Origin: Antechinus flavipes | Taxonomy: Eukaryota | Direction of reading: 5' to 3' | DNA length: 64,000 nt | Assembly: GCF_016432865.1 (NCBI RefSeq) | Contig: NC_067403.1 | Coordinates: 250,666,001 to 250,730,000, forward strand | Shown here: positions 1 to 64,000 of the stretch, one piece after another | Position numbering within the stretch: the stretch's first letter is position 1 | Layout: the number at the start of each line of letters is the position of its first letter | The notes under the pieces: generated by a model | What the model was told of the DNA's origin: nothing | Databases searched by the model: none | What the model saw: the letters and a program-made list of their open reading frames with translations, nothing else | Program-made: the position numbers and the translations under genes

Positions 1-600
1 AGTAGATTAGCTTAACCAAAAACAGCCATCAAGATGGTTGTGTTGTTTCTACTCTCAACATGAATCTTGTCTTGTCACTTGCATTTCATGTTTTTGCTTC
101 CCTTTATCTTTACAATGATAATGTTCTTCTCTTTCTTTGCATGTTGAAGATATATTCCTGATTCCAAATATATATAGATAGACACACAAACATACATTCT
201 CATTCATGCAACAATACATGTGTACCTACATACACATGTGCACACACATGTTTGTGTGTGCTTTTTTATTTTCTGGGTAGGATTTAAATCCTTTGTTCTT
301 CAGTTTGCTCATTTGTAAAATGATAGGGTTAGCTTTATGATCTATTTGCTTCAAAATTTTTCCTCATACCTTAAGCTAGAATTAATATTCAATACACAAC
401 TTTATATATTATTTGTTTTTTTTTAATCTCCATGCTTATTACATTTAATTTTCTATTACAGCTAAGTGAATAAATGTCTTATCTCTCCTAGTGGACTGTC
501 TGTGCACTTTCCAAAAGCATACAGTTAGGTCAAATGGTACAAATATTAATTCTCTTGCAGTATACTCATGTGAATTTCAGTTGGCACAGATTTAACATTA
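1..600 (+). other. Paralogous OR 3'-flank block, implying another OR of the OR1/OR2 type just left of the window
   Basis: agcttaaccaaaaacagccatc (9-30) matches agcttaaccaaaagcagctatc (15131-15152). gcatacagttaggtcaaatggtacaaat (about 518-545) matches blocks near 15595-15625 and 25260-25290, both downstream of OR1/OR2. Confidence 0.75.
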
Positions 601-949
601 TAGATATCTACCACTCTCAGCTAACATGACATCTCTTTCATGGGAGAACACTTATGAAAACTTATCTAATTGGAGAAGAATGAGCGATTGAGAGCAAGAG
701 AGATTGAATTATGAACACTTAAATAAATAGATGAGCCTTTATTAAATGATTGAGTTAAATGGTAAAGTAAAGGTAGGCACTTCCTCTAGCTCTCGTAAAT
801 TCCCCTCCAAAAAACTTCAAAGTGGAGTTTTGCAGGAAAGATCTGTCTCACAAAGGTGATGGTCAGGCCTTGAGTGCAGTGTAGACTGCACTCTGGAAAC
901 CAAACAATGGGCTATTGGATTGACTGTTTTCTTTCTAGGTTGTGGGGCA

Positions 950-2280
950 AGAACTCACTATTTAGCAAAAAGTTCTGGGAAAATTGGAAAGCTTTTTTTG
1001 TCAGAAACTAGTTATAGAACATCATCTCACATCATATACCAAGAAAAAGTGACAATGGGTAAATTGTAAAGGGTAATTCCATAAGCAAATTATAGAAGTA
1101 TGGTATATTTTACTTGTCAAATCTTTGGAGAAGTGAAGAATTTATGCAAACAAGTGATAGATAACTTTATGAAATTCATAATAGACAATTTATATTAAAT
1201 TAAAACTATTTTTGCACAAACAAAACCAGTGCAACCATGGTTATGAGAAAAGAAGAAAGATGGGAAGTAATTTTTACAACTGGTGTTCTGTTAAGGTCCT
1301 CATTTCTAAACTATATAGAGACGTGTATCAAATTAATAATAACATCCTTCCTCCATTAATAAGTGGTCAAAGATATAAATAGGTAGTTTTCTCATGAAGA
1401 AAGTAAAACTATACTCTTATGAAAAAATGTTCTAAATCTCTATTACATAGAGAAATGCAAATTCAAATAACTCTGAAATACCACTTAACATTTCATAGAT
1501 TGACTCGTGATAGAAAAGAAAAATGATAACTGATAGATGTGGGGAGAAAAAGAAGACATTATTAATTCACTATTAGCTGAGATGTGAACTGATATGACTA
1601 TTTTGGAGAACAATTTGGCAGTATTTCCAAAGGCCTATAAAAGTGTACATACTCTTTTCCTCTACTATTACCACTACTTGGTCTATATCCTAAAAAGGAT
1701 TTTTAAAAGGAGGGAAGGGAAGGACTTATTTATATAAAAATATTTATGGTGGTTCTGTTTGTATTGGCAAAGAAGTGGAAATGCCCATCAATAGGGAAAT
1801 GATTTAACAAGTTGTGATATATGACTGTAAAAAGTAATAGTGAGCCAGGATGATCTCAGAAAAATCTGGAAATACTTACATGAACTAATATAAAGTAAAG
1901 TGAACAGAACCATTAGACACACTAATAGGACTAATATAAGATGATCAACATCTCCATATTACAAAGATCCATGCCAATTTCCTAAGGACATGTGATAAAA
2001 ATTCAATATACATCCAAAAAAAAAAGAAATTAATGCAGATCAAAGTAGACAATTTTTCACTTTATTTCTTTCGCCCTTTTTTGGTTTCAATTTTCTTTTA
2101 CAACATTATTAACAATAAAATATTTTTTCATTATCACAAATATATAACCTATATGAAATTACTTATCATCTCAGAGAGAGAGGAAAAAAGGGAAGGAGGA
2201 AAAGAATTGATAATCAATTTTTTTTTCAAATCAGTGTTAAAAAAATGTTTTTACATGTAATTGGGAAAATAAAATATTAG
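950..2280 (+). mobile_element. Old L1 fragment: ORF2 C-terminus and 3'UTR, degraded
   Basis: Recognisable marsupial L1 ORF2 3' sequence (aactcactattt...gggaaaattggaaa, gcacaaacaaaacc...gcaacc, ccattttggagaacaatttgg-like) with many stops, ending in an A-rich 3' end. Confidence 0.75.
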
Positions 2281-2393
2281 AGAAAAAAAGAAAAATCTGA
2301 AATCTGGTGTATATGTATCCAGGATCATGTGAATTTGGGGGCAATGATATTGTGGTATAATATAGTGGCTCTAGTCTAAAACACAAACAAATT

Positions 2394-5300
2394 GCAGAGC
2401 CAAGATGGTAGAGAGGACACATGCATCTTTCTGAGCTCTCATCTACACTCAAACTATTTACAAAACCTAGCCTCTGAATTAGTGCTTGACTGTCAGAACC
2501 CACAAATATTGGGAGTACTACACATTATCAACAGAAGATAATTTTGAAATTCACCAGAAAAGGTCTGTTTTAGCTCGTGGGGACTCAATGGGTCTAGACA
2601 AGATGCAGACTCAGGCAGATAGGCAGTGAGAACACAGAAAACAGCTCACACTGAGTAGACTGGAGGGAGGCAGTGTGTGGTCTTCCCCAGTGGAAAATCT
2701 GCAGGGAGAACTCTACCACAGTGTTGGCTACTCTGCCCTGGCAGCAATCCAGTAAATAAGCAGAGAAGCTATAAACATAGAAGGTAAAGACTATAATCCC
2801 AAAACGCTAAAGTCTCTCAGGACTTGGCCACATCCACCCAGCACCAGGAGGGACTCAGCACAACATCAGCATGCAACCACTAATCCCAGAGCAGCTGCTG
2901 ATCCCAGCGTAACTGCTGCTTCGCTGACACTTCCTATTGTCTGTGTATTGAGCTCAGTAACCCCTCATTACCCCAAAAGCAGACTGCAGCTTTTTGTTGT
3001 TGTTGTTAAAATGAGTAAAAAGGTAAAGTGGTCTCTAACTATAGATAGCTTCTATACTGAAAGAGAGCATATTTCAAATCCTCAAACTCAAATGATGAAA
3101 ACTCAAAGATGGATATGATCTGGTCCCTACCACATAAGGCTCTCATAGAAGAAATTAAAAAGAGATCTAGAAGAAAACTGGGGAAAGGAAAGGGAAGCTT
3201 TACAAGAGGCATATAAGTCATTAAAAGATAGAGAGGAAAAAGAAAATAATTCCCTGAAAACAGAATTTGAAAATTGGAAAAAAAAAAATAACTCCTTAAA
3301 AAATAAAATTGGTGAAATGGAAAAAAAAATCCATAGAACAAAACAACTCATTTAAAAACTCAATTGGACAATTACAAAAAGAAACAAAAAAGTAAATGAA
3401 GAAAATAATTCATTAAAAATAAGAATTGGAACATTGGGAAACGAATGTGAACTATCTGCATTTTTGTTTTTCTTCCCGGGTTATTTATACCTTCTGAATC
3501 CAATTCTCCCTAAGCAACAAGAGAACTGTTCGGTTCTGCAAACATATATTGTATCTAGGATATACTGCAACATATCCAACACATAAAGGACTGCTTGCCA
3601 TCTAGGGGAGGGGGTGGAGGGAGGGAGGGGAAAAAAAATCGGAACAGAAATGAGTGTCAATATAAAGTAATTATTAAATAAAAAATTAAAAAAAAATAAA
3701 ATAAAATAAAAAAAAGGTTAAAAAAAAATAAGAATTGAACAAATGGAAATGAATGATTTGAGGTGACAACAAGAATCAGTCAAGCAAAACCAAAAAAAAA
3801 AAAAAAAAAAGAAAAAGAAAAAGAAAAAAAAGAAAAATAGGAAAAAGTATTAGATACCTACTTGGGAAAATAACAGACTTGGAAAATAGATCTAAGAGAG
3901 ATAATCTAAGGATTATTGGACTCCCTGAAAATTATGATGAAAAAAAGAACCTAGACACTATTTTTCAGGAAATCATCAAAGAGAAAAGCCCAGATGTTAT
4001 GGAATCAGAAAGTAAATTAAGACATTGAAAGAATTCATCAATCACCTACTAAAAGAGATCCCAAAATTTAAACTCCAAGATATACTATGGCTAAATTCCA
4101 GAACTATCATACCAAGGAAAAAAGACTACAAGCAGCCAGGAAAAAAAAAATTCAAATTCCAAGGAACCACAATAAGGATTACTCAGGATCTAACAGCATC
4201 CACATTAAAGGATCAAAGGGCCTGGAATCTGATATTCCAAAAGGCAAAGGCAAAGGAACTAGGTATGCAGTCATGAATAACTTACCCAGCCAAACTTAGC
4301 ATTTTCTTCCAGGAAAGAAGATGGACATTCGATGAAATAGGTGAATTTCATTTATTTCTGAAAAAAAAAAAAAAAAACAGAGTTAAACAAAAAGTTTGAC
4401 CTCCAAATATAGGACTTAAGAAAAGCATAAAAAGGTAAAAAGACCTCTTGAGAAGGATATAGCTAAAGAATACATGTATAATTTAGTTTTGCTGATATTA
4501 TATAAAAAAAGATCTAGAGGGAAAAAGGAAATTGTACCAGAAAAAGGGAAAAGTGCCTCTCACAAAGAAGCAAGGAAAACCTATTATATATGAGGGAAAG
4601 AAGGGAGGGGGGTGAACATAGTGTAAATCTTACTCTCATCAGAATTGGCTCAAAGAGAAAATATTAGACATATCTGGTTTTCAGAGAAACTTCTCTCACC
4701 TTATTTAAAAGTGGTATGGGAAAAGCAAAATGGGAAAGGGTAGGCTAAATACAAAGGAATACTGAAATTATAAGGGAAAGGTTTAAGGAAAGGGGGAGGG
4801 ACTCTAAAGGGAAGGGAGAAATCCTAAAGAGGGAGGGCTTCATGAGGCAAGTGGTGCTAACAAATTTAATACTAGAGAGAGGAGTAAGGAGAAAAGGAAA
4901 GAGAAAAGCTTAATCTGGGGTTAACAAGATAGCAGGAAATACAGAATTAATAAATTTGACCATAAATGTGAATGGGGGAAACTCCCCCATAAAGCAGAAG
5001 TAGATAGTCAGCTGGATTAAAAGCCAGAATCCTACAATATGTTGTTTACAGGAAACATATTTGAAGCAGGACAACACATACAGAGTAAAGGTAAAAGGCT
5101 GGAGCAGAATCTACTATGCTTCAGGTGAAATAAAAAAAAAACAGGAATAGCCATCCTGATCTCAGATCAAACAAAAGCAAAAATTGATGTAATTAAAAGA
5201 GATAAGGGAGGGCACTATACCTTGCTAAAGGGTAGCATAGATAATGAAGCAATATCAATACTAAACATATATGCACCAAGTGGTATATCATCTAAATTCC

Positions 5301-5753
5301 CAAAGGAGAATTTAAGAGAGCTGCAAGAAGAAATAGATAGCAAAATTATTATAGTGGGAGATCTTAACCTTGTACCCTCAGAACTAAATAAGTAAAACCA
5401 CAAAATAAATAAGAAAGAACTTAAAGAGTAAATAAAACACTAGAAAAGTTAGATATGGTAGATCTTTGGAGAAAACTAAATGGAGACAGAAAGGAGTACA
5501 CTTTCTTCTCTTCAGTTCATGGACCCTATACAAAAATTGACCATATATTAGGAGGCAAAGACCTCAAAATTAAATGCAAAAAGGCAGAAATAGTAAATGC
5601 ATCCTTTTCAGATCACAGTCCAATAAAAATCACATTCAATAAAAAGCCAAGGAAAAATAGACCAAAAAGTAATTGGAAATTAAATAATCTCATCCTAAAG
5701 AATGAATAGGTGAAACAGCAAATCATAGATACAATTAATAATTTCACCCAAGA
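2394..5753 (+). mobile_element. L1 element, older subfamily: 5'UTR, ORF1, inter-ORF spacer and ORF2 endonuclease, disrupted
   Basis: L1 5' terminus gcagagccaagatgg at 2394. ORF1 from about 3011 (fragments such as KKFKFQGTTIRITQDLTASTLKDQRAWNLIFQKAK). ORF2 EN from about 4929 (DLWRKLNGDRKEYTFFSSVHGPYTKIDHILG, SFSDH). Multiple stops and frameshifts. Confidence 0.93.
3429..3723 (+). mobile_element. Young 5'-truncated L1 3' end nested in ORF1 of the older L1
   Basis: L1 3'UTR (tgaatccaattctccc...gcaacaagagaactgttcgg, G-rich tract, poly-A). TSD aaaaataagaattg at 3415-3428 and 3724-3737, at a TT/AAAA L1 endonuclease site. Confidence 0.9.
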
Positions 5754-6869
5754 GATGAACTCTCCCAGAAAGAGGAGGCGGATAGCAGACTGGATCAAAA
5801 GTCAGAACCCTACAATCTGTTGTTTACAGGAAACACATTTAAAACAGGGAGATACATACAGAGTAACGGTAAAAGGCTGGAACAGAATCTATTATGCTTC
5901 AGGTGAAGTCAAAAAAGCAGGGGTAGCCATCCTTATCTCAGATCAAGCAAAAGCAAAGATTGATCTAATTAAAAGAGATAAGGAAAGAAACTATATTTTG
6001 CTAAAGGGTACTATAGACAATGAAGCAATATCAGTATTAAACATATATGCACCAAGTGGAATAGCATCTAACTTCCTTAAAGAGAAGTTAAGAGAGTTGT
6101 GAGAAGAAATAGACAGCAAAAATATAATAGTGGGAGATCTCAATCTTGCATTCTCAGATTTAGATAAATCAAATCACAAAACAAATAAGAAAGAAATTAA
6201 AGAGGTAAATAGAATATTAGAAAAATTAGGTATGATAGATCACTGGAGAAAACTGAATGGTGACAGAAAGGAGTATACTTTCTTCTCAGCAGTTCATGGA
6301 ACCTACACAAAAATTGACCATATATTAGGACATAAAGACCTCAAAATTAAATGCAGGAAGGCAGAAATAGTAAATGCTTTCTTTTCAGATCACAATGCAA
6401 TAAAAACTACATTCAACAAAAAGTTAGGTGTAAATAGACCAAAAAGTAATTGGAAACTAAATAATCTCATCTTAAAGAATGATTGGGTGAAACAGCAAAT
6501 TATAGACACAATTAATAATTTCACTCAAGATAATGACAACGGTGAGACATCATATCAAAATTTATGGGATGCAGCCAAAGCAGTAATAAGGGGAAATTTT
6601 ATATCCTTAGAGGCTTACTTGAATAAAATAGAAAAAGAGAAGATCAATGAATTGGGCCTGCAACTTAAAAAGCTAGAAAAAGACCAAATTAAAAACCCTC
6701 AATCAATTACTAAACTTGAAATTCTAAAATTAAAAGGAGAAATTAATAATATAGAAAGTTAAAAAACTATTGAACTAATAAATAAAACTAAGAGTTGGTT
6801 TTATGAAAAAACCAATAAAATTGATAAACCTTTGGTAAATCTGATTAGAAAAAGGAGAGAGGGAAATCA
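5754..6869 (+). mobile_element. Second, younger L1 ORF2 segment (complete APE-type endonuclease plus linker)
   Basis: Restarts at MNSPRKRRRIADWIKSQNPTICCLQETH, then YAP, GDLN and SDHNA motifs. ORFs 5710-6102 and 6130-6762 are in the same frame, separated by one TGA at 6100-6102. Confidence 0.95.
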
Positions 6870-7772
6870 GTAGTACAATTATCTGGAATAGGACCTAACA
6901 AGATATAGACTTTTTATACGAATATACAAATTAATGTATGCTGTGAAACCATCCTAGAGTGGCAAATTTTATTGGCCACAGCTCCAAATTTTACACATGG
7001 ATCTCCATTAAAGATAACCTGGCTATTACATAATTGACCATGGATTTTTGAAAAAAAAAAAAAGGTTCTAAGGTTCCTCTTAAAGGACCAACCATCTTTA
7101 CAGATGCATTCAAACATAACATTTGTGCTGTATATTCTCCTGACTTAACTATAAAAAGAATAGTCAGAACTTCCTTTCAGTCTACTCAGCAGAATGAATT
7201 GTATGCAATTATGGTAGCTCTTACTTTTTACCCAGGAAATGTAAATATATCTGATTCAGTAGGTGTAGTACAAATAATTCCAGGGCCCAAATAAAATTTG
7301 TAGCCTCTAACATATATCAGCTTTTTAAGGAACTTCAGGAGCAAGTGAGAAAAAAGTAAGTATTACTTCTTTCATATCCCCTCTCATACTGGTCTTCCAG
7401 GACCTACTTTTTATGGGAACTCAAAGGCAGATGGCCTTCTAACCATATTGGCCTATACTCCCCTATTTCAGGCAGCCCAAGAATCTCATTCTAAATATCA
7501 TCAGGCTGTACGAGCTTTACATTTGCAATTTGGGATAACAAAAGAGGAAGCTAGGAGCATAGTAAAAGCCTGTATAACTTATCTTCCTTTTCACACCCCT
7601 ATGCTCCCTCCAGGGAAGAACTTTTGTAGTTGGAGACCCAGTGAAATTTGGCAGATGGATATGATCCATTATAAATCTTTTGGTCATCTGTCTTTTATCC
7701 ATGTCATAGTGGACACTTTCAGGATTTACTTTTGTAGTACCAGCAACAAAAGAAATGGCCCAAGTGGTCACT

Positions 7773-8054
7773 TATAATATGGGAGCCACCTGCCAGTGGC
7801 TGCTGGAGGTCTAACTCAGACCTGTAGAATGGATCTCTTCGTGTGAGAGGATGATGAAGAGGAGGAGACTGAAAGGCAGTTGTGTTCTCTGATCTTCCTC
7901 CTCTTCCCTCTTGCCTCCAATTTATTTCATTCCCAGTCCACAAAGAGGAACATCTACGAAGGCTGTTTTGCATCTTCTTCAAGTGTTATGATTCACAGCT
8001 ATGGAGGCTCTAGGAGAATTGACCTGCTCCTTCATCTAAGCATGGTTTTTAACA
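7773..8054 (-). mobile_element. 282-bp solo LTR inserted in the ERV integrase
   Basis: Interrupts the integrase reading (...QVVT|...). 6-bp TSD gtcact at 7767-7772 and 8055-8060. Minus-strand TG start and degenerate TA end; minus-strand AATAAA near 7920-7926. Confidence 0.85.
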
Positions 8055-8274
8055 GTCACTAAATTCCTTATACAAGCTTTTGCAGTTATGTGTGTGCCAC
8101 AAGCAATAAAAACAGATAACTGACCTGCGTATACTTTTAAACATTTCACACACTTTTGTTCCCAATATCATATTTCACACACCATGTGAATATCTTTCAA
8201 TCCTAAGGGACTGGCAATTGTAGAGAGGAGGAACAGAGACATCAAGGTACTCCTCCAGAAATAAAAGAGGGGGA

Positions 8275-8454
8275 GCCACAGGTAACTCTAGAGAACTTCT
8301 AAACTTAACCCTTTATACTGCTACAGGTAACCCTGGAGAACTTCTAAACTTAACCCTTTATACTGCCATAGGTAATCTTGGAGAACTTCTAAACTTAACC
8401 CTTTATACTGCCATCAATAACCCTAGAAAACTTCCAAACTTAACTTTTTATACT
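8275..8454 (+). repeat. 45-bp x4 tandem repeat inside the integrase, followed by (TA)n
   Basis: Units start at 8275, 8320, 8365 and 8410. Consensus gccacaggtaaccctrgagaacttctaaacttaaccctttatact (ATGNPRELLNLTLYT). Confidence 0.95.
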
Positions 8455-9177
8455 ATATATATATATATATATTTTTTTTTTATTTTTGATGAGGACACAC
8501 TGGCTCGGCAGATAGGTTTTATAACCTGCTGGAAGGGCAGTGACTAATGAGAGCAGCTCCAGCATCTTTAGATAATTGCCAGGTGATATGGAGAGATCCA
8601 AAAAGTGGTGAATGGAAGGGACCAGAGAGACTGACTGCTTGGGGCAGAGGATTTGCTTGTGTCTCTGTGGATGGAGAAGGAATCTGATGGGTGCTAATGA
8701 GCCAAATCCACCTTGTCCATTGGAGAGAGATAGAAAAAAAGAAGACCCTTGAAATGAAGAAGACCCAAGAAACATCAGATGGTTCCATCTCTGACTGTAC
8801 CTACCACTGAAAGAGCATGACAGTTAACCCTATGTGTATGGCAATTAACTCATGAACCATTACCATAAAAATAATTATTAATGAGACTGATGCAGGACTT
8901 CAAAACCTGCAGGAAGCATTGGATTCCTTAACACATGAAATGATGAGATAATAAATTGGCTTTGGACTATCACTCGGCTTTTGAAGGAGGTGTATGTGTG
9001 GTTGTGAATTGATAGTTACTTTCTATGCCTTCCTTCTGGAACTCATGGAAGTCTTTTACTGTAGCTTGTTTATTCATATTGTTTGTTATATTACTACTTG
9101 TTTGTGAGATTCCTCCCATGCTGATGGATTTAACCACTGATGTATACCTGCTTCTATTAACAAAAAAGAGGGAGAGA

Positions 9178-9588
9178 TGTAGAGGGTCACAGATAGTAAC
9201 TCTGGGTGAGGTATAAGACCATTCAATCCAAAGGGAACCTGCTGACAATGTCTGGTCAGGCTCTCATCTCTCCTAACGGCTCTCAGCCTTCCTGAGAAAT
9301 CAAAAGGCAGTGACAACCTGTGTTGTAGTTGAAACACAGTGATATCAAGTGGCAAAGAGTCATCTACACACAATAGCAAGTTGTTTATGTGATCTTGCAT
9401 GCGCAGTATATAATTAGCACATACACAATTTTGCTTTGGTTATATAGGGTATATAAGGGTGAGAGAATTTAGACTACATGGACTCCATGTTTGACCATCC
9501 ATGTGAGTCTCACCTCATCACTCTTCTTCTAAGACCAAGGACTTGGGCTTGTCCCAAGATCCTCCAAAGAGCTAGTCTGGACACAACA
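9178..9588 (+). mobile_element. 3' LTR of the ERV (411 bp)
   Basis: Starts tgtag directly after the PPT and ends acaaca; TATA-like gtatataa near 9450; L1 sequence resumes at 9589. Confidence 0.85.
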
Positions 9589-10320
9589 GAACTGTGCCCA
9601 AAATATCAAGTGGTGCATACTGTTTGATTCAGCAATTTCTCTACTGGGCCTATATCCCAAAGAGATCATAAAAAGGGAAAAGGATCCACATGTACAAAAA
9701 TATATGTATCAGCCCTTTTTGTAGTGGCTAGAAACTAAAAAGTAAGTGAACACCCATCAGTAGAAGAATGGCTGAATAAGTTACGGTATATGAATGTTAT
9801 AGAATATTATTGTTCTAAAAGAAACAATCAGCAGGATAATTTCAGAAAGGCCTGGAGAGACTTACAGGAAGTGATGAGTAGTGAAGTGAGTAGAACTAAA
9901 ACAACATTGTACACAGCAACAGTAATATGATGATCAATTCTAATGGATGTGGCTCTTTTCAATAGCAAATTGATTCAGGCCAGTTTCAATGATCTTGTGA
10001 AGGAGAGAGCTATCTGTATCCAGAGAGAGAATTGTAGGGACTGAATGTGGATCCCAACATAGCATTTTCATTTTTTGTTATTACTTTCTTGCATTTTGTT
10101 TTCTTTCACCTTTTATCTGATTTTTTCTTGTACAGAATGATAATTGTAGAAATATGAATAGAAGAATAGCCCATATTTAACATATATCAGATTACTTGCC
10201 ATTAAGGGAAGGGGATGGGAGGAAATGATGGAAAAAATTTGGAACACAATGTTTTGTCAGGGTGAGTGTTGAAAACTATGCATACTTTTAAAAAATAAAA
10301 ACCTTTAAAAATAAAAAATC
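9589..10320 (+). mobile_element. L1 ORF2 C-terminus, 3'UTR and A-rich tail (older subfamily)
   Basis: ctactgggcctatatcccaaagagatc, gaatggctgaataagttacgg and aggcctggagagacttac are L1 3' hallmarks. The 3'UTR differs from the young L1 at 3429-3723. Confidence 0.88.
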
Positions 10321-10503
10321 ATATTTTATTGCATTCATATACCCTAATGTATTCAGCCATTCTCCAATCATGGACACACACTCAATTTCCTGTTCCTTGT
10401 CACTATAAAAAGAGCTGTTAAAAACATTGTTGTGGCTGATATTTAGTGAGATTAAGAGAGAAAAGTTTTCACTATGTTGTTTATGAAAAAGACTGTTCCC
10501 TGT

Positions 10504-10521
10504 CTAATTATTCTCAAGGGA
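10504..10521 (+). promoter_or_regulatory. Homeodomain (Lhx2-type) + O/E (EBF) composite motif upstream of OR1
   Basis: ctaattattctcaaggga: TAATTA adjacent to TCTCAAGGGA; conserved upstream of all five ORs. Confidence 0.7.
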
Positions 10522-12774
10522 AGAATCAGAGAATTCATAGAAACCAAGGGCATGATGATGTTTACCTTGAATAGTCTGGTAATTTCACAACACCTTCTCC
10601 CTAAGACACTGGCCAATATATTTCACATTATTGTTCTATAATATAAGAATCACCAAAAATCTTCACAATACCTGCAGGTTCAGAGAGTTAGATTTTGAGG
10701 ACATAGTTTTGAGTCTGCAGATAAGAATGGAATGAATTGGTGAGGAAAGAGATAGTCTCCAGATTATTTTTAGAAATGTTTAGAGGGTTGAGAACCCAAT
10801 GGACAATAACAACATATACTGAAAATGATGCACATCAGAAAAAATAACTCAGGTATTATCATTTTTATGTTGGTTATAATTATTTTTCTTTGTAACTGGT
10901 AGGTTGTTTAGGTACTTCATGTGTGAAGTCAAAATCATGGGAATGATTTCTCAGTAATTCTTTTTTTTCTAAGAGAGAGTTTCTGAAAGATAGTCCACAC
11001 ATCATGGTGTGGACAGCATGGTAGGTTGGAATTAAGTAAGACTTTAGTCTGAGTTCTGCTTCTGGTTCTTTTGTCATTTTTATTTCCTTCTGAGAGTATG
11101 TCCAGTTGTTTCTGTCTATATCATTAGGACATTCTTACTTACTTGCTTTTCTCTCCCAATTGACAGTAAGTTTATGGAGGTCAGGGCTCTTGGCCTTTCT
11201 TGGAAACTCCAGTGCTAACCACATTGTCTGGCATGGAGTAGGCACTTAATAAGTGCTTGTTAACTTACTGTAACTTGACTATTCACAAGGCTGAGCGTCT
11301 GTGAGCCTCCTTATATAGAGGGAACATGTGCATAATAATATCTTTGTAGCTCACAGAATCATGTTGAAGCTCATCAAAGATAATATGTAACATATGTTGT
11401 GAATATCAAAAATTTATGGAAACATGAGTCAAACGTATGTTTTTGCTCTATGATGATAGAGCTCAGTTCTATCTTTCATTAAATGCAAAATTTTAATGCT
11501 GATCACAAGGAGTGCAGAGCAAGAAGGACAATTCCTTGCTGTGTTTTTTTTATTTGTAGCTTATCCTTTATGATGAAACACTTCAAAAATTACTGAAGGA
11601 CATGGGAACTCTGTGTCAATTCTAACTTCCTTTCTGTTTCCTCTATCCCCTCATCTTTAATTTAATCTTTGTTAAAGAAAAGATAATTTGGATTTTGAAT
11701 AAATTCATTGGAGGGAGTGCTGAATTTGGAAGCAGAAAACAATTATTTAACCCTGGCTTTATGATTTATAAACTGGGGAAGTTAAGAGTCAATCACAATA
11801 TAAAAATAAATAAATCCATATATCTAGTTCTATGTCTATTTCTCTTAATCTCTATCCTCTCTATCAGACTCCCATGTGTTGTCTATTTTCATTAGTAAAC
11901 AGATTCTCTCCATCAGGTGCCTTTAGAAATAAAATCAACAAGTCATTACTAATACCTTTTCAAAGTAAATTAGTTCATCTTCATAAATGCTGACCTGGGG
12001 AAATAGATTTCCTTTTACACAATAAGAATATCATGCAGAGATTATAGTAATCATAAATGTTGGCTCTGGTAGGGACAGTGCAGATTATATTGTCAAACCT
12101 GCCTATTTTCTAGATGCTTGGCTTGAAGCTAAGAGTGAAAGACATAACTCCAACACTCAAATTCTTTGGAGGAGGTCAAATTGACTCTAAAAAGCAGATC
12201 TCTTGAATTTCCAGTTCCATATTCTGATCATTGAACTAGACAGAAGACATGTGCTAGCTTCTGCCTAGGTTTATTTTAAATAGGGAAAAGATGCCCTAAG
12301 GTATGTAAAACCTTACCTACCTTATTACAGAAAAAATTCAAAATGAGGATAAATGAGAAATTTAAGCAGCTAGGTATTTTTCACCTGATGAACAAAACTC
12401 CTGCTGAAGATGACCATTCAAGTTTGGGAGTAGAAAGGGGACATCTGTTTTTTTGTTGTTTTTTTTTGTTTTTGTTTTTCCCAGAAAGCCCATTTCTTAA
12501 TGTGGACTATCTTAGCAAGAAAGAAGACATACATCTGAGCAGTAAAGTGGTGACTAATGCTTCCTTGTAAACTCAGAATCAGAGCTCTTGAAATGCCTGT
12601 CAAGTGCATAAAAGGCTGGACTACAGAGATAACATTAACAAAGGAAAGAAGCCAATAAATATATGAGGCTCATTTTGAAAGAGATGACATTTCTTTTCTG
12701 TGAAATTCTCTTTAATTTAAGCCTATGATACAAATCTTAAACAATATATGTTAACTATTTCAATTAGGGGGATT

Positions 12775-13025
12775 GAGTGAGCAGGTGGAGAGCACTATAG
12801 AGTGCTTAGACTGAAATCAGGAAGACTCAATTTCATGGATTCAAATCTGACCTCACATACTTAATAGTAGTGTGATCCTGAGCAAGTCACTTAACCCCAT
12901 TTGCCTTATTTCCTTATCTGTTAACTGAGTTACAGGGGATAATGATAAACCACTCCAGTATTTTTGCCTCCAAAAACCCAAATGAGATCATAGAGAGTTG
13001 GAAACAATTGAAAAATGACTTAATA
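12775..13025 (+). mobile_element. Mar1-type marsupial CORE-SINE (paralog at about 22750-22995)
   Basis: CORE sequence (ggttcaaatc...tgtgatcctgagcaagtcacttaacc) with RTE/BovB-like tail aaaccactccagtatttttgcc...aaaaatgact. Confidence 0.8.
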
Positions 13026-13839
13026 TCAACATAGCTATTTGTATTTAGATTTTTCTTTATGAGGGAAACTAAATTTACAGTCATAATAATTGTATTTAAA
13101 GGCTGAGTTTACTATTAATTGTCTTAGTTACTTTGTACAAAAATACTGAATCAATTTGGGCCTCACTTTGCCATCCTGCGAAACAATATTACCAATAATA
13201 TTAACTTAATTGTATAGAAAGTGTGAGTGCTTTGAAACCAATTTTGTGAATACAACTCTATGGAATATGAATTAAAATGATAATCTTTCCCTCATCTTCA
13301 TTTCCCTGTCTCTCTCTTTTTTCCTTCTCCCACTCCCTGTGCTCTCTCCCTCCTCTCCATCTCTTTCTCTTTGTCTCTCTCAAATTAAGATTTATAGATA
13401 TAGATACATAGATAAATGTATAGGTGTAGAAGTATATATGCATATTTATATATGGAAAAAGCTATACAAATAGATGTATGTACACAAATAGATCTATTTA
13501 TATAAGTATGTGTTCAACACATATTTGTGTATGCACATATGCACAAAATTCATTTCTAGGTTTGATGATAATGTTCTATTATCTTTGTTGGGATTTATTT
13601 TCCTAATGTTTATCACTTTCTACTTCTTCTGATCATTTTGCAGAGCCAAATATTTAAAACTCTGTTCCAGAGCTATTGGAATTAGCTTCATTGTTTCTAC
13701 TGTCAGTTTTGCCATCAGCTGTTTTTTATTTTAAAATTCAGTTTGTTCAGGTTCAGACAGAATAGCTTCCAAGTTCTATCTAAGTAAGTATTTTTATTCT
13801 TTCTTTTTTAAAACACTTTGTCCACTTCTGACAAAATTT

Positions 13840-13853
13840 TGATTTATTTTCAG
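13840..13853 (+). promoter_or_regulatory. Probable 3' splice acceptor of the OR1 coding exon (equivalents: AG at 23805-23806 and 39009-39010)
   Basis: Pyrimidine-rich tttattttcag 23 nt before the ATG, conserved in OR2. ORs usually have non-coding 5' exons. Confidence 0.6.
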
Positions 13854-13876
13854 TTAAATTACAGCACAGCAGCAGG

Positions 13877-14896
13877 ATGGGCAACTTCTCAGTCATCACA
13901 GAGTTCCTCCTCATGGAATTTTCCAGCACACGGGAGCTGCAGGTCTTACACGCTGTGCTATTCCTGCTGATTTACCTGGCAGCCCTCCTGGGGAATCTTC
14001 TCACCTGTGCTGCAATTATCACTGACCCACACCTTCACTGTCCTATGTATTTTTTCCTGAGTAACTTATCACTGCTGGATATTGGGACCATCTCCGTCAC
14101 GCTTCCTAAATTCATTGTGAATTCCTTGTGTGGCGTTCAGTCCCTGTCCCTCCTGGGATGTGCTGCACAAATTTTCTTCTTTCTCTTTTTTGGAACAACA
14201 GAGTTTGCTTTGCTTGTGGCCATGTCCTATGACCGCTTTGTGGCCATCTGCCAGCCCCTCCACTATAGCATCATCATGACTCCAGCACGTTGTCTCTGGG
14301 CAGCAGGTGGTTCGTGGCTCAGTGGGCTTCTTTATTCAGCTGTACACACAGGGAACATGTTCCGCCTGCCCTTCTCAGGATCCAATGTGATCCACCAGTT
14401 TTTCTGTGATATTCCTCATGTCTTGAAAGTCTCAGCCTCTGATGTGTTTAATACTGAGTTTCTATTAATTGTGGCAAGTTCGTGTCTTTTGCTTTTCTGC
14501 TTTGCCTTTTTAATTGCATCCTATACTCGCATCTTCTCCAGTGTGCTCAAGATTCCTTCTGTGGAAGGACGCTACAAGGCCATTTCAACCTGCTCCCCTC
14601 AATTGGTGATTCTCATGTTATTTCTCATTTCTGCAATGATTGCAGTCCTCAGGAACATATCAGACACATCACCTATCCAAAACCTTTTAATTGCAATGGC
14701 TTATACAACATTACCTCCCCTGCTGAACCCTCTCATCTATAGCCTGAGGAACCAGAAGGTCACAGCTGCCATGGGTAAGATGATCAAGAGGATATTTTTT
14801 CCAGAAAAAGAAATGTTATTCCATGAAAACATAAAAACATTGAAGAATACGTATTTGGCATGTAAAATGTGTAAGGTAACACATGAAGTAGCCTGA
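13877..14896 (+). CDS. Olfactory receptor, class II, OR14-like (OR1, 339 aa)
   Basis: Intact 7TM ORF with NFS sequon, GN, LHCPMYFFLSNLS, MSYDRFVAICQPLHY, HQFFCDIP, KAISTC and PPLLNPLIYSLRN. Confidence 0.96.
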   Translation: MGNFSVITEFLLMEFSSTRELQVLHAVLFLLIYLAALLGNLLTCAAIITDPHLHCPMYFFLSNLSLLDIGTISVTLPKFIVNSLCGVQSLSLLGCAAQIFFFLFFGTTEFALLVAMSYDRFVAICQPLHYSIIMTPARCLWAAGGSWLSGLLYSAVHTGNMFRLPFSGSNVIHQFFCDIPHVLKVSASDVFNTEFLLIVASSCLLLFCFAFLIASYTRIFSSVLKIPSVEGRYKAISTCSPQLVILMLFLISAMIAVLRNISDTSPIQNLLIAMAYTTLPPLLNPLIYSLRNQKVTAAMGKMIKRIFFPEKEMLFHENIKTLKNTYLACKMCKVTHEVA

Positions 14897-16384
14897 AACA
14901 GGGAGAAATGGCACCAAAAATAATAGGACTCAGGAAAACAGCTTTCTAAATGAAATGTTACATGGTATGGAGTGAATCCATTACTAACGTTTCTATAAAA
15001 TAGACCCCCATCTCTTCAAGTGGTTGCTGTCTATAGTGGAATTATCATGATACCAGTCCATTGCCTTTAGGCAACTGTGCCATTAAAAGAGTAGATGGAA
15101 CATCTACTATAGGTGAATATTGGTAAATAAGCTTAACCAAAAGCAGCTATCTTTTGTGCTGTTTCCCTCCCTTCTCTTTCACACATTTCTTGCCTCCTCA
15201 TTGTCATATTTATGATGGTCATGTCTTTCTCCTTCTTTGCATGTTTGAAGATCTATTCATCCTTTCAATATATATTTAATAGTTGCAAATATATACAGAT
15301 ATACATACATTTATACACACATTCAAATATGTACATAGGAATTCCCGGGGAGTTAAAATCTTTGTTTTTCAGTTGTCTCAATTGCAAATTGGAGGGAGAG
15401 GGACTGCTACAGTCCTTCCACCTGTATTTTAATATTATGATTTTCCACAAAATCTTTTCTCATCCCTCAAGCTGCAAGTCATCTTTCATTACCCCAAATT
15501 TTCTACATTATCTTTTTTTTTTTTGCATTTTTTTTACATCTAGAAGCACAAATGCTTTTCTCTCTTAGTGGATTCTCTGTTATCTTATCAGTAGCACATA
15601 GTTAAGTCAATAGGTACAAATAATGGCTCTCTTGAAGTGATCATGTATTTTTCATCTGGCATAATTTGATCTTGCAATTGTAAAAATATACAAATTGATT
15701 CTAGTTCAAGGGAAATATCTAGTTTGAATTTAAATTATCAATCACTTAGAATGGCTTTCCATTTTTTTCTCCAGCTTATTTTGGAGATGAGGAAACTGAG
15801 GTAAGCAGGGTTAAATGATTTTTTTTATGTTCATACAGCTGCTAAGTGTCTGAGGACAGATTTGAATGTAAAAAGATGAAGTGTTTTTATTTGAAGGTCA
15901 CATATCCTATACACTGCACCACCCCAAAGCTCCAAATTTACTGAAACTGAATTCTGGATCATTGTAAGGATTGCATTTTTTTTTTAAAAAGAAAGGTAGA
16001 AAAATGCATTTTGCCTTTTATTTTTAAGAAGTAGAGGATTATGGATATAGAATATATTTTCAGATACAACTGGTTTGCTCCTTAGTTTGGTTAAACTATG
16101 CTTTTTTTCCCCCCATGCTCTTTCATTTTTAATCATTCTTTGTAACAGAAAGGCAATGTGGTGAAGTATAAAAGAATTGCCATGGAAGCTAGAAAGACCT
16201 GAAATGAAATTTTGCCTCTGACTCTTATTGGTCATATGACCTTGATTGCGTTAGAAAACACCTTAAATATACAAGTTGCAAAGAAGCTGTGGCCTTGCAT
16301 TAGCAGAGGGACTTTCTTCAGCTTAGAGTTCTCTATCTCAATAAAGTTGTAGACTCTTTCCTTATCCCTATCACTACAAGGGAA

Positions 16385-16630
16385 TTGTTGTTGTTTAATT
16401 GTCATACTTTTTGTGGCCTTAGTTAGGGATGTCTTGGCAAAAATACTGGAGTGATATGCCATTTCCTTTAGCACTAATTCTTCAGATGAGGAAACTGAGT
16501 TAAATACAATTAAATGACTTTTTCAGATTCACAGAGAGAGTAAATGTATGGGTCCAGATTTGAACTAAGGAATATTAGACTGCTTGACTCCAGGCCCAGC
16601 ACTATATCTCCCATACTACCTAGCTTCCCT
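16385..16630 (-). mobile_element. Mar1-type CORE-SINE
   Basis: Reverse-strand tail (cttggcaaaaatactggagtg...gccatttcctt) and core (gatgaggaaactgag, gatttgaac, tgactccaggcccagcact). Confidence 0.8.
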
Positions 16631-16809
16631 GGCACATAGCTTTTAGGAAGGCAAGATGATGTATTTGTAAATGGAAAATTCATATTTGTCATTTTTTTTA
16701 ATGGCAAATTGTGTATTTGTAGAAATGACAACTTTAGCTTACTTTGTTTTTGTTCAGTCATTTGTAGTAGTGTCTTACAAAAATTTTCTAAATAACTATT
16801 GATTAGAGA

Positions 16810-17690
16810 AAAATGATTTAAAACCCAATTCCATTCATGTTTATCAGGCTAACTAATATAAGAGAAAAGCAAAATAACAAACGCTGGAAGGGAAGTGGAA
16901 AAATAGAGACACTAATGCACCACTGGTTGAACTGTGAACTGCTCCACCAATAGTAGAAAACAATTAGAGTTATGTTTAAGGATCTATACAAGAGCATGAC
17001 CACTTCTAGTTCTACATGACAAAAAAAAAAAATCAAAGGAAATGTAAAGAACTGAATTGTACAAAAATATTCATAGCAGCTTTCTTTCAATGATGAAGAA
17101 TTAGACATTGATGGAATGCCCATTATTGGTTAATGGCTGAATGTGAACAAGTGCTCAAAGAAATCATTAAGATAATTTTAGGAAGATGGAAGTGGATTCT
17201 TTGACAAAGAAAAGATCTAACTCAGTTTCAATTGATTAACGATGGACAGAAGCAGCTACACCCAAAAAAAGAATACTGGGAAATGAATGTAAACTGTTTT
17301 CATTTTGGTGTTTCTTCCTGGGTTATTTTTACCTTCTGAATCCAATTCTTCCTGTGCAACAAGAGAACTGTTCAGTTCTGCACACATATATTGTATCTAG
17401 GATATATTGTGACATATCTAACATGTATAGGACTGCTTGCCAGGGAGGGGGTGGAGGGAGGGGAAAAGTCAGAACAGAAGTGAGTGCAAGGGATAATGTT
17501 GTAAAAAAAAATTACCCAGGCATGGGCTCTGTCAATAAAAAGCTATAATTATTAAGAAAAAGAAAAAGAAAAAAAAAAGAAAAAAAAGATAATTTCAGGA
17601 AAAACGAAAAGAGACATACAAAATAATTCAAAGGGAATGGAAGGTAATCAGGAAAACAGGTATTTAAAATATTTTCATATTATGTTATTT
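16810..17690 (+). mobile_element. Old L1 3' fragment containing a nested young L1 3' end at 17184-17585
   Basis: The nested piece matches 3429-3723 and ends in poly-A. TSD aagataattttagga (17169-17183) / aagataatttcagga (17586-17600), one mismatch. Confidence 0.85.
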
Positions 17691-17699
17691 ATTTTTAAC

Positions 17700-18220
17700 A
17701 TTTAAATATTGAATTCTAAATTCTCTTCCCACTTCTTCAGTGGTGATTTAGAAAGCAAGCAACATGATATAAGTTATATGTGAAATGATGTAAGACATGT
17801 ATATAGCTTGGCTTTCAAAATTTATCACTTCTTTCTTTGGAAGTAGATAACATGTTTCATCAGGAATCCTTTGAAATTTTCTTAAATCATTGTATTGATG
17901 AGAATAACTAAGTCTATCATAGTTATAATGGCATTATTGATGATACTATGTAAAATCACATCCTGGTTCTGCTCACTTCACTTTTCAGTTCATATATGTC
18001 TTTCAATGTTTTTCTGAAAGAATTCCCTTCATCATTTATCATAACACAATAGTTCTCCATCACAATTATATACCACAGTTTGTTCAGTCATTACTCAATT
18101 AATGAGAATTCCCCAAGTTTCCAATTGTTTGCCATGACATAAAGACCTTCTATAAATATTTTTATATGCATAAATCCTTTACCTTTTCTTTGATCAATTT
18201 GAGATAGAGATCCAAAAATA
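17700..18220 (-). mobile_element. Old L1 3' region, antisense
   Basis: Antisense L1 3' features (ataccacagtttgttcagtcattactcaatt, gccatgacataaagacc). Confidence 0.65.
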
Positions 18221-18784
18221 TGTAATGTAAAATAATAAAATTTTAAAAAGTGAATTGTGAATAATGAATAGATTAGTTTAATTTTTTTTTAAAAAGCAAC
18301 TCATCTTAACCATAGAAAGAACTGATTGTATCTGAATAGAGACTGAAGCACACATTATTTTCAACTTTTTGATCACTTTTATGATAATGTTTTACATAAC
18401 TTCATATGGATCTTCTCAATGGGATGAATGTGGGGAGGAAAGGGAGAATCTGGACCCAAAATTTTAAAATCAAATATAAAAAAAAATTTACATGTAATTG
18501 AGGAAAATAAAAATATTAAAAAACAACTATTGTGAAATCACATGATCTTGTAAAATTGAATAAATCATAAAACTCATATCTTAATTATTAGTCTCTGTTC
18601 TTCTCATTGGACCTCCTGACTGGAAGACAAAGCCATAACCTCCAAGTCCTTCATTTAATATGGGAGAACAACACAGTCTTCTCCTATCTATAGCATATAG
18701 TAGACATTCAATTTATTGACTATTAACTAAGATCTGAGAGACTTCCAATAGTCTCAATTCATGGACTGAGAAATACATTTTCTC

Positions 18785-19490
18785 AAAAATATTTTATTTT
18801 TGCAAATACATGTAAATCTATCCATTTATTTCTCTGTTATCTCTCTCTCTCTCTCTATTTTTCTCCATAATGTTTTTCTATATTCATATATCTAGTCCTA
18901 TATTTATTTCTCTCAATCTCCATCCTATCTAGTTTTCAACATTCTTTTTCTAAGATTTTGTGTTCCAGTTTTTTCTTCCTTTCTTATTTTCCTTTTCCCT
19001 AAGACAGCAAGCAATCTGATAGAAGTTAAACATATACAATCCTTTTAAACATATTTCAATATTTGTCATGTTGTGAAAGAAAAATCAGACCAAAAGGAAA
19101 AAGCCATGAGAAATAAAAAGCAAATAGAAAGATGAAACATTTTTATTTTTATTCACATTCAGTTCCCATAGTTTTCTCTCTAGATATGGCATTTTCTATC
19201 CCAAATCAATTGTAATTATCTTGGAGAAGAGTTGATCTTCAAATAATGTTGTCATTAATGATGTACAATGTTCTTCTGGTTCTGATAATTCCACTAAGTA
19301 TTAGTACATATAAGTCTTTCGAACTTTTTCTGAAATAAACTGCTTTTCATTTCTTATAGAAAAATAATATTCCATTGCATTCATATATCATAACTTATTC
19401 AGCCATTATCCAATGAGGCTTACCCAGTAAATTTCCAATTCCTTGCAACTACAAAAAGAGCTGCTGCAAACATTTTACTGACTTATAGTT
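18785..19490 (-). mobile_element. L1 3' end, antisense, interrupted by a templated insertion at about 18817-18929
   Basis: tttatttttgcaaatacatg...tagttttcaacattc...gattttgtgttcc, ataacttattcagccatt, aaaagagctgc. Its distal part is shared with duplication unit 1 (10330-10430). Confidence 0.82.
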
Positions 19491-19549
19491 AATGAGATTA
19501 AGGGAGAAAAGTTTTCACTGTGTTGTTTATGAAAAAGACTGTGCCGTAT

Positions 19550-19567
19550 CTAATTATTCTCAAGGGA
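19550..19567 (+). promoter_or_regulatory. Homeodomain + O/E composite motif upstream of OR2
   Basis: ctaattattctcaaggga, identical to 10504-10521. Confidence 0.7.
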
Positions 19568-21307
19568 CGGGTCAGAGAATCCATAGAAACCAAAGGCATG
19601 ATGATATTTACCTTGAATACTCTGGTGATTTCTTAACACCATCACCAAAAACATTGGACAATATATTTCACATAATTCTATGACATAAGAATCACTAAAA
19701 ATCTTTACAATGCTTGCAGATTAACAGGTTTAGATTTTGAATATCTTGACATACTTTTGAGTCTTCTGATTAGAATGGAATGAATTGGTGAGGAAAGAGA
19801 TAGTCTTCAGATTATTTTTAGAAACTTTTAGAGGATTGAGAACCCAATGGACAATGACAACATATACTGAAAATGATGCACATCAGAAAAAATAACTCAG
19901 GTATTGCCATTTTTATATTGGTTATGATTATTTTTCTTTGTGACTGGTAGGTTATTCAGGTATTTCATGTTTGTGAAAATCATGGGAATGATTTCTCAGT
20001 GATTCTTTTTTTTTTTCTGAGAGATGTCCACACCATGATGTGGACAGCATGGTAGGTTGGAATTAAGCAAGACTTTAGTCTGAGTTCTGCTTCTGAATCT
20101 TTTGCAATTTTGATTTCCTTCTGAGAGTATGTCCAATTATTTTTGTCTATATCATTAGGACATTCTTACTTGCTTGCTTTTCTCTCACAATTGACAGTAA
20201 GTTGTGGAGGGCAGGGCTCTTGGCCTTTCTTGGAAACTCCAGTGCTAACCACATTGTCTGGCACAAACTAAGCACTTAATAAGTATTTCTTAACTTACTG
20301 TAACATGACTATTCATAAGCCTCAGCCTCTCTGAGCCCCCTTAACCTAGTTGTAACATGTAGATAGTATTATCTTTGTAGCTCACAGAGTCATGCTGAGA
20401 CTTATCAGAGATGATATATGTAACATATCTTGAGAATATCAAAAAATCTTATGGAAATGTGTCAAAATTATGTTTTTGCTCTATGATAATAGACCTCAGT
20501 TCTACCTTTAATTGCAAAGTTTTAAAGCTGATCATAAGGAATGCTAGGTAAGAGGGACAATTCCTTGCTGTATTTTTGTTTATCTGTAGCTTAATCTTTA
20601 TGATGGAGCACTTCAAAAATTACTGAAGGACATGGGAGGTAAGTGTCAGTTCTGACTTCACATCTATTTCATCCCCTCATCTTTAACTTAATTTTTGTTG
20701 CAGAAAAGATGGGTTGAACTTTTGAATAAATTTACTGGAGGGAGTGCTGAATATGGAAGCAGAAGACAATTATTTAAACCTGGCTTTGTGATTTACAAAC
20801 TGGAGAACTTAAAGAGTCAATCACTGAATGTCTCTGTTATTCCTTTGTAAATAAAGTACTTGCATATGTGAGTTTAAGCTTCCTTCCAATTTTGAATTTC
20901 TGTTCCTATGGTCATATTTGAAAGAAATATTTAAATAAGAGGATGGACTTAACTGAGGATCTCAGGAATTCCCCAGCTCTTTTCAAAGATAGAAGGTCTT
21001 CAATAATTGCTTCAGGTAAAAACCATATTTCATTGCCTTGATGGACATGCTAGAATTTCTAACTTTTGAATGGAAAATGGACAATTAAATTGCACGAAAT
21101 AAAATAAATATTACTCATTTCTCAATGAAAATTAAAATTTATAGATGTTCATATGACCTGAAACATTCTACATTTGTGCTTTATCATGTTATTCTTAAGA
21201 ATTCTAGGGCTGTAGCTTTTGTTACACTTTTAGTTATAGTGAGGAAAAGAAAAGCCTGAAGCACAACAATATGTATTTTGGTTATGTATTGATGAGAGTG
21301 TGTTTGA

Positions 21308-21338
<31 letters not shown>

Positions 21339-23829
21339 ATTGTGCATAGATGTATGTCTGCTACAGGTCAATGACTATAGTTATACTTACAGGACAGGAG
21401 GTGAGATTATACATAATCACTGAATTCAGGGGTACTGAATTTTAGCAATGCTGTCTAAATGGTGAAATTCTGAGAGTAAATGATGGGATATTTGGAAGTT
21501 TGGAGAATGAATTCTAATGCTGATTTAGGAATTAAGATTTGGGAAAGTGGCTGAGATTTAGAAGTATGTTTGTGAAGTAGAAGGTTAATATAGGTTGATC
21601 GATTTATCTATCCATTTTTCATTCTACCTATCTAATCATCTATATAATTTATCAATCACCACTTAGTTACTATATTCATATATTTAAATATACATATATG
21701 AGTGTGTAAATAGTATTTCATATATCTAAATTTATACAGTTTATATATATATGTGCATATATATATATTTCTATATATGTATCCATTTATTTCTCTGTTA
21801 TCTATCTCTCTATATATTTTTCTCCATAGCATTTTTCTATATCCATATATCTAGTCCTATATCTATTTCTCTTAATCTCTATCCTATCATCCTCTCATGT
21901 CTTGTCCATCTGCATTGATAAACATAAGTTCTTTCCATCAGGTGCCTATAGACATAAAATCACAAAGTAAATTAGTTCATCTTCATAGAGCTGACCTGGG
22001 GAAATAGATTCATTTTACACATTAAGAAATATCACGCAGAGATAATAGCAGTTATAAATGTTGGCTTTGGTAGGGGCAGTGCAGATTGTCAAGACTGTTA
22101 ATTTTCTAGATGCTTGACTTGGTGCTGAGAAGGAAACATGAAAGAGTGACGGTGAAATTCTTAGGAAGAGGTAAAATTAACTGTGAAAATCATATTTCTT
22201 GAATTCCCTGTTCTATCTTCTCATCATTGATCCAGATAGAGACACATTCCCTAGGTTTTCTCTAACTTGGGGAAAGATGCTCTCATAAGAATAAGGAGAA
22301 ACTTTACCCACCTCAGTCACAGAAAAGATTCGAAGTGAGGATAAAAGGGGAATTTATTCAGCTAGGCATTTTTCACCTGATAAATAAAATACGTGCTGAA
22401 GATGGCAGTTCAAGTTTGGGAGCAGAAATGAGACATCTGTTTGCTTGATTTTTCAGAAAGCCATGTCCCTAATGTAGACTGTCTTAGCAAGACTGAAGAG
22501 GCACATCCAAGCAGTAAAATGGCAACTAATGCTTATGTGTAAACTCAGAATCAGAGCTTTTGAAATGCCCATCAAGTGCATAAAAGGCAGGACAAGAGAA
22601 ATGAGTTAACAAAGGAAAGAAAAAAATATGTGAGACTCATTTTGGAAGAGATGACATTTCTACTGTGTGAATTTCTCTTTAGTTTAAGCCTATGACACAA
22701 ATCTTAAACAATATATATTAAATATTTGAATTGGGGGACAGAGTAATTAAGCAGATGAAGAGTACTGTAAAGAGTGCTTGGCCTGAAATGAGGAAGACTC
22801 CATTTCATGGGTTCAAATATGACCTCAGATATTTACCAGTTGTGTAATCCTGAGCAAATCGCTTAATACTGTTTACCTTATTTCCTTATCTTTTATATCT
22901 ATAGGAGATAATGACAAACTACTCCAATATTTTTGCTTCCAAAAACCCAAATGGGAATATAGAGAATTGGAGACAATTGAAAAATGACTTAACATCAACA
23001 TAGCTGTTTGTACTTTTTTTTCTTTTTGAGGGAAAATGCATTTAGAGATATAATAACTGGCTTCAAGTTCTGACTTTACAAGTAATGGTTTCAGATACTT
23101 TGTACAAAATAACTGAATCAATTTGGGCCTTGCTTTATTATCCTGTGAACAATACTACCAATAACATGAACTTAATTGTATATAAAGTCTGAGTGCTTTG
23201 AAAACAATTTTGTGAAAACAAGTCTATGCAATATTAATTAAAAAGATAATCTTCCCCTCATGTTTCTCTCTCTTGCTTTCTCTCTATATTACTCTTTCAA
23301 TCTCTCATTCAAATTAAGATTTATATATAGGTATATAGATAAATGTATAGGTATAGAAGTATATATGTATATGTATACAGAAAGCTATGTAGAGATGTAT
23401 GTAAACAACTATATGTATTTATATATATATACATATATGTATATGCGCTCACACATATATGTGTGTATATACATTGTACAAAATCTATTTCTGCCTTTTG
23501 GAGTGATGTCCTCTCTATTATATTTGTAGGAGTTCACATTCCTAATGTTTACCATGTTTAATTTCCTCTGGTCATTCTGCAAGGTTAAATATTTAAAACT
23601 CTGCTCTGGGACTACTGGAATTAGCCTCATTGTTTCTGCTGTGAGCTCTGCTTTCAGTTGATTTTGATCTTACAATATAATTTTGCTTTTGTTCAGGTTT
23701 AATGTGACAAAACAGCTTCCAATTTCTACCTGAACAAGTATTTTAATTGTTTCTTCTTTTCAACACTTTGGGCCTCCCTGATACTTAAATTTGCATTTAT
23801 TTTCAGTTAAATTACAGCACAGCAGCAGG

Positions 23830-24783
23830 ATGGGCAACTTCTCAATCATCACTGAGTTCCTCCTCATGGAGTTTTCCAGCACACGGGAGCTGCAGGTCTT
23901 ACATGCTGTGCTGTTCCTGCTGATTTACCTGGCAGCCCTTCTGGGGAATTTTCTCACCTGTGCTGCAATTATCACTGACCCACACCTTCACTGTCCTATG
24001 TATTTTTTCCTGAGTAACTTATCCCTGCTGGATATCGGCAACATCTCAGTCACGCTTCCTAAATTCATTGTGAATTCTTTGTGTGGTATTCAGTCCCTGT
24101 CCCTCCTGGGCTGTGCTGCCCAGATGTTCTTCTTTATTCTTTTTGCAGCCACAGAGTTTGCTTTGCTTGTGGCCATGTCCTATGACCGCTATGTGGCCAT
24201 CTGCCAGCCCCTCCACTATGGTATCATCATGACTCCAACACGTTGTCTCTGGGCAGCAGCTGGATCATGGCTCAGCGGGCTTCTTTATTCAGCTGTACAC
24301 ACAGTGAACATGTTCCGCCTGCCCTTCTCAGGATCCAATGTGATCCACCAGTTTTTCTGTGACATCCCTCATGTCTTGAAAGTCTCAGCCTCTGATGTGT
24401 TTAATACTGAGTTTGTATTAATTGTAGCAAGTTCATGTTTTTTGTTATTTTGCTTTGCCTTTTTAATCGCATCCTACGCTCGCATCTTCTCCAGTGTGCT
24501 CAAGATTCCTTCTGTGGAAGGGCGCTACAAGGCCATTTCCACATGCTCCCCTCAGTTGATGATCATCATGTTATTTCTCTCTTCTTCAATGATGGCAGTT
24601 TTCAGGGATACATCAGACACATCACCTATCCAAAACCTTTTAACTGCAATGGCCTACACAACACTGCCTTCACTGTTGAACCCTCTTATTTATAGTCTGA
24701 GGAACAAGAAGGTCACAGCTGCCATGGGCAAAATGATCAAGAAAATATTTTATCTCAAGAAATATTCATCCTTGAAAACTTAA
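23830..24783 (+). CDS. Olfactory receptor, OR14-like (OR2, 317 aa)
   Basis: Intact ORF from the ATG at 23830 (the ORF track starts at an upstream TTG). MSYDRYVAICQPLHY, KAISTC and NPLIYSLRN present; close paralog of OR1. Confidence 0.96.
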   Translation: MGNFSIITEFLLMEFSSTRELQVLHAVLFLLIYLAALLGNFLTCAAIITDPHLHCPMYFFLSNLSLLDIGNISVTLPKFIVNSLCGIQSLSLLGCAAQMFFFILFAATEFALLVAMSYDRYVAICQPLHYGIIMTPTRCLWAAAGSWLSGLLYSAVHTVNMFRLPFSGSNVIHQFFCDIPHVLKVSASDVFNTEFVLIVASSCFLLFCFAFLIASYARIFSSVLKIPSVEGRYKAISTCSPQLMIIMLFLSSSMMAVFRDTSDTSPIQNLLTAMAYTTLPSLLNPLIYSLRNKKVTAAMGKMIKKIFYLKKYSSLKT

Positions 24784-25429
24784 AAATGCTGAAGAATAAA
24801 TATTTGGCATGTCAAATTGTAAGATTTATTATTTCTAAGTAATATCTTTTGATTTTACTTGCTGAATTCTGGTTTTCAAGGACTTATTTTCTTCCTTAAT
24901 ACTTTGTATTTCTTTGTCCAATTAATTAGCTTTCTTTTCATAAGAAATTCAATTTCTTGAATTGCTTTTGTTTTTTTCCCTAACTTTTCTTCATTGTCGC
25001 TTACTTGACTATAGTTGAGCAAATTGAGGAACAGGGAGTTTAATTTCCCAGGGAACTATTATATACATATATGACTGTGAATCTATGTATATTAGTGTAT
25101 ATGTATATGTATATGTATAAATAAATGTGTGCATCTGTGTATATACATATATACATGTATATATATTAGATATATACTTTTCCCTTTATGTTTCCTGCAT
25201 TTACTATTGCATCTAGAAGTATAAATGCCTTTTCTCTCCTGGTGGATTCCCTTTCTAATAGCATACAGTTAAGTCAATTGGTACAATTAATAGCTCTTTT
25301 GAAGTGATCATGTATGTTTGAACTTGCACAATTTGAAGTTTTAATTATAAAAATATAGAAATTGTTTTTAATCCAAGGGATTACATAAAGTAAAATGAAG
25401 AATTTTGATTAAATTAAAATCTATCTAGA

Positions 25430-26300
25430 GTGAGAGAGATGAGTCAAATCTATAATAATATAAGTCATCTCCCAAGTGATAGTCACTTTCGATAAGAAAA
25501 AGATACCTCTGAGATACTAACTCTTATCTATCAGATTGCTAATATGACAGGAATGGAAAATGATATGTGGGAGGGGTAAAATTGGGACACTACTGCATTG
25601 GTGATGTTATAAAGTAGCCCTACCATTTTGGAGAATACTTTGGAACTTTGCTCAAAGGGCTTCCAAATTTCAAATGCCTTTTGACTCAGCAATATCATCA
25701 ATAAAGCTGCAAACAAAAAATGTTCCAAAAATAAAGGAAAAGGAAATATGTACAATTATATTTATAGAGATCCTAGAAAGAAAATTTATAACAATATCAT
25801 AAATAAATTTCAAAATTCCCAGGTTAAATAGAAAATATTGAAAGGAACAAGACAAAGAATTTAAATACTGAAGTAAAACAATCTGGATTTCACAAAATCT
25901 ATACTTAAAGACCATAGGTCTTGCAACATTATATTTCAAAGAACAAAAGAATGAGTTATATCCAAGAGTAAATTGTCCAAAAAGAATTGAATGAAATTGT
26001 GAATGAAAAAATATAGATGTTTGATGAATTCAAAGACTCAGATATTTGTAGCAAATATAAGAGAATTAAATGGAAAATTTGGTATAAAAAAACTAAGAAG
26101 AAATATAAGGAAATCATAAGACTAATTATAAGGCACTGATTTAGATCAAACTATTATGTATGATATATAGAAATTTTTTTTGTATTCTTAAAACTGTCAT
26201 TATTAAAAAGACATTTTGAAGAAAAGGTTGGGGCTGAGTTGTATAGGGTTCAGTGATTTTAAAAAATAAAATTGACACAGAAGAAGGAATATAGAAGAAC
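25430..26300 (+). mobile_element. Scrambled old L1 fragments (ORF2 3' and ORF1-like pieces)
   Basis: ccattttggagaatactttggaactttgctcaaaggg, ttttgactcagcaatatc and ccaggttaaatagaaaatattg resemble L1 ORF2 and ORF1 ends. Confidence 0.6.
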
Positions 26301-29300
26301 TAATACAGAAGTGAACAGAGGACATAGATTAAGATTAGGAGGATGGAAAGAGAAAACAAGGGAGGAACCTTATTTGAATTGCTTCATTTCTTCCTGTACT
26401 AAGGAGCTGTTAGGACCATCTTGAATTGTTAGCTGGTCAAGAAAGATACTGTTTTCTATGACATCAGATGAGACATATGCATTAATGTTTGAATAGGTAT
26501 CATCCCATGAACGATATAAGTTGCAGATAATAATGAAAAAGATGAGGAGGAGGAAGGTACTGATGCTGATGAAGATAGCATCTACTTAACACTTTATGAT
26601 TTGCCCAGTTCTTTACCAAAATTATTTCATTTTGTACACACAATAATCCTAGGATGTAGGTGCAACCATTATTCTTATCTGTGGATGAAAAAACTGAGTG
26701 AGAAAGGTTAAGTAACTAATCCAAGGCTGTACACCTAGTAAGAATCTGAAACTTGACTCAGATATTGTTTCTAGATCTAACACTCTACTCCACCACCTTT
26801 AGAACAAGGGTGTCACTCAAGATAAGCTGAGTGAGGATTTGTTAGATATTTTGGGATCAAAAGAATGGAAAGGAATATACAAACTGTGGAGAAAGTCAAT
26901 AGAAACCACTGAAGGCCATTTTGATTAGAATGATTAATAGAAATGGAAGATGTATCCTGCTCCACAGAGATTAAGTGTCTAATTGAGTTCTTTTTTGTAG
27001 GAATGGGCAGTTGTAGTCTGGAGAAGCAATGCTCTTGAAATTTTTGTTTTAAAATGAAAAAAATTCTTCTAGGAGGGATTAATATCAAGAGTGTGGTTAA
27101 CCAAGAAAAAGAATGAATGATAAGAAATTACTCAATTGTATTTTTTTAGGGAAATAAGTATATTTTAGGGAAATTTTTATTTTGTATTTTTCATTTATTA
27201 TCATTACTTAACATTCTATCTCTTATATATATTTGTTGATGGTTTTTTGTTTATTTTTTCTCCTCTCCCCATTTTGGTATGAAAATTAACCAATGGTTTA
27301 AAAAAAAAAGTCATGTAATGTAAAATACTAGGAACCAGGAAAGCTTTGTTCTAATTTTGTTCCTTAAATAATTATAATTGTGCAAAATATTCCTACGGGT
27401 GTCTATTTGCCTTTGGGATAATAAATTTTACATTAAATATTAAGGTGTGAAAAGAACATTCCTTCATTAAGTCTATGATATCAATTTTTTTCTCAAATCC
27501 TATCAGATATTTACTAGGTATGTGATTTTAGACTCATCATTTACCCTTCTTGCCTTTAGTTTCCCCACAGGTAATATGAAGATGGCAGAAGCAATTACAA
27601 CAAGTATTTGTCATCAAATTAGGATGGAAAATAGCTTTAAGGCATAATATCAATACTAGTGATCCTCATCATCATCACTATCACCATCATGTTCATTATC
27701 AATGGGGTTCAGAAAGAAATAATCCTGGAGCCTTGTATTTTATTTGCTTAATATTTTGTGTGTGTGTGTGTGTGTGTGTGCGCGCACATGCATTTTATTT
27801 TTACTTCTCTACATGATTTATATCTTCAATACATTGTAGAATTCTTGAGCAAATGTCCCTTTTCTTCATATTTGTTTTGAATTTATTCCAGCACTTTTTA
27901 ATCTCTTGTACATTGTAAGGATATGACGAATGACTTTTTGTTTAAACTGAATTGTGCATTTAGAGATAGACAGTATTGTGCTGAGGAAAATGTTCCAATT
28001 TAGAGATAGGAGATGAGTTCCAATCCTCAGTCTGCCAATAATTACTTGCCAGGGATTCAGGTAAGTTCGATTTACCTTTCTGAGCCTTAGATTACTTATT
28101 GATAAAATGAAAAGCTTAGGTTCAATGACCTCTAACGTGTCTTAGATATTTAAAATTATAATCCTGACGTTTTTCTTCTAAGGAACTTCAAGCATAAACT
28201 TACATAGCATTATTTTTTGTATTTCCCTATTATATTTATTTGATCCAAAAAGTCTAGATACTAAAATCTTCCATACTACTGAACGAGCCTACAAGTCAGG
28301 CTTGTGATTTACTTCCCGAACAAATCATTTAGGGTTTTTTTCTTTTCTGTCAAAATCAGAGCATAATAAACTACTTATTTGAATTAATGTCAGTTTCATT
28401 CATCAAAATGTTAAAGATCCAACAAAGGTCAATTCCATTCTGGATTTAATTGTCACAAACTATGAAGAACTAGTCAGTGTGGTAGAAACTATGAGAAAAC
28501 TAAGGGAAAAAAAGGTTTTGATACAATAAAGAACATAAAATCAATAGAAATCTAAAACATAAGCCTGATTTTGAGAAATCAGATTTCCAAAGGTTACTGA
28601 ATAAATTATATTTAAATTATTCCATAGACTAAAGTGATTTAGGAGAAGTTAGCATAGGATGCAAGTTGCTCAAGTAAGGAGAAAAAAAAAATGAAATTTA
28701 TTGTAAGAAAACAATATGAAAATATAAATGATGTGTAAGCTAACTTAGATTTTAAGAGAAAATATAAAAAGATGGAAAGAAGGCCAGAAAACAGGATGAA
28801 TATGAGTAATTATCCTATAAAAATGTCAGAAGTACAGAAGTTAAGAATAAACCAAAGTGTGCAAATAACTGACACATCCATGAGTACTTAAGATGAAGAC
28901 ACATTGCCCAGCCATATAACAATGGTTGAGCTACACATATGAGCACTACACAAATGAGAACTAAAAAGAACCATGAACCAGAGCTTTTCAGTTCACATAA
29001 CAACCTAGGTTCCCTTCATATATTAAGCATATCATTAATCTCACCAACCCTAGACTCCTCTATATTGCTATTTGATACCAAAATGTGACATCAGAATCAA
29101 TGTGAAAGACATTAATTTAAAACTATTCTATGTTTTTCTCACATTATTTGCTCACATTTTTCAAAACTTTCTCAATGTTATTCCATTAAATTCATCTATT
29201 TATAAAACTTCATTTTTCAACAGGCATTTAAAGTGTGAATTCTTCAAAGATTTCCATGAACATTGAACTTTAAAATCATCTCTTCCTACACCTTGAAAAA

Positions 29301-30170
29301 AATTTTTGTGCCTTTTATCAGGGTCTTTTCCATTATAGCACCTCATACTCATGCTGGGTTTTTCTTGATCAAACATGAGCTATTTAAAAACAGATAAATT
29401 CTCTAATTTGATCCTATGCACATTATAGAACATCAATTAATTTAGTGAACTGAATAGAAATTCCTGTGATTCCCACACTCTGTTTTTCTTATCATGTTTA
29501 ACAATTTTATATGCCTCTAATGTGTATATTATATATTGTTGAGTATTCTGATTATCTATATACAATAAATTAATCCACTATTTGACTTTATGAGTCAAAT
29601 AAACACTGAAAATATTGGTTGTTCTTATGCAAACATATTACTTAATATGACCCTGAGAATTTTTGCTGAATTATAAATGACAATCAGTTATTATTAAATA
29701 TGTCATGAGTTTTTCTTTCTCAATTTTTATTTTATAATTTAAAATATTTCTACTTTTCCTTTGTTTACTTCTCAAATTATTATCTATCTTCTTTCCTGTA
29801 AATAAGTTGAATCTTTCACGTAAAGGGCAGTTTTATTGAAGGAATGGACTGCTTTTCATTTTGAATTTTCTTATCCCAGAATGAAGAGTAGTGTCTTTCA
29901 TGTAGTAAATTATTAATAAATATTTGCTTAATTTGTTGTATTTGATGTACACTTATACATTAATATTTTTGGATGGAATGTGAAACATTTGGCATTGGAT
30001 TCAAATATTCACATTTGGCCCAATAGTTCTGTAGTGCAGCACTGAATTGTTCTTAATACCAATTTAGCTACTAAATATTTATAGACCTTTGAGGAAATAT
30101 TCTGAGTTATATCATCCCCAAAATTTGGGGATTGATTCAGAAGATCTTTATGCTTCCTATAAACTTTAAC

Positions 30171-30670
30171 TGTTGTGCCACAGTTCCCTTTTAATGTCCT
30201 GACCCAATTTCCCTAATTGTCCTATTCAGTTACTCTGCCTCAGGTTATAACCATTCCCTCTTTATGTTAGGATAAAGGTCTTATATCTTAGACCTTAGGC
30301 TATAATCATTCCTTTTTAATGTTTGATGGGATAAAGGTCTTTATCCATTTTAGACATCATTAGAATATCAGAAGCCTCTCTAGTACCTCCCTTCATTATG
30401 TCATCCTAGGTGCCTGCCTCCATTATGTCATCCTCATCCTAGAATCCTTCCACCATTAAGTCATCCCCATCCAGGTACCTCCCCCATTATGTCATCAGTC
30501 TTGTAACCCTATAAAAGAATCTTATATCTGACATTCACTGCTGGATTCTTGGAGACGATATTCTCATGGGACCAAACCACGGTTCAAATTTGATCCTAAT
30601 ATATCTCTCCATTTAATGAATTATTAAATACTCTCTAATCTCTATCTTGCTCAGTTTCTCCAGCATTACA
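30171..30670 (+). mobile_element. Solo LTR, ERV1-type (same family as 62208-62649)
   Basis: TG...CA ends, TATA-like cctataaaa near 30508, internal cattatgtcatcc repeats, flanks taac/tacc (probable 4-bp TSD with one mismatch). Confidence 0.85.
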
Positions 30671-30834
30671 TACCAAATATAGATCTACTACTTATGTTTT
30701 GTGAAATATTCCTCTTCCCAATTCAATTCTGAGATTGTTAAGATGCCATCTAAGCAAACAGTTAAATTTTTTCTGATGCTTTTTCTTTAATAAGCTACTG
30801 ACATTAAAAAAAGACAAAAATCACCATCATCAAC

Positions 30835-31442
30835 TGTTAGAATCCTACTGATAACTCAGTGGAGTTGATAGAAACAATGCTTATTGGTTCACACATTAAG
30901 TGAATCCTTACAAGGTGTTAAGTCACTAGAATTGATAGAAACAATGCTTATACCTTTGAGAGTTCACACATTAGCTTACACATTGGAATTCACAAGTTCG
31001 GGAGATTCACAAGTCAGAAACTCTACAATCCCACTCTCTCAGAGGAGGAGTCAACCTTTGGGTTCATACCTTTAAGAGATCATATATAAGAAGCTCTTAG
31101 AGCTTCAGTCAGTCAGTTCAGTTGAAAAGATTGAGAGGGGAGCATCAGTTGGAGATTGAGAAGCCACGAGTTGGAGTGAGCTAGAGGCAGAAGCTGGAAG
31201 AGCTAAAAGACAAGCTGCAAGAGCTCTTGGAACCAAGGAGGGAGAGAGGCCTCTAAAAAAGCTAACTGGACCCAAGGAAAGAGGCGAGACTTGGAAGGAG
31301 AAAATAAACGTTTGGATTTTATCACCTGGCTGCATTTGAAGTGATTATAATGTTGAACTGAAACTGACTGCCTCCAGAAAACCTCCCCAAGAAACCTGCT
31401 CCCAGAGAGCCATCATATTATACAAAAGAAGAGAACACCACA
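30835..31442 (+). mobile_element. Solo LTR (608 bp) with 6-bp TSD
   Basis: tgttag...caccaca; TSD atcaac at 30829-30834 and 31443-31448; catatataag TATA and downstream aataaa. Confidence 0.9.
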
Positions 31443-31979
31443 ATCAACAACCTATTATTTTCTCATATTTCAATTTCCAGCTGCCATGACTGTAGACACC
31501 ATCTTTTTTTTTTTTTTTACATTGTACATTCCACATTTTCATTCCACATTTTGTTGGAGATTTTGAATCTTTAATGGAGAATTTAATAGGAAGTATCAAT
31601 AATATTTCTAATTACCATATGAATACTATATTATTATCTTTGTAAGCTTGATTTTTTTTTGTTTTGCTTTGCTTTTTATTCAATGTAGTAACCATATCAT
31701 TTTATCTACATTAACCCAAATTTTGTCAGTGCTGAAGACTGGGTCTCAAAATAAATTTCCATTAAATGAAGAACCATGTAGAAAGTCAAGGTGTAGCATT
31801 TTCAGTGTTACTGAGTGACTTCTGAATAGTACAATGAAGAAAAGATAGAAAAGTTCTCAAAAGGTCAGTCATTAATATCTCCTCTATCCATGGATCAAGA
31901 ACTGTTGAGATAGAGCTATCTAGGCTTGACAATGACAAATCAAAGGGTTAAAGATACGTTAAAGATGTTGAATGGTTAA

Positions 31980-32450
31980 TATCCTTCATTCTCAAAGAGG
32001 ACCAAAACATCACAAATTACAATGTGTCTGTGGTGGATCAGACCTATATGCACTTGAAATGCTCTTCCCGGGGTCAGCCACAAATAAACCCTATGAACAT
32101 TTGGAATAGATTATCCAACTTTGCATAACTCCAGTTGTTTCTGAGCTAATTCAATTCTGCTTTGCTCATAAGAGCACAGCACTTATGATGAGGTCATCAA
32201 TTTGGATGGTCCTGGGCCAATGTTTCCCATAACATACAATCGATTCTAAAGTTCTTAATAGATACATTAAGAGTGTCCTTATTTGGCTTTTTTCTGACCA
32301 TCTTATGAAAGCTTGCCCTGTAGAGTTCTCCATAAAATAGTCTTTTTAGAAAGCGCACATTTGGTCATAGAACATTGTACCCAGTACAACAGAGTTGTTC
32401 TTTCTGCAGTAGAGTTGAAAAGCTTAGCAATTTAATTTGAGAAATGACCT
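31980..32450. mobile_element. Marsupial RTE-related repeat fragment
   Basis: tccttcattctcaaagaggacc...caattctgctttgctcataagagcacagc resembles marsupial RTE-clade elements; recognised from memory, not searched. Confidence 0.55.
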
Positions 32451-33849
32451 CCATGTCTGATAGCTTAGCCTGCCACAGGATCTTCAGAATCTTCTTAAAG
32501 CAATCCCAATGGAAGTGATTCACTTTTCCCCTGAAAGTCCATGCATTTTTCTATACATAAATTAAATATGTTTACGTTATATTTTGATATATACATATAT
32601 ATATTTATGCATATGCATATATAAATGCATGTATATTTGAAAACTAGACAGTTATGCATATTTCTGTAGACTCAATATTTTTTTTTTCCTCAGGACAATC
32701 AATGTTGTTCCTATAAAGTACATTTAGGGTAAAGCAACTTAAATGACCTTTCATTTTGGATCAGATTGAAGGCTACATGGAAGATCTTCATGAATTACAG
32801 AAGTTGTAATGGACCATATAAAATTAAAGTGTGAACTCCTTTCTCCATGTTATTAATAAAAGGGCCTCTACCTCAATTAGTATACATAATAATCCTAGAA
32901 TGTAGTTATAATAATTATCCTTATTTGTGGATTAAAAAATTAAGATAGACAGAAGCCAAACAGCTAATCCAAGGTGTCACAACAAGTAAGAGTCTGAAAC
33001 CTGATTTAAATTCAGATCTTCCTGCTTCTAGGTCTAGCATTCGATTCTACCACCTAGATTACCACTTCAGATATAATGAAAGAGAACTTGCTAAATAAAT
33101 CAGGATCAAAAGGATAGGAAGGAATATTCAAGTTGAGCAGAAATTAAGAGAAATTGCTGAAGGCCAATTTTTATCAGAATGATTAATAGAAATGGGAGAT
33201 GTTCCCTGTCTCAGGAAGACAAAGGGTCTGATTAAAGCTTTCTTTGCAAGAATGGGTAAATTATAGCCCAGAGAAGCAATGCAAATGCAATTTTTTTTGT
33301 CTAAAAGAAAAGCACCTCATTGTAGAATGGATTGGCCTCAAGACTAGAATTAACCAAGAATAAGAATAGATCAGGTAACACATTTGTAATGTGTCTAGGT
33401 TTGTTATGTTTATAAGAATATCTTAAGGAAAATGTTTAATATTTTTTATTTATCATTATTATTTATCAAGTATCTAACCAAAATTCTCTCAGTGTGGAAA
33501 TATGGATCCCCAAATAAATTTCCTTTAAATGATGAACCATTAAGAAATTGAAGGAGAAATATCTTTAGTGTTTCAGAGTATCTTCTGAAAGGTAAAGTGA
33601 AGCAAAAAAATGTCAGAGCTCTCAGAAAGTCAGTCAATCATAAAACTTTTTTATGGAATATTTCCTTTATGTTGTTTGGGATGGAGAAATCTATGTATCC
33701 ATATTTTTTTGACATTGATTGATGAAGGGATCTCCAGGAATTGTAGACATGGAGTAGGATGATTCAAAGACCAGATTTTACTGAGGTAAGGGTTTTAGAG
33801 AAGAAGTAATTTTAGAAATATACAAATGATTTCAGAGCTAATTCTGGGC

Positions 33850-34425
33850 ATTTAGAAGATTTTGAGGCTTCCAACATCCTATGGTCTCAGAAGAGGTGTG
33901 GTCACTGCTCTCCTGGGCTACACTCTGGTCTTTATCCAGGAATCTGATCTCTTGGACTTGAACTGATACTGCTCCTTAGGGCTTCCATTTCCTATGGACA
34001 GAAACTGCTCCTCCTTATCCTTGAACTTTGACTCAGAAGTGGTTATATGCAATGGAGTTGTCAAAACAGTTTTTGTCCTGCATCCAGGGCTAGCACTGAA
34101 GATCCCTGTAGTTTCTTTCAGTTGTCAGGTCCCCTTACCATCTCTGTTCTGGAAGTTCCCAAACTTTCTTTTCCTTCTGTCATCACTACCAAGTCCTACC
34201 ACTGATATTTTATCCATGTGGCCACTGGGCCAGCATCCACCCCTAGGTGACAAGTGTCTTTTTCCAAACTCCACAGATGTTTTGGCCTGAAAGACTGTCT
34301 CACTCTGACCTATTGTTGGCTCTGCCTCTCTAATTTAATTGGAGAAATTTAAATTTGTTTTCTGGAAAATGTTGGAATAACTCAGCTGAATTCCTTGTTC
34401 CACCATCTTGGTTCTGCTCTTGTAA
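33850..34425 (-). mobile_element. Old L1 5'UTR fragment, antisense to OR3 (paralog 55355-55870, + strand)
   Basis: L1 5' terminus agagcagaaccaagat(g/a)gtg followed by caaattctagactggcagag; clear inverted similarity between the two copies. Confidence 0.65.
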
Positions 34426-35599
34426 GTTTCTGGGCTTCCTTTTCAGGAATAAAAATCTCTTTCAAATTATTTTGTCCAAGAGTTTAATTTGACTTAGGTC
34501 AGTAGGATAAGGTGGTAATAGTCAACAGGCTGTTAGGAAAGAAAAGGATTAACTATGTTTCACTCATGTCATCTCCTTTATATTTATGTATTTATTGTGT
34601 ATATTATGCATTTATATATGCATAAATATGCATAAATAATTCTCTATGTATACATACATATTTATTTTGCATAGATAAAAATGTGTAGAATTTTTTTGGC
34701 GGGGATAAATGCCCAATAACATTTCATTCATATCTGTGTATGTGTATGATGTGTGTTTGCATATACATACAAACACACAAACACAACAAGAAATGATAGT
34801 AGGTAGGATTCTGATCCAAGTATAGGTATGAATATATATGAATATGTATATGTATGAATATATATATAGAAACACATACAAGTAATAGTATAATGAAATA
34901 GTACAATAGTAGAATGAAATCAGGAATTTAGGAGCTGGGCAGGGAAAATCTTATACATTTTTGGCCTTATAAAAGGGGTATATGTGAGGGATTATTTTGT
35001 AAAGCTTATTAAATAGTACATAACAGTCAGATCTGTGCTTTGGCAAGGCCACGATGATAACTGAATGAAGGATAGACTGGAATGAAGAGAGACAAAGAAG
35101 AGATAAGAACAGGAAGTTTATTTCAATAGGATCTTTTAAAGTCAGAAAAATGGATACTGCTCTCATGCAGCAGACATTCTATTAAATTTGAAAAAGAATA
35201 TAAAAAAACACATTTAAAATATATACACACCCAATGCATGTGCAAATATATATGCACAAATATGCTATATATATATGTATATATTTATATATACATATCT
35301 GTATATAGGTTATATAGATTAGAGGTAGAAATATAGATAGATGGATGGATGGATGGAAGGAAGGAAGGATGGAAGGAAGGAAGGAAAATAAATATGACTG
35401 TCTTGATATACACATTTTTTCCCAATGAAAACCAGTATCCTTTAGAAATACACTTAAAAGAAACCAAATAAAATGAACTTGCATTTTGGACTATATTGAA
35501 TGGAAGATCCTCATGGACTACAGAAGTCCTAATGGACCAAATAATATGAAAGGGTGAAGTCCTTTCTTCATGTTGCTAATAAAAAGACCTTTACCTCAA

Positions 35600-35617
35600 T
35601 TAATTACACTCAAGGGA
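35600..35617 (+). promoter_or_regulatory. Homeodomain + O/E composite motif upstream of OR3
   Basis: ttaattacactcaaggga. Confidence 0.7.
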
Positions 35618-36098
35618 AAGGCCAGAGAATCTGTGGTTAATAAGGATGAGATTATAGATGTAGCTCTGCAGTAACTTCAGGAACCATTTCTTCAAAGGAC
35701 ATTGGGCAGTATATTTTCATTCTCATAAGGTTCATCACATATTTCAGCAAATCTAATAGCCTCACATTGGACAGTATCAGAACCCTTTGCCTCTGAAGAT
35801 CCAAATGAAAATTGAACCAATACAGTGAAGACAGAGGTAATCTTTGGATACTGTCTATCACCTTTTATTTGGTAAAGAAAAATAATCAATACAAACTTTG
35901 GCAAAGAGAAATGCCACAACTCTTCACTCAGGTATTTATTTTTCTTTGCTATTTTATTTCTGAATGGCCAATTGGTTTAATTAATAAAATGGGTCTTAGA
36001 AGTCTTGGGCTTGAAATCTGCCTATGGAATTATTCTTTACAGACTCATTATGGAATGACAGACTTAATTTAAGGAAAATGCAATTTAAATCCTTCTTC

Positions 36099-36436
36099 TA
36101 TTGGTTCTCAAAGTATGGTCCAATGAATCCCGTAATTCAGTTTGAAAGTTCCCTCCAGGACTCCAGCAGTTCTTCAGTATGGAGCTTTAAGGAACTTCTG
36201 CCCATTCAATAGACATATTACGTAGGTCCCACATTTCTCAAGAAGCTGAAACAGATATTGATTGGTAGCCTTTCAGAGGATCTACAACTTATCTACAATA
36301 AGTTTTTATTTTTAATATGGCAACTATCCATAAACATAATCCACATAAAACTCTTTGGACATATTTTCAACAAATTTTAATATTATAAAGGGATATTGAG
36401 AACAACCACAAAAAAAAAAAAGTTTGAGAACCACTG
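36099..36436 (+). mobile_element. hAT (Charlie1-like) non-autonomous DNA transposon relic
   Basis: TIRs tattggttctcaaagtatggtcc ... aaagtttgagaaccactg and subterminal taagtttttatttttaatatgg...ccacataaaactctttgg. No 8-bp TSD; interrupted by a 125-bp insertion. Confidence 0.75.
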
Positions 36437-37850
36437 CATAGCAGCTGTATCCATCTTTCTGATTTTAAAAGATCCTATTGAAATAAACTTCCTGTTCTTT
36501 TCCCTTCTTTGTCTCTCTTCATTCCAGTCTATCCTTCATTCAGTTATTATTGTGGTCTTGCCAAAGCACAGATCTGACTATTATGTACTATTTAATAAGC
36601 TTTATGAAATAATCCCTCACATATATCCCTTTTAGAAGGCCAAAAATGTATAGGATTTTCCCTTCCAGAGCTCCTAAATTCCTAATTTCATTCTACTATT
36701 GTACTATTTCATTATACTATTACTTGTATGTGTTCCTGTGTGTGTGTGTGTGTGTGTGTGTGTATACATATATATAAATTATTAATTAATAATTAAAGGA
36801 TTAATAACAGGATATCATTTAACTGCTCTGCACTTTAATTTCTCATGCATAACATGGATATGATACTTGAAACATCTCACAGAGTTTAAGCTAAGAATAT
36901 GATATTTGTAGAAATATTTTGCGAAAGAATATTATTAATAACTACAAGTAATAATTAATTAATTATTTGTTATTATTTTTGTTGTATTCCATATAAACAG
37001 ACACCACCTATAGTTCAGGTAACTTCAGGTGTACAGAGTGGGTTAAACAGTATGAATTAAATGGGATAAGATCTACTCTTACCTTATGGGTAAGTACACT
37101 GTGAATGAGTTCCTTTGGATAAAGTGTTTTGAAAAGTCTAACTTTTTATGAATGCATTTTATGCAAATAAAATAACTGCTATTATATTATCATTATAATC
37201 ATTATTATCACTATCATTCAGGAAGCATAAAATTAGCTAGAGAAATAACCCTGTCTGAATGATTGGATTCAAACCCAGACTATGAGGGAAACTGTTTGTT
37301 GTGCCACTCCTAAAATCACTTTACTTTGCAAAACTTGAGAAAATTAAGACTATTATTAGTTGATACTACTGAAGTTGAAGAAGAGATTTTCTTTCCTAGT
37401 ATTTTCCAAATTTGACAAAATCACAAATATCATTAAATATTATTATAAAGAAATACATATAGCATATCAAGTTTCTATCCATCCATCCATCTATCTATCT
37501 GAACAATAAGACAATGATTTCCATCCTCAGTGATAAGGGACAGTCAAAAGTTCTCTCTTTTTTAATGCATTGGACTTTTGACTCTCTGATTGGAACATAT
37601 ATATCTCCTGTCAGTAAAAATCATATGCTCCAAAATTAGGGGGAAATAAATAAAATAAGCCAAGCTGTTAAGGTAAGATAGGAAAAAGTGTATTATAGCA
37701 GTAATGTGGTCATTTATGTTACTTAAAAAAGTTAATATGATCAAATTGATTAAATTAATGTCAGGATGATGAATGAATGTGATAGCAATATTGTAAATCT
37801 ATTAGAAACAAAAGTCTTTACAGCAAATCGTTAGAGATTACTAGTAGACC

Positions 37851-38030
37851 NNNNNNNNNNNNNNNNNNNNNNNNNNNNNNNNNNNNNNNNNNNNNNNNNN
37901 NNNNNNNNNNNNNNNNNNNNNNNNNNNNNNNNNNNNNNNNNNNNNNNNNNNNNNNNNNNNNNNNNNNNNNNNNNNNNNNNNNNNNNNNNNNNNNNNNNNN
38001 NNNNNNNNNNNNNNNNNNNNNNNNNNNNNN
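37851..38030. other. Assembly gap (180 N)
   Basis: Run of N between the OR3 promoter motif and the OR3 CDS; true size unknown. Confidence 1.
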
Positions 38031-39011
38031 TACTATAATAAATATATAAATAAGCTCCTTAAAGTTTGCAAAGGTTTTTTTTTTTGCATGCTTTTCCTAG
38101 TCCCCATCCTAATAATTCTCAAGAGAAAAGTTAAAAGATTTAAATCTTTTTACTAATTAGGGCTATATTTTTGAGCAGCTCAAAGGGAAAGCTTGCTACA
38201 TTTGCTTTCTGAAGATCTGGCATTACAAAGTGGTTTTGCAACACATTATCTGTACCAACCCAAGATAATGTGATATCTCTTTAAGCTGCCTTTTAATTAA
38301 AGGAGTTGGACCTATGACCTCTAAAATCCCATGCAACTCTGAGTCAATAATCTTGTGATTCAATTTGAAAGTTCCCTCCAAATGATGTCTTCCAGGACTC
38401 CAGTTCTTCAGTTATGGAGCTTTAAGGAACTTCTGCCCATTCAATAGACATAATGGGAAGGTCCCATCTTTCTAAGAGGCTGAAATAGACAACAGAGCTT
38501 TGACACCCTAAAGAATGGAAATGCAGATGTGCATGGAATAGTGTCAAGGTGCCTGAAATCAGATCAACGAAAACTAAAGTTGTAGTCAGCACAGTGTGTC
38601 TGACAATACAAAGTAATCAAATTGTCTGTCATCCATCTAGCCAGTCATCTATGATCTACCTGTATCTATGTATGCAAATAGATGTTTTATATCAGGTTAT
38701 GCTAGTATCTTGCAAAAAAGAATCAGTCTTGGGATTGTAGGGTGTGTGTGTATGCATATGGCAGGTCAGGAGCAGAGGTCCTATTAAGTCAATTCAAGAA
38801 GGCCTAATTTGCAAAGTGAGATGTATATTTTCACTTTATGAACTGAATGGGATTGCAGGAGAATGGTCACATCATGAGCTTTTTAAAATGGTCTGATTGC
38901 CTCTCTAACCTGATGAGTAAAATAGATTGAAATTCATGACTTTTCTATGTAATAAAGTGCTTCTGTTCTCTCTTTCTAAAATTTGGTAACCTCTACCCAT
39001 ATTGTTACAGG

Positions 39012-40001
39012 ATGAATTACGGGACCCCAGAAGACATGAGCAATTGTACCATCATCATGGAATTCTTCCTTATGGAGTATTCCAGCATCCGAGAGCTGCA
39101 GGTCTTGCACGCTATTCTTTTTTTGGTCATATACGTTGCAGCCCTGCTGGGGAATCTCCTCACTGTCAGTGCCATTGTCACCGACCCACACCTTCACTCT
39201 CCAATGTATTTTTTTCTGAGCAACCTTTCCCTGTTGGATCTTGGTTGCATCTCAGTCACTCTTCCCAAATTCATTGTGAATTCTCTGACAGGCAATCGAG
39301 CCATTTCTCTCCTGGGTTGTGCTGCTCAGGTTTTCTTCCTTATCTTCTTTGTTGCAACAGAAATTTTTTTGCTTGTGGCGATGTCCTATGACCGCTTTGT
39401 GGCCATTTCCCACCCTTTACACTATGGAGTCACCATGACACCATTCCGCTGTCTTTGGGCGGCAATTGGTTCATGGCTCAGTGGGCTCATCTATTCAGCT
39501 GCACACACAGGGAACATGTTCCGTCTGCCTTTCTCAGGATCCAATGTGATCCATCAGTTTTTTTGTGACATCCCTCATGTCTTGAAGGTCTCATCTCCTG
39601 AGGTTCGTAATACTGAGTATATACTCCTTGCCACCAGTTCCATTTTAATTTTATTCTGCTTTGTTTTTTTAATCATATCCTATACTTATATCTTCTCCAC
39701 TGTATTTAAAATGCCCTCTGTGGAGGGGCGTCACAAAGCTTTGTCTACATGTTCACCTCAACTGATTATCTTTCTCTTATTCCTTCTTGCTGGCATGTTC
39801 AGTGTTTTTGGTCATGCTTCAGACACTTCCTCGGTGCAGAATCTTTTGATTTCAATGACTTACACAATTTTGCCTCCATTTATGAATCCTATTATTTATA
39901 GTCTGAGAAATATGCAAATCAAGGTTGCACTGGCCAGGATAATCAAAACTACCTTTTTTCCCAAGAAGGAAATGTCTGTCTTTGAAACAATTAAAAAGTA
40001 A
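39012..40001 (+). CDS. Olfactory receptor, OR14-like (OR3, 329 aa)
   Basis: Intact ORF with NCT sequon, LHSPMYFFLSNLS, MSYDRFVAISHPLHY, KALSTC and PPFMNPIIYSLRN. Note AIC to AIS in the post-DRY motif. Confidence 0.95.
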   Translation: MNYGTPEDMSNCTIIMEFFLMEYSSIRELQVLHAILFLVIYVAALLGNLLTVSAIVTDPHLHSPMYFFLSNLSLLDLGCISVTLPKFIVNSLTGNRAISLLGCAAQVFFLIFFVATEIFLLVAMSYDRFVAISHPLHYGVTMTPFRCLWAAIGSWLSGLIYSAAHTGNMFRLPFSGSNVIHQFFCDIPHVLKVSSPEVRNTEYILLATSSILILFCFVFLIISYTYIFSTVFKMPSVEGRHKALSTCSPQLIIFLLFLLAGMFSVFGHASDTSSVQNLLISMTYTILPPFMNPIIYSLRNMQIKVALARIIKTTFFPKKEMSVFETIKK

Positions 40002-42499
40002 GAGAATGTATGACTCAGGTCTTGCATGCCCAAGTAATGATACAACTACCCTAAAAATGACATCAGTAGTTTAATGTGTTGTTTTAATGTGTTGTCTACA
40101 AATAAAAACTAAAACACCAATATATATACTGGACAGTTTTTCCATTTAATATCTACTGAGCCAGATTCTTTTGGTGATATCTTAGCATTTACCTTTAGCC
40201 TCTCTATCTGACCAATCAGGTTTGGATGAAGATGTTTCAGTGACTCACAGTGTATGTTGAAGGGCTGAAGGAGAGTAAATAGGAAATCTTCTGGGCACTG
40301 ATGACTAAAATTCAGCAGTGAAAATTAGCAGTAATGTGAAATGTGGTGTAGGTTTGAGATAAACATGGACAAATGTTTTCCAATGCCTTTGCCTTCAAGA
40401 GCAAGAGGGAGAAGAACATGAGAAGTGGTGAGTTTATTTACAAAATAAGTTTGATAAACAGGTCACTCAACTATCTAGTCAGTCTAAAGGTACTGAATAT
40501 AGAGTGAAACAGATTTTTTGTATATTAAGAACAATTAATCAAATTAGACCAATTAATTAAAAGAAAACAATTAATAAGGTACAGCCATGATACAAATTAA
40601 GTCATTTGATCTCTAATTGTAGAAAAGTTTACAAACTTCCAAGCTAGTGGGGTTAGAGAACAAACAGATGCAGTTCCTTAGAATCAGAAAAGGATATGTC
40701 TCATTCCCCCCATGAAACTATATTCAATCAAAGGAATTGATTGATCAATAAGGGGCCAGTTTTCAATTAAGATCTAGAGGTTGCTTAAGATACATAATTG
40801 TGAGAGAACTCCTTGTCTCAGTCTTCAGATCTGATAGGCTTTCTGGTCAATATAATACAGTTCTATAGTTAAGATTTCTAAGGGTCAGAGAGAAGTGGTC
40901 CACCTTCTCAACCATGGGGCTAGGTTCTAACAAAGCAATAAAGTTTTCTCAGGATTCCCATAATTTAAAAAAGTTTTGTCACAAGATAGAAATTTGATTA
41001 GAACCATAATTGAGTAGAACTGGGTTCTACTCCAGAACTGGGTTAACTCCAAAATTATCACAAGATGAAATCCATATTGTTTATTCAATTCCTATACTAA
41101 TAATGTGACCATTGAACATTATTTTGACTTTGCAAGGGAAGAGTTAGAGCATCTGATTAGGAAGGAGAAATTTTAGCTACACATATCTCTCTATACCTCT
41201 ATCTATACATACACACACACATATATATGTTTATGTTTACATGAATGTGAAATCCAACATCAAAACACCTATTTATTCAAATACAAATGTGTTTATATGA
41301 TTATATATATATGATTTATATATACACAATTATATACATATAAATTTACATGCACCCATATCTATATCTATATCTATATATAGCATAGCTGTTTAGATCT
41401 CTGTGTATATACATACATAGATGTGTTTATATAGCTTCTACCATATGCTAAGTACTGTGCTAAGTAATTTTAACAAATATTATCTTATTTCAAATTTATA
41501 CTAATCCTAGAAGGTAGATGCTATCATTATTTACATTTTACAGTTGAAGAAACTGAGGAAATAGAAATAAAATGATTTAGCTAGGATTATCCATCTAGTA
41601 AGTGTAACTTGAGCTCTAGTGATCCTAACTCTAGGCCCAGAAATCTATCCACAATGCTACCAAATGCCTCATATATACCAATGCTCCTAAACCTATGTCT
41701 ATATATAGTTCTATCTATATGGATATATATATTCATATATATGTATTTTTACACATATATAGATACATATATATGCACAGGTAGAAGTAGTTATAGACAT
41801 GCATATATATAATACCTTATCTATATATAGAAATGTGTATATGTATATAATCTCATATATTAGATACATAATCATATAGTTTTAAATATTTATATTGAAA
41901 TAGCATTTTATGTCCCTTTTCATTTACTTCAGTACAATTAAAATATTTTATTTATGCTTTAAAAAATCTTATTTATATCTGACAACTTATCTTACCCCTC
42001 TCCCCCAATATGCAAATAGAAGCCTTTCTTGTAACAAATGTGGATAGCCAAACAAAAGTGCAAATGATGGGCCTGTCCTGAATTCTTATCCCACTTTCTT
42101 GCTCTCTAGCCCCTCACCTATTTCTGATCTTTTCTCCATCCTCAGTCTTCTGAAGTTACTACTGATTGCTATCTTGATCAGAGTTACAAAGCCTTTAAAA
42201 CTTGCTTTCTCAATGTTATTATGGTTGTGATGTAAATAGTTTTGTGATTTTTTTAAATGTCCCACTTCAGAAGTTCATACTTCTCAGTATATGTCACTAA
42301 ATCTGTCATACTCTTCATTTCATATGGCACAAAATATTCCATCCTAAGCCCCAACTGGTAGACCCCTATTTTGTTTCTTGCTCATTTCTGTAAACAAAAA
42401 GGAAAGCCTCATTCCACTATAGAGCACATCCATATAAATAAAATTGGATAACAGTCAAAATAAATAGAGAGCAGAAAAAAAGACAAACACTAAAAATAG

Positions 42500-43300
42500 A
42501 CTCTAATTACAATCCTCAATTAAAGATCGCACTGATCTCTGGTCTGCAGAGATAGTCAGAGGTCTAGCGAGAGGAAGAGGCCTGAAGTCATGATTTCTCA
42601 GGAATTGACTGAGGAAGAGATTTCAGGGCTACCACAAAATAAATCTGTTCTTTCTTTAATCATAATTTGCTAACTTAGAGGATGATTTCCTACTCAGCAA
42701 TGATGCAGTCAGGTTGACTATGTCCTCCTTGATGGGCTGCTTTCCCTGCTTAAATCCAACCTCATGACTGCTCTTGTAATATTTTGCCTCTCCCTGCTCT
42801 CCCATAGCTCTGAACTATGGTTCATAGGATAATTCCTAACAACCAATTTTAACAATCTTTCTCCAGGGTGACTTTAACCTTCTCTGGATCACATTGCTCA
42901 CAAAGACTTCTTCTTTCCTATGTGTCTTACATGGACCTTGTAAATTTTTTTTTTAAAGAATAATCATAGTAATCCTACTCTAGCCAAAATATGGCTAGTT
43001 ATTCTCCATTAAATATTAAATATTGGTTTCTCTGTTGTAAAGATTAAACTGTTTTCTCTGTTATCAAAAATGCTCATTCAGTTCTACTGCAAGTTAAATT
43101 TGTATCTCATTGAATCTTAGTTAGTACAAACCCAATTATGTGATCTTTTCCCAATCTTTGCTCCCACTATTATTGATTCTTGTAATGGCTTTCCTTTATA
43201 GTTTTTACCACTTATACTTCAAGGCCAAGTTTTTAAAAATATCTATTTTCCAAAGCCAAATTCAAATTATGATCTTCTACCAGACTTTCATAATATTTCC
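42500..43300 (+). mobile_element. Ancient L2/CR1-type LINE endonuclease relic
   Basis: ggtgactttaacctt (GDFNL) in degenerate pyrimidine-rich sequence; no long ORF. Confidence 0.4.
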
Positions 43301-44289
43301 CTTCTTAATCAGATAGTAGCTCTTTTTTCTCTGACACAGGCCATATTTTCAGAGGCAATGTGATATAAGGGTTTAGAGCCTGAAATCATGAGTTCAAATT
43401 GCATTTCTGTTATTTATGTGGTCATGAATGCAAAAGTCATTTTGAGTCAAAGAATCAGCTTTCAACTCTGTAAAATGAGACTAATAATAATTAAACTTCT
43501 GTCTCCTGGTACTGGGGGAAGGGAAATGTTCTACAAATATGAAGTCAAAGTAAAAGGTTAGTTATTATCCTTCTTGCACTTTTTATTTTAGGCAATAGGC
43601 ATTTATTAAGCCCTACTATGTGCCAGGAACAGTGCTAAGCGCTAGGGATTAAAAAAAAGAGGCTCTCCATTGTCCCTGTCTCCAAAGAGATTACATTCTA
43701 AACGAGGAGACAGGAAGCAAATATATATGTATATGGATATGTGTACATATATGTATATATGAGAAAGTTATTTATAAATAAGAAGTCATTTACATGAGTA
43801 AAATTATCTACTCAACTCATATACATGGCAAACAGTATGAGGAAGGCATCATATATGGTTTATTCTTGTACTTTCAGGGGCCAAAATTACTTGAATCATT
43901 TAATGGAAATAAGTGACTCTTCTTTCAAGTGCTCTTGCTCTGGAACCACCTCTAACATGTATTTCCCATTAACTATATATCAATATATTCATGCTTACAC
44001 ACACATTGTGGGCAGGAAGATAATTTGAAGAGACACACTTTCCAAAGAAGTAGTTGTGGAATAACTCAACTCTTCCTTGATTTACTTAATTCATCCCATG
44101 AATCTATCTGCTGGTATGTTCTGCTCTGAGACTGTGGTTTTTTGTGAAAGAAGTGATTTATATTAAAATATTATATTAAATTAAATTCCTATTTAATTAG
44201 GCAAATTGGGAGCATAGTGGGTAGAGCTCTGGTAGGAATTAGGAAATTGTGGACTGGCTGAGATATTAGCTAGGAAGCCCTGGGCAAGG

Positions 44290-44617
44290 CATTTAATGCT
44301 TTTCATCCTCATTTTCAATGATTTTCATTCTCATTTTCTTCATCTTCAAAACAGTAATAATAATGCTATCTACTTCACAGAATTGGTTTAAGAATGAAGT
44401 GAGTTGTCATATATGTAAATAAATATATAAATGTTAACTTTTATTATGAATATTAGTACTGTTCATTTAATGTTTTTCATCCTCATTTTCTTCATCTTCA
44501 CAATACAGTAATAATGCTATCTACTTCACAGGGTTGTCTTAAAAATGAAATAAGTTGCATATATGTAAATAAATATGTAAATGTTAACTTTTTATTATTA
44601 ATATTAGCCACTGTTCA
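44290..44617 (+). repeat. Tandem duplication of a MIR 3' half (44290-44463 and 44464-44617)
   Basis: catttaatg...ctatctacttcacag...aaatgttaactttttattat...ctgttca is present twice. Confidence 0.9.
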
Positions 44618-45309
44618 CTCAATAACTATTTTTACTACAGGGAAAGCACTGAGATAGAATAGATGGGGGATAGAAAGTTTTAAAAGCCACCTGGTTTGGG
44701 AGCCTGAGGGGCCAGGCCCTGTCACAGATGATCACACTTTCTGACCTTGTTACCTTGCCCAGGCCCTGATCTGATGCAATTTCTGGCAATCCATAATCAC
44801 CAGAGAAGCCTGCTTGTTGACAAGAGTACAATCCTGGGAGCTCCCTCCTCCCTGCAACTCCAGTCTCATTCTCAGGAGGGGTCAATGGATGTTATGGTCT
44901 TCTCACAACTTGTGAAATTAGCCAAATCCCAGGAGATAAGAAGTATATTTGGAAGCATATTTCCGAGCAAGCAAATGTTCTACTTATTGCTAAAGACCCA
45001 GGTGCAGAGCCCCGGGGCAAGGCAGGTTTTCCAAGCAATTCATTCTCTGATTGAGGTCCCTGTATCTGATGAGAGCCTAAGGGACAGGGAATCTGGCCTC
45101 CTGCCTATGCCCACTAAGAGTGACAGTGAGAATGAACTTTTAAGTTCTAAGTTTTGAGCCTTGGAAAAATAACGTATTTCTTCCACTAATCTAAATCTTT
45201 GGACCAAAGAAATTATTTTGAAATTTAAGAGGGATAAATATAAAAGATCACATTTTAAGTTTTATAAACAGTCATTCTCAAGGACATGAGAGAAAAATTA
45301 TGGTTAAAC

Positions 45310-45560
45310 AGATACATATCAAGAAAAAAAATCAGGAGATTTTATTGGACCACAAGTTGAATATGAGTCAGTGGTGCGATATAGCAATGAAAAAACTAAT
45401 AATAATAAGGATATTAGTCCTATTGCAAACTGCCCTCTTTAGAAGACCTCTATAATTCAAAGTTAATTTTCATTTTAAGAAGGACTTTGTCATCATGGAA
45501 AGTTTTTAGGAATAGAGTAACCACTTTGAAGAAGAGCTTCAGGCCCCAGACATAACACAT
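45310..45560 (+). mobile_element. L3/CR1 3' fragment
   Basis: ggaccacaagttgaatatgagtcagtggtgcgat and cattttaagaaggac are typical L3 RT-end sequence. Confidence 0.7.
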
Positions 45561-48194
45561 GAGAACTTATTGAAAAAAATTTAACTTTGAAAAGAGATTT
45601 TGGGATTTCAAGGGGACCTCAAAATGTTAGGGATTCAGATGAATGTTGTGAGCTATCAGGCGTAGACCTATCTCCAAGTCAATTAAATTAAATGATGTCA
45701 GCAAAAAACCAGGAGCAAGAAGATAAATTTGTAGGGAATAATTAGAGAAACCAGGTACTTCATGTTACTGATATACCAATTTATGGCCATTGAAGAGTGA
45801 TCTGGTTCTGCCTTTGTGCACAAGTGCAGGGCCCATAATTCTCTGGGTAGGGCTGGGAGAATCTTCCAGATGTGTTTTTAGGCCAGAAATGTCTCTACGT
45901 TAAATGGTGGGCATCCAATTTTGTCTGTGCCCACCTTAAGTACCTCATTATTGTTGCTCATTTGTCTCAGAAACCCTCTTATCACTGACCAACAGACTGT
46001 TATCTGACAGCCAGCAACCATTTGGGCTCAGTATGTTGGCCATATAAAGTAAATTGAGGTAAGATAGCCTAAGGGAAGCCCAGTGCCATAGAAAAGATCA
46101 CCAAGAATCTCCATTTGTTGCCCAACATCAGCCTGGGGTGTTACCTCTTCAGTAACTCCCTACATGGTGGCTCTAGCTACAGAGAACTCCTTGAGGTAGC
46201 TGTCCCCACTGGTCAGATCTTGTGTAATTATATCTGTGACAGGCAGCTAAGTCAGTGATTTTCCTCAAGGAACAACACTTTCCAGGCTCCACTTTCCATG
46301 GTGCTGACCAGCATCTTAGGCTCTCTAATTTCACACAGGCAATTTCTACAAGTAAACCTCATTCAAATCCTCCTAATTACTTAAATAATTCAGTGAATAG
46401 AGTGCTAGGCTCAAAGTGCTGAGTTCAAATGTGGGCTTGGACATTTACTACCTAAGTGATCCTGACTTGGTCTGCCTCAGTTTTCTAAACTGTAAAATAG
46501 AGATTGTTATAAAGAGTAGATGAGATAATAGTTGTACAACCCTTAGCACAATGACTGATACACAGTAGATGCTTAATGCTTTATAAATAAAAGGATAAAT
46601 AATGTGGCAGCTCCCCAGGCCAGTTAATTATTTAGTTAACTGTTTTTGTTTTTTTTTTAGATCATGAATGTCAAACTCTATTTAAAAAAGAAAAATAATT
46701 TCCCATAAGGATCTCTGCTGTCTTGTTAATCCTGGTCAAGTTAATCCTCACATTGATACAGGAAACCATATATTAACAATATTGATGTCCTACTGTAATT
46801 TTATTGATTTCAGTTTATTTTTCTCATTTAAACTTCCCAAACAGGTCAATTAAACCATCTGAGGTCTATAGGGATACAGTAGATAAATCACTGGACTTGG
46901 ACTCTGGTAAGAACAAATCTCAAATCCTTTCACCTTAATGTGGGACTTGGTACGAATCAAATTTGTTTCAGCCTTGATTTTCTCTGTGGTAAATGGGAAT
47001 AATTATAAGACCTACTTCACAGAGCTACTGTGAGAATCAGCTGAGATTAACATATATAAAGTACTATATAAATGTTGTCTAGTATTGTCATTTACATGAA
47101 TATTTTGTGTATTTGAAATCATTGGAGGAAATTGCCTCTTGCCAATGGGTCAGTGTGTATTTCAGGGAGGCCCCCAGCACATTCTTGCCTGAACCCTCCC
47201 TTTCATTTTAATTGTCACTGTGACTCTCAAAGCTTTCCACTGTATTTTCAAAATGCCTTTTAATTATATACAGAAAAAGTCTTGGAGCTGGTGAAGCACA
47301 AACTCTCCTAAGATCTACCCCCCCCAAAAAAAGGACTTTGAGCAGAATACTATCAATAGATTAAACTTGCTGTCTCTGGCATAGCCCCAGCTAAATTCTG
47401 AGAGGTTTATTCCTGTCAGATTCATCTTCAGGTGATAAATTATTTAATGATGAAGCCACTTCAGTAATTCAATATTTTAATGGCTTTGTTATCTGCCTCA
47501 CTTTCCGTATCTATAAAATAGTAAAAATAATAGCAAGATGTGTCATAGTTATTGTGAAAATGAAATGAAATGTAAAGGCTTTTTACAAATCATAGAGTCA
47601 CATAAATATTACCTGTCTTTACACTATAAGAATGAGGGACTATCCCACAGACACACAATTAGCAAAAATTAGAAGTTGGACTTGAATGTAGCTCTTCTTA
47701 GTTCTGACACCATTTCTCTATTTATTACTTCATGATATCTCATATATCATTCTATATTCAGAATATTTAATGGGAACTAAGACATCAAAAAGATTAATAT
47801 AAATAGCAAGTAAAAATAATAATAATATATTATTGCTATGCTCATTTTGCAGAAGGATGACCTGAGGGAGACAAAGTTTAAGTATCACAAAGAGGCCAGG
47901 GCCACAAAGCTAGTAACATGTCTGCCATTGGATTTGAAAACACATTTTCCTGATTTCAGGCTCAGTACCCTGTTCACTGTGTTCTAATCAGTTTTTCCTG
48001 TTGCTAAGTAAAAGAAATGCACATAGGCCTTGAGCTTCCTAAAACATGACATTGATTTTTCAGTCCCATCCAGCAATTATGCAAAAGTTTTTTCCTAAAA
48101 TTCTTTTATGATATTCTCTTCTTCCTATTAGGCAACTATTCTTAAAATCTTTTTTTCATAGTTTAACAATAACAGGTCTTAAATTTTCTATTTG

Positions 48195-48790
48195 GAAATC
48201 TTTTTCTTTTTTAATTTTTTAAATTTTATTTTTAATTTATGGAATAAAACAACCATTTTAGTAACAGAGTACAATAAAAAGATGATTGTGTATGAAACCC
48301 CAAATCTACTATGCACAACTTGCTATTCCTTTCAAATATACAAAAAACTATCAAGTAAATTTCTTTTTTTTTCTTTCCTCCACCCCAGCTTAAAGATGGC
48401 ACACATATACAGCCACATAGACACACATGTGTGTGTATCCTTTATAGTCAATTTGACTATTTTTTAAATTATTTGTTTAAATTTGTGTATTTTTAATAGA
48501 CAAAATGACTCAACTGTTCAAAGTCATTCTTAAAACAACATTGTTGTTACTATTATATAATGTAATCTTGCTTCTGCTCATTTTATCTTCATTTGTTTTT
48601 GAGCATGTGTTTTCTAAAATGATTGAACCCATCATTTCTCAGAGCGTAGTGGTATATTTCACAATCATATATCACAATTGGTTCAGCCATTCTCCAATTG
48701 ATGGGCATTCCTGCAATTTTCAGTTCTTTGCCACCACAAGGATGGCTGCTATAAACTTTTGAGAACATAAAGATTCTTTTCTATTTTCCC
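48195..48790 (-). mobile_element. Marsupial L1 3' end, antisense
   Basis: Poly-T head, then ggttcagccattctccaattgatgggcattcc...ctttgccaccacaag...gctgctataaac. Confidence 0.8.
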
Positions 48791-49244
48791 TTTAGTAACT
48801 TGAAGTGGAATTGATATCATCCAGTTTGTTTTTTTTTTCTCAAATTTGAAAGCCCAAAATCTCCAAAGTGGTTGTAGAACCTCTCCTTCCTCCTGAGCTT
48901 TCCCCAAGTCTTGCCTTTGACTCCTGTAGGCACAAACCATTTGATCTATTACAATAAAAATAATTGAGTCCAAGTAAGACTTGGGTTACACAAATATACA
49001 AATATGTTTATGTGTTAAATATGTAAATATACACACACTCATTTCACTGTGTGTATTACATTTGTATAACACACAAAGGGTTTAAATGAATTATGTACCT
49101 TTTTACTTACACAGTTTTTCATATTCCTTTACTTCTTAAGGAGTATGTTTTTCTTGAGCATAGTGACATAAACCTCTGCCCAAAGTCAAGGATCCTTAAT
49201 ATCCTTAATTCTTCCACATCCTGCTATTGTTAAGTTGTTTTCAG

Positions 49245-49460
49245 CCATGACATAGTTGACATAGTAAATAGAGTGCTGGGCTTGGAGTCAGGAAGACTCA
49301 TCTTGATGACACTTCCTAGCTGTGTGACACTGGACAAATCGCTTCTTCCTCTTTGCCTCAGTTTCCTTATCTGCAAAATTACCCAAAGAAGGAAATGGCA
49401 AAGTACCATAGTATGTTTGCCAAGAAAACCCCAACTGGGGTCATGAAGTCACTCAACCCT
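49245..49460 (+). mobile_element. Mar1-type CORE-SINE
   Basis: atagagtgctgggcttggagtcaggaagactcatc...gaaggaaatggcaaa...tttgccaagaaaacccca. Confidence 0.82.
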
Positions 49461-50260
49461 GTTTGCTGCAGTTTGCAGTTTGCCTCTTCTGCTCTTTTTA
49501 CACTTGAGGAAACAAGTAAACAGTGCACTTGAAGTTAGCAAGAACTGAATTTAAATCCAGTCTCAACAATTATTAATTGTAGGATCCTCAACTATACCCC
49601 TAACTTCCAATGGTCTCATTTTTCTCATCTTTAAAATAGCTATAATAATATTAAGACCTACCTTCCATGGTGGGTATGAGAATCCAATGAGATGTCATTT
49701 GTAAAATACTTTGCAAACACAATAATACAGCATGCACAAATTGACTATAAAGGACATATGACAAAAAATACTAGCTGTATCCAGAGAAAGAAATGATAAG
49801 TAAATGTATATACAGAATAATTTTACATATACATACATACATGCACATATATACAAGTCTATTTGTGTATATTGTGTATTATTTTTTTTTTTACTATCAC
49901 TATATGTTGAAACCTAGACAACTCATATAGGGTTAATAGGGATTTGCAAATAAAAACAGAGTGGGTTCTCACAGTCCTGCACTGTGTATCACAGAACACT
50001 TTAAGGGTCAAGGAAGTAAAGGATTGCAAATCACTCTCTGTTGTTATCTTACTTTTAAGCTGAAGTGTGTATGGGATATCCTGAAGATTTACAACAACAA
50101 GGATGTTTGAGGTAGAATGTCAGTATGAAGAAAAGAAAGAGACTATAAGAATCAAGAGTCTGTTAAGGTCCCTTTAATTTATCCACCTTTACCTAAGGAA
50201 AAGGTGTATACCTTACCTGGTTGCCCCAGTTATGAGGAAAAGGAAACATGATTATCTTAT

Positions 50261-50433
50261 GAGAAAGATAATCAGTTGAGGGGAACAGGTAGACAAGGCT
50301 TTGAGGCGCCCTTCCATAGAGGGCATTTTAAATATGGCAGAGAAGATATAAGTATAGGATGTAACTAAAAAAACAAAGCAGAGTAAAACTACAGTGGAAA
50401 TGGTGGCAAGGAGTACATGCTCAGTATCACGAA
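50261..50433 (-). pseudogene. 173-bp OR coding fragment (TM5 to start of TM6), copy of 51473-51645
   Basis: Gap-free alignment to the OR4 CDS with only a handful of substitutions; no start codon and no remainder of the gene. Confidence 0.95.
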
Positions 50434-51232
50434 TTTTATCTCACTTTTTATAAAGCCACAAAAGGATAATAGTTGAGTGCTTTCTAATCCCATTAACTTT
50501 ATCTGAAGGACTCATCTTTACCTAAATGAAAACAGTAAGAAAGTAACTTTGCATTTTGTATAAGACTTAAAGAAATCATTGCCTCTGTTAATTGCTCCCT
50601 CTGGATCTCTAATGTTATCAGCTTATCTAGGAGAAATCCATTCATTAGGGGTCCCTTGAAAAATGTCCATCCTTTCTTCAGAAACTCAAAACTGAAATGC
50701 AATAAAGTGTTTAGTAAATACACTCATAAAGAATGTTTTCGATGGGGGATCATGGAAGGCTCCATGAAGGTGGGTGGTGACAATTGAACTGAATTTTGAA
50801 ATAGAAGCACAGTTTAAAAAGCTAAGGTTGATAATTGTCTTTTCTGGCACACACACAAAAAAGAGTAACTTTAAAGATATCTAGCTGAGAAATCAAAGGT
50901 TATTCTTGGAAGAGAATTCTTCTATTATAATTCAGGATTATGCAATGAAATTTTGTTGCCCATGAGAAAACTCAATCTTCCTTTAACTTGTTTATTGATT
51001 TCAATTCTTTGTATCAGATCCATGGCAAAATAATTTATTAAATGCACATTGATTTATAGGGTCCCCCAAGATGTAAATAATTGAAAATATTTTAAATAAG
51101 CAATTCCTTTGATGAAATAAAACAATTGTCCAAGCTGAATGTTTTGGTGATTTATTTTTTTTTAATTTGTAGACAAAACAAGAAATTAATTTCATTTCAG
51201 ACTAATTATCTTGTTATCTTGGACATGAAATC

Positions 51233-52237
51233 TTATTCATACATTCTCTTACTTTTTATTGTTTCAAAGATGGACATTTCCTGCTTGGAAAAAAAAAAAG
51301 TTTTGATAATCCTACCCAGTGCTATCTTGATTTTCATGTTCCTCAAACTATAAATGATAGGATTCATAAATGGAGGCAATATTGTGTAAGTCATTGAAAT
51401 CAAAAGATTCTGCACTGGGGAAGTGTCTGATAAGGGACCTAAGACTGTGACCATGCCAGACAGAACAAATAAGAGAAAGATAATCAGTTGAGGGGAACAG
51501 GTAGACAAGGCTTTGAGGCGTCCTTCCACAGAGGGCATTTTAAATACGGCAGAGAAGATATAAGTATAGGATGTAACTAAAAAAACAAAGCAGAGTAAAA
51601 CTACAGTGGAACTGGTGGCAAGGAGTATATACTCAGTATCACGAACTTCAGAAGATGAGACCTTCAAGACATGAGGGATGTCACAAAAAAATTGATGGAT
51701 CATATTGGATCCTGAGAAAGGCAGACGGAACATGTTCCCTGTGTGTAGAGCTGAATAGATGAACGAACTAATCCATGAACCAGCTACCGCCCAAAGACAG
51801 CGGAATGGTGTCATGGTGACCCCATAGTGCAAGGGGTGGCAAATGGCCACAAAGCGGTCATAGGACATCGCCACAAGCAAAGCAAATTCTATTGCTGCAA
51901 AGAAGAGAAAGAAGAAAACCTGAGCAGCACAGCCCAGGAGAGAAATGGCTTGATTGCCTGTCAGGGAATTCACAATGAATTTGGGAAGAGTGACTGAGAT
52001 GCAGCCAAGATCTGACAGGGAAAGATTGCTCAGAAAAAAATACATTGGAGAGTGAAGGTGTGGGTCAGTGACAATGGCAGTGATAGTGAGGAGATTCCCC
52101 ATCACGGCTGCAATGTATATGAGCAAGAAAAGAATAGCATGCAAGACCTGCAGCTCTCGGATGTTGGAAAACTCCAAAAGGAAGAATTCCATGATGATGG
52201 TACAATTGCTCATGTCTTCTGGGCTCTTGTAATTCAT
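51233..52237 (-). CDS. Olfactory receptor, OR14-like (OR4, 334 aa)
   Basis: Intact ORF with all core OR motifs (MSYDRFVAICHPLHY, KALSTC, NPIIYSLRN). Confidence 0.96.
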   Translation of the reverse strand: MNYKSPEDMSNCTIIMEFFLLEFSNIRELQVLHAILFLLIYIAAVMGNLLTITAIVTDPHLHSPMYFFLSNLSLSDLGCISVTLPKFIVNSLTGNQAISLLGCAAQVFFFLFFAAIEFALLVAMSYDRFVAICHPLHYGVTMTPFRCLWAVAGSWISSFIYSALHTGNMFRLPFSGSNMIHQFFCDIPHVLKVSSSEVRDTEYILLATSSTVVLLCFVFLVTSYTYIFSAVFKMPSVEGRLKALSTCSPQLIIFLLFVLSGMVTVLGPLSDTSPVQNLLISMTYTILPPFMNPIIYSLRNMKIKIALGRIIKTFFFSKQEMSIFETIKSKRMYE

Positions 52238-54160
52238 CTTGTAATAACATGAGTAAGGGATAAGAAATTCTAGAAGGAGAGAATAGAAGCACTTTATTAC
52301 ATAGAAAAGTCATGATTCTTACTTACCATGTTAGAGAGGCAATAAAGATAGTTTTAAACCTTAATATGACCATCCTCTTGCAATCACATTCAATCCATCA
52401 AGTGAAAATGTATTCCTCACTGAACAAACTGGGCTTTCTTGAGTTGATTTAATTAATTGGACCTCATTTCCTAGATTAATTCCCTTTTGCAAGATGACCA
52501 ACATATCCCAATGCAAAATATGTATATGCATGCATACATACAGATAGATTATAGATGCTAAATAGGCCCTTTATTGAAAAAGTTGCATTGCTAGATACTG
52601 TGAATTGACTAAAACTTAAGTTTTCAGTAAGGCTTTCAGCATCTAGATACTATTTCACACACAAGTACATTTCCATTCTCTAGGTTGTCAATGCTCTGAA
52701 TGTGCTTTAAAGACTTTGATTTCCAATAGATAAAGTCTAGCTACCTCAAATCTATGTTCTTCCACCTGACTTAATTAAATTATTCATTTTTGATGTATTC
52801 ATTTTCTTAACACTAATCCCTATACCCAAAAACACACTCAGATATACCATTAAGTAGCCTTTTTCTTATTTTACTTTAAAAACTTGGATTATTTAGTTTA
52901 TTTCTCCCTCTATTTTTGGAGTATGTAAATTTTGATAATAGGTTATATAAACACAGTGACCAAAAAGCAAAAAGCCAAGGCATTGGAATGAGACTATCCA
53001 ACTTTCCCTTGTTATTTATATTGGAAATCATTATTTGCTCATAACATATATTTCATATCATACATGCATTCTCTAATACTAATGATGAGGTCTATGATTT
53101 TATCAAAGTAGGATAATACTAGGAGAGAAAATCTTTCCTGCAACTTCAGTGTTATCAACAAATAATAGTCTTAATGGTTTTAGGCACTGCAAAGTTAAGT
53201 GATTTAGGAAAGGCACAGCAGTTTCTGTCACAGTCTGCTTTTGAATTTCTTTCTACAAAGACATTTCTCTAACTAGTTTCCTGTTACCTAAAAACTATAA
53301 TGATTATATTAATTATAATAATAACTTATAGTCATTATTTTATTGACATACAACCTGTTAAAGACTTCTCAAAACACTTTATCCAAAGGAATTCATTTCA
53401 ATTATCCATAACCCTGAGAAAGGGAAAGAGTAGATTTTATCCTACTTTGAGGAAATTTTGTAAATTTCTCATAATATATATATCTAACCTGAGCTAGAGT
53501 TAGTGTCTATTTATATATGATAGCCAATAATAGCTAATATTTACCTGACACTATTTTGCAAAATATTTTACAAAGATTATGTTTATAGTTCAAACTCTCT
53601 GAGATCCTATAGATATTATTATGGATCAGAAATTGAAGCTCAGAAAGGGTAAATTAAATATACTCAATTACACAAGTTCTATATCCTAAAGGAAGAATTC
53701 AAGTTGCAGTTTTTCTAAATTCAAATCTACCACAACATAATGACTAGCTAATAGGTAATTCAAAATGCAGAGAATAATCCAGCCATACTTCTAACATCCA
53801 CTTAATTAACTAAACAAATTGGCAATTCAGATATGGAATATCAACTAAAATAACATTTGAGTGAAGAGTCATGGCATTTCTCCTTTCCAAAGTTTGTTTT
53901 AATTGTTTTTTTTACCCCTAAATCAAGGACAAAGATCCCATCTGTCCTTACCGTATTGGTTCTGTTCTCATTTGAAGCTTCAGAGAGCAAAAGGAGCTGA
54001 AACTGTACCATGTGAGGCTACTAGATTTTCTGAAATATTTGACCAACCTTATGTGAGTGGAACTATAATGTCCAATATCCTTTAGAGAAATATTTTCTGA
54101 AATTCCCAGGGGATCCAAAGTTATATTCTCATCCTTTTTAACCACAGATTCTCTGGTCTT

Positions 54161-54178
54161 TCCCTTGAGTATAATTAG
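54161..54178 (-). promoter_or_regulatory. Homeodomain + O/E composite motif upstream of OR4
   Basis: Reverse complement reads ctaattatactcaaggga. Confidence 0.7.
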
Positions 54179-57100
54179 TTAAGATAGAGGTCCTTTTACT
54201 AATAACATGGAGAAAGTTCTTCCTTTAAGGTTGTATGGTCCATTAGGACTTTTGTAGTCAATGAGGATTTTCTATTCAATCTGGTCCAAAATGCAAGTCC
54301 ACTTAAATTGGTTTCTTTTAAATGTACTTCAAAGAAGACTGATTTTCATGGGAAAAAATGTTGTGTGTGTCGATAGTCACATCTATCTGTCTATCTATAA
54401 TGTATATATGCATGTTTTTATATGCCAATATACATACTACATGTATATATGTATCTATATATAAGGCATATACATGTATGCATATACATAAATACGCATG
54501 CATTTTTATGTATACACACATATATCAGCATATGCATTCGTGTGTATATACTTTTTGAATGGGTTTTTTTTTTTTTCATATTCTTTCCCAAACTTAATAG
54601 AATGACTACTGCATGAGAGCAGTAACCATGTTTCTGACTTAAAGAGAACCCAGTGAAATAAACTTCCAATTCTTATACCTTCCTTGTTCTTGTTCCAATT
54701 TGTCCTTCACTCAGCTATTGTCTTGTTCTGACTGAGGCACAGATTGGATCTGTTATTCCTTATTTAAATAAACTTAACTTAATGATCCCTCAAATATACC
54801 CTTTTCATATAGCCAAAAAAGGATGGTAGATTCATTCCCTTCATTGCTCCCAAATTGCTCATTTCATTTTACTAGTACTTGCATGTATTTATATACATAC
54901 ACACACACACAAATGTATATATATATAAAAAATGTGTGTATGTATATGTATATATATGCACATATATAATACATATACACACATACATATACTTTGACCA
55001 AAATTCTACCTACTATCATTTCTTTAGTAACACATACAGATATGAATGAAATGACATGACGTATTTGTCACCCCCCAAAAAAATCCAAACATTTTTGGCT
55101 ACATAAAATAAATATATTATGTGTGTATACACTGTTATTTACACATATTTATACATATATAAATATATAATATACACAATAAATACATAAATACAAAGGA
55201 GATAACCAATGAGTAAAGCATAGTTAATTCTTTTCTTCCCTTACAGCCTATTGACTTTTACCACCTCTAAATACTGAAGTAAGTTAAATCAAACCCTTGG
55301 ACAAAAGAATTTGAAGGAGATTTTTATTCCTGAAAAGGAAGTCCAGAGACTTACAAGAGCAGAACCAAGATAGTGCAATAGAGAAAGCACTCAGCTGAGC
55401 CTTCCTATCATTTCCTGGGAAACAAATTTAAAATAATGCCTCCAATCAAATTCTAGACTGGCAGAGCTGACAAGAGGTCAAAGTGAGGCAGTCTTCCATA
55501 TTAAAACATCAGTGGAGTTTGGAAAAAGACACTTATGGTATGGGGTGGAAGCTGACCCAGAGAGCATGTAGATAAAATATCAGTGGTAGGACTTGCTGGT
55601 GATGACAGAAGCAAAAGTAACTTTGGGAGTTCCCAGAACAGAGATGGTAATGGACCTGACAACTGAAAGAAACTATAGGGGTCTTCAGTGCTAGCCCTGG
55701 ATGCAGGACCAAACACTGTTTGACAACTCCATTGCACATAACCATTTCTAAGTCCTAGTTCCTGAACAGAGAGGAGTATCTGTCAATAAGGAGTGGAAGC
55801 TGTGAGAGACAGTGTCACTTGAAGTCCCCAAATCTTCTAAGCACACCGAATTAGCTCTGAAAACATTTGTATATTGTTAAAATTAGTCCTCTTCTAAGTC
55901 CCTTATGTAGTTGAAATCTGGTCTTTGAATGTCTATATTTTTATTTATATTTGAATGTCTACTCAATGTCTATAATGCCGAGATCCTTTTCTCATTCAAT
56001 GAAAAACAAATGTAAGTCAAGATTGCCCCCTCCAATCCCACACAAAGGAGGTTTTCCATAAAAGTTTTATGATTGATTGACCTCATGAGAGCTCTGATAT
56101 CTTTTGCCTCATTTTACCTTTCAGAAGCCACTAAGGATAACTTAAGATATGTCACCTTGACTTTCTTAATGGTTCATCATTTAAAGGAAAGTTATTTGAA
56201 GATTCCCGCTTCAGCACTGGCAGAATTTGGGTTAGAGTCATGATAAATAGTAATGATAAATAAAACAATAACAAAAATTTCTCTTAAGATAGATTTATAA
56301 GCATTGTGAATCTAGACAATTTAGTAATGTGTTATCTGATCATCTATTCTTTTATCTTGGTTAATCCCACTCCTGAGTCCAATCCATTCTACAAAATTTC
56401 ATTCTGTTTCTACTTATGCAAGAAAATTCATAAGCATTGCTTTTTTAGCCTATAATTTTATCATTCTTGAAAACAAGGCTTTAATTAGAACCTTAGATGT
56501 AGGAAAAATCTCCTGTCTATTGATCATTCTAATCAAAATGGCCTTCAGCAGTTTCTCTTAGTTTTCTGCACAAATTGATGATTCCTTCCTATCTTTTTAA
56601 TCCCAATTTATCTAACATATCCTCTTTCAACATATTTAGAATGGTACCCCTGTTCTAGAGTAAGTAGGTGGTAGAATAGAATGCTAGACCTACAATCAAT
56701 TAAATCAAGTTTTAGACTCTTACTTAAGCTTTTATTTTGGGTTAGTTATTTAATCTCTGTCTACCTTAGTTTCTACACTCATAAAACAGGATAATAATTG
56801 TACCTACATGTACCTACATATCTTTGTTTCTTTCTTATTTTCTTTTCTTTTTTTCTTTTCTTTCTCTCTATCTTTCTCTTTCTCTCTCTCTCTCTTTCTT
56901 TTTCTTTCTTTTTTTCTTTTTATGATGAACATTTATATAGTATCTATTTTATATTAGATACATAATTAATACTGGTTGACTTGACTTGGCTGGATGCATA
57001 TATCTCCCTTGCATAAATCTGAGATTCACTCTTCAACAATCACAACATCATTGGGAAAAATGGGCACACACAAAATATACTAAAACAACCATGACTGTTT

Positions 57101-58470
57101 GATAACACATTTGGTCTTGGCGACCCACATCTCAATCATAGCATAGTCTTTTGACCCTTACTTTCTGAGCATATACTCCTATTGTTCCCTCTGGATGCAT
57201 GGTACCTTTTGGGAAGTTCAGTCATCAGGGTTTCCTAAGCCTGATTCTATCCTTAATTCATCTCCCAACAGGAAAGGTTGATTTCTTCCTCACTAACAGA
57301 ATTTTAATGACAGTCTGTTCTTGTTATATATGATGTTTCATCTTTGGCAAGTTGTTCTCGTAGAAAAGGATACTAGCAAAATAAAAGAAATGGTAAATTG
57401 AGAAATTCTCTTGTACCTCGTTTTTTATCTTCAGAATCTAAGACCATATTCTCCCTCAAGAATGGAGTTTATCTTTCATTACTAGATATCTTTTAAAATG
57501 CTAGAATTCACTGACATTCCTCAAAGTTGTCTCCTGAAAGCAATGATTTTTTTTTGATACTATTTTATTTTTCCAAATTCTTGTAAAGGTAGTTTTCAGT
57601 ATTCACTTTTGGAAAACTTTGTTCCAATCCAACGATTTTTAAAAATAATTTTATCTCACTTTTTATAAAGCTACAAAAGGATAATAGTTGAGTGCTTTCT
57701 AATCCCATTAAGTTTATCTGAAGGACTCATCTTTACATAGATATAACTAAAAAAACATCAGTAAGAAAGTAACTTTGCATTTTATATAAGACTTAAAGAA
57801 ATCATTGCCTCTGTTAGTTGCTCCCTCTGGATCTCTAATGTTATCAGCTTATCTAGGAGAAATGATTCATTAGAGGTTCCTTGAAAAATTTCCATCCTTT
57901 CTTGAGAAACTCAAAACTGAAATGCAATAAAGTGTTTAGTGAATGCACTCATAAAGAATGTTTTCAATGGGGGATCAAGGAAGGCTCCATGAAGGTGGGT
58001 GGTGACAATTGAACTGAATTTTGAAATAGAAGTACAGTTTAAAAAGCTAAGGTTGGTAATTGTCTTTTCTGGCACACACACAAAAAAGAGTAACTTTAAA
58101 GATATCTAGCTGAGAAGAAAGGTTATTCTTGGAAGAGAATTCTATTATAATTCAGGATTATGCAATGAAATTTTGTTGCCCATGAGAAAACTCAATCTTC
58201 CTTTAACTTGTTTATTGATTTCAATTCTTCATATCAGATCCATGACAAAATAATTTATTGAATGCACATAGATTTATAGGGTCCCCCAAGATGTAAATAA
58301 TTGAAAATATTTTAAATAAGCAATTCCTTTGATGAAATAAAACAATTGTCCAAACTGAATGTTTTGGTGATTTATTTTTTTTTTTAATTTGTAGCCAAAA
58401 CAAGAAATTAATTTCATTTTAGACTAATTATCTTGTTATCTTGGACATGAAGTCTTATTTATACATTCCC

Positions 58471-59460
58471 CTACTTTTTAATTGTTTCAAAGATGGACAT
58501 TTCCTTCTTGGGGAAAAAAAAAGTTTTGATAATCCTACCCAGTGCAATCTTGATTTTCATGTTCCTCAGACTATAAATGATAGGATTCATAAATGGAGGC
58601 AATATTGTGTAAGTCATTGAAATCAAAAGATTCTGTACTGGGGAAGTGTCTGATAAGGGACCTAAGACTGTGACCATGCCAGCCAGAACAAATAAAAGAA
58701 AGATAATCAGTTGAGGTGAACAGGTAGACAAGGCTTTGAGGCGCCCTTCCACAGAGGGCATTTTAAATACAGCAGAGAAGATATAAGTATAGGATATAAC
58801 TAAAAAAACAAAGCAGAATAAAACTACAGTGGAACTGGTGGCAAGGAGTATATATTCAGTATCACGAACCTCAGAAGATGAGACCTTCAAGACATGAGGG
58901 ATGTCACAAAAAAACTGATGGATCATATTGGATCCTGAGAAAGGCAAACGGAACATGTTTCCTGTATGTAGAGCTGAATAGATGAACGAACAAACCCATG
59001 AACCAATTGCCACCCAAAGACAGCGGAATGGTGTCATGATGACCCCATAGTGTAAGGGGTGGCAAATGGCCACAAAGCGGTCATAGGACATCGCCACAAG
59101 CAAAGTAAGCTCTGTCGCAGCAAAGAATATATAGAAGAAAACCTGAGCAGCACAGCCCAGGAGAGAAATGGCTTGATTGCCTGTCAGGGAATTCACAATG
59201 AATTTGGGAAGAGTGACTGAGATGCAGCCAAGATCTGACAGGGAAAGATTGCTTAGGAAAAAATACATTGGAGAATGAAGGTGTGGGTCAGTGACAATGG
59301 CAGTGATAGTGAGGAGATTCCCCATCAAGGCTGCAATATATATGAGCAAGAAAAGAATGGCGTGCAAGACCTGCAGCTCTCGGATACTGGAAAACTCCAT
59401 TAGGAAAAATTCCATGATGATGGTATAATTTCTCATGTCTTCTGGGCTCCTGTAATTCAT
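58471..59460 (-). CDS. Olfactory receptor, OR14-like (OR5, 329 aa from the ATG shared with OR3/OR4)
   Basis: Intact ORF. The ORF track extends it 25 aa to an ATG at 59535, but the equivalent ATG is out of frame in OR3 and OR4. Confidence 0.94.
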   Translation of the reverse strand: MNYRSPEDMRNYTIIMEFFLMEFSSIRELQVLHAILFLLIYIAALMGNLLTITAIVTDPHLHSPMYFFLSNLSLSDLGCISVTLPKFIVNSLTGNQAISLLGCAAQVFFYIFFAATELTLLVAMSYDRFVAICHPLHYGVIMTPFRCLWVAIGSWVCSFIYSALHTGNMFRLPFSGSNMIHQFFCDIPHVLKVSSSEVRDTEYILLATSSTVVLFCFVFLVISYTYIFSAVFKMPSVEGRLKALSTCSPQLIIFLLFVLAGMVTVLGPLSDTSPVQNLLISMTYTILPPFMNPIIYSLRNMKIKIALGRIIKTFFFPKKEMSIFETIKK

Positions 59461-61432
59461 CTTGTAATAACATGAGTAGGGGATACCAAATTCTAGAAGG
59501 AGAAATAGAAGCACTTTATTACATAGAAAAGCCATGATTCTTACTTACCATGTTAGAGAGGTAATCAGGATATTTTTTAAAACCCTTAATATGACCATCC
59601 TCCTGCAATCACATTCAATCCATCAAGTGAAAATGTATTCCTTACTGAACAAACTGGGCCTTCTTGAGTTGATTTATTTAATTGGACCTCTACTGACCTG
59701 CCCTATGTATATACATATTCACCTCACTACATTTCCTAGATTAATTCCCTTTTGCAAGATGACCAACATATCTCCATGCAAAATATATATATACATGCAT
59801 ACATACAGATAGATTATAGATGCTAAATAGGCCCTTTATTGAAAAAGTTGCATTGCTAGATACTATGAATTGACTAAAACTTAAGTTTTCAGTAAGGCTT
59901 TCAGCATCTAGATACTATTTCACACACAAGTACATTTCCATTCTCTAGGTTGTCAATGCTCTGAATGTGCTTTAAAGACTTTGATTTCCAATAGATAAAG
60001 TCTATGCTCCTCCACTTGACTTCATTAATTTAATTATTCAATTTTGATGTATTTCCTCTACTTAACACTAATCGTTACACACAAAAACACACTCAGATAT
60101 ACCGCTAAGTAGTCTTTTTCTTATTTTACTTTAAAAACTTGGATTATTTAGTTTATTTTTCCCTCTATTTTTGGAGTATGTAAATTTTGATAATAGGTTA
60201 TATAAACACAGTGACCAAAAAGCAAAAAGCCAAGGCATTGGAACGAGAATGTCCAACTTCCCCTTGTTATTTATATTGGAAATCATTATTTGCTCATAAC
60301 ATATATTTCATATCATACATGCATTCTCTACTACTAATGATGAGGTTTATGATTTTATCAAAGTAGGACAATACTAGGAGAGAAAATCTTTCCCACAACT
60401 TCAGTGTTATCAACAAATAATAGTCTTAATGATTTTAGGCACTGCAAAATTAAGTGATTCAGGAAAGGCACAGCAGTTTCTGTCACAGTCTGCTTTTAAA
60501 TTTCTTTCTGCAAAGACATTTCTCTAACTAGCTTCCTGTTACCTAACAATGATAGTGATTATATATTAATTATAATAATAACTTATAATCATTATTTTAT
60601 TGGCACACAACCTGTTCATAGAAAGACTTCTCAAAACACTTTATCCAAAGGAATTCATTTCACTTATCCATAACTCTGAGAAAGGAAAAGGGTCTTATCC
60701 CACTTGGATGAAATTTTGTGAATTTTTCACAATCTGCATATCTAACCCGAGCTAGAGTTAGTGTCTGTTTATGTATGATAGACAATTATAACTAATATTT
60801 ACCTGATACTATTTTACAAAATATTTTACAAAGTTCATGTTCACAGTTCAAACAAACTCTCTGAGATCCTGTGGATATTATACCTATATTATGGATCAGA
60901 AATTGAAGCTCAGAGAAAGTAAATTAAATATACTCAGTTCCATAGGTGCTATATCCTAAAGGAAGAATTCAAGTTGCAGTTTTTCTAAATTCAAATCTAC
61001 CACACACAAATCTACCTGGCTAATAGGTAATTCAAAATGCAGAGAACAATCCATCCATATGTCTAACATCCGCTTAATTAACTAAACAAATTGGCAATTC
61101 AGATATGGAATATCAACTAAAATAACATTTGAGTGAAGAGTCATGGCATTTCTCCTTTCCAAAGTTTGTTTTAATTGCTTTTTTGACCCCTAAATCAAGG
61201 ACAAAGATCCCATCTGTCCTCACCGTATTGGTTCTGTTCTCATTTGAAGCTTCAGAGAGCAAAAGAAGCTGAAACTGTACCATGTGAGGCTACTAGAGTT
61301 ACTGAAATATCTGATCAACCTTATGTGAGTGGAACTATAATGTCCAATATCCTTTAGAGAAATATTTTCTGAAGTTCTCAGGGGATCCAAAGTTGTATTC
61401 TCATCCTTTTTAATCGCAGATTCTCTGGTCTT

Positions 61433-61450
61433 TCCCTTGAGTATAATTAG
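61433..61450 (-). promoter_or_regulatory. Homeodomain + O/E composite motif upstream of OR5
   Basis: Reverse complement reads ctaattatactcaaggga. Confidence 0.7.
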
Positions 61451-62207
61451 TTGAGATAGAGGTCCTTTTACTAATAACATGGAGAAAGTTCTCCCTTTAA
61501 TGTTGTATGGTCCATTAGGACTTCTGTAGTCAATGAGGATTTTCCATTCAATCTGGTCCAAAATGCAAGTCCACTTAAATTAGTTTCTTTTAAATGTACT
61601 TCAAAGGAGGCTAATTTTCATGGGGAAAAAAAATGTTGTGTGTGTCGATAGTCACATCTATCTATCTATCTGTCTAATCTATATATACATATTTTTATAT
61701 GCCAATATACATATTACATGTATATGTGTATCTATATATAAGGCATATACATGTATGCATATACATAAATACACATGCATTTTTATGTATACACACATAT
61801 ATCAGCATATGCATTCGTGTGTATATATTTTGAATGGGCTTTTTTTTTTTCATATTCTTTTCCAAACTTAATAGAATGACTACTGCATGAGAGCAGTAAC
61901 CATGTTTCTGACTTAAAGAGAACCCATTGAAATAAACTTCCAGTTCTTATAACTTCCTTGTTCTCATTCCAATCTGTCCTTCACTCAGCTATCATCTTGT
62001 TCTGATTGAGGCACAGATTGGATCATGTTATTCCCTATTTAATAAATTTAACTAAATGATCCCTCAAATATACCCTTTTCATATAGCCAAAAAAGGATGG
62101 TGTATTCCCTTCATTGCTCCCAAATTGCTCATTTCATTTTGCTAGTACTTGCATGTATTTATATATACGCACACATGCAAAGATATATATATGTTTGTGT
62201 GTGTGTA

Positions 62208-63518
62208 TGATATACCACAGTTCCCTTTTAATGTCCTGACCCAGTTTCTCCATTATCCTATTTAATTACTCTGCCTCAGGTTGTGACCTTTCCCCCTTAA
62301 TGTTTGATGAGATAAAGGTTTTATAGCTTTAGGTTATAATCGTTCCTTCTTAATGTTTGAAAGGATAAAGATTTATCCATTTTAGACATCATTAGAATAT
62401 CAGTAACCTCTCCAGTACCTCCCTCCATTGTGTCATCCTAGGTGCCTCCCCCTATCAGGTTATCCCCATCCAGGATTGTTCTTGTTATCCTATAAAAATC
62501 TTGCCATCCCAGTACTCAGGGCTGGATTCTTTGAGGTGATAGTCTGGTCCAGCCCTGGGACCAAGATCCATTTGGTCCCAGTAAATCTCTCCATTTAACT
62601 ATTAAATTGGTCTCTAATCTCTGTCTGGCTCAGTTCCTCCAGCACTACATTTTGGAGGCTCCAGTGAGATATCAGGAACTGGGAATGGGACTAGGGGTTA
62701 GAGACATTTCAAGTCTCCACTTTGGGCCTGGAAACAGTTGGGGAATCTGGGTTTTCTCTTTCTTAGAAAAGGCTAGCCCTCTGGATTCCTTCAGAGGCTC
62801 CAGGAAGAGAGCAGTTCACCACCTGGGGCCACAACTGACAGTGGATACTTTCATTTCGGCCAGGAGAGAGTAAGTCCAATCTGATTTGTTTTTGTCTGTC
62901 TGTGTTAGCACTTGGATTCTCAGCTGATGGAATGATGAGCATTGAATTCTGAGAAGGTTATTATTCGGGACGCTGGATAATACCCTCTGGTTTTGTGTCT
63001 CCTAGACACCTGGTCTGATATTTGCTTGTGTTAACACTTGGGTTCTCAGAATAATAGGACACCTGACAGGTGTTAAAATTCTGAGAAGTAGTGTTGAACT
63101 GCACATAGTTGGCACTACCTGAGTATCTCCTAAGACACATTTGGTTCTGTGTGCCAATTGACACAACTCTGGGCATTCCAGAGTATAAATCTGGGTGTCT
63201 TTTTAAGACACGATTTGGCCCTGGTTTTGATGTCAATTTCTTACTGAATGTTGTAATTGTGCAGTCTAGGTGTGTTCTGTGTTCTGTGTGATTTGTTTGC
63301 CTGTTTTGTTAATTTTAAGAGTACTGTTAAATTTAAGAACAATGATCAAATTTGGGAATTGGTTATTTCAATACTGAACTCTAAATGGAGAAAACATTTG
63401 ATTAGGAATTTTAAGATGATTCTAAATTTGGGAAACAAATTTTACTGTTGCCTATGCTGGTTAGAATTAGTTATCTTTAAGTATAAGATCTTAAAAGAAC
63501 AATAGCTTATACTTATTC
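62208..63518 (+). mobile_element. ERV1-type provirus 5' end: LTR (62208-62649), tRNA-Thr PBS (62653-62670), leader; truncated
   Basis: LTR matches 30171-30670. PBS tggaggctccagtgagat matches the complement of the tRNA-Thr(UGU) 3' end (TGGAGGCCCCAGCGAGAT) with two transitions. No gag ORF or 3' LTR. Confidence 0.85.
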
Positions 63519-64000
63519 TTATAAGCATTGCGAATTTAGACAATTTAGTAATGTATTATATGATCATCTATTCTTTTATCTCGGTTAATCACACTCCTGA
63601 GACCAATCCATTCTAGAAAATTTCATTCTGTTTCTACTTAGGCAAGAAAATTCATAACCATTGCTTCTTTAGCCTATAATTTAATCATTCTTGAAAATAA
63701 GACCTTAGTTAGATACTTAGTCTCTCCAGTGTAGGGAACATATCCTGTGTCTATTGATCATCAAAATGGCCTTCAGCAGTTTCTCTTAGTTTTCTGCACA
63801 AATTGAACATTCCTTCCTAGCTTTTTAATCCCAATTTATCTAACAAGTTCTCTTTCAGCATATTTAGAATGGTTCCCCTGTTCTAGAATAAGCTAGGTGG
63901 TGGAGTAGAGTGCTAAACTTACAATCAGGAAGATTAAATTTAAATTAGGTTTTAGACTCTTATTTAAGCTTTTACTTTGGGTTATTATATCTCTGTTGAC

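Follow-up and report, generated by a model that had tools for sequence, protein, structure and literature searches.

Results

Five OR14I1-like genes in two subfamilies

Five intact neighbouring OR genes of the OR14I1-like type (g1–g5) lie in the window, that is, the whole 64,000-nucleotide stretch of Antechinus flavipes DNA analysed here. Subfamily A consists of g1 and g2, and subfamily B of g3, g4 and g5. The coding exon of g1 occupies positions 13877–14896 on the forward strand, with a likely acceptor AG ending 23 nt 5′ of the ATG, and that of g2 positions 23830–24783 (+), its start being the ATG homologous to the g1 ATG. In subfamily B, the coding exons are located at 39012–40001 (+) for g3, with an acceptor AG 1 nt 5′ of the ATG, at 51233–52237 (−) for g4, with a candidate acceptor AG 32 nt 5′ of the ATG, and at 58471–59460 (−) for g5, which starts at the conserved ATG. 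The open frame of g5 extends upstream of this ATG, to 59535.

The two subfamilies are 73–75% identical in coding DNA and 56–65% identical at four-fold sites. Clades A and B each include Monodelphis as well as Australidelphian sequences, with an SH-aLRT of 99 for both, so the duplication that gave rise to A and B is older than the split of the living marsupials, and the two subfamilies had separated before the American and Australian marsupials diverged.

An 18-mer upstream of each gene

The 18-mer pattern YTAATTAYWCTCAAGGGA has exactly five matches in the window, one upstream of each gene, at 10504, 19550 and 35600 on the forward strand and at 54161–54178 and 61433–61450 on the reverse strand; these are the positions that an earlier note on this DNA had listed, with no others. 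Comparison with the ORFs gives every copy the orientation of its gene. The distance from the start of the 18-mer to the conserved ATG is 3373 bp in g1, 4280 bp in g2, 3412 bp in g3, 1941 bp in g4 and 1990 bp in g5, the value for g3 being nominal only since it spans an assembly gap; both the gene-matched orientation and the range of 1.9–4.3 kb claimed before thus agree with the measurements. The gap (37851–38030) is located within the inferred g3 intron and outside the element, in the non-coding sequence that separates motif and ATG, and therefore affects no reading frame. The sequence flanking it is collinear with the g4 and g5 introns, alike in strand and order, and the gap itself falls in a ~650-bp stretch specific to g3.

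No match to YTAATTAYWCTCAAGGGA was found in 100 dinucleotide-preserving shuffles of the window and none is expected by chance, but tandem paralogs are not properly compared with shuffled sequence; what matters for them is whether the motif is better conserved than its flanks. A near-match at 38109, the sixth and with two mismatches, is not regarded as a copy, because the context of the other five is missing there and chance alone would give about one match of that quality. Metagenome contigs scanned with a 30-nt pattern gave no match.

The layout of the 18-mer in g1 is C-TAATTA-T-TCTCAAGGGA. The five copies differ only in the 5′ flank base and at two junction positions and are all of one length, and both TAATTA and CTCAAGGGA are unchanged throughout. 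Five variable bases separate the 18-mer from CAGAGAAT, which follows it in all five genes, and together they make up a conserved 31-bp block at 10504–10534 (+) in g1, 19550–19580 (+) in g2, 35600–35630 (+) in g3, 54148–54178 (−) in g4 and 61420–61450 (−) in g5. Motif position 9 is A in g3, g4 and g5, and g3 additionally has T at position 1 and C at position 8. The upstream context is ATGTTG in g1–g3 and ATGTTA in g4 and g5, and the context variant AAAAAGAC of g1–g3 corresponds to AAAAGGAC in g4 and g5. A short shared context, as had been noticed earlier, is therefore present on both sides of the 18-mer. CAGAGAAT was also considered as the CNTCTGG/TCTGG motif of Michaloski 2011, which it does not match across both subfamilies.

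The two half-sites

All five copies contain the homeodomain core TAATTA, of the TAATTA/TAATNR type characteristic of OR proximal promoters. The adjoining half resembles the O/E consensus TCCCNNGGGA, with TCTCAAGGGA matching at 9 of 10 positions in g1 and g2, and ACTCAAGGGA at 8 of 10 in g3–g5. One half-site of this O/E-like sequence is perfect and the other is degenerate, having TCTC or ACTC instead of TCCC, a combination common among OR O/E-like sites. CTCAAGGGA could also have another reader, for example an NK2-class homeodomain protein, with CTCAAG as the core. A second O/E site follows the motif, ahead of the TATA-like block described below, in the g4/g5 lineage only; in g4 it is TCCCAGGGGA (54104–54113), a full match to TCCCNNGGGA, and in g5 it is TCTCAGGGGA (61376–61385), with one mismatch. 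A similar arrangement in the g4 3′ flank, TAATTG-N-TCCCTCTGGA at 50589, is absent from the g5 paralog and is thus probably due to chance.

Conservation between the subfamilies

The upstream regions had been described as hard to align by eye, and blastn indeed detects no similarity between A and B outside the coding exon. Outside the coding exon, A and B share no exact match longer than a 13-mer, which is AT-rich and non-collinear; inside it, the longest such match is 26 nt. In a MAFFT alignment the 18-mer is the top 18-column window, with a cross-subfamily identity of 91% over a background of 40–48%; 15 of its 18 columns are invariant, compared with 32% in the background (P=0.005, column permutation taking the best window of each permuted alignment). 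Across the 31-bp block, 23 of 31 columns are invariant in the five copies (P=0.0009, permutation). CTCAAGGGA is the sole 9-mer at a collinear position in all five non-coding units, which are 7–9.7 kb each. These values were measured on paralogs of one genome, which amount to two deep lineages, and with the slower four-fold-site rate as neutral, the invariance of 15/18 becomes borderline after scanning correction (estimate ~0.1).

The five copies are one ancestral element passed on by tandem duplication, not five independent events. Judged from the alignment, the element appears to be under constraint, its conservation in the two old subfamilies being far higher than that of its flanks. An origin from a transposable element was dismissed, as the block is restricted to the five genes and A and B share only islands of it.

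Promoter layout downstream of the motif

The second best conserved window between A and B, with 78% cross identity, is a TTGG(N)CA(N)TATA block that combines a CCAAT/NF-I-like and a TATA-like sequence. It lies ~85 bp 3′ of the motif in g1 (10605–10623, +), and its counterparts are at 19650–19668 (+) in g2, 35698–35715 (+) in g3, 54062–54079 (−) in g4 and 61334–61351 (−) in g5. The third best window is a GT donor block, ~210–220 bp 3′ of the motif. From these signals we infer a non-coding exon 1 at 10643–10739 (+) in g1, the 5′ end of which is approximate, and at 19685–19787 (+) in g2, both with the donor TTG/GTGAGG; the corresponding exons would be at 35725–35824 (+) in g3 (donor ACA/GTGAAG), 53952–54052 (−) in g4 (ACG/GTAAGG) and 61224–61324 (−) in g5 (ACG/GTGAGG). 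A second possible donor, CAG/GTATT, is located at 35931 in g3 and is common to g1 and g2.

Polypyrimidine-AG acceptors are found 0–32 nt 5′ of each ATG. Taken together, the TATA-like block, the GT donor and the acceptors at the ATG place the motif ~100–125 bp upstream of the putative exon-1 start. The motif region is AT-rich and free of CpG islands, with 31–34% GC and 0–4 CpG in 700 bp, the mean GC of mouse OR promoters being 36%. The 18-mer is therefore likely to lie at a promoter with the classical OR layout, the position of the transcription start being predicted from these signals. This bears on the claim that each gene carries a conserved composite at its promoter, of which the homeodomain core, the O/E-like site, their conservation and the likely promoter position stand; what each gene has, though, is a copy of one ancestral promoter rather than a composite of its own.

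Discussion

We consider it probable that the 18-mer is the core upstream promoter element of an ancestral OR14I1-like gene, in which the homeodomain site and the O/E-like one were kept by selection. Going by the bases, the homeodomain site TAATTA, usually in the form CTAATTA, would suit binding by Lhx2 or Emx2, and the O/E-like site, T/A-CTCAAGGGA, one base from it, binding by Ebf/Olf-1. The putative non-coding exon 1, ~90–100 nt in length, would be spliced over an intron of 1.7–4 kb to the single coding exon. In the tandem duplications the promoter would have been copied along with the gene, and purifying selection may then have preserved both half-sites and their spacing as the surroundings decayed. 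By analogy with mouse OR promoters, the element may be where Lhx2 and Ebf act to open the promoter and switch it on in whichever olfactory neuron has chosen the gene.

Could the shared 18-mer instead have no function, being a remnant of common ancestry or a sequence copied between paralogs by gene conversion? A single duplication series is indeed the source of all copies, and the excess of conservation is modest under the four-fold-site rate. We nevertheless hold this to be very improbable, since an island of 18–31 bp stands amid unalignable DNA, a search for gene conversion between the subfamilies found no tract, both permutation tests are significant, and the conserved bases coincide with sites of two known factors while the junction between them varies. 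Somewhat less remote, yet still improbable, is the idea that the block is a regulatory element outside the core promoter, either upstream or intronic, and that transcription starts elsewhere, for example further upstream or near the coding exon. Several 5′ exons and alternative starts are frequent in OR genes (PMC4154679), and the start site in g1–g5 was deduced from sequence, with the second donor CAG/GTATT shared by g1–g3. Against this, the conserved non-coding blocks between A and B are confined to ~250 bp, in the order homeodomain plus O/E, TATA-like, GT donor, whereas immediately 5′ of the ATG only acceptor-like tracts are conserved; moreover, the homology of the g1–g2 duplication detected by blastn begins only ~190 bp upstream of the 18-mer.

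A promoter element of this kind has close counterparts in mouse. There, 78% of OR promoters carry a conserved O/E site no more than 200 bp from the start, and a TATA match is present between −60 and −10 in 39% (PMC3247239); 5′ non-coding exons are part of 866 of 913 OR gene models (PMC4154679). The proximal promoters of mouse class II OR genes (M71, MOR23; Young 2011, Clowney 2011, Plessy 2012) resemble those of g1–g5 in being AT-rich and CpG-poor, in having an O/E-like and a homeodomain site within ~200 bp of the start (a deduced one here), and in combining a TATA-like box, a short non-coding exon 1 and a kilobase-scale intron, both predicted for g1–g5, with a single coding exon. They differ in that their two sites vary in spacing and are seldom juxtaposed, whereas the sites of g1–g5 abut at a fixed 1-bp spacing that is preserved over paralogs older than crown marsupials; the start in g1–g5, in addition, is inferred rather than mapped. 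A homeodomain site juxtaposed with an O/E-like one also occurs in the HD2 composite of the core J element, mutation of which abolishes or strongly reduces the activity of that element, so that such an arrangement can be functional (PMC7804114). The J element, however, is a long-range enhancer of class I OR genes conserved from platypus to human, while the sites of g1–g5 are gene-proximal and belong to class II family-14 genes.

The fixed spacing raises the question of Greek Islands, which the earlier note answered by calling the composites enhancer-grade. Its reading of the literature was accurate: a fixed-spacing Lhx2–Ebf composite is a mark of Greek Islands rather than of promoters (Monahan 2017, PMC5608512; 2025 review, PMC12547500). 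Like the composite of Sfaktiria and other Greek Islands (Monahan 2017, PMC5608512), the element of g1–g5 has a homeodomain core, one base and a degenerate Ebf site of 10 bp in which a run of pyrimidines precedes a run of purines. Its spacing is thus the 1 bp by which the Lhx2–Ebf composite is “stereotypically separated” (PMC11643329), and its register equals that of the Sfaktiria composite EMSA probe (TAATTGA/TCTCCAAGGA versus TAATTAT/TCTCAAGGGA), with the non-consensus T of TCTC in both. Spacing and register thus support the claim in part. Against it, the published composite pattern WWAHDRRBHHHHNDRDD (PMC11643329), which Sfaktiria passes, is failed at position 7 by all five sites and at position 8 also by g3–g5, and the O/E half is weak. 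This strict Pulupa composite pattern nevertheless discriminates too little to be informative, with 406 matches in the window versus ~303 in shuffles, and the five sites fail it anyway.

It is accordingly unlikely that the five sites are promoter-resident composites of the Greek Island type, which, owing to the juxtaposition of Lhx2 and Ebf sites at 1 bp, would be co-bound and accessible in many olfactory neurons, join enhancer hubs and act as enhancer and promoter at once, as do the few OR promoters of mouse that are Greek Islands in their own right. In addition to the Sfaktiria register, such a reading is favoured by the invariant spacing in both subfamilies despite the varying junction bases and by precedents in mouse, where Lhx2 and Ebf jointly occupy 10 OR promoters, and where, among the first ~215 mouse OR promoters listed, ~4 have a composite score of at least 10, including the island Kea. 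The ~10 co-bound promoters, which are Greek Islands overlapping promoters, share with g1–g5 a composite-like element at the promoter, but they belong to individual genes at scattered places and were identified by ChIP-seq, whereas g1–g5 are a paralog group sharing the element by descent and recognized from sequence alone. Greek Island composites are otherwise intergenic, not promoter-proximal, and published accounts have them depleted from promoters or “not found in” them. The junction bases of g1–g5 are outside the published pattern, the Ebf half matches at only 8–9 of 10 positions, and the Lhx2-preferred flank (the C of CTAATTA, or TAATTAG on the other strand) apparently faces away from the Ebf site, the TAATTRR of the published pattern having the opposite flank orientation. 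It seems rather doubtful that the whole ancient marsupial OR14 lineage uses a juxtaposed Greek-Island-style Lhx2–Ebf site at its promoters, enhancer-like, constitutively co-bound and hub-competent. If it did, such promoters would blur the division of promoters and enhancers that was drawn in mouse, a hint that a Greek Island can evolve into an OR promoter and the reverse.

The ancestral promoter element that we favour is mostly predicted by current knowledge, and its value is confirmatory, as a clean but largely expected example. It would extend the Lhx2/Ebf promoter logic of homeodomain plus O/E sites from mouse to marsupial receptor genes, and it provides a sharp paralog footprint, with two invariant half-sites at a set distance and a junction that is free to vary. 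Since a composite-like arrangement is rare at promoters in mouse (~2% of the promoters sampled), g1–g5 lend themselves to asking whether the spacing by itself is enough for enhancer-like binding. For the marsupial OR14I1-like genes, the conserved blocks may serve as landmarks for annotating their unannotated 5′ exons and start sites.

A composite motif upstream of five receptor genes

A pattern search of both strands found exactly five matches within the window to the 18-mer YTAATTAYWCTCAAGGGA, which consists of a 5′ flank base, a homeodomain core TAATTA, one base and a 10-bp O/E-like (Ebf) half; 100 dinucleotide-preserving shuffles of the window gave none. Three copies are on the plus strand, with their first bases at 10504, 19550 and 35600, and the other two occupy 54161-54178 and 61433-61450 of the minus strand. 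The window contains five intact receptor reading frames (g1-g3 on the plus strand, g4 and g5 on the minus strand), and the strand of each motif is that of its gene in all five cases, with the conserved ATG located downstream by 3373 (g1), 4280 (g2), 3412 (g3, nominal, the assembly gap being included), 1941 (g4) and 1990 bp (g5). The earlier note had claimed that the same composite sits upstream of all five olfactory receptor (OR) genes, oriented with each gene, 1.9-4.3 kb from the ATG and within a short shared context, and all of this was borne out (the g3 distance being nominal). As to the context, CAGAGAAT is invariant 5 bp 3′ of the motif in all five copies, and the related stretches ATGTTG/ATGTTA and AAAAAGAC/AAAAGGAC are found on the 5′ side. 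CAGAGAAT (10527-10534 and its paralogs) has no match to any motif that could be verified. An extra site at 38109, found with up to three mismatches, was rejected as a copy, since it lacks the flanking context of the other five and chance alone would yield about one match of this kind.

The genes and the age of their duplication

The five proteins are all named 'olfactory receptor 14I1-like', and their nearest relatives come from Antechinus flavipes, Sminthopsis and Sarcophilus. The protein identity is 89% between g1 and g2 (subfamily A), 84-93% among g3-g5 (subfamily B) and 68-71% between the subfamilies, which are 56-65% identical at four-fold degenerate sites. The maximum-likelihood tree gives both clades, A and B, an SH-aLRT of 99, and Monodelphis and Australian marsupial sequences occur together in each. 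Therefore, the A/B duplication predates the split among living marsupials, which has a well-established age.

The open frame of g5 runs 25 codons 5′ of the conserved ATG (59461-59535, minus strand), and that of g2 is extendable upstream only via a TTG (23791-23829, plus strand); in both genes the likely start is the homologous ATG, at 59460 in g5 and at 23830 in g2. An isolated receptor fragment downstream of g4 (50225-50440, minus strand), covering about residues 196-261 and 76% identical to g4, is a partial duplicate without the promoter block. Upstream of the g1 unit, a 210-codon open frame (6130-6762, plus strand) resembles a fragment of LINE-1 ORF2 endonuclease/reverse transcriptase. The similarity between g1 and g2 begins about 190 bp 5′ of the motif (near 10315 and 19360), so the 5′ edge of the duplication unit lies nearly at the promoter block.

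Conservation beyond shared ancestry

The five motif copies are one ancestral element spread by tandem duplication, so that the appropriate null is set by the flanks and not by shuffled sequence. As the earlier note had judged by eye, the upstream regions of A and B are otherwise hard to align: similarity between them in blastn is confined to the coding exon. No conversion tract between A and B was found, the longest exact match outside the coding exon being an AT-rich, non-collinear 13-mer.

MAFFT was used to align 718 bp around each of the five motifs, a comparison of ancient paralogs in one genome that amounts to two deep lineages. The cross-subfamily identity is 40-48% overall and 91% in the motif, the highest of all 18-column windows. 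Of the 18 motif columns 15 are invariant, the background being 32%, and in column permutations the best window attains 15 in only 0.5% of trials; if the slower rate of four-fold sites is taken as neutral, this excess is, by our estimate, only borderline after scanning correction. In the 31-column block that runs from the motif to the end of CAGAGAAT, 23 columns are invariant, which was attained in 0.09% of permutations. A 30-nt version of this block had no matches in the metagenome contigs scanned.

TAATTA and CTCAAGGGA are unchanged in all five copies, and CTCAAGGGA is the sole 9-mer shared collinearly by the non-coding parts of all five gene units. The variation within the motif falls on the 5′ flank base and two junction bases, with the length kept constant, as would be expected if two half-sites were each bound by a protein and the distance between them were constrained. 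Alternatively, CTCAAGGGA may be read by some other factor.

Anatomy of the probable promoter

After the motif, the best conserved windows between A and B are all downstream of it and in fixed order. About 85 bp 3′ of the motif is a TTGG(N)CA(N)TATA block, 78% identical between A and B, which reads as a putative CCAAT/NF-I-like plus TATA-like element; a short ATAAG follows about 20-30 bp further 3′, and a splice-donor block (TTG|GTGAGG, ACA|GTGAAG, ACG|GTAAGG, ACG|GTGAGG) is located 207-220 bp 3′ of the motif. At these donors the predicted exon 1 would end at 10739 (g1), 19787 (g2), 35824 (g3), 53952 (g4) and 61224 (g5). Putative polypyrimidine-AG acceptors precede the ATG by 23 nt in A, 1 nt in g3, and 32 or 0 nt in g4 and g5. 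The motif region is 31-34% GC and nearly devoid of CpG. A second O/E site, 3′ of the motif and 5′ of the TATA-like block, is present only in g4 (54104-54113, TCCCAGGGGA, a full match) and g5 (61376-61385, TCTCAGGGGA); it is missing from g1-g3 and was thus gained only in the lineage of these youngest duplicates.

Of 314 mouse OR promoters, 78% carry a conserved O/E site no more than 200 bp from the start and 39% match TATA between -60 and -10 (PMC3247239), and in 866 of 913 mouse OR gene models further exons precede the coding exon (PMC4154679). The predicted upstream layout of g1-g5 is the one described for mouse OR genes, and from this likeness we infer that a non-coding exon about 90-100 nt long would begin roughly 100-125 bp 3′ of the motif. 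At the level of sequence signals, the putative promoter role of the motif is well supported.

An N run at 37851-38030, 3′ of the g3 motif and 5′ of the ATG of this gene, falls in non-coding sequence and involves no reading frame. Both flanks of this gap align with the introns of g4 and g5 in the same strand and order, and are therefore consistent with one continuous g3 intron. Around the gap g3 has about 650 bases more than g4/g5, including the 180 N; to the right of the gap, this surplus contains a copy of a MIR-like repeat. Two such copies, 81% identical, occur in the g3 intron (36121-36255 and 38345-38489), the right-hand one about 315 bp past the gap within the g3-specific stretch.

Comparison with the Greek Island composite

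According to Monahan et al. 2017 (PMC5608512), the fixed-spacing composite is a mark of Greek Islands and not of promoters. The Lhx2 and Ebf sites of the composite in Greek Islands, the mouse OR enhancers, are '1 bp apart', and a search pattern for them is given in a preprint (PMC11643329); according to a 2025 review (PMC12547500), the composite is absent from promoters. The EMSA probe of the island Sfaktiria is TAATTGA followed by TCTCCAAGGA, and the window sites are TAATTAT followed by TCTCAAGGGA in A and TAATTAT/C followed by ACTCAAGGGA in B; probe and sites have equal register, equal 1-bp spacing and the same non-consensus T of TCTC. However, Sfaktiria passes the pattern WWAHDRRBHHHHNDRDD whereas none of the five window sites does, position 7 being mismatched in all five and position 8 also in g3-g5. 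The pattern is very loose (406 matches in the window versus about 303 in shuffles), so a mismatch counts only mildly against membership, and a match would have proved little. The Lhx2-favouring base, which we take to be the C of CTAATTA, is on the far side from the Ebf site, and this suggests that the homeodomain half may be in the opposite orientation to that of the Greek Island composite.

In the mouse source data, the composite score is at least 10 in about 4 of the first approximately 215 OR promoters, one of them the island Kea, and Lhx2 and Ebf bind together at 10 OR promoters. Composite-like promoters are thus rare, though not without precedent. In the 3′ flank of g4, TAATTG-N-TCCCTCTGGA at 50589-50605 (plus strand) has the 1-bp register of the promoter sites. 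It was rejected as a real element and is probably due to chance, with about 0.08 expected and the homeodomain core lost in the g5 paralog (TAGTTG, near 57817-57833).

Interpretation of the element

What, then, is the role of the motif? That the juxtaposition of homeodomain and O/E halves confers Greek-Island-like, constitutively bound behaviour on the promoters of g1-g5 is unlikely; the register and spacing shared with Sfaktiria speak for it, and the pattern mismatches and the suggested reversal of the homeodomain half speak against it. Of the earlier proposal of a conserved enhancer-grade composite at the promoter, the promoter position stands on sequence signals, and 'enhancer-grade' is unproven, the published pattern having failed at all five sites. 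It is somewhat more doubtful still that the block is an upstream element with transcription beginning elsewhere: the TATA-like and splice-donor blocks follow the motif in fixed order. A motif without function is very improbable, given the invariant half-sites in otherwise diverged flanks, even with the borderline estimate under the slower rate.

Most probably, the motif acts as an ordinary proximal promoter element of OR genes, with homeodomain and O/E halves, which selection has maintained from a time before the A/B duplication. Lhx2-type and Ebf factors would act through this element to activate the gene in the neuron choosing that gene.
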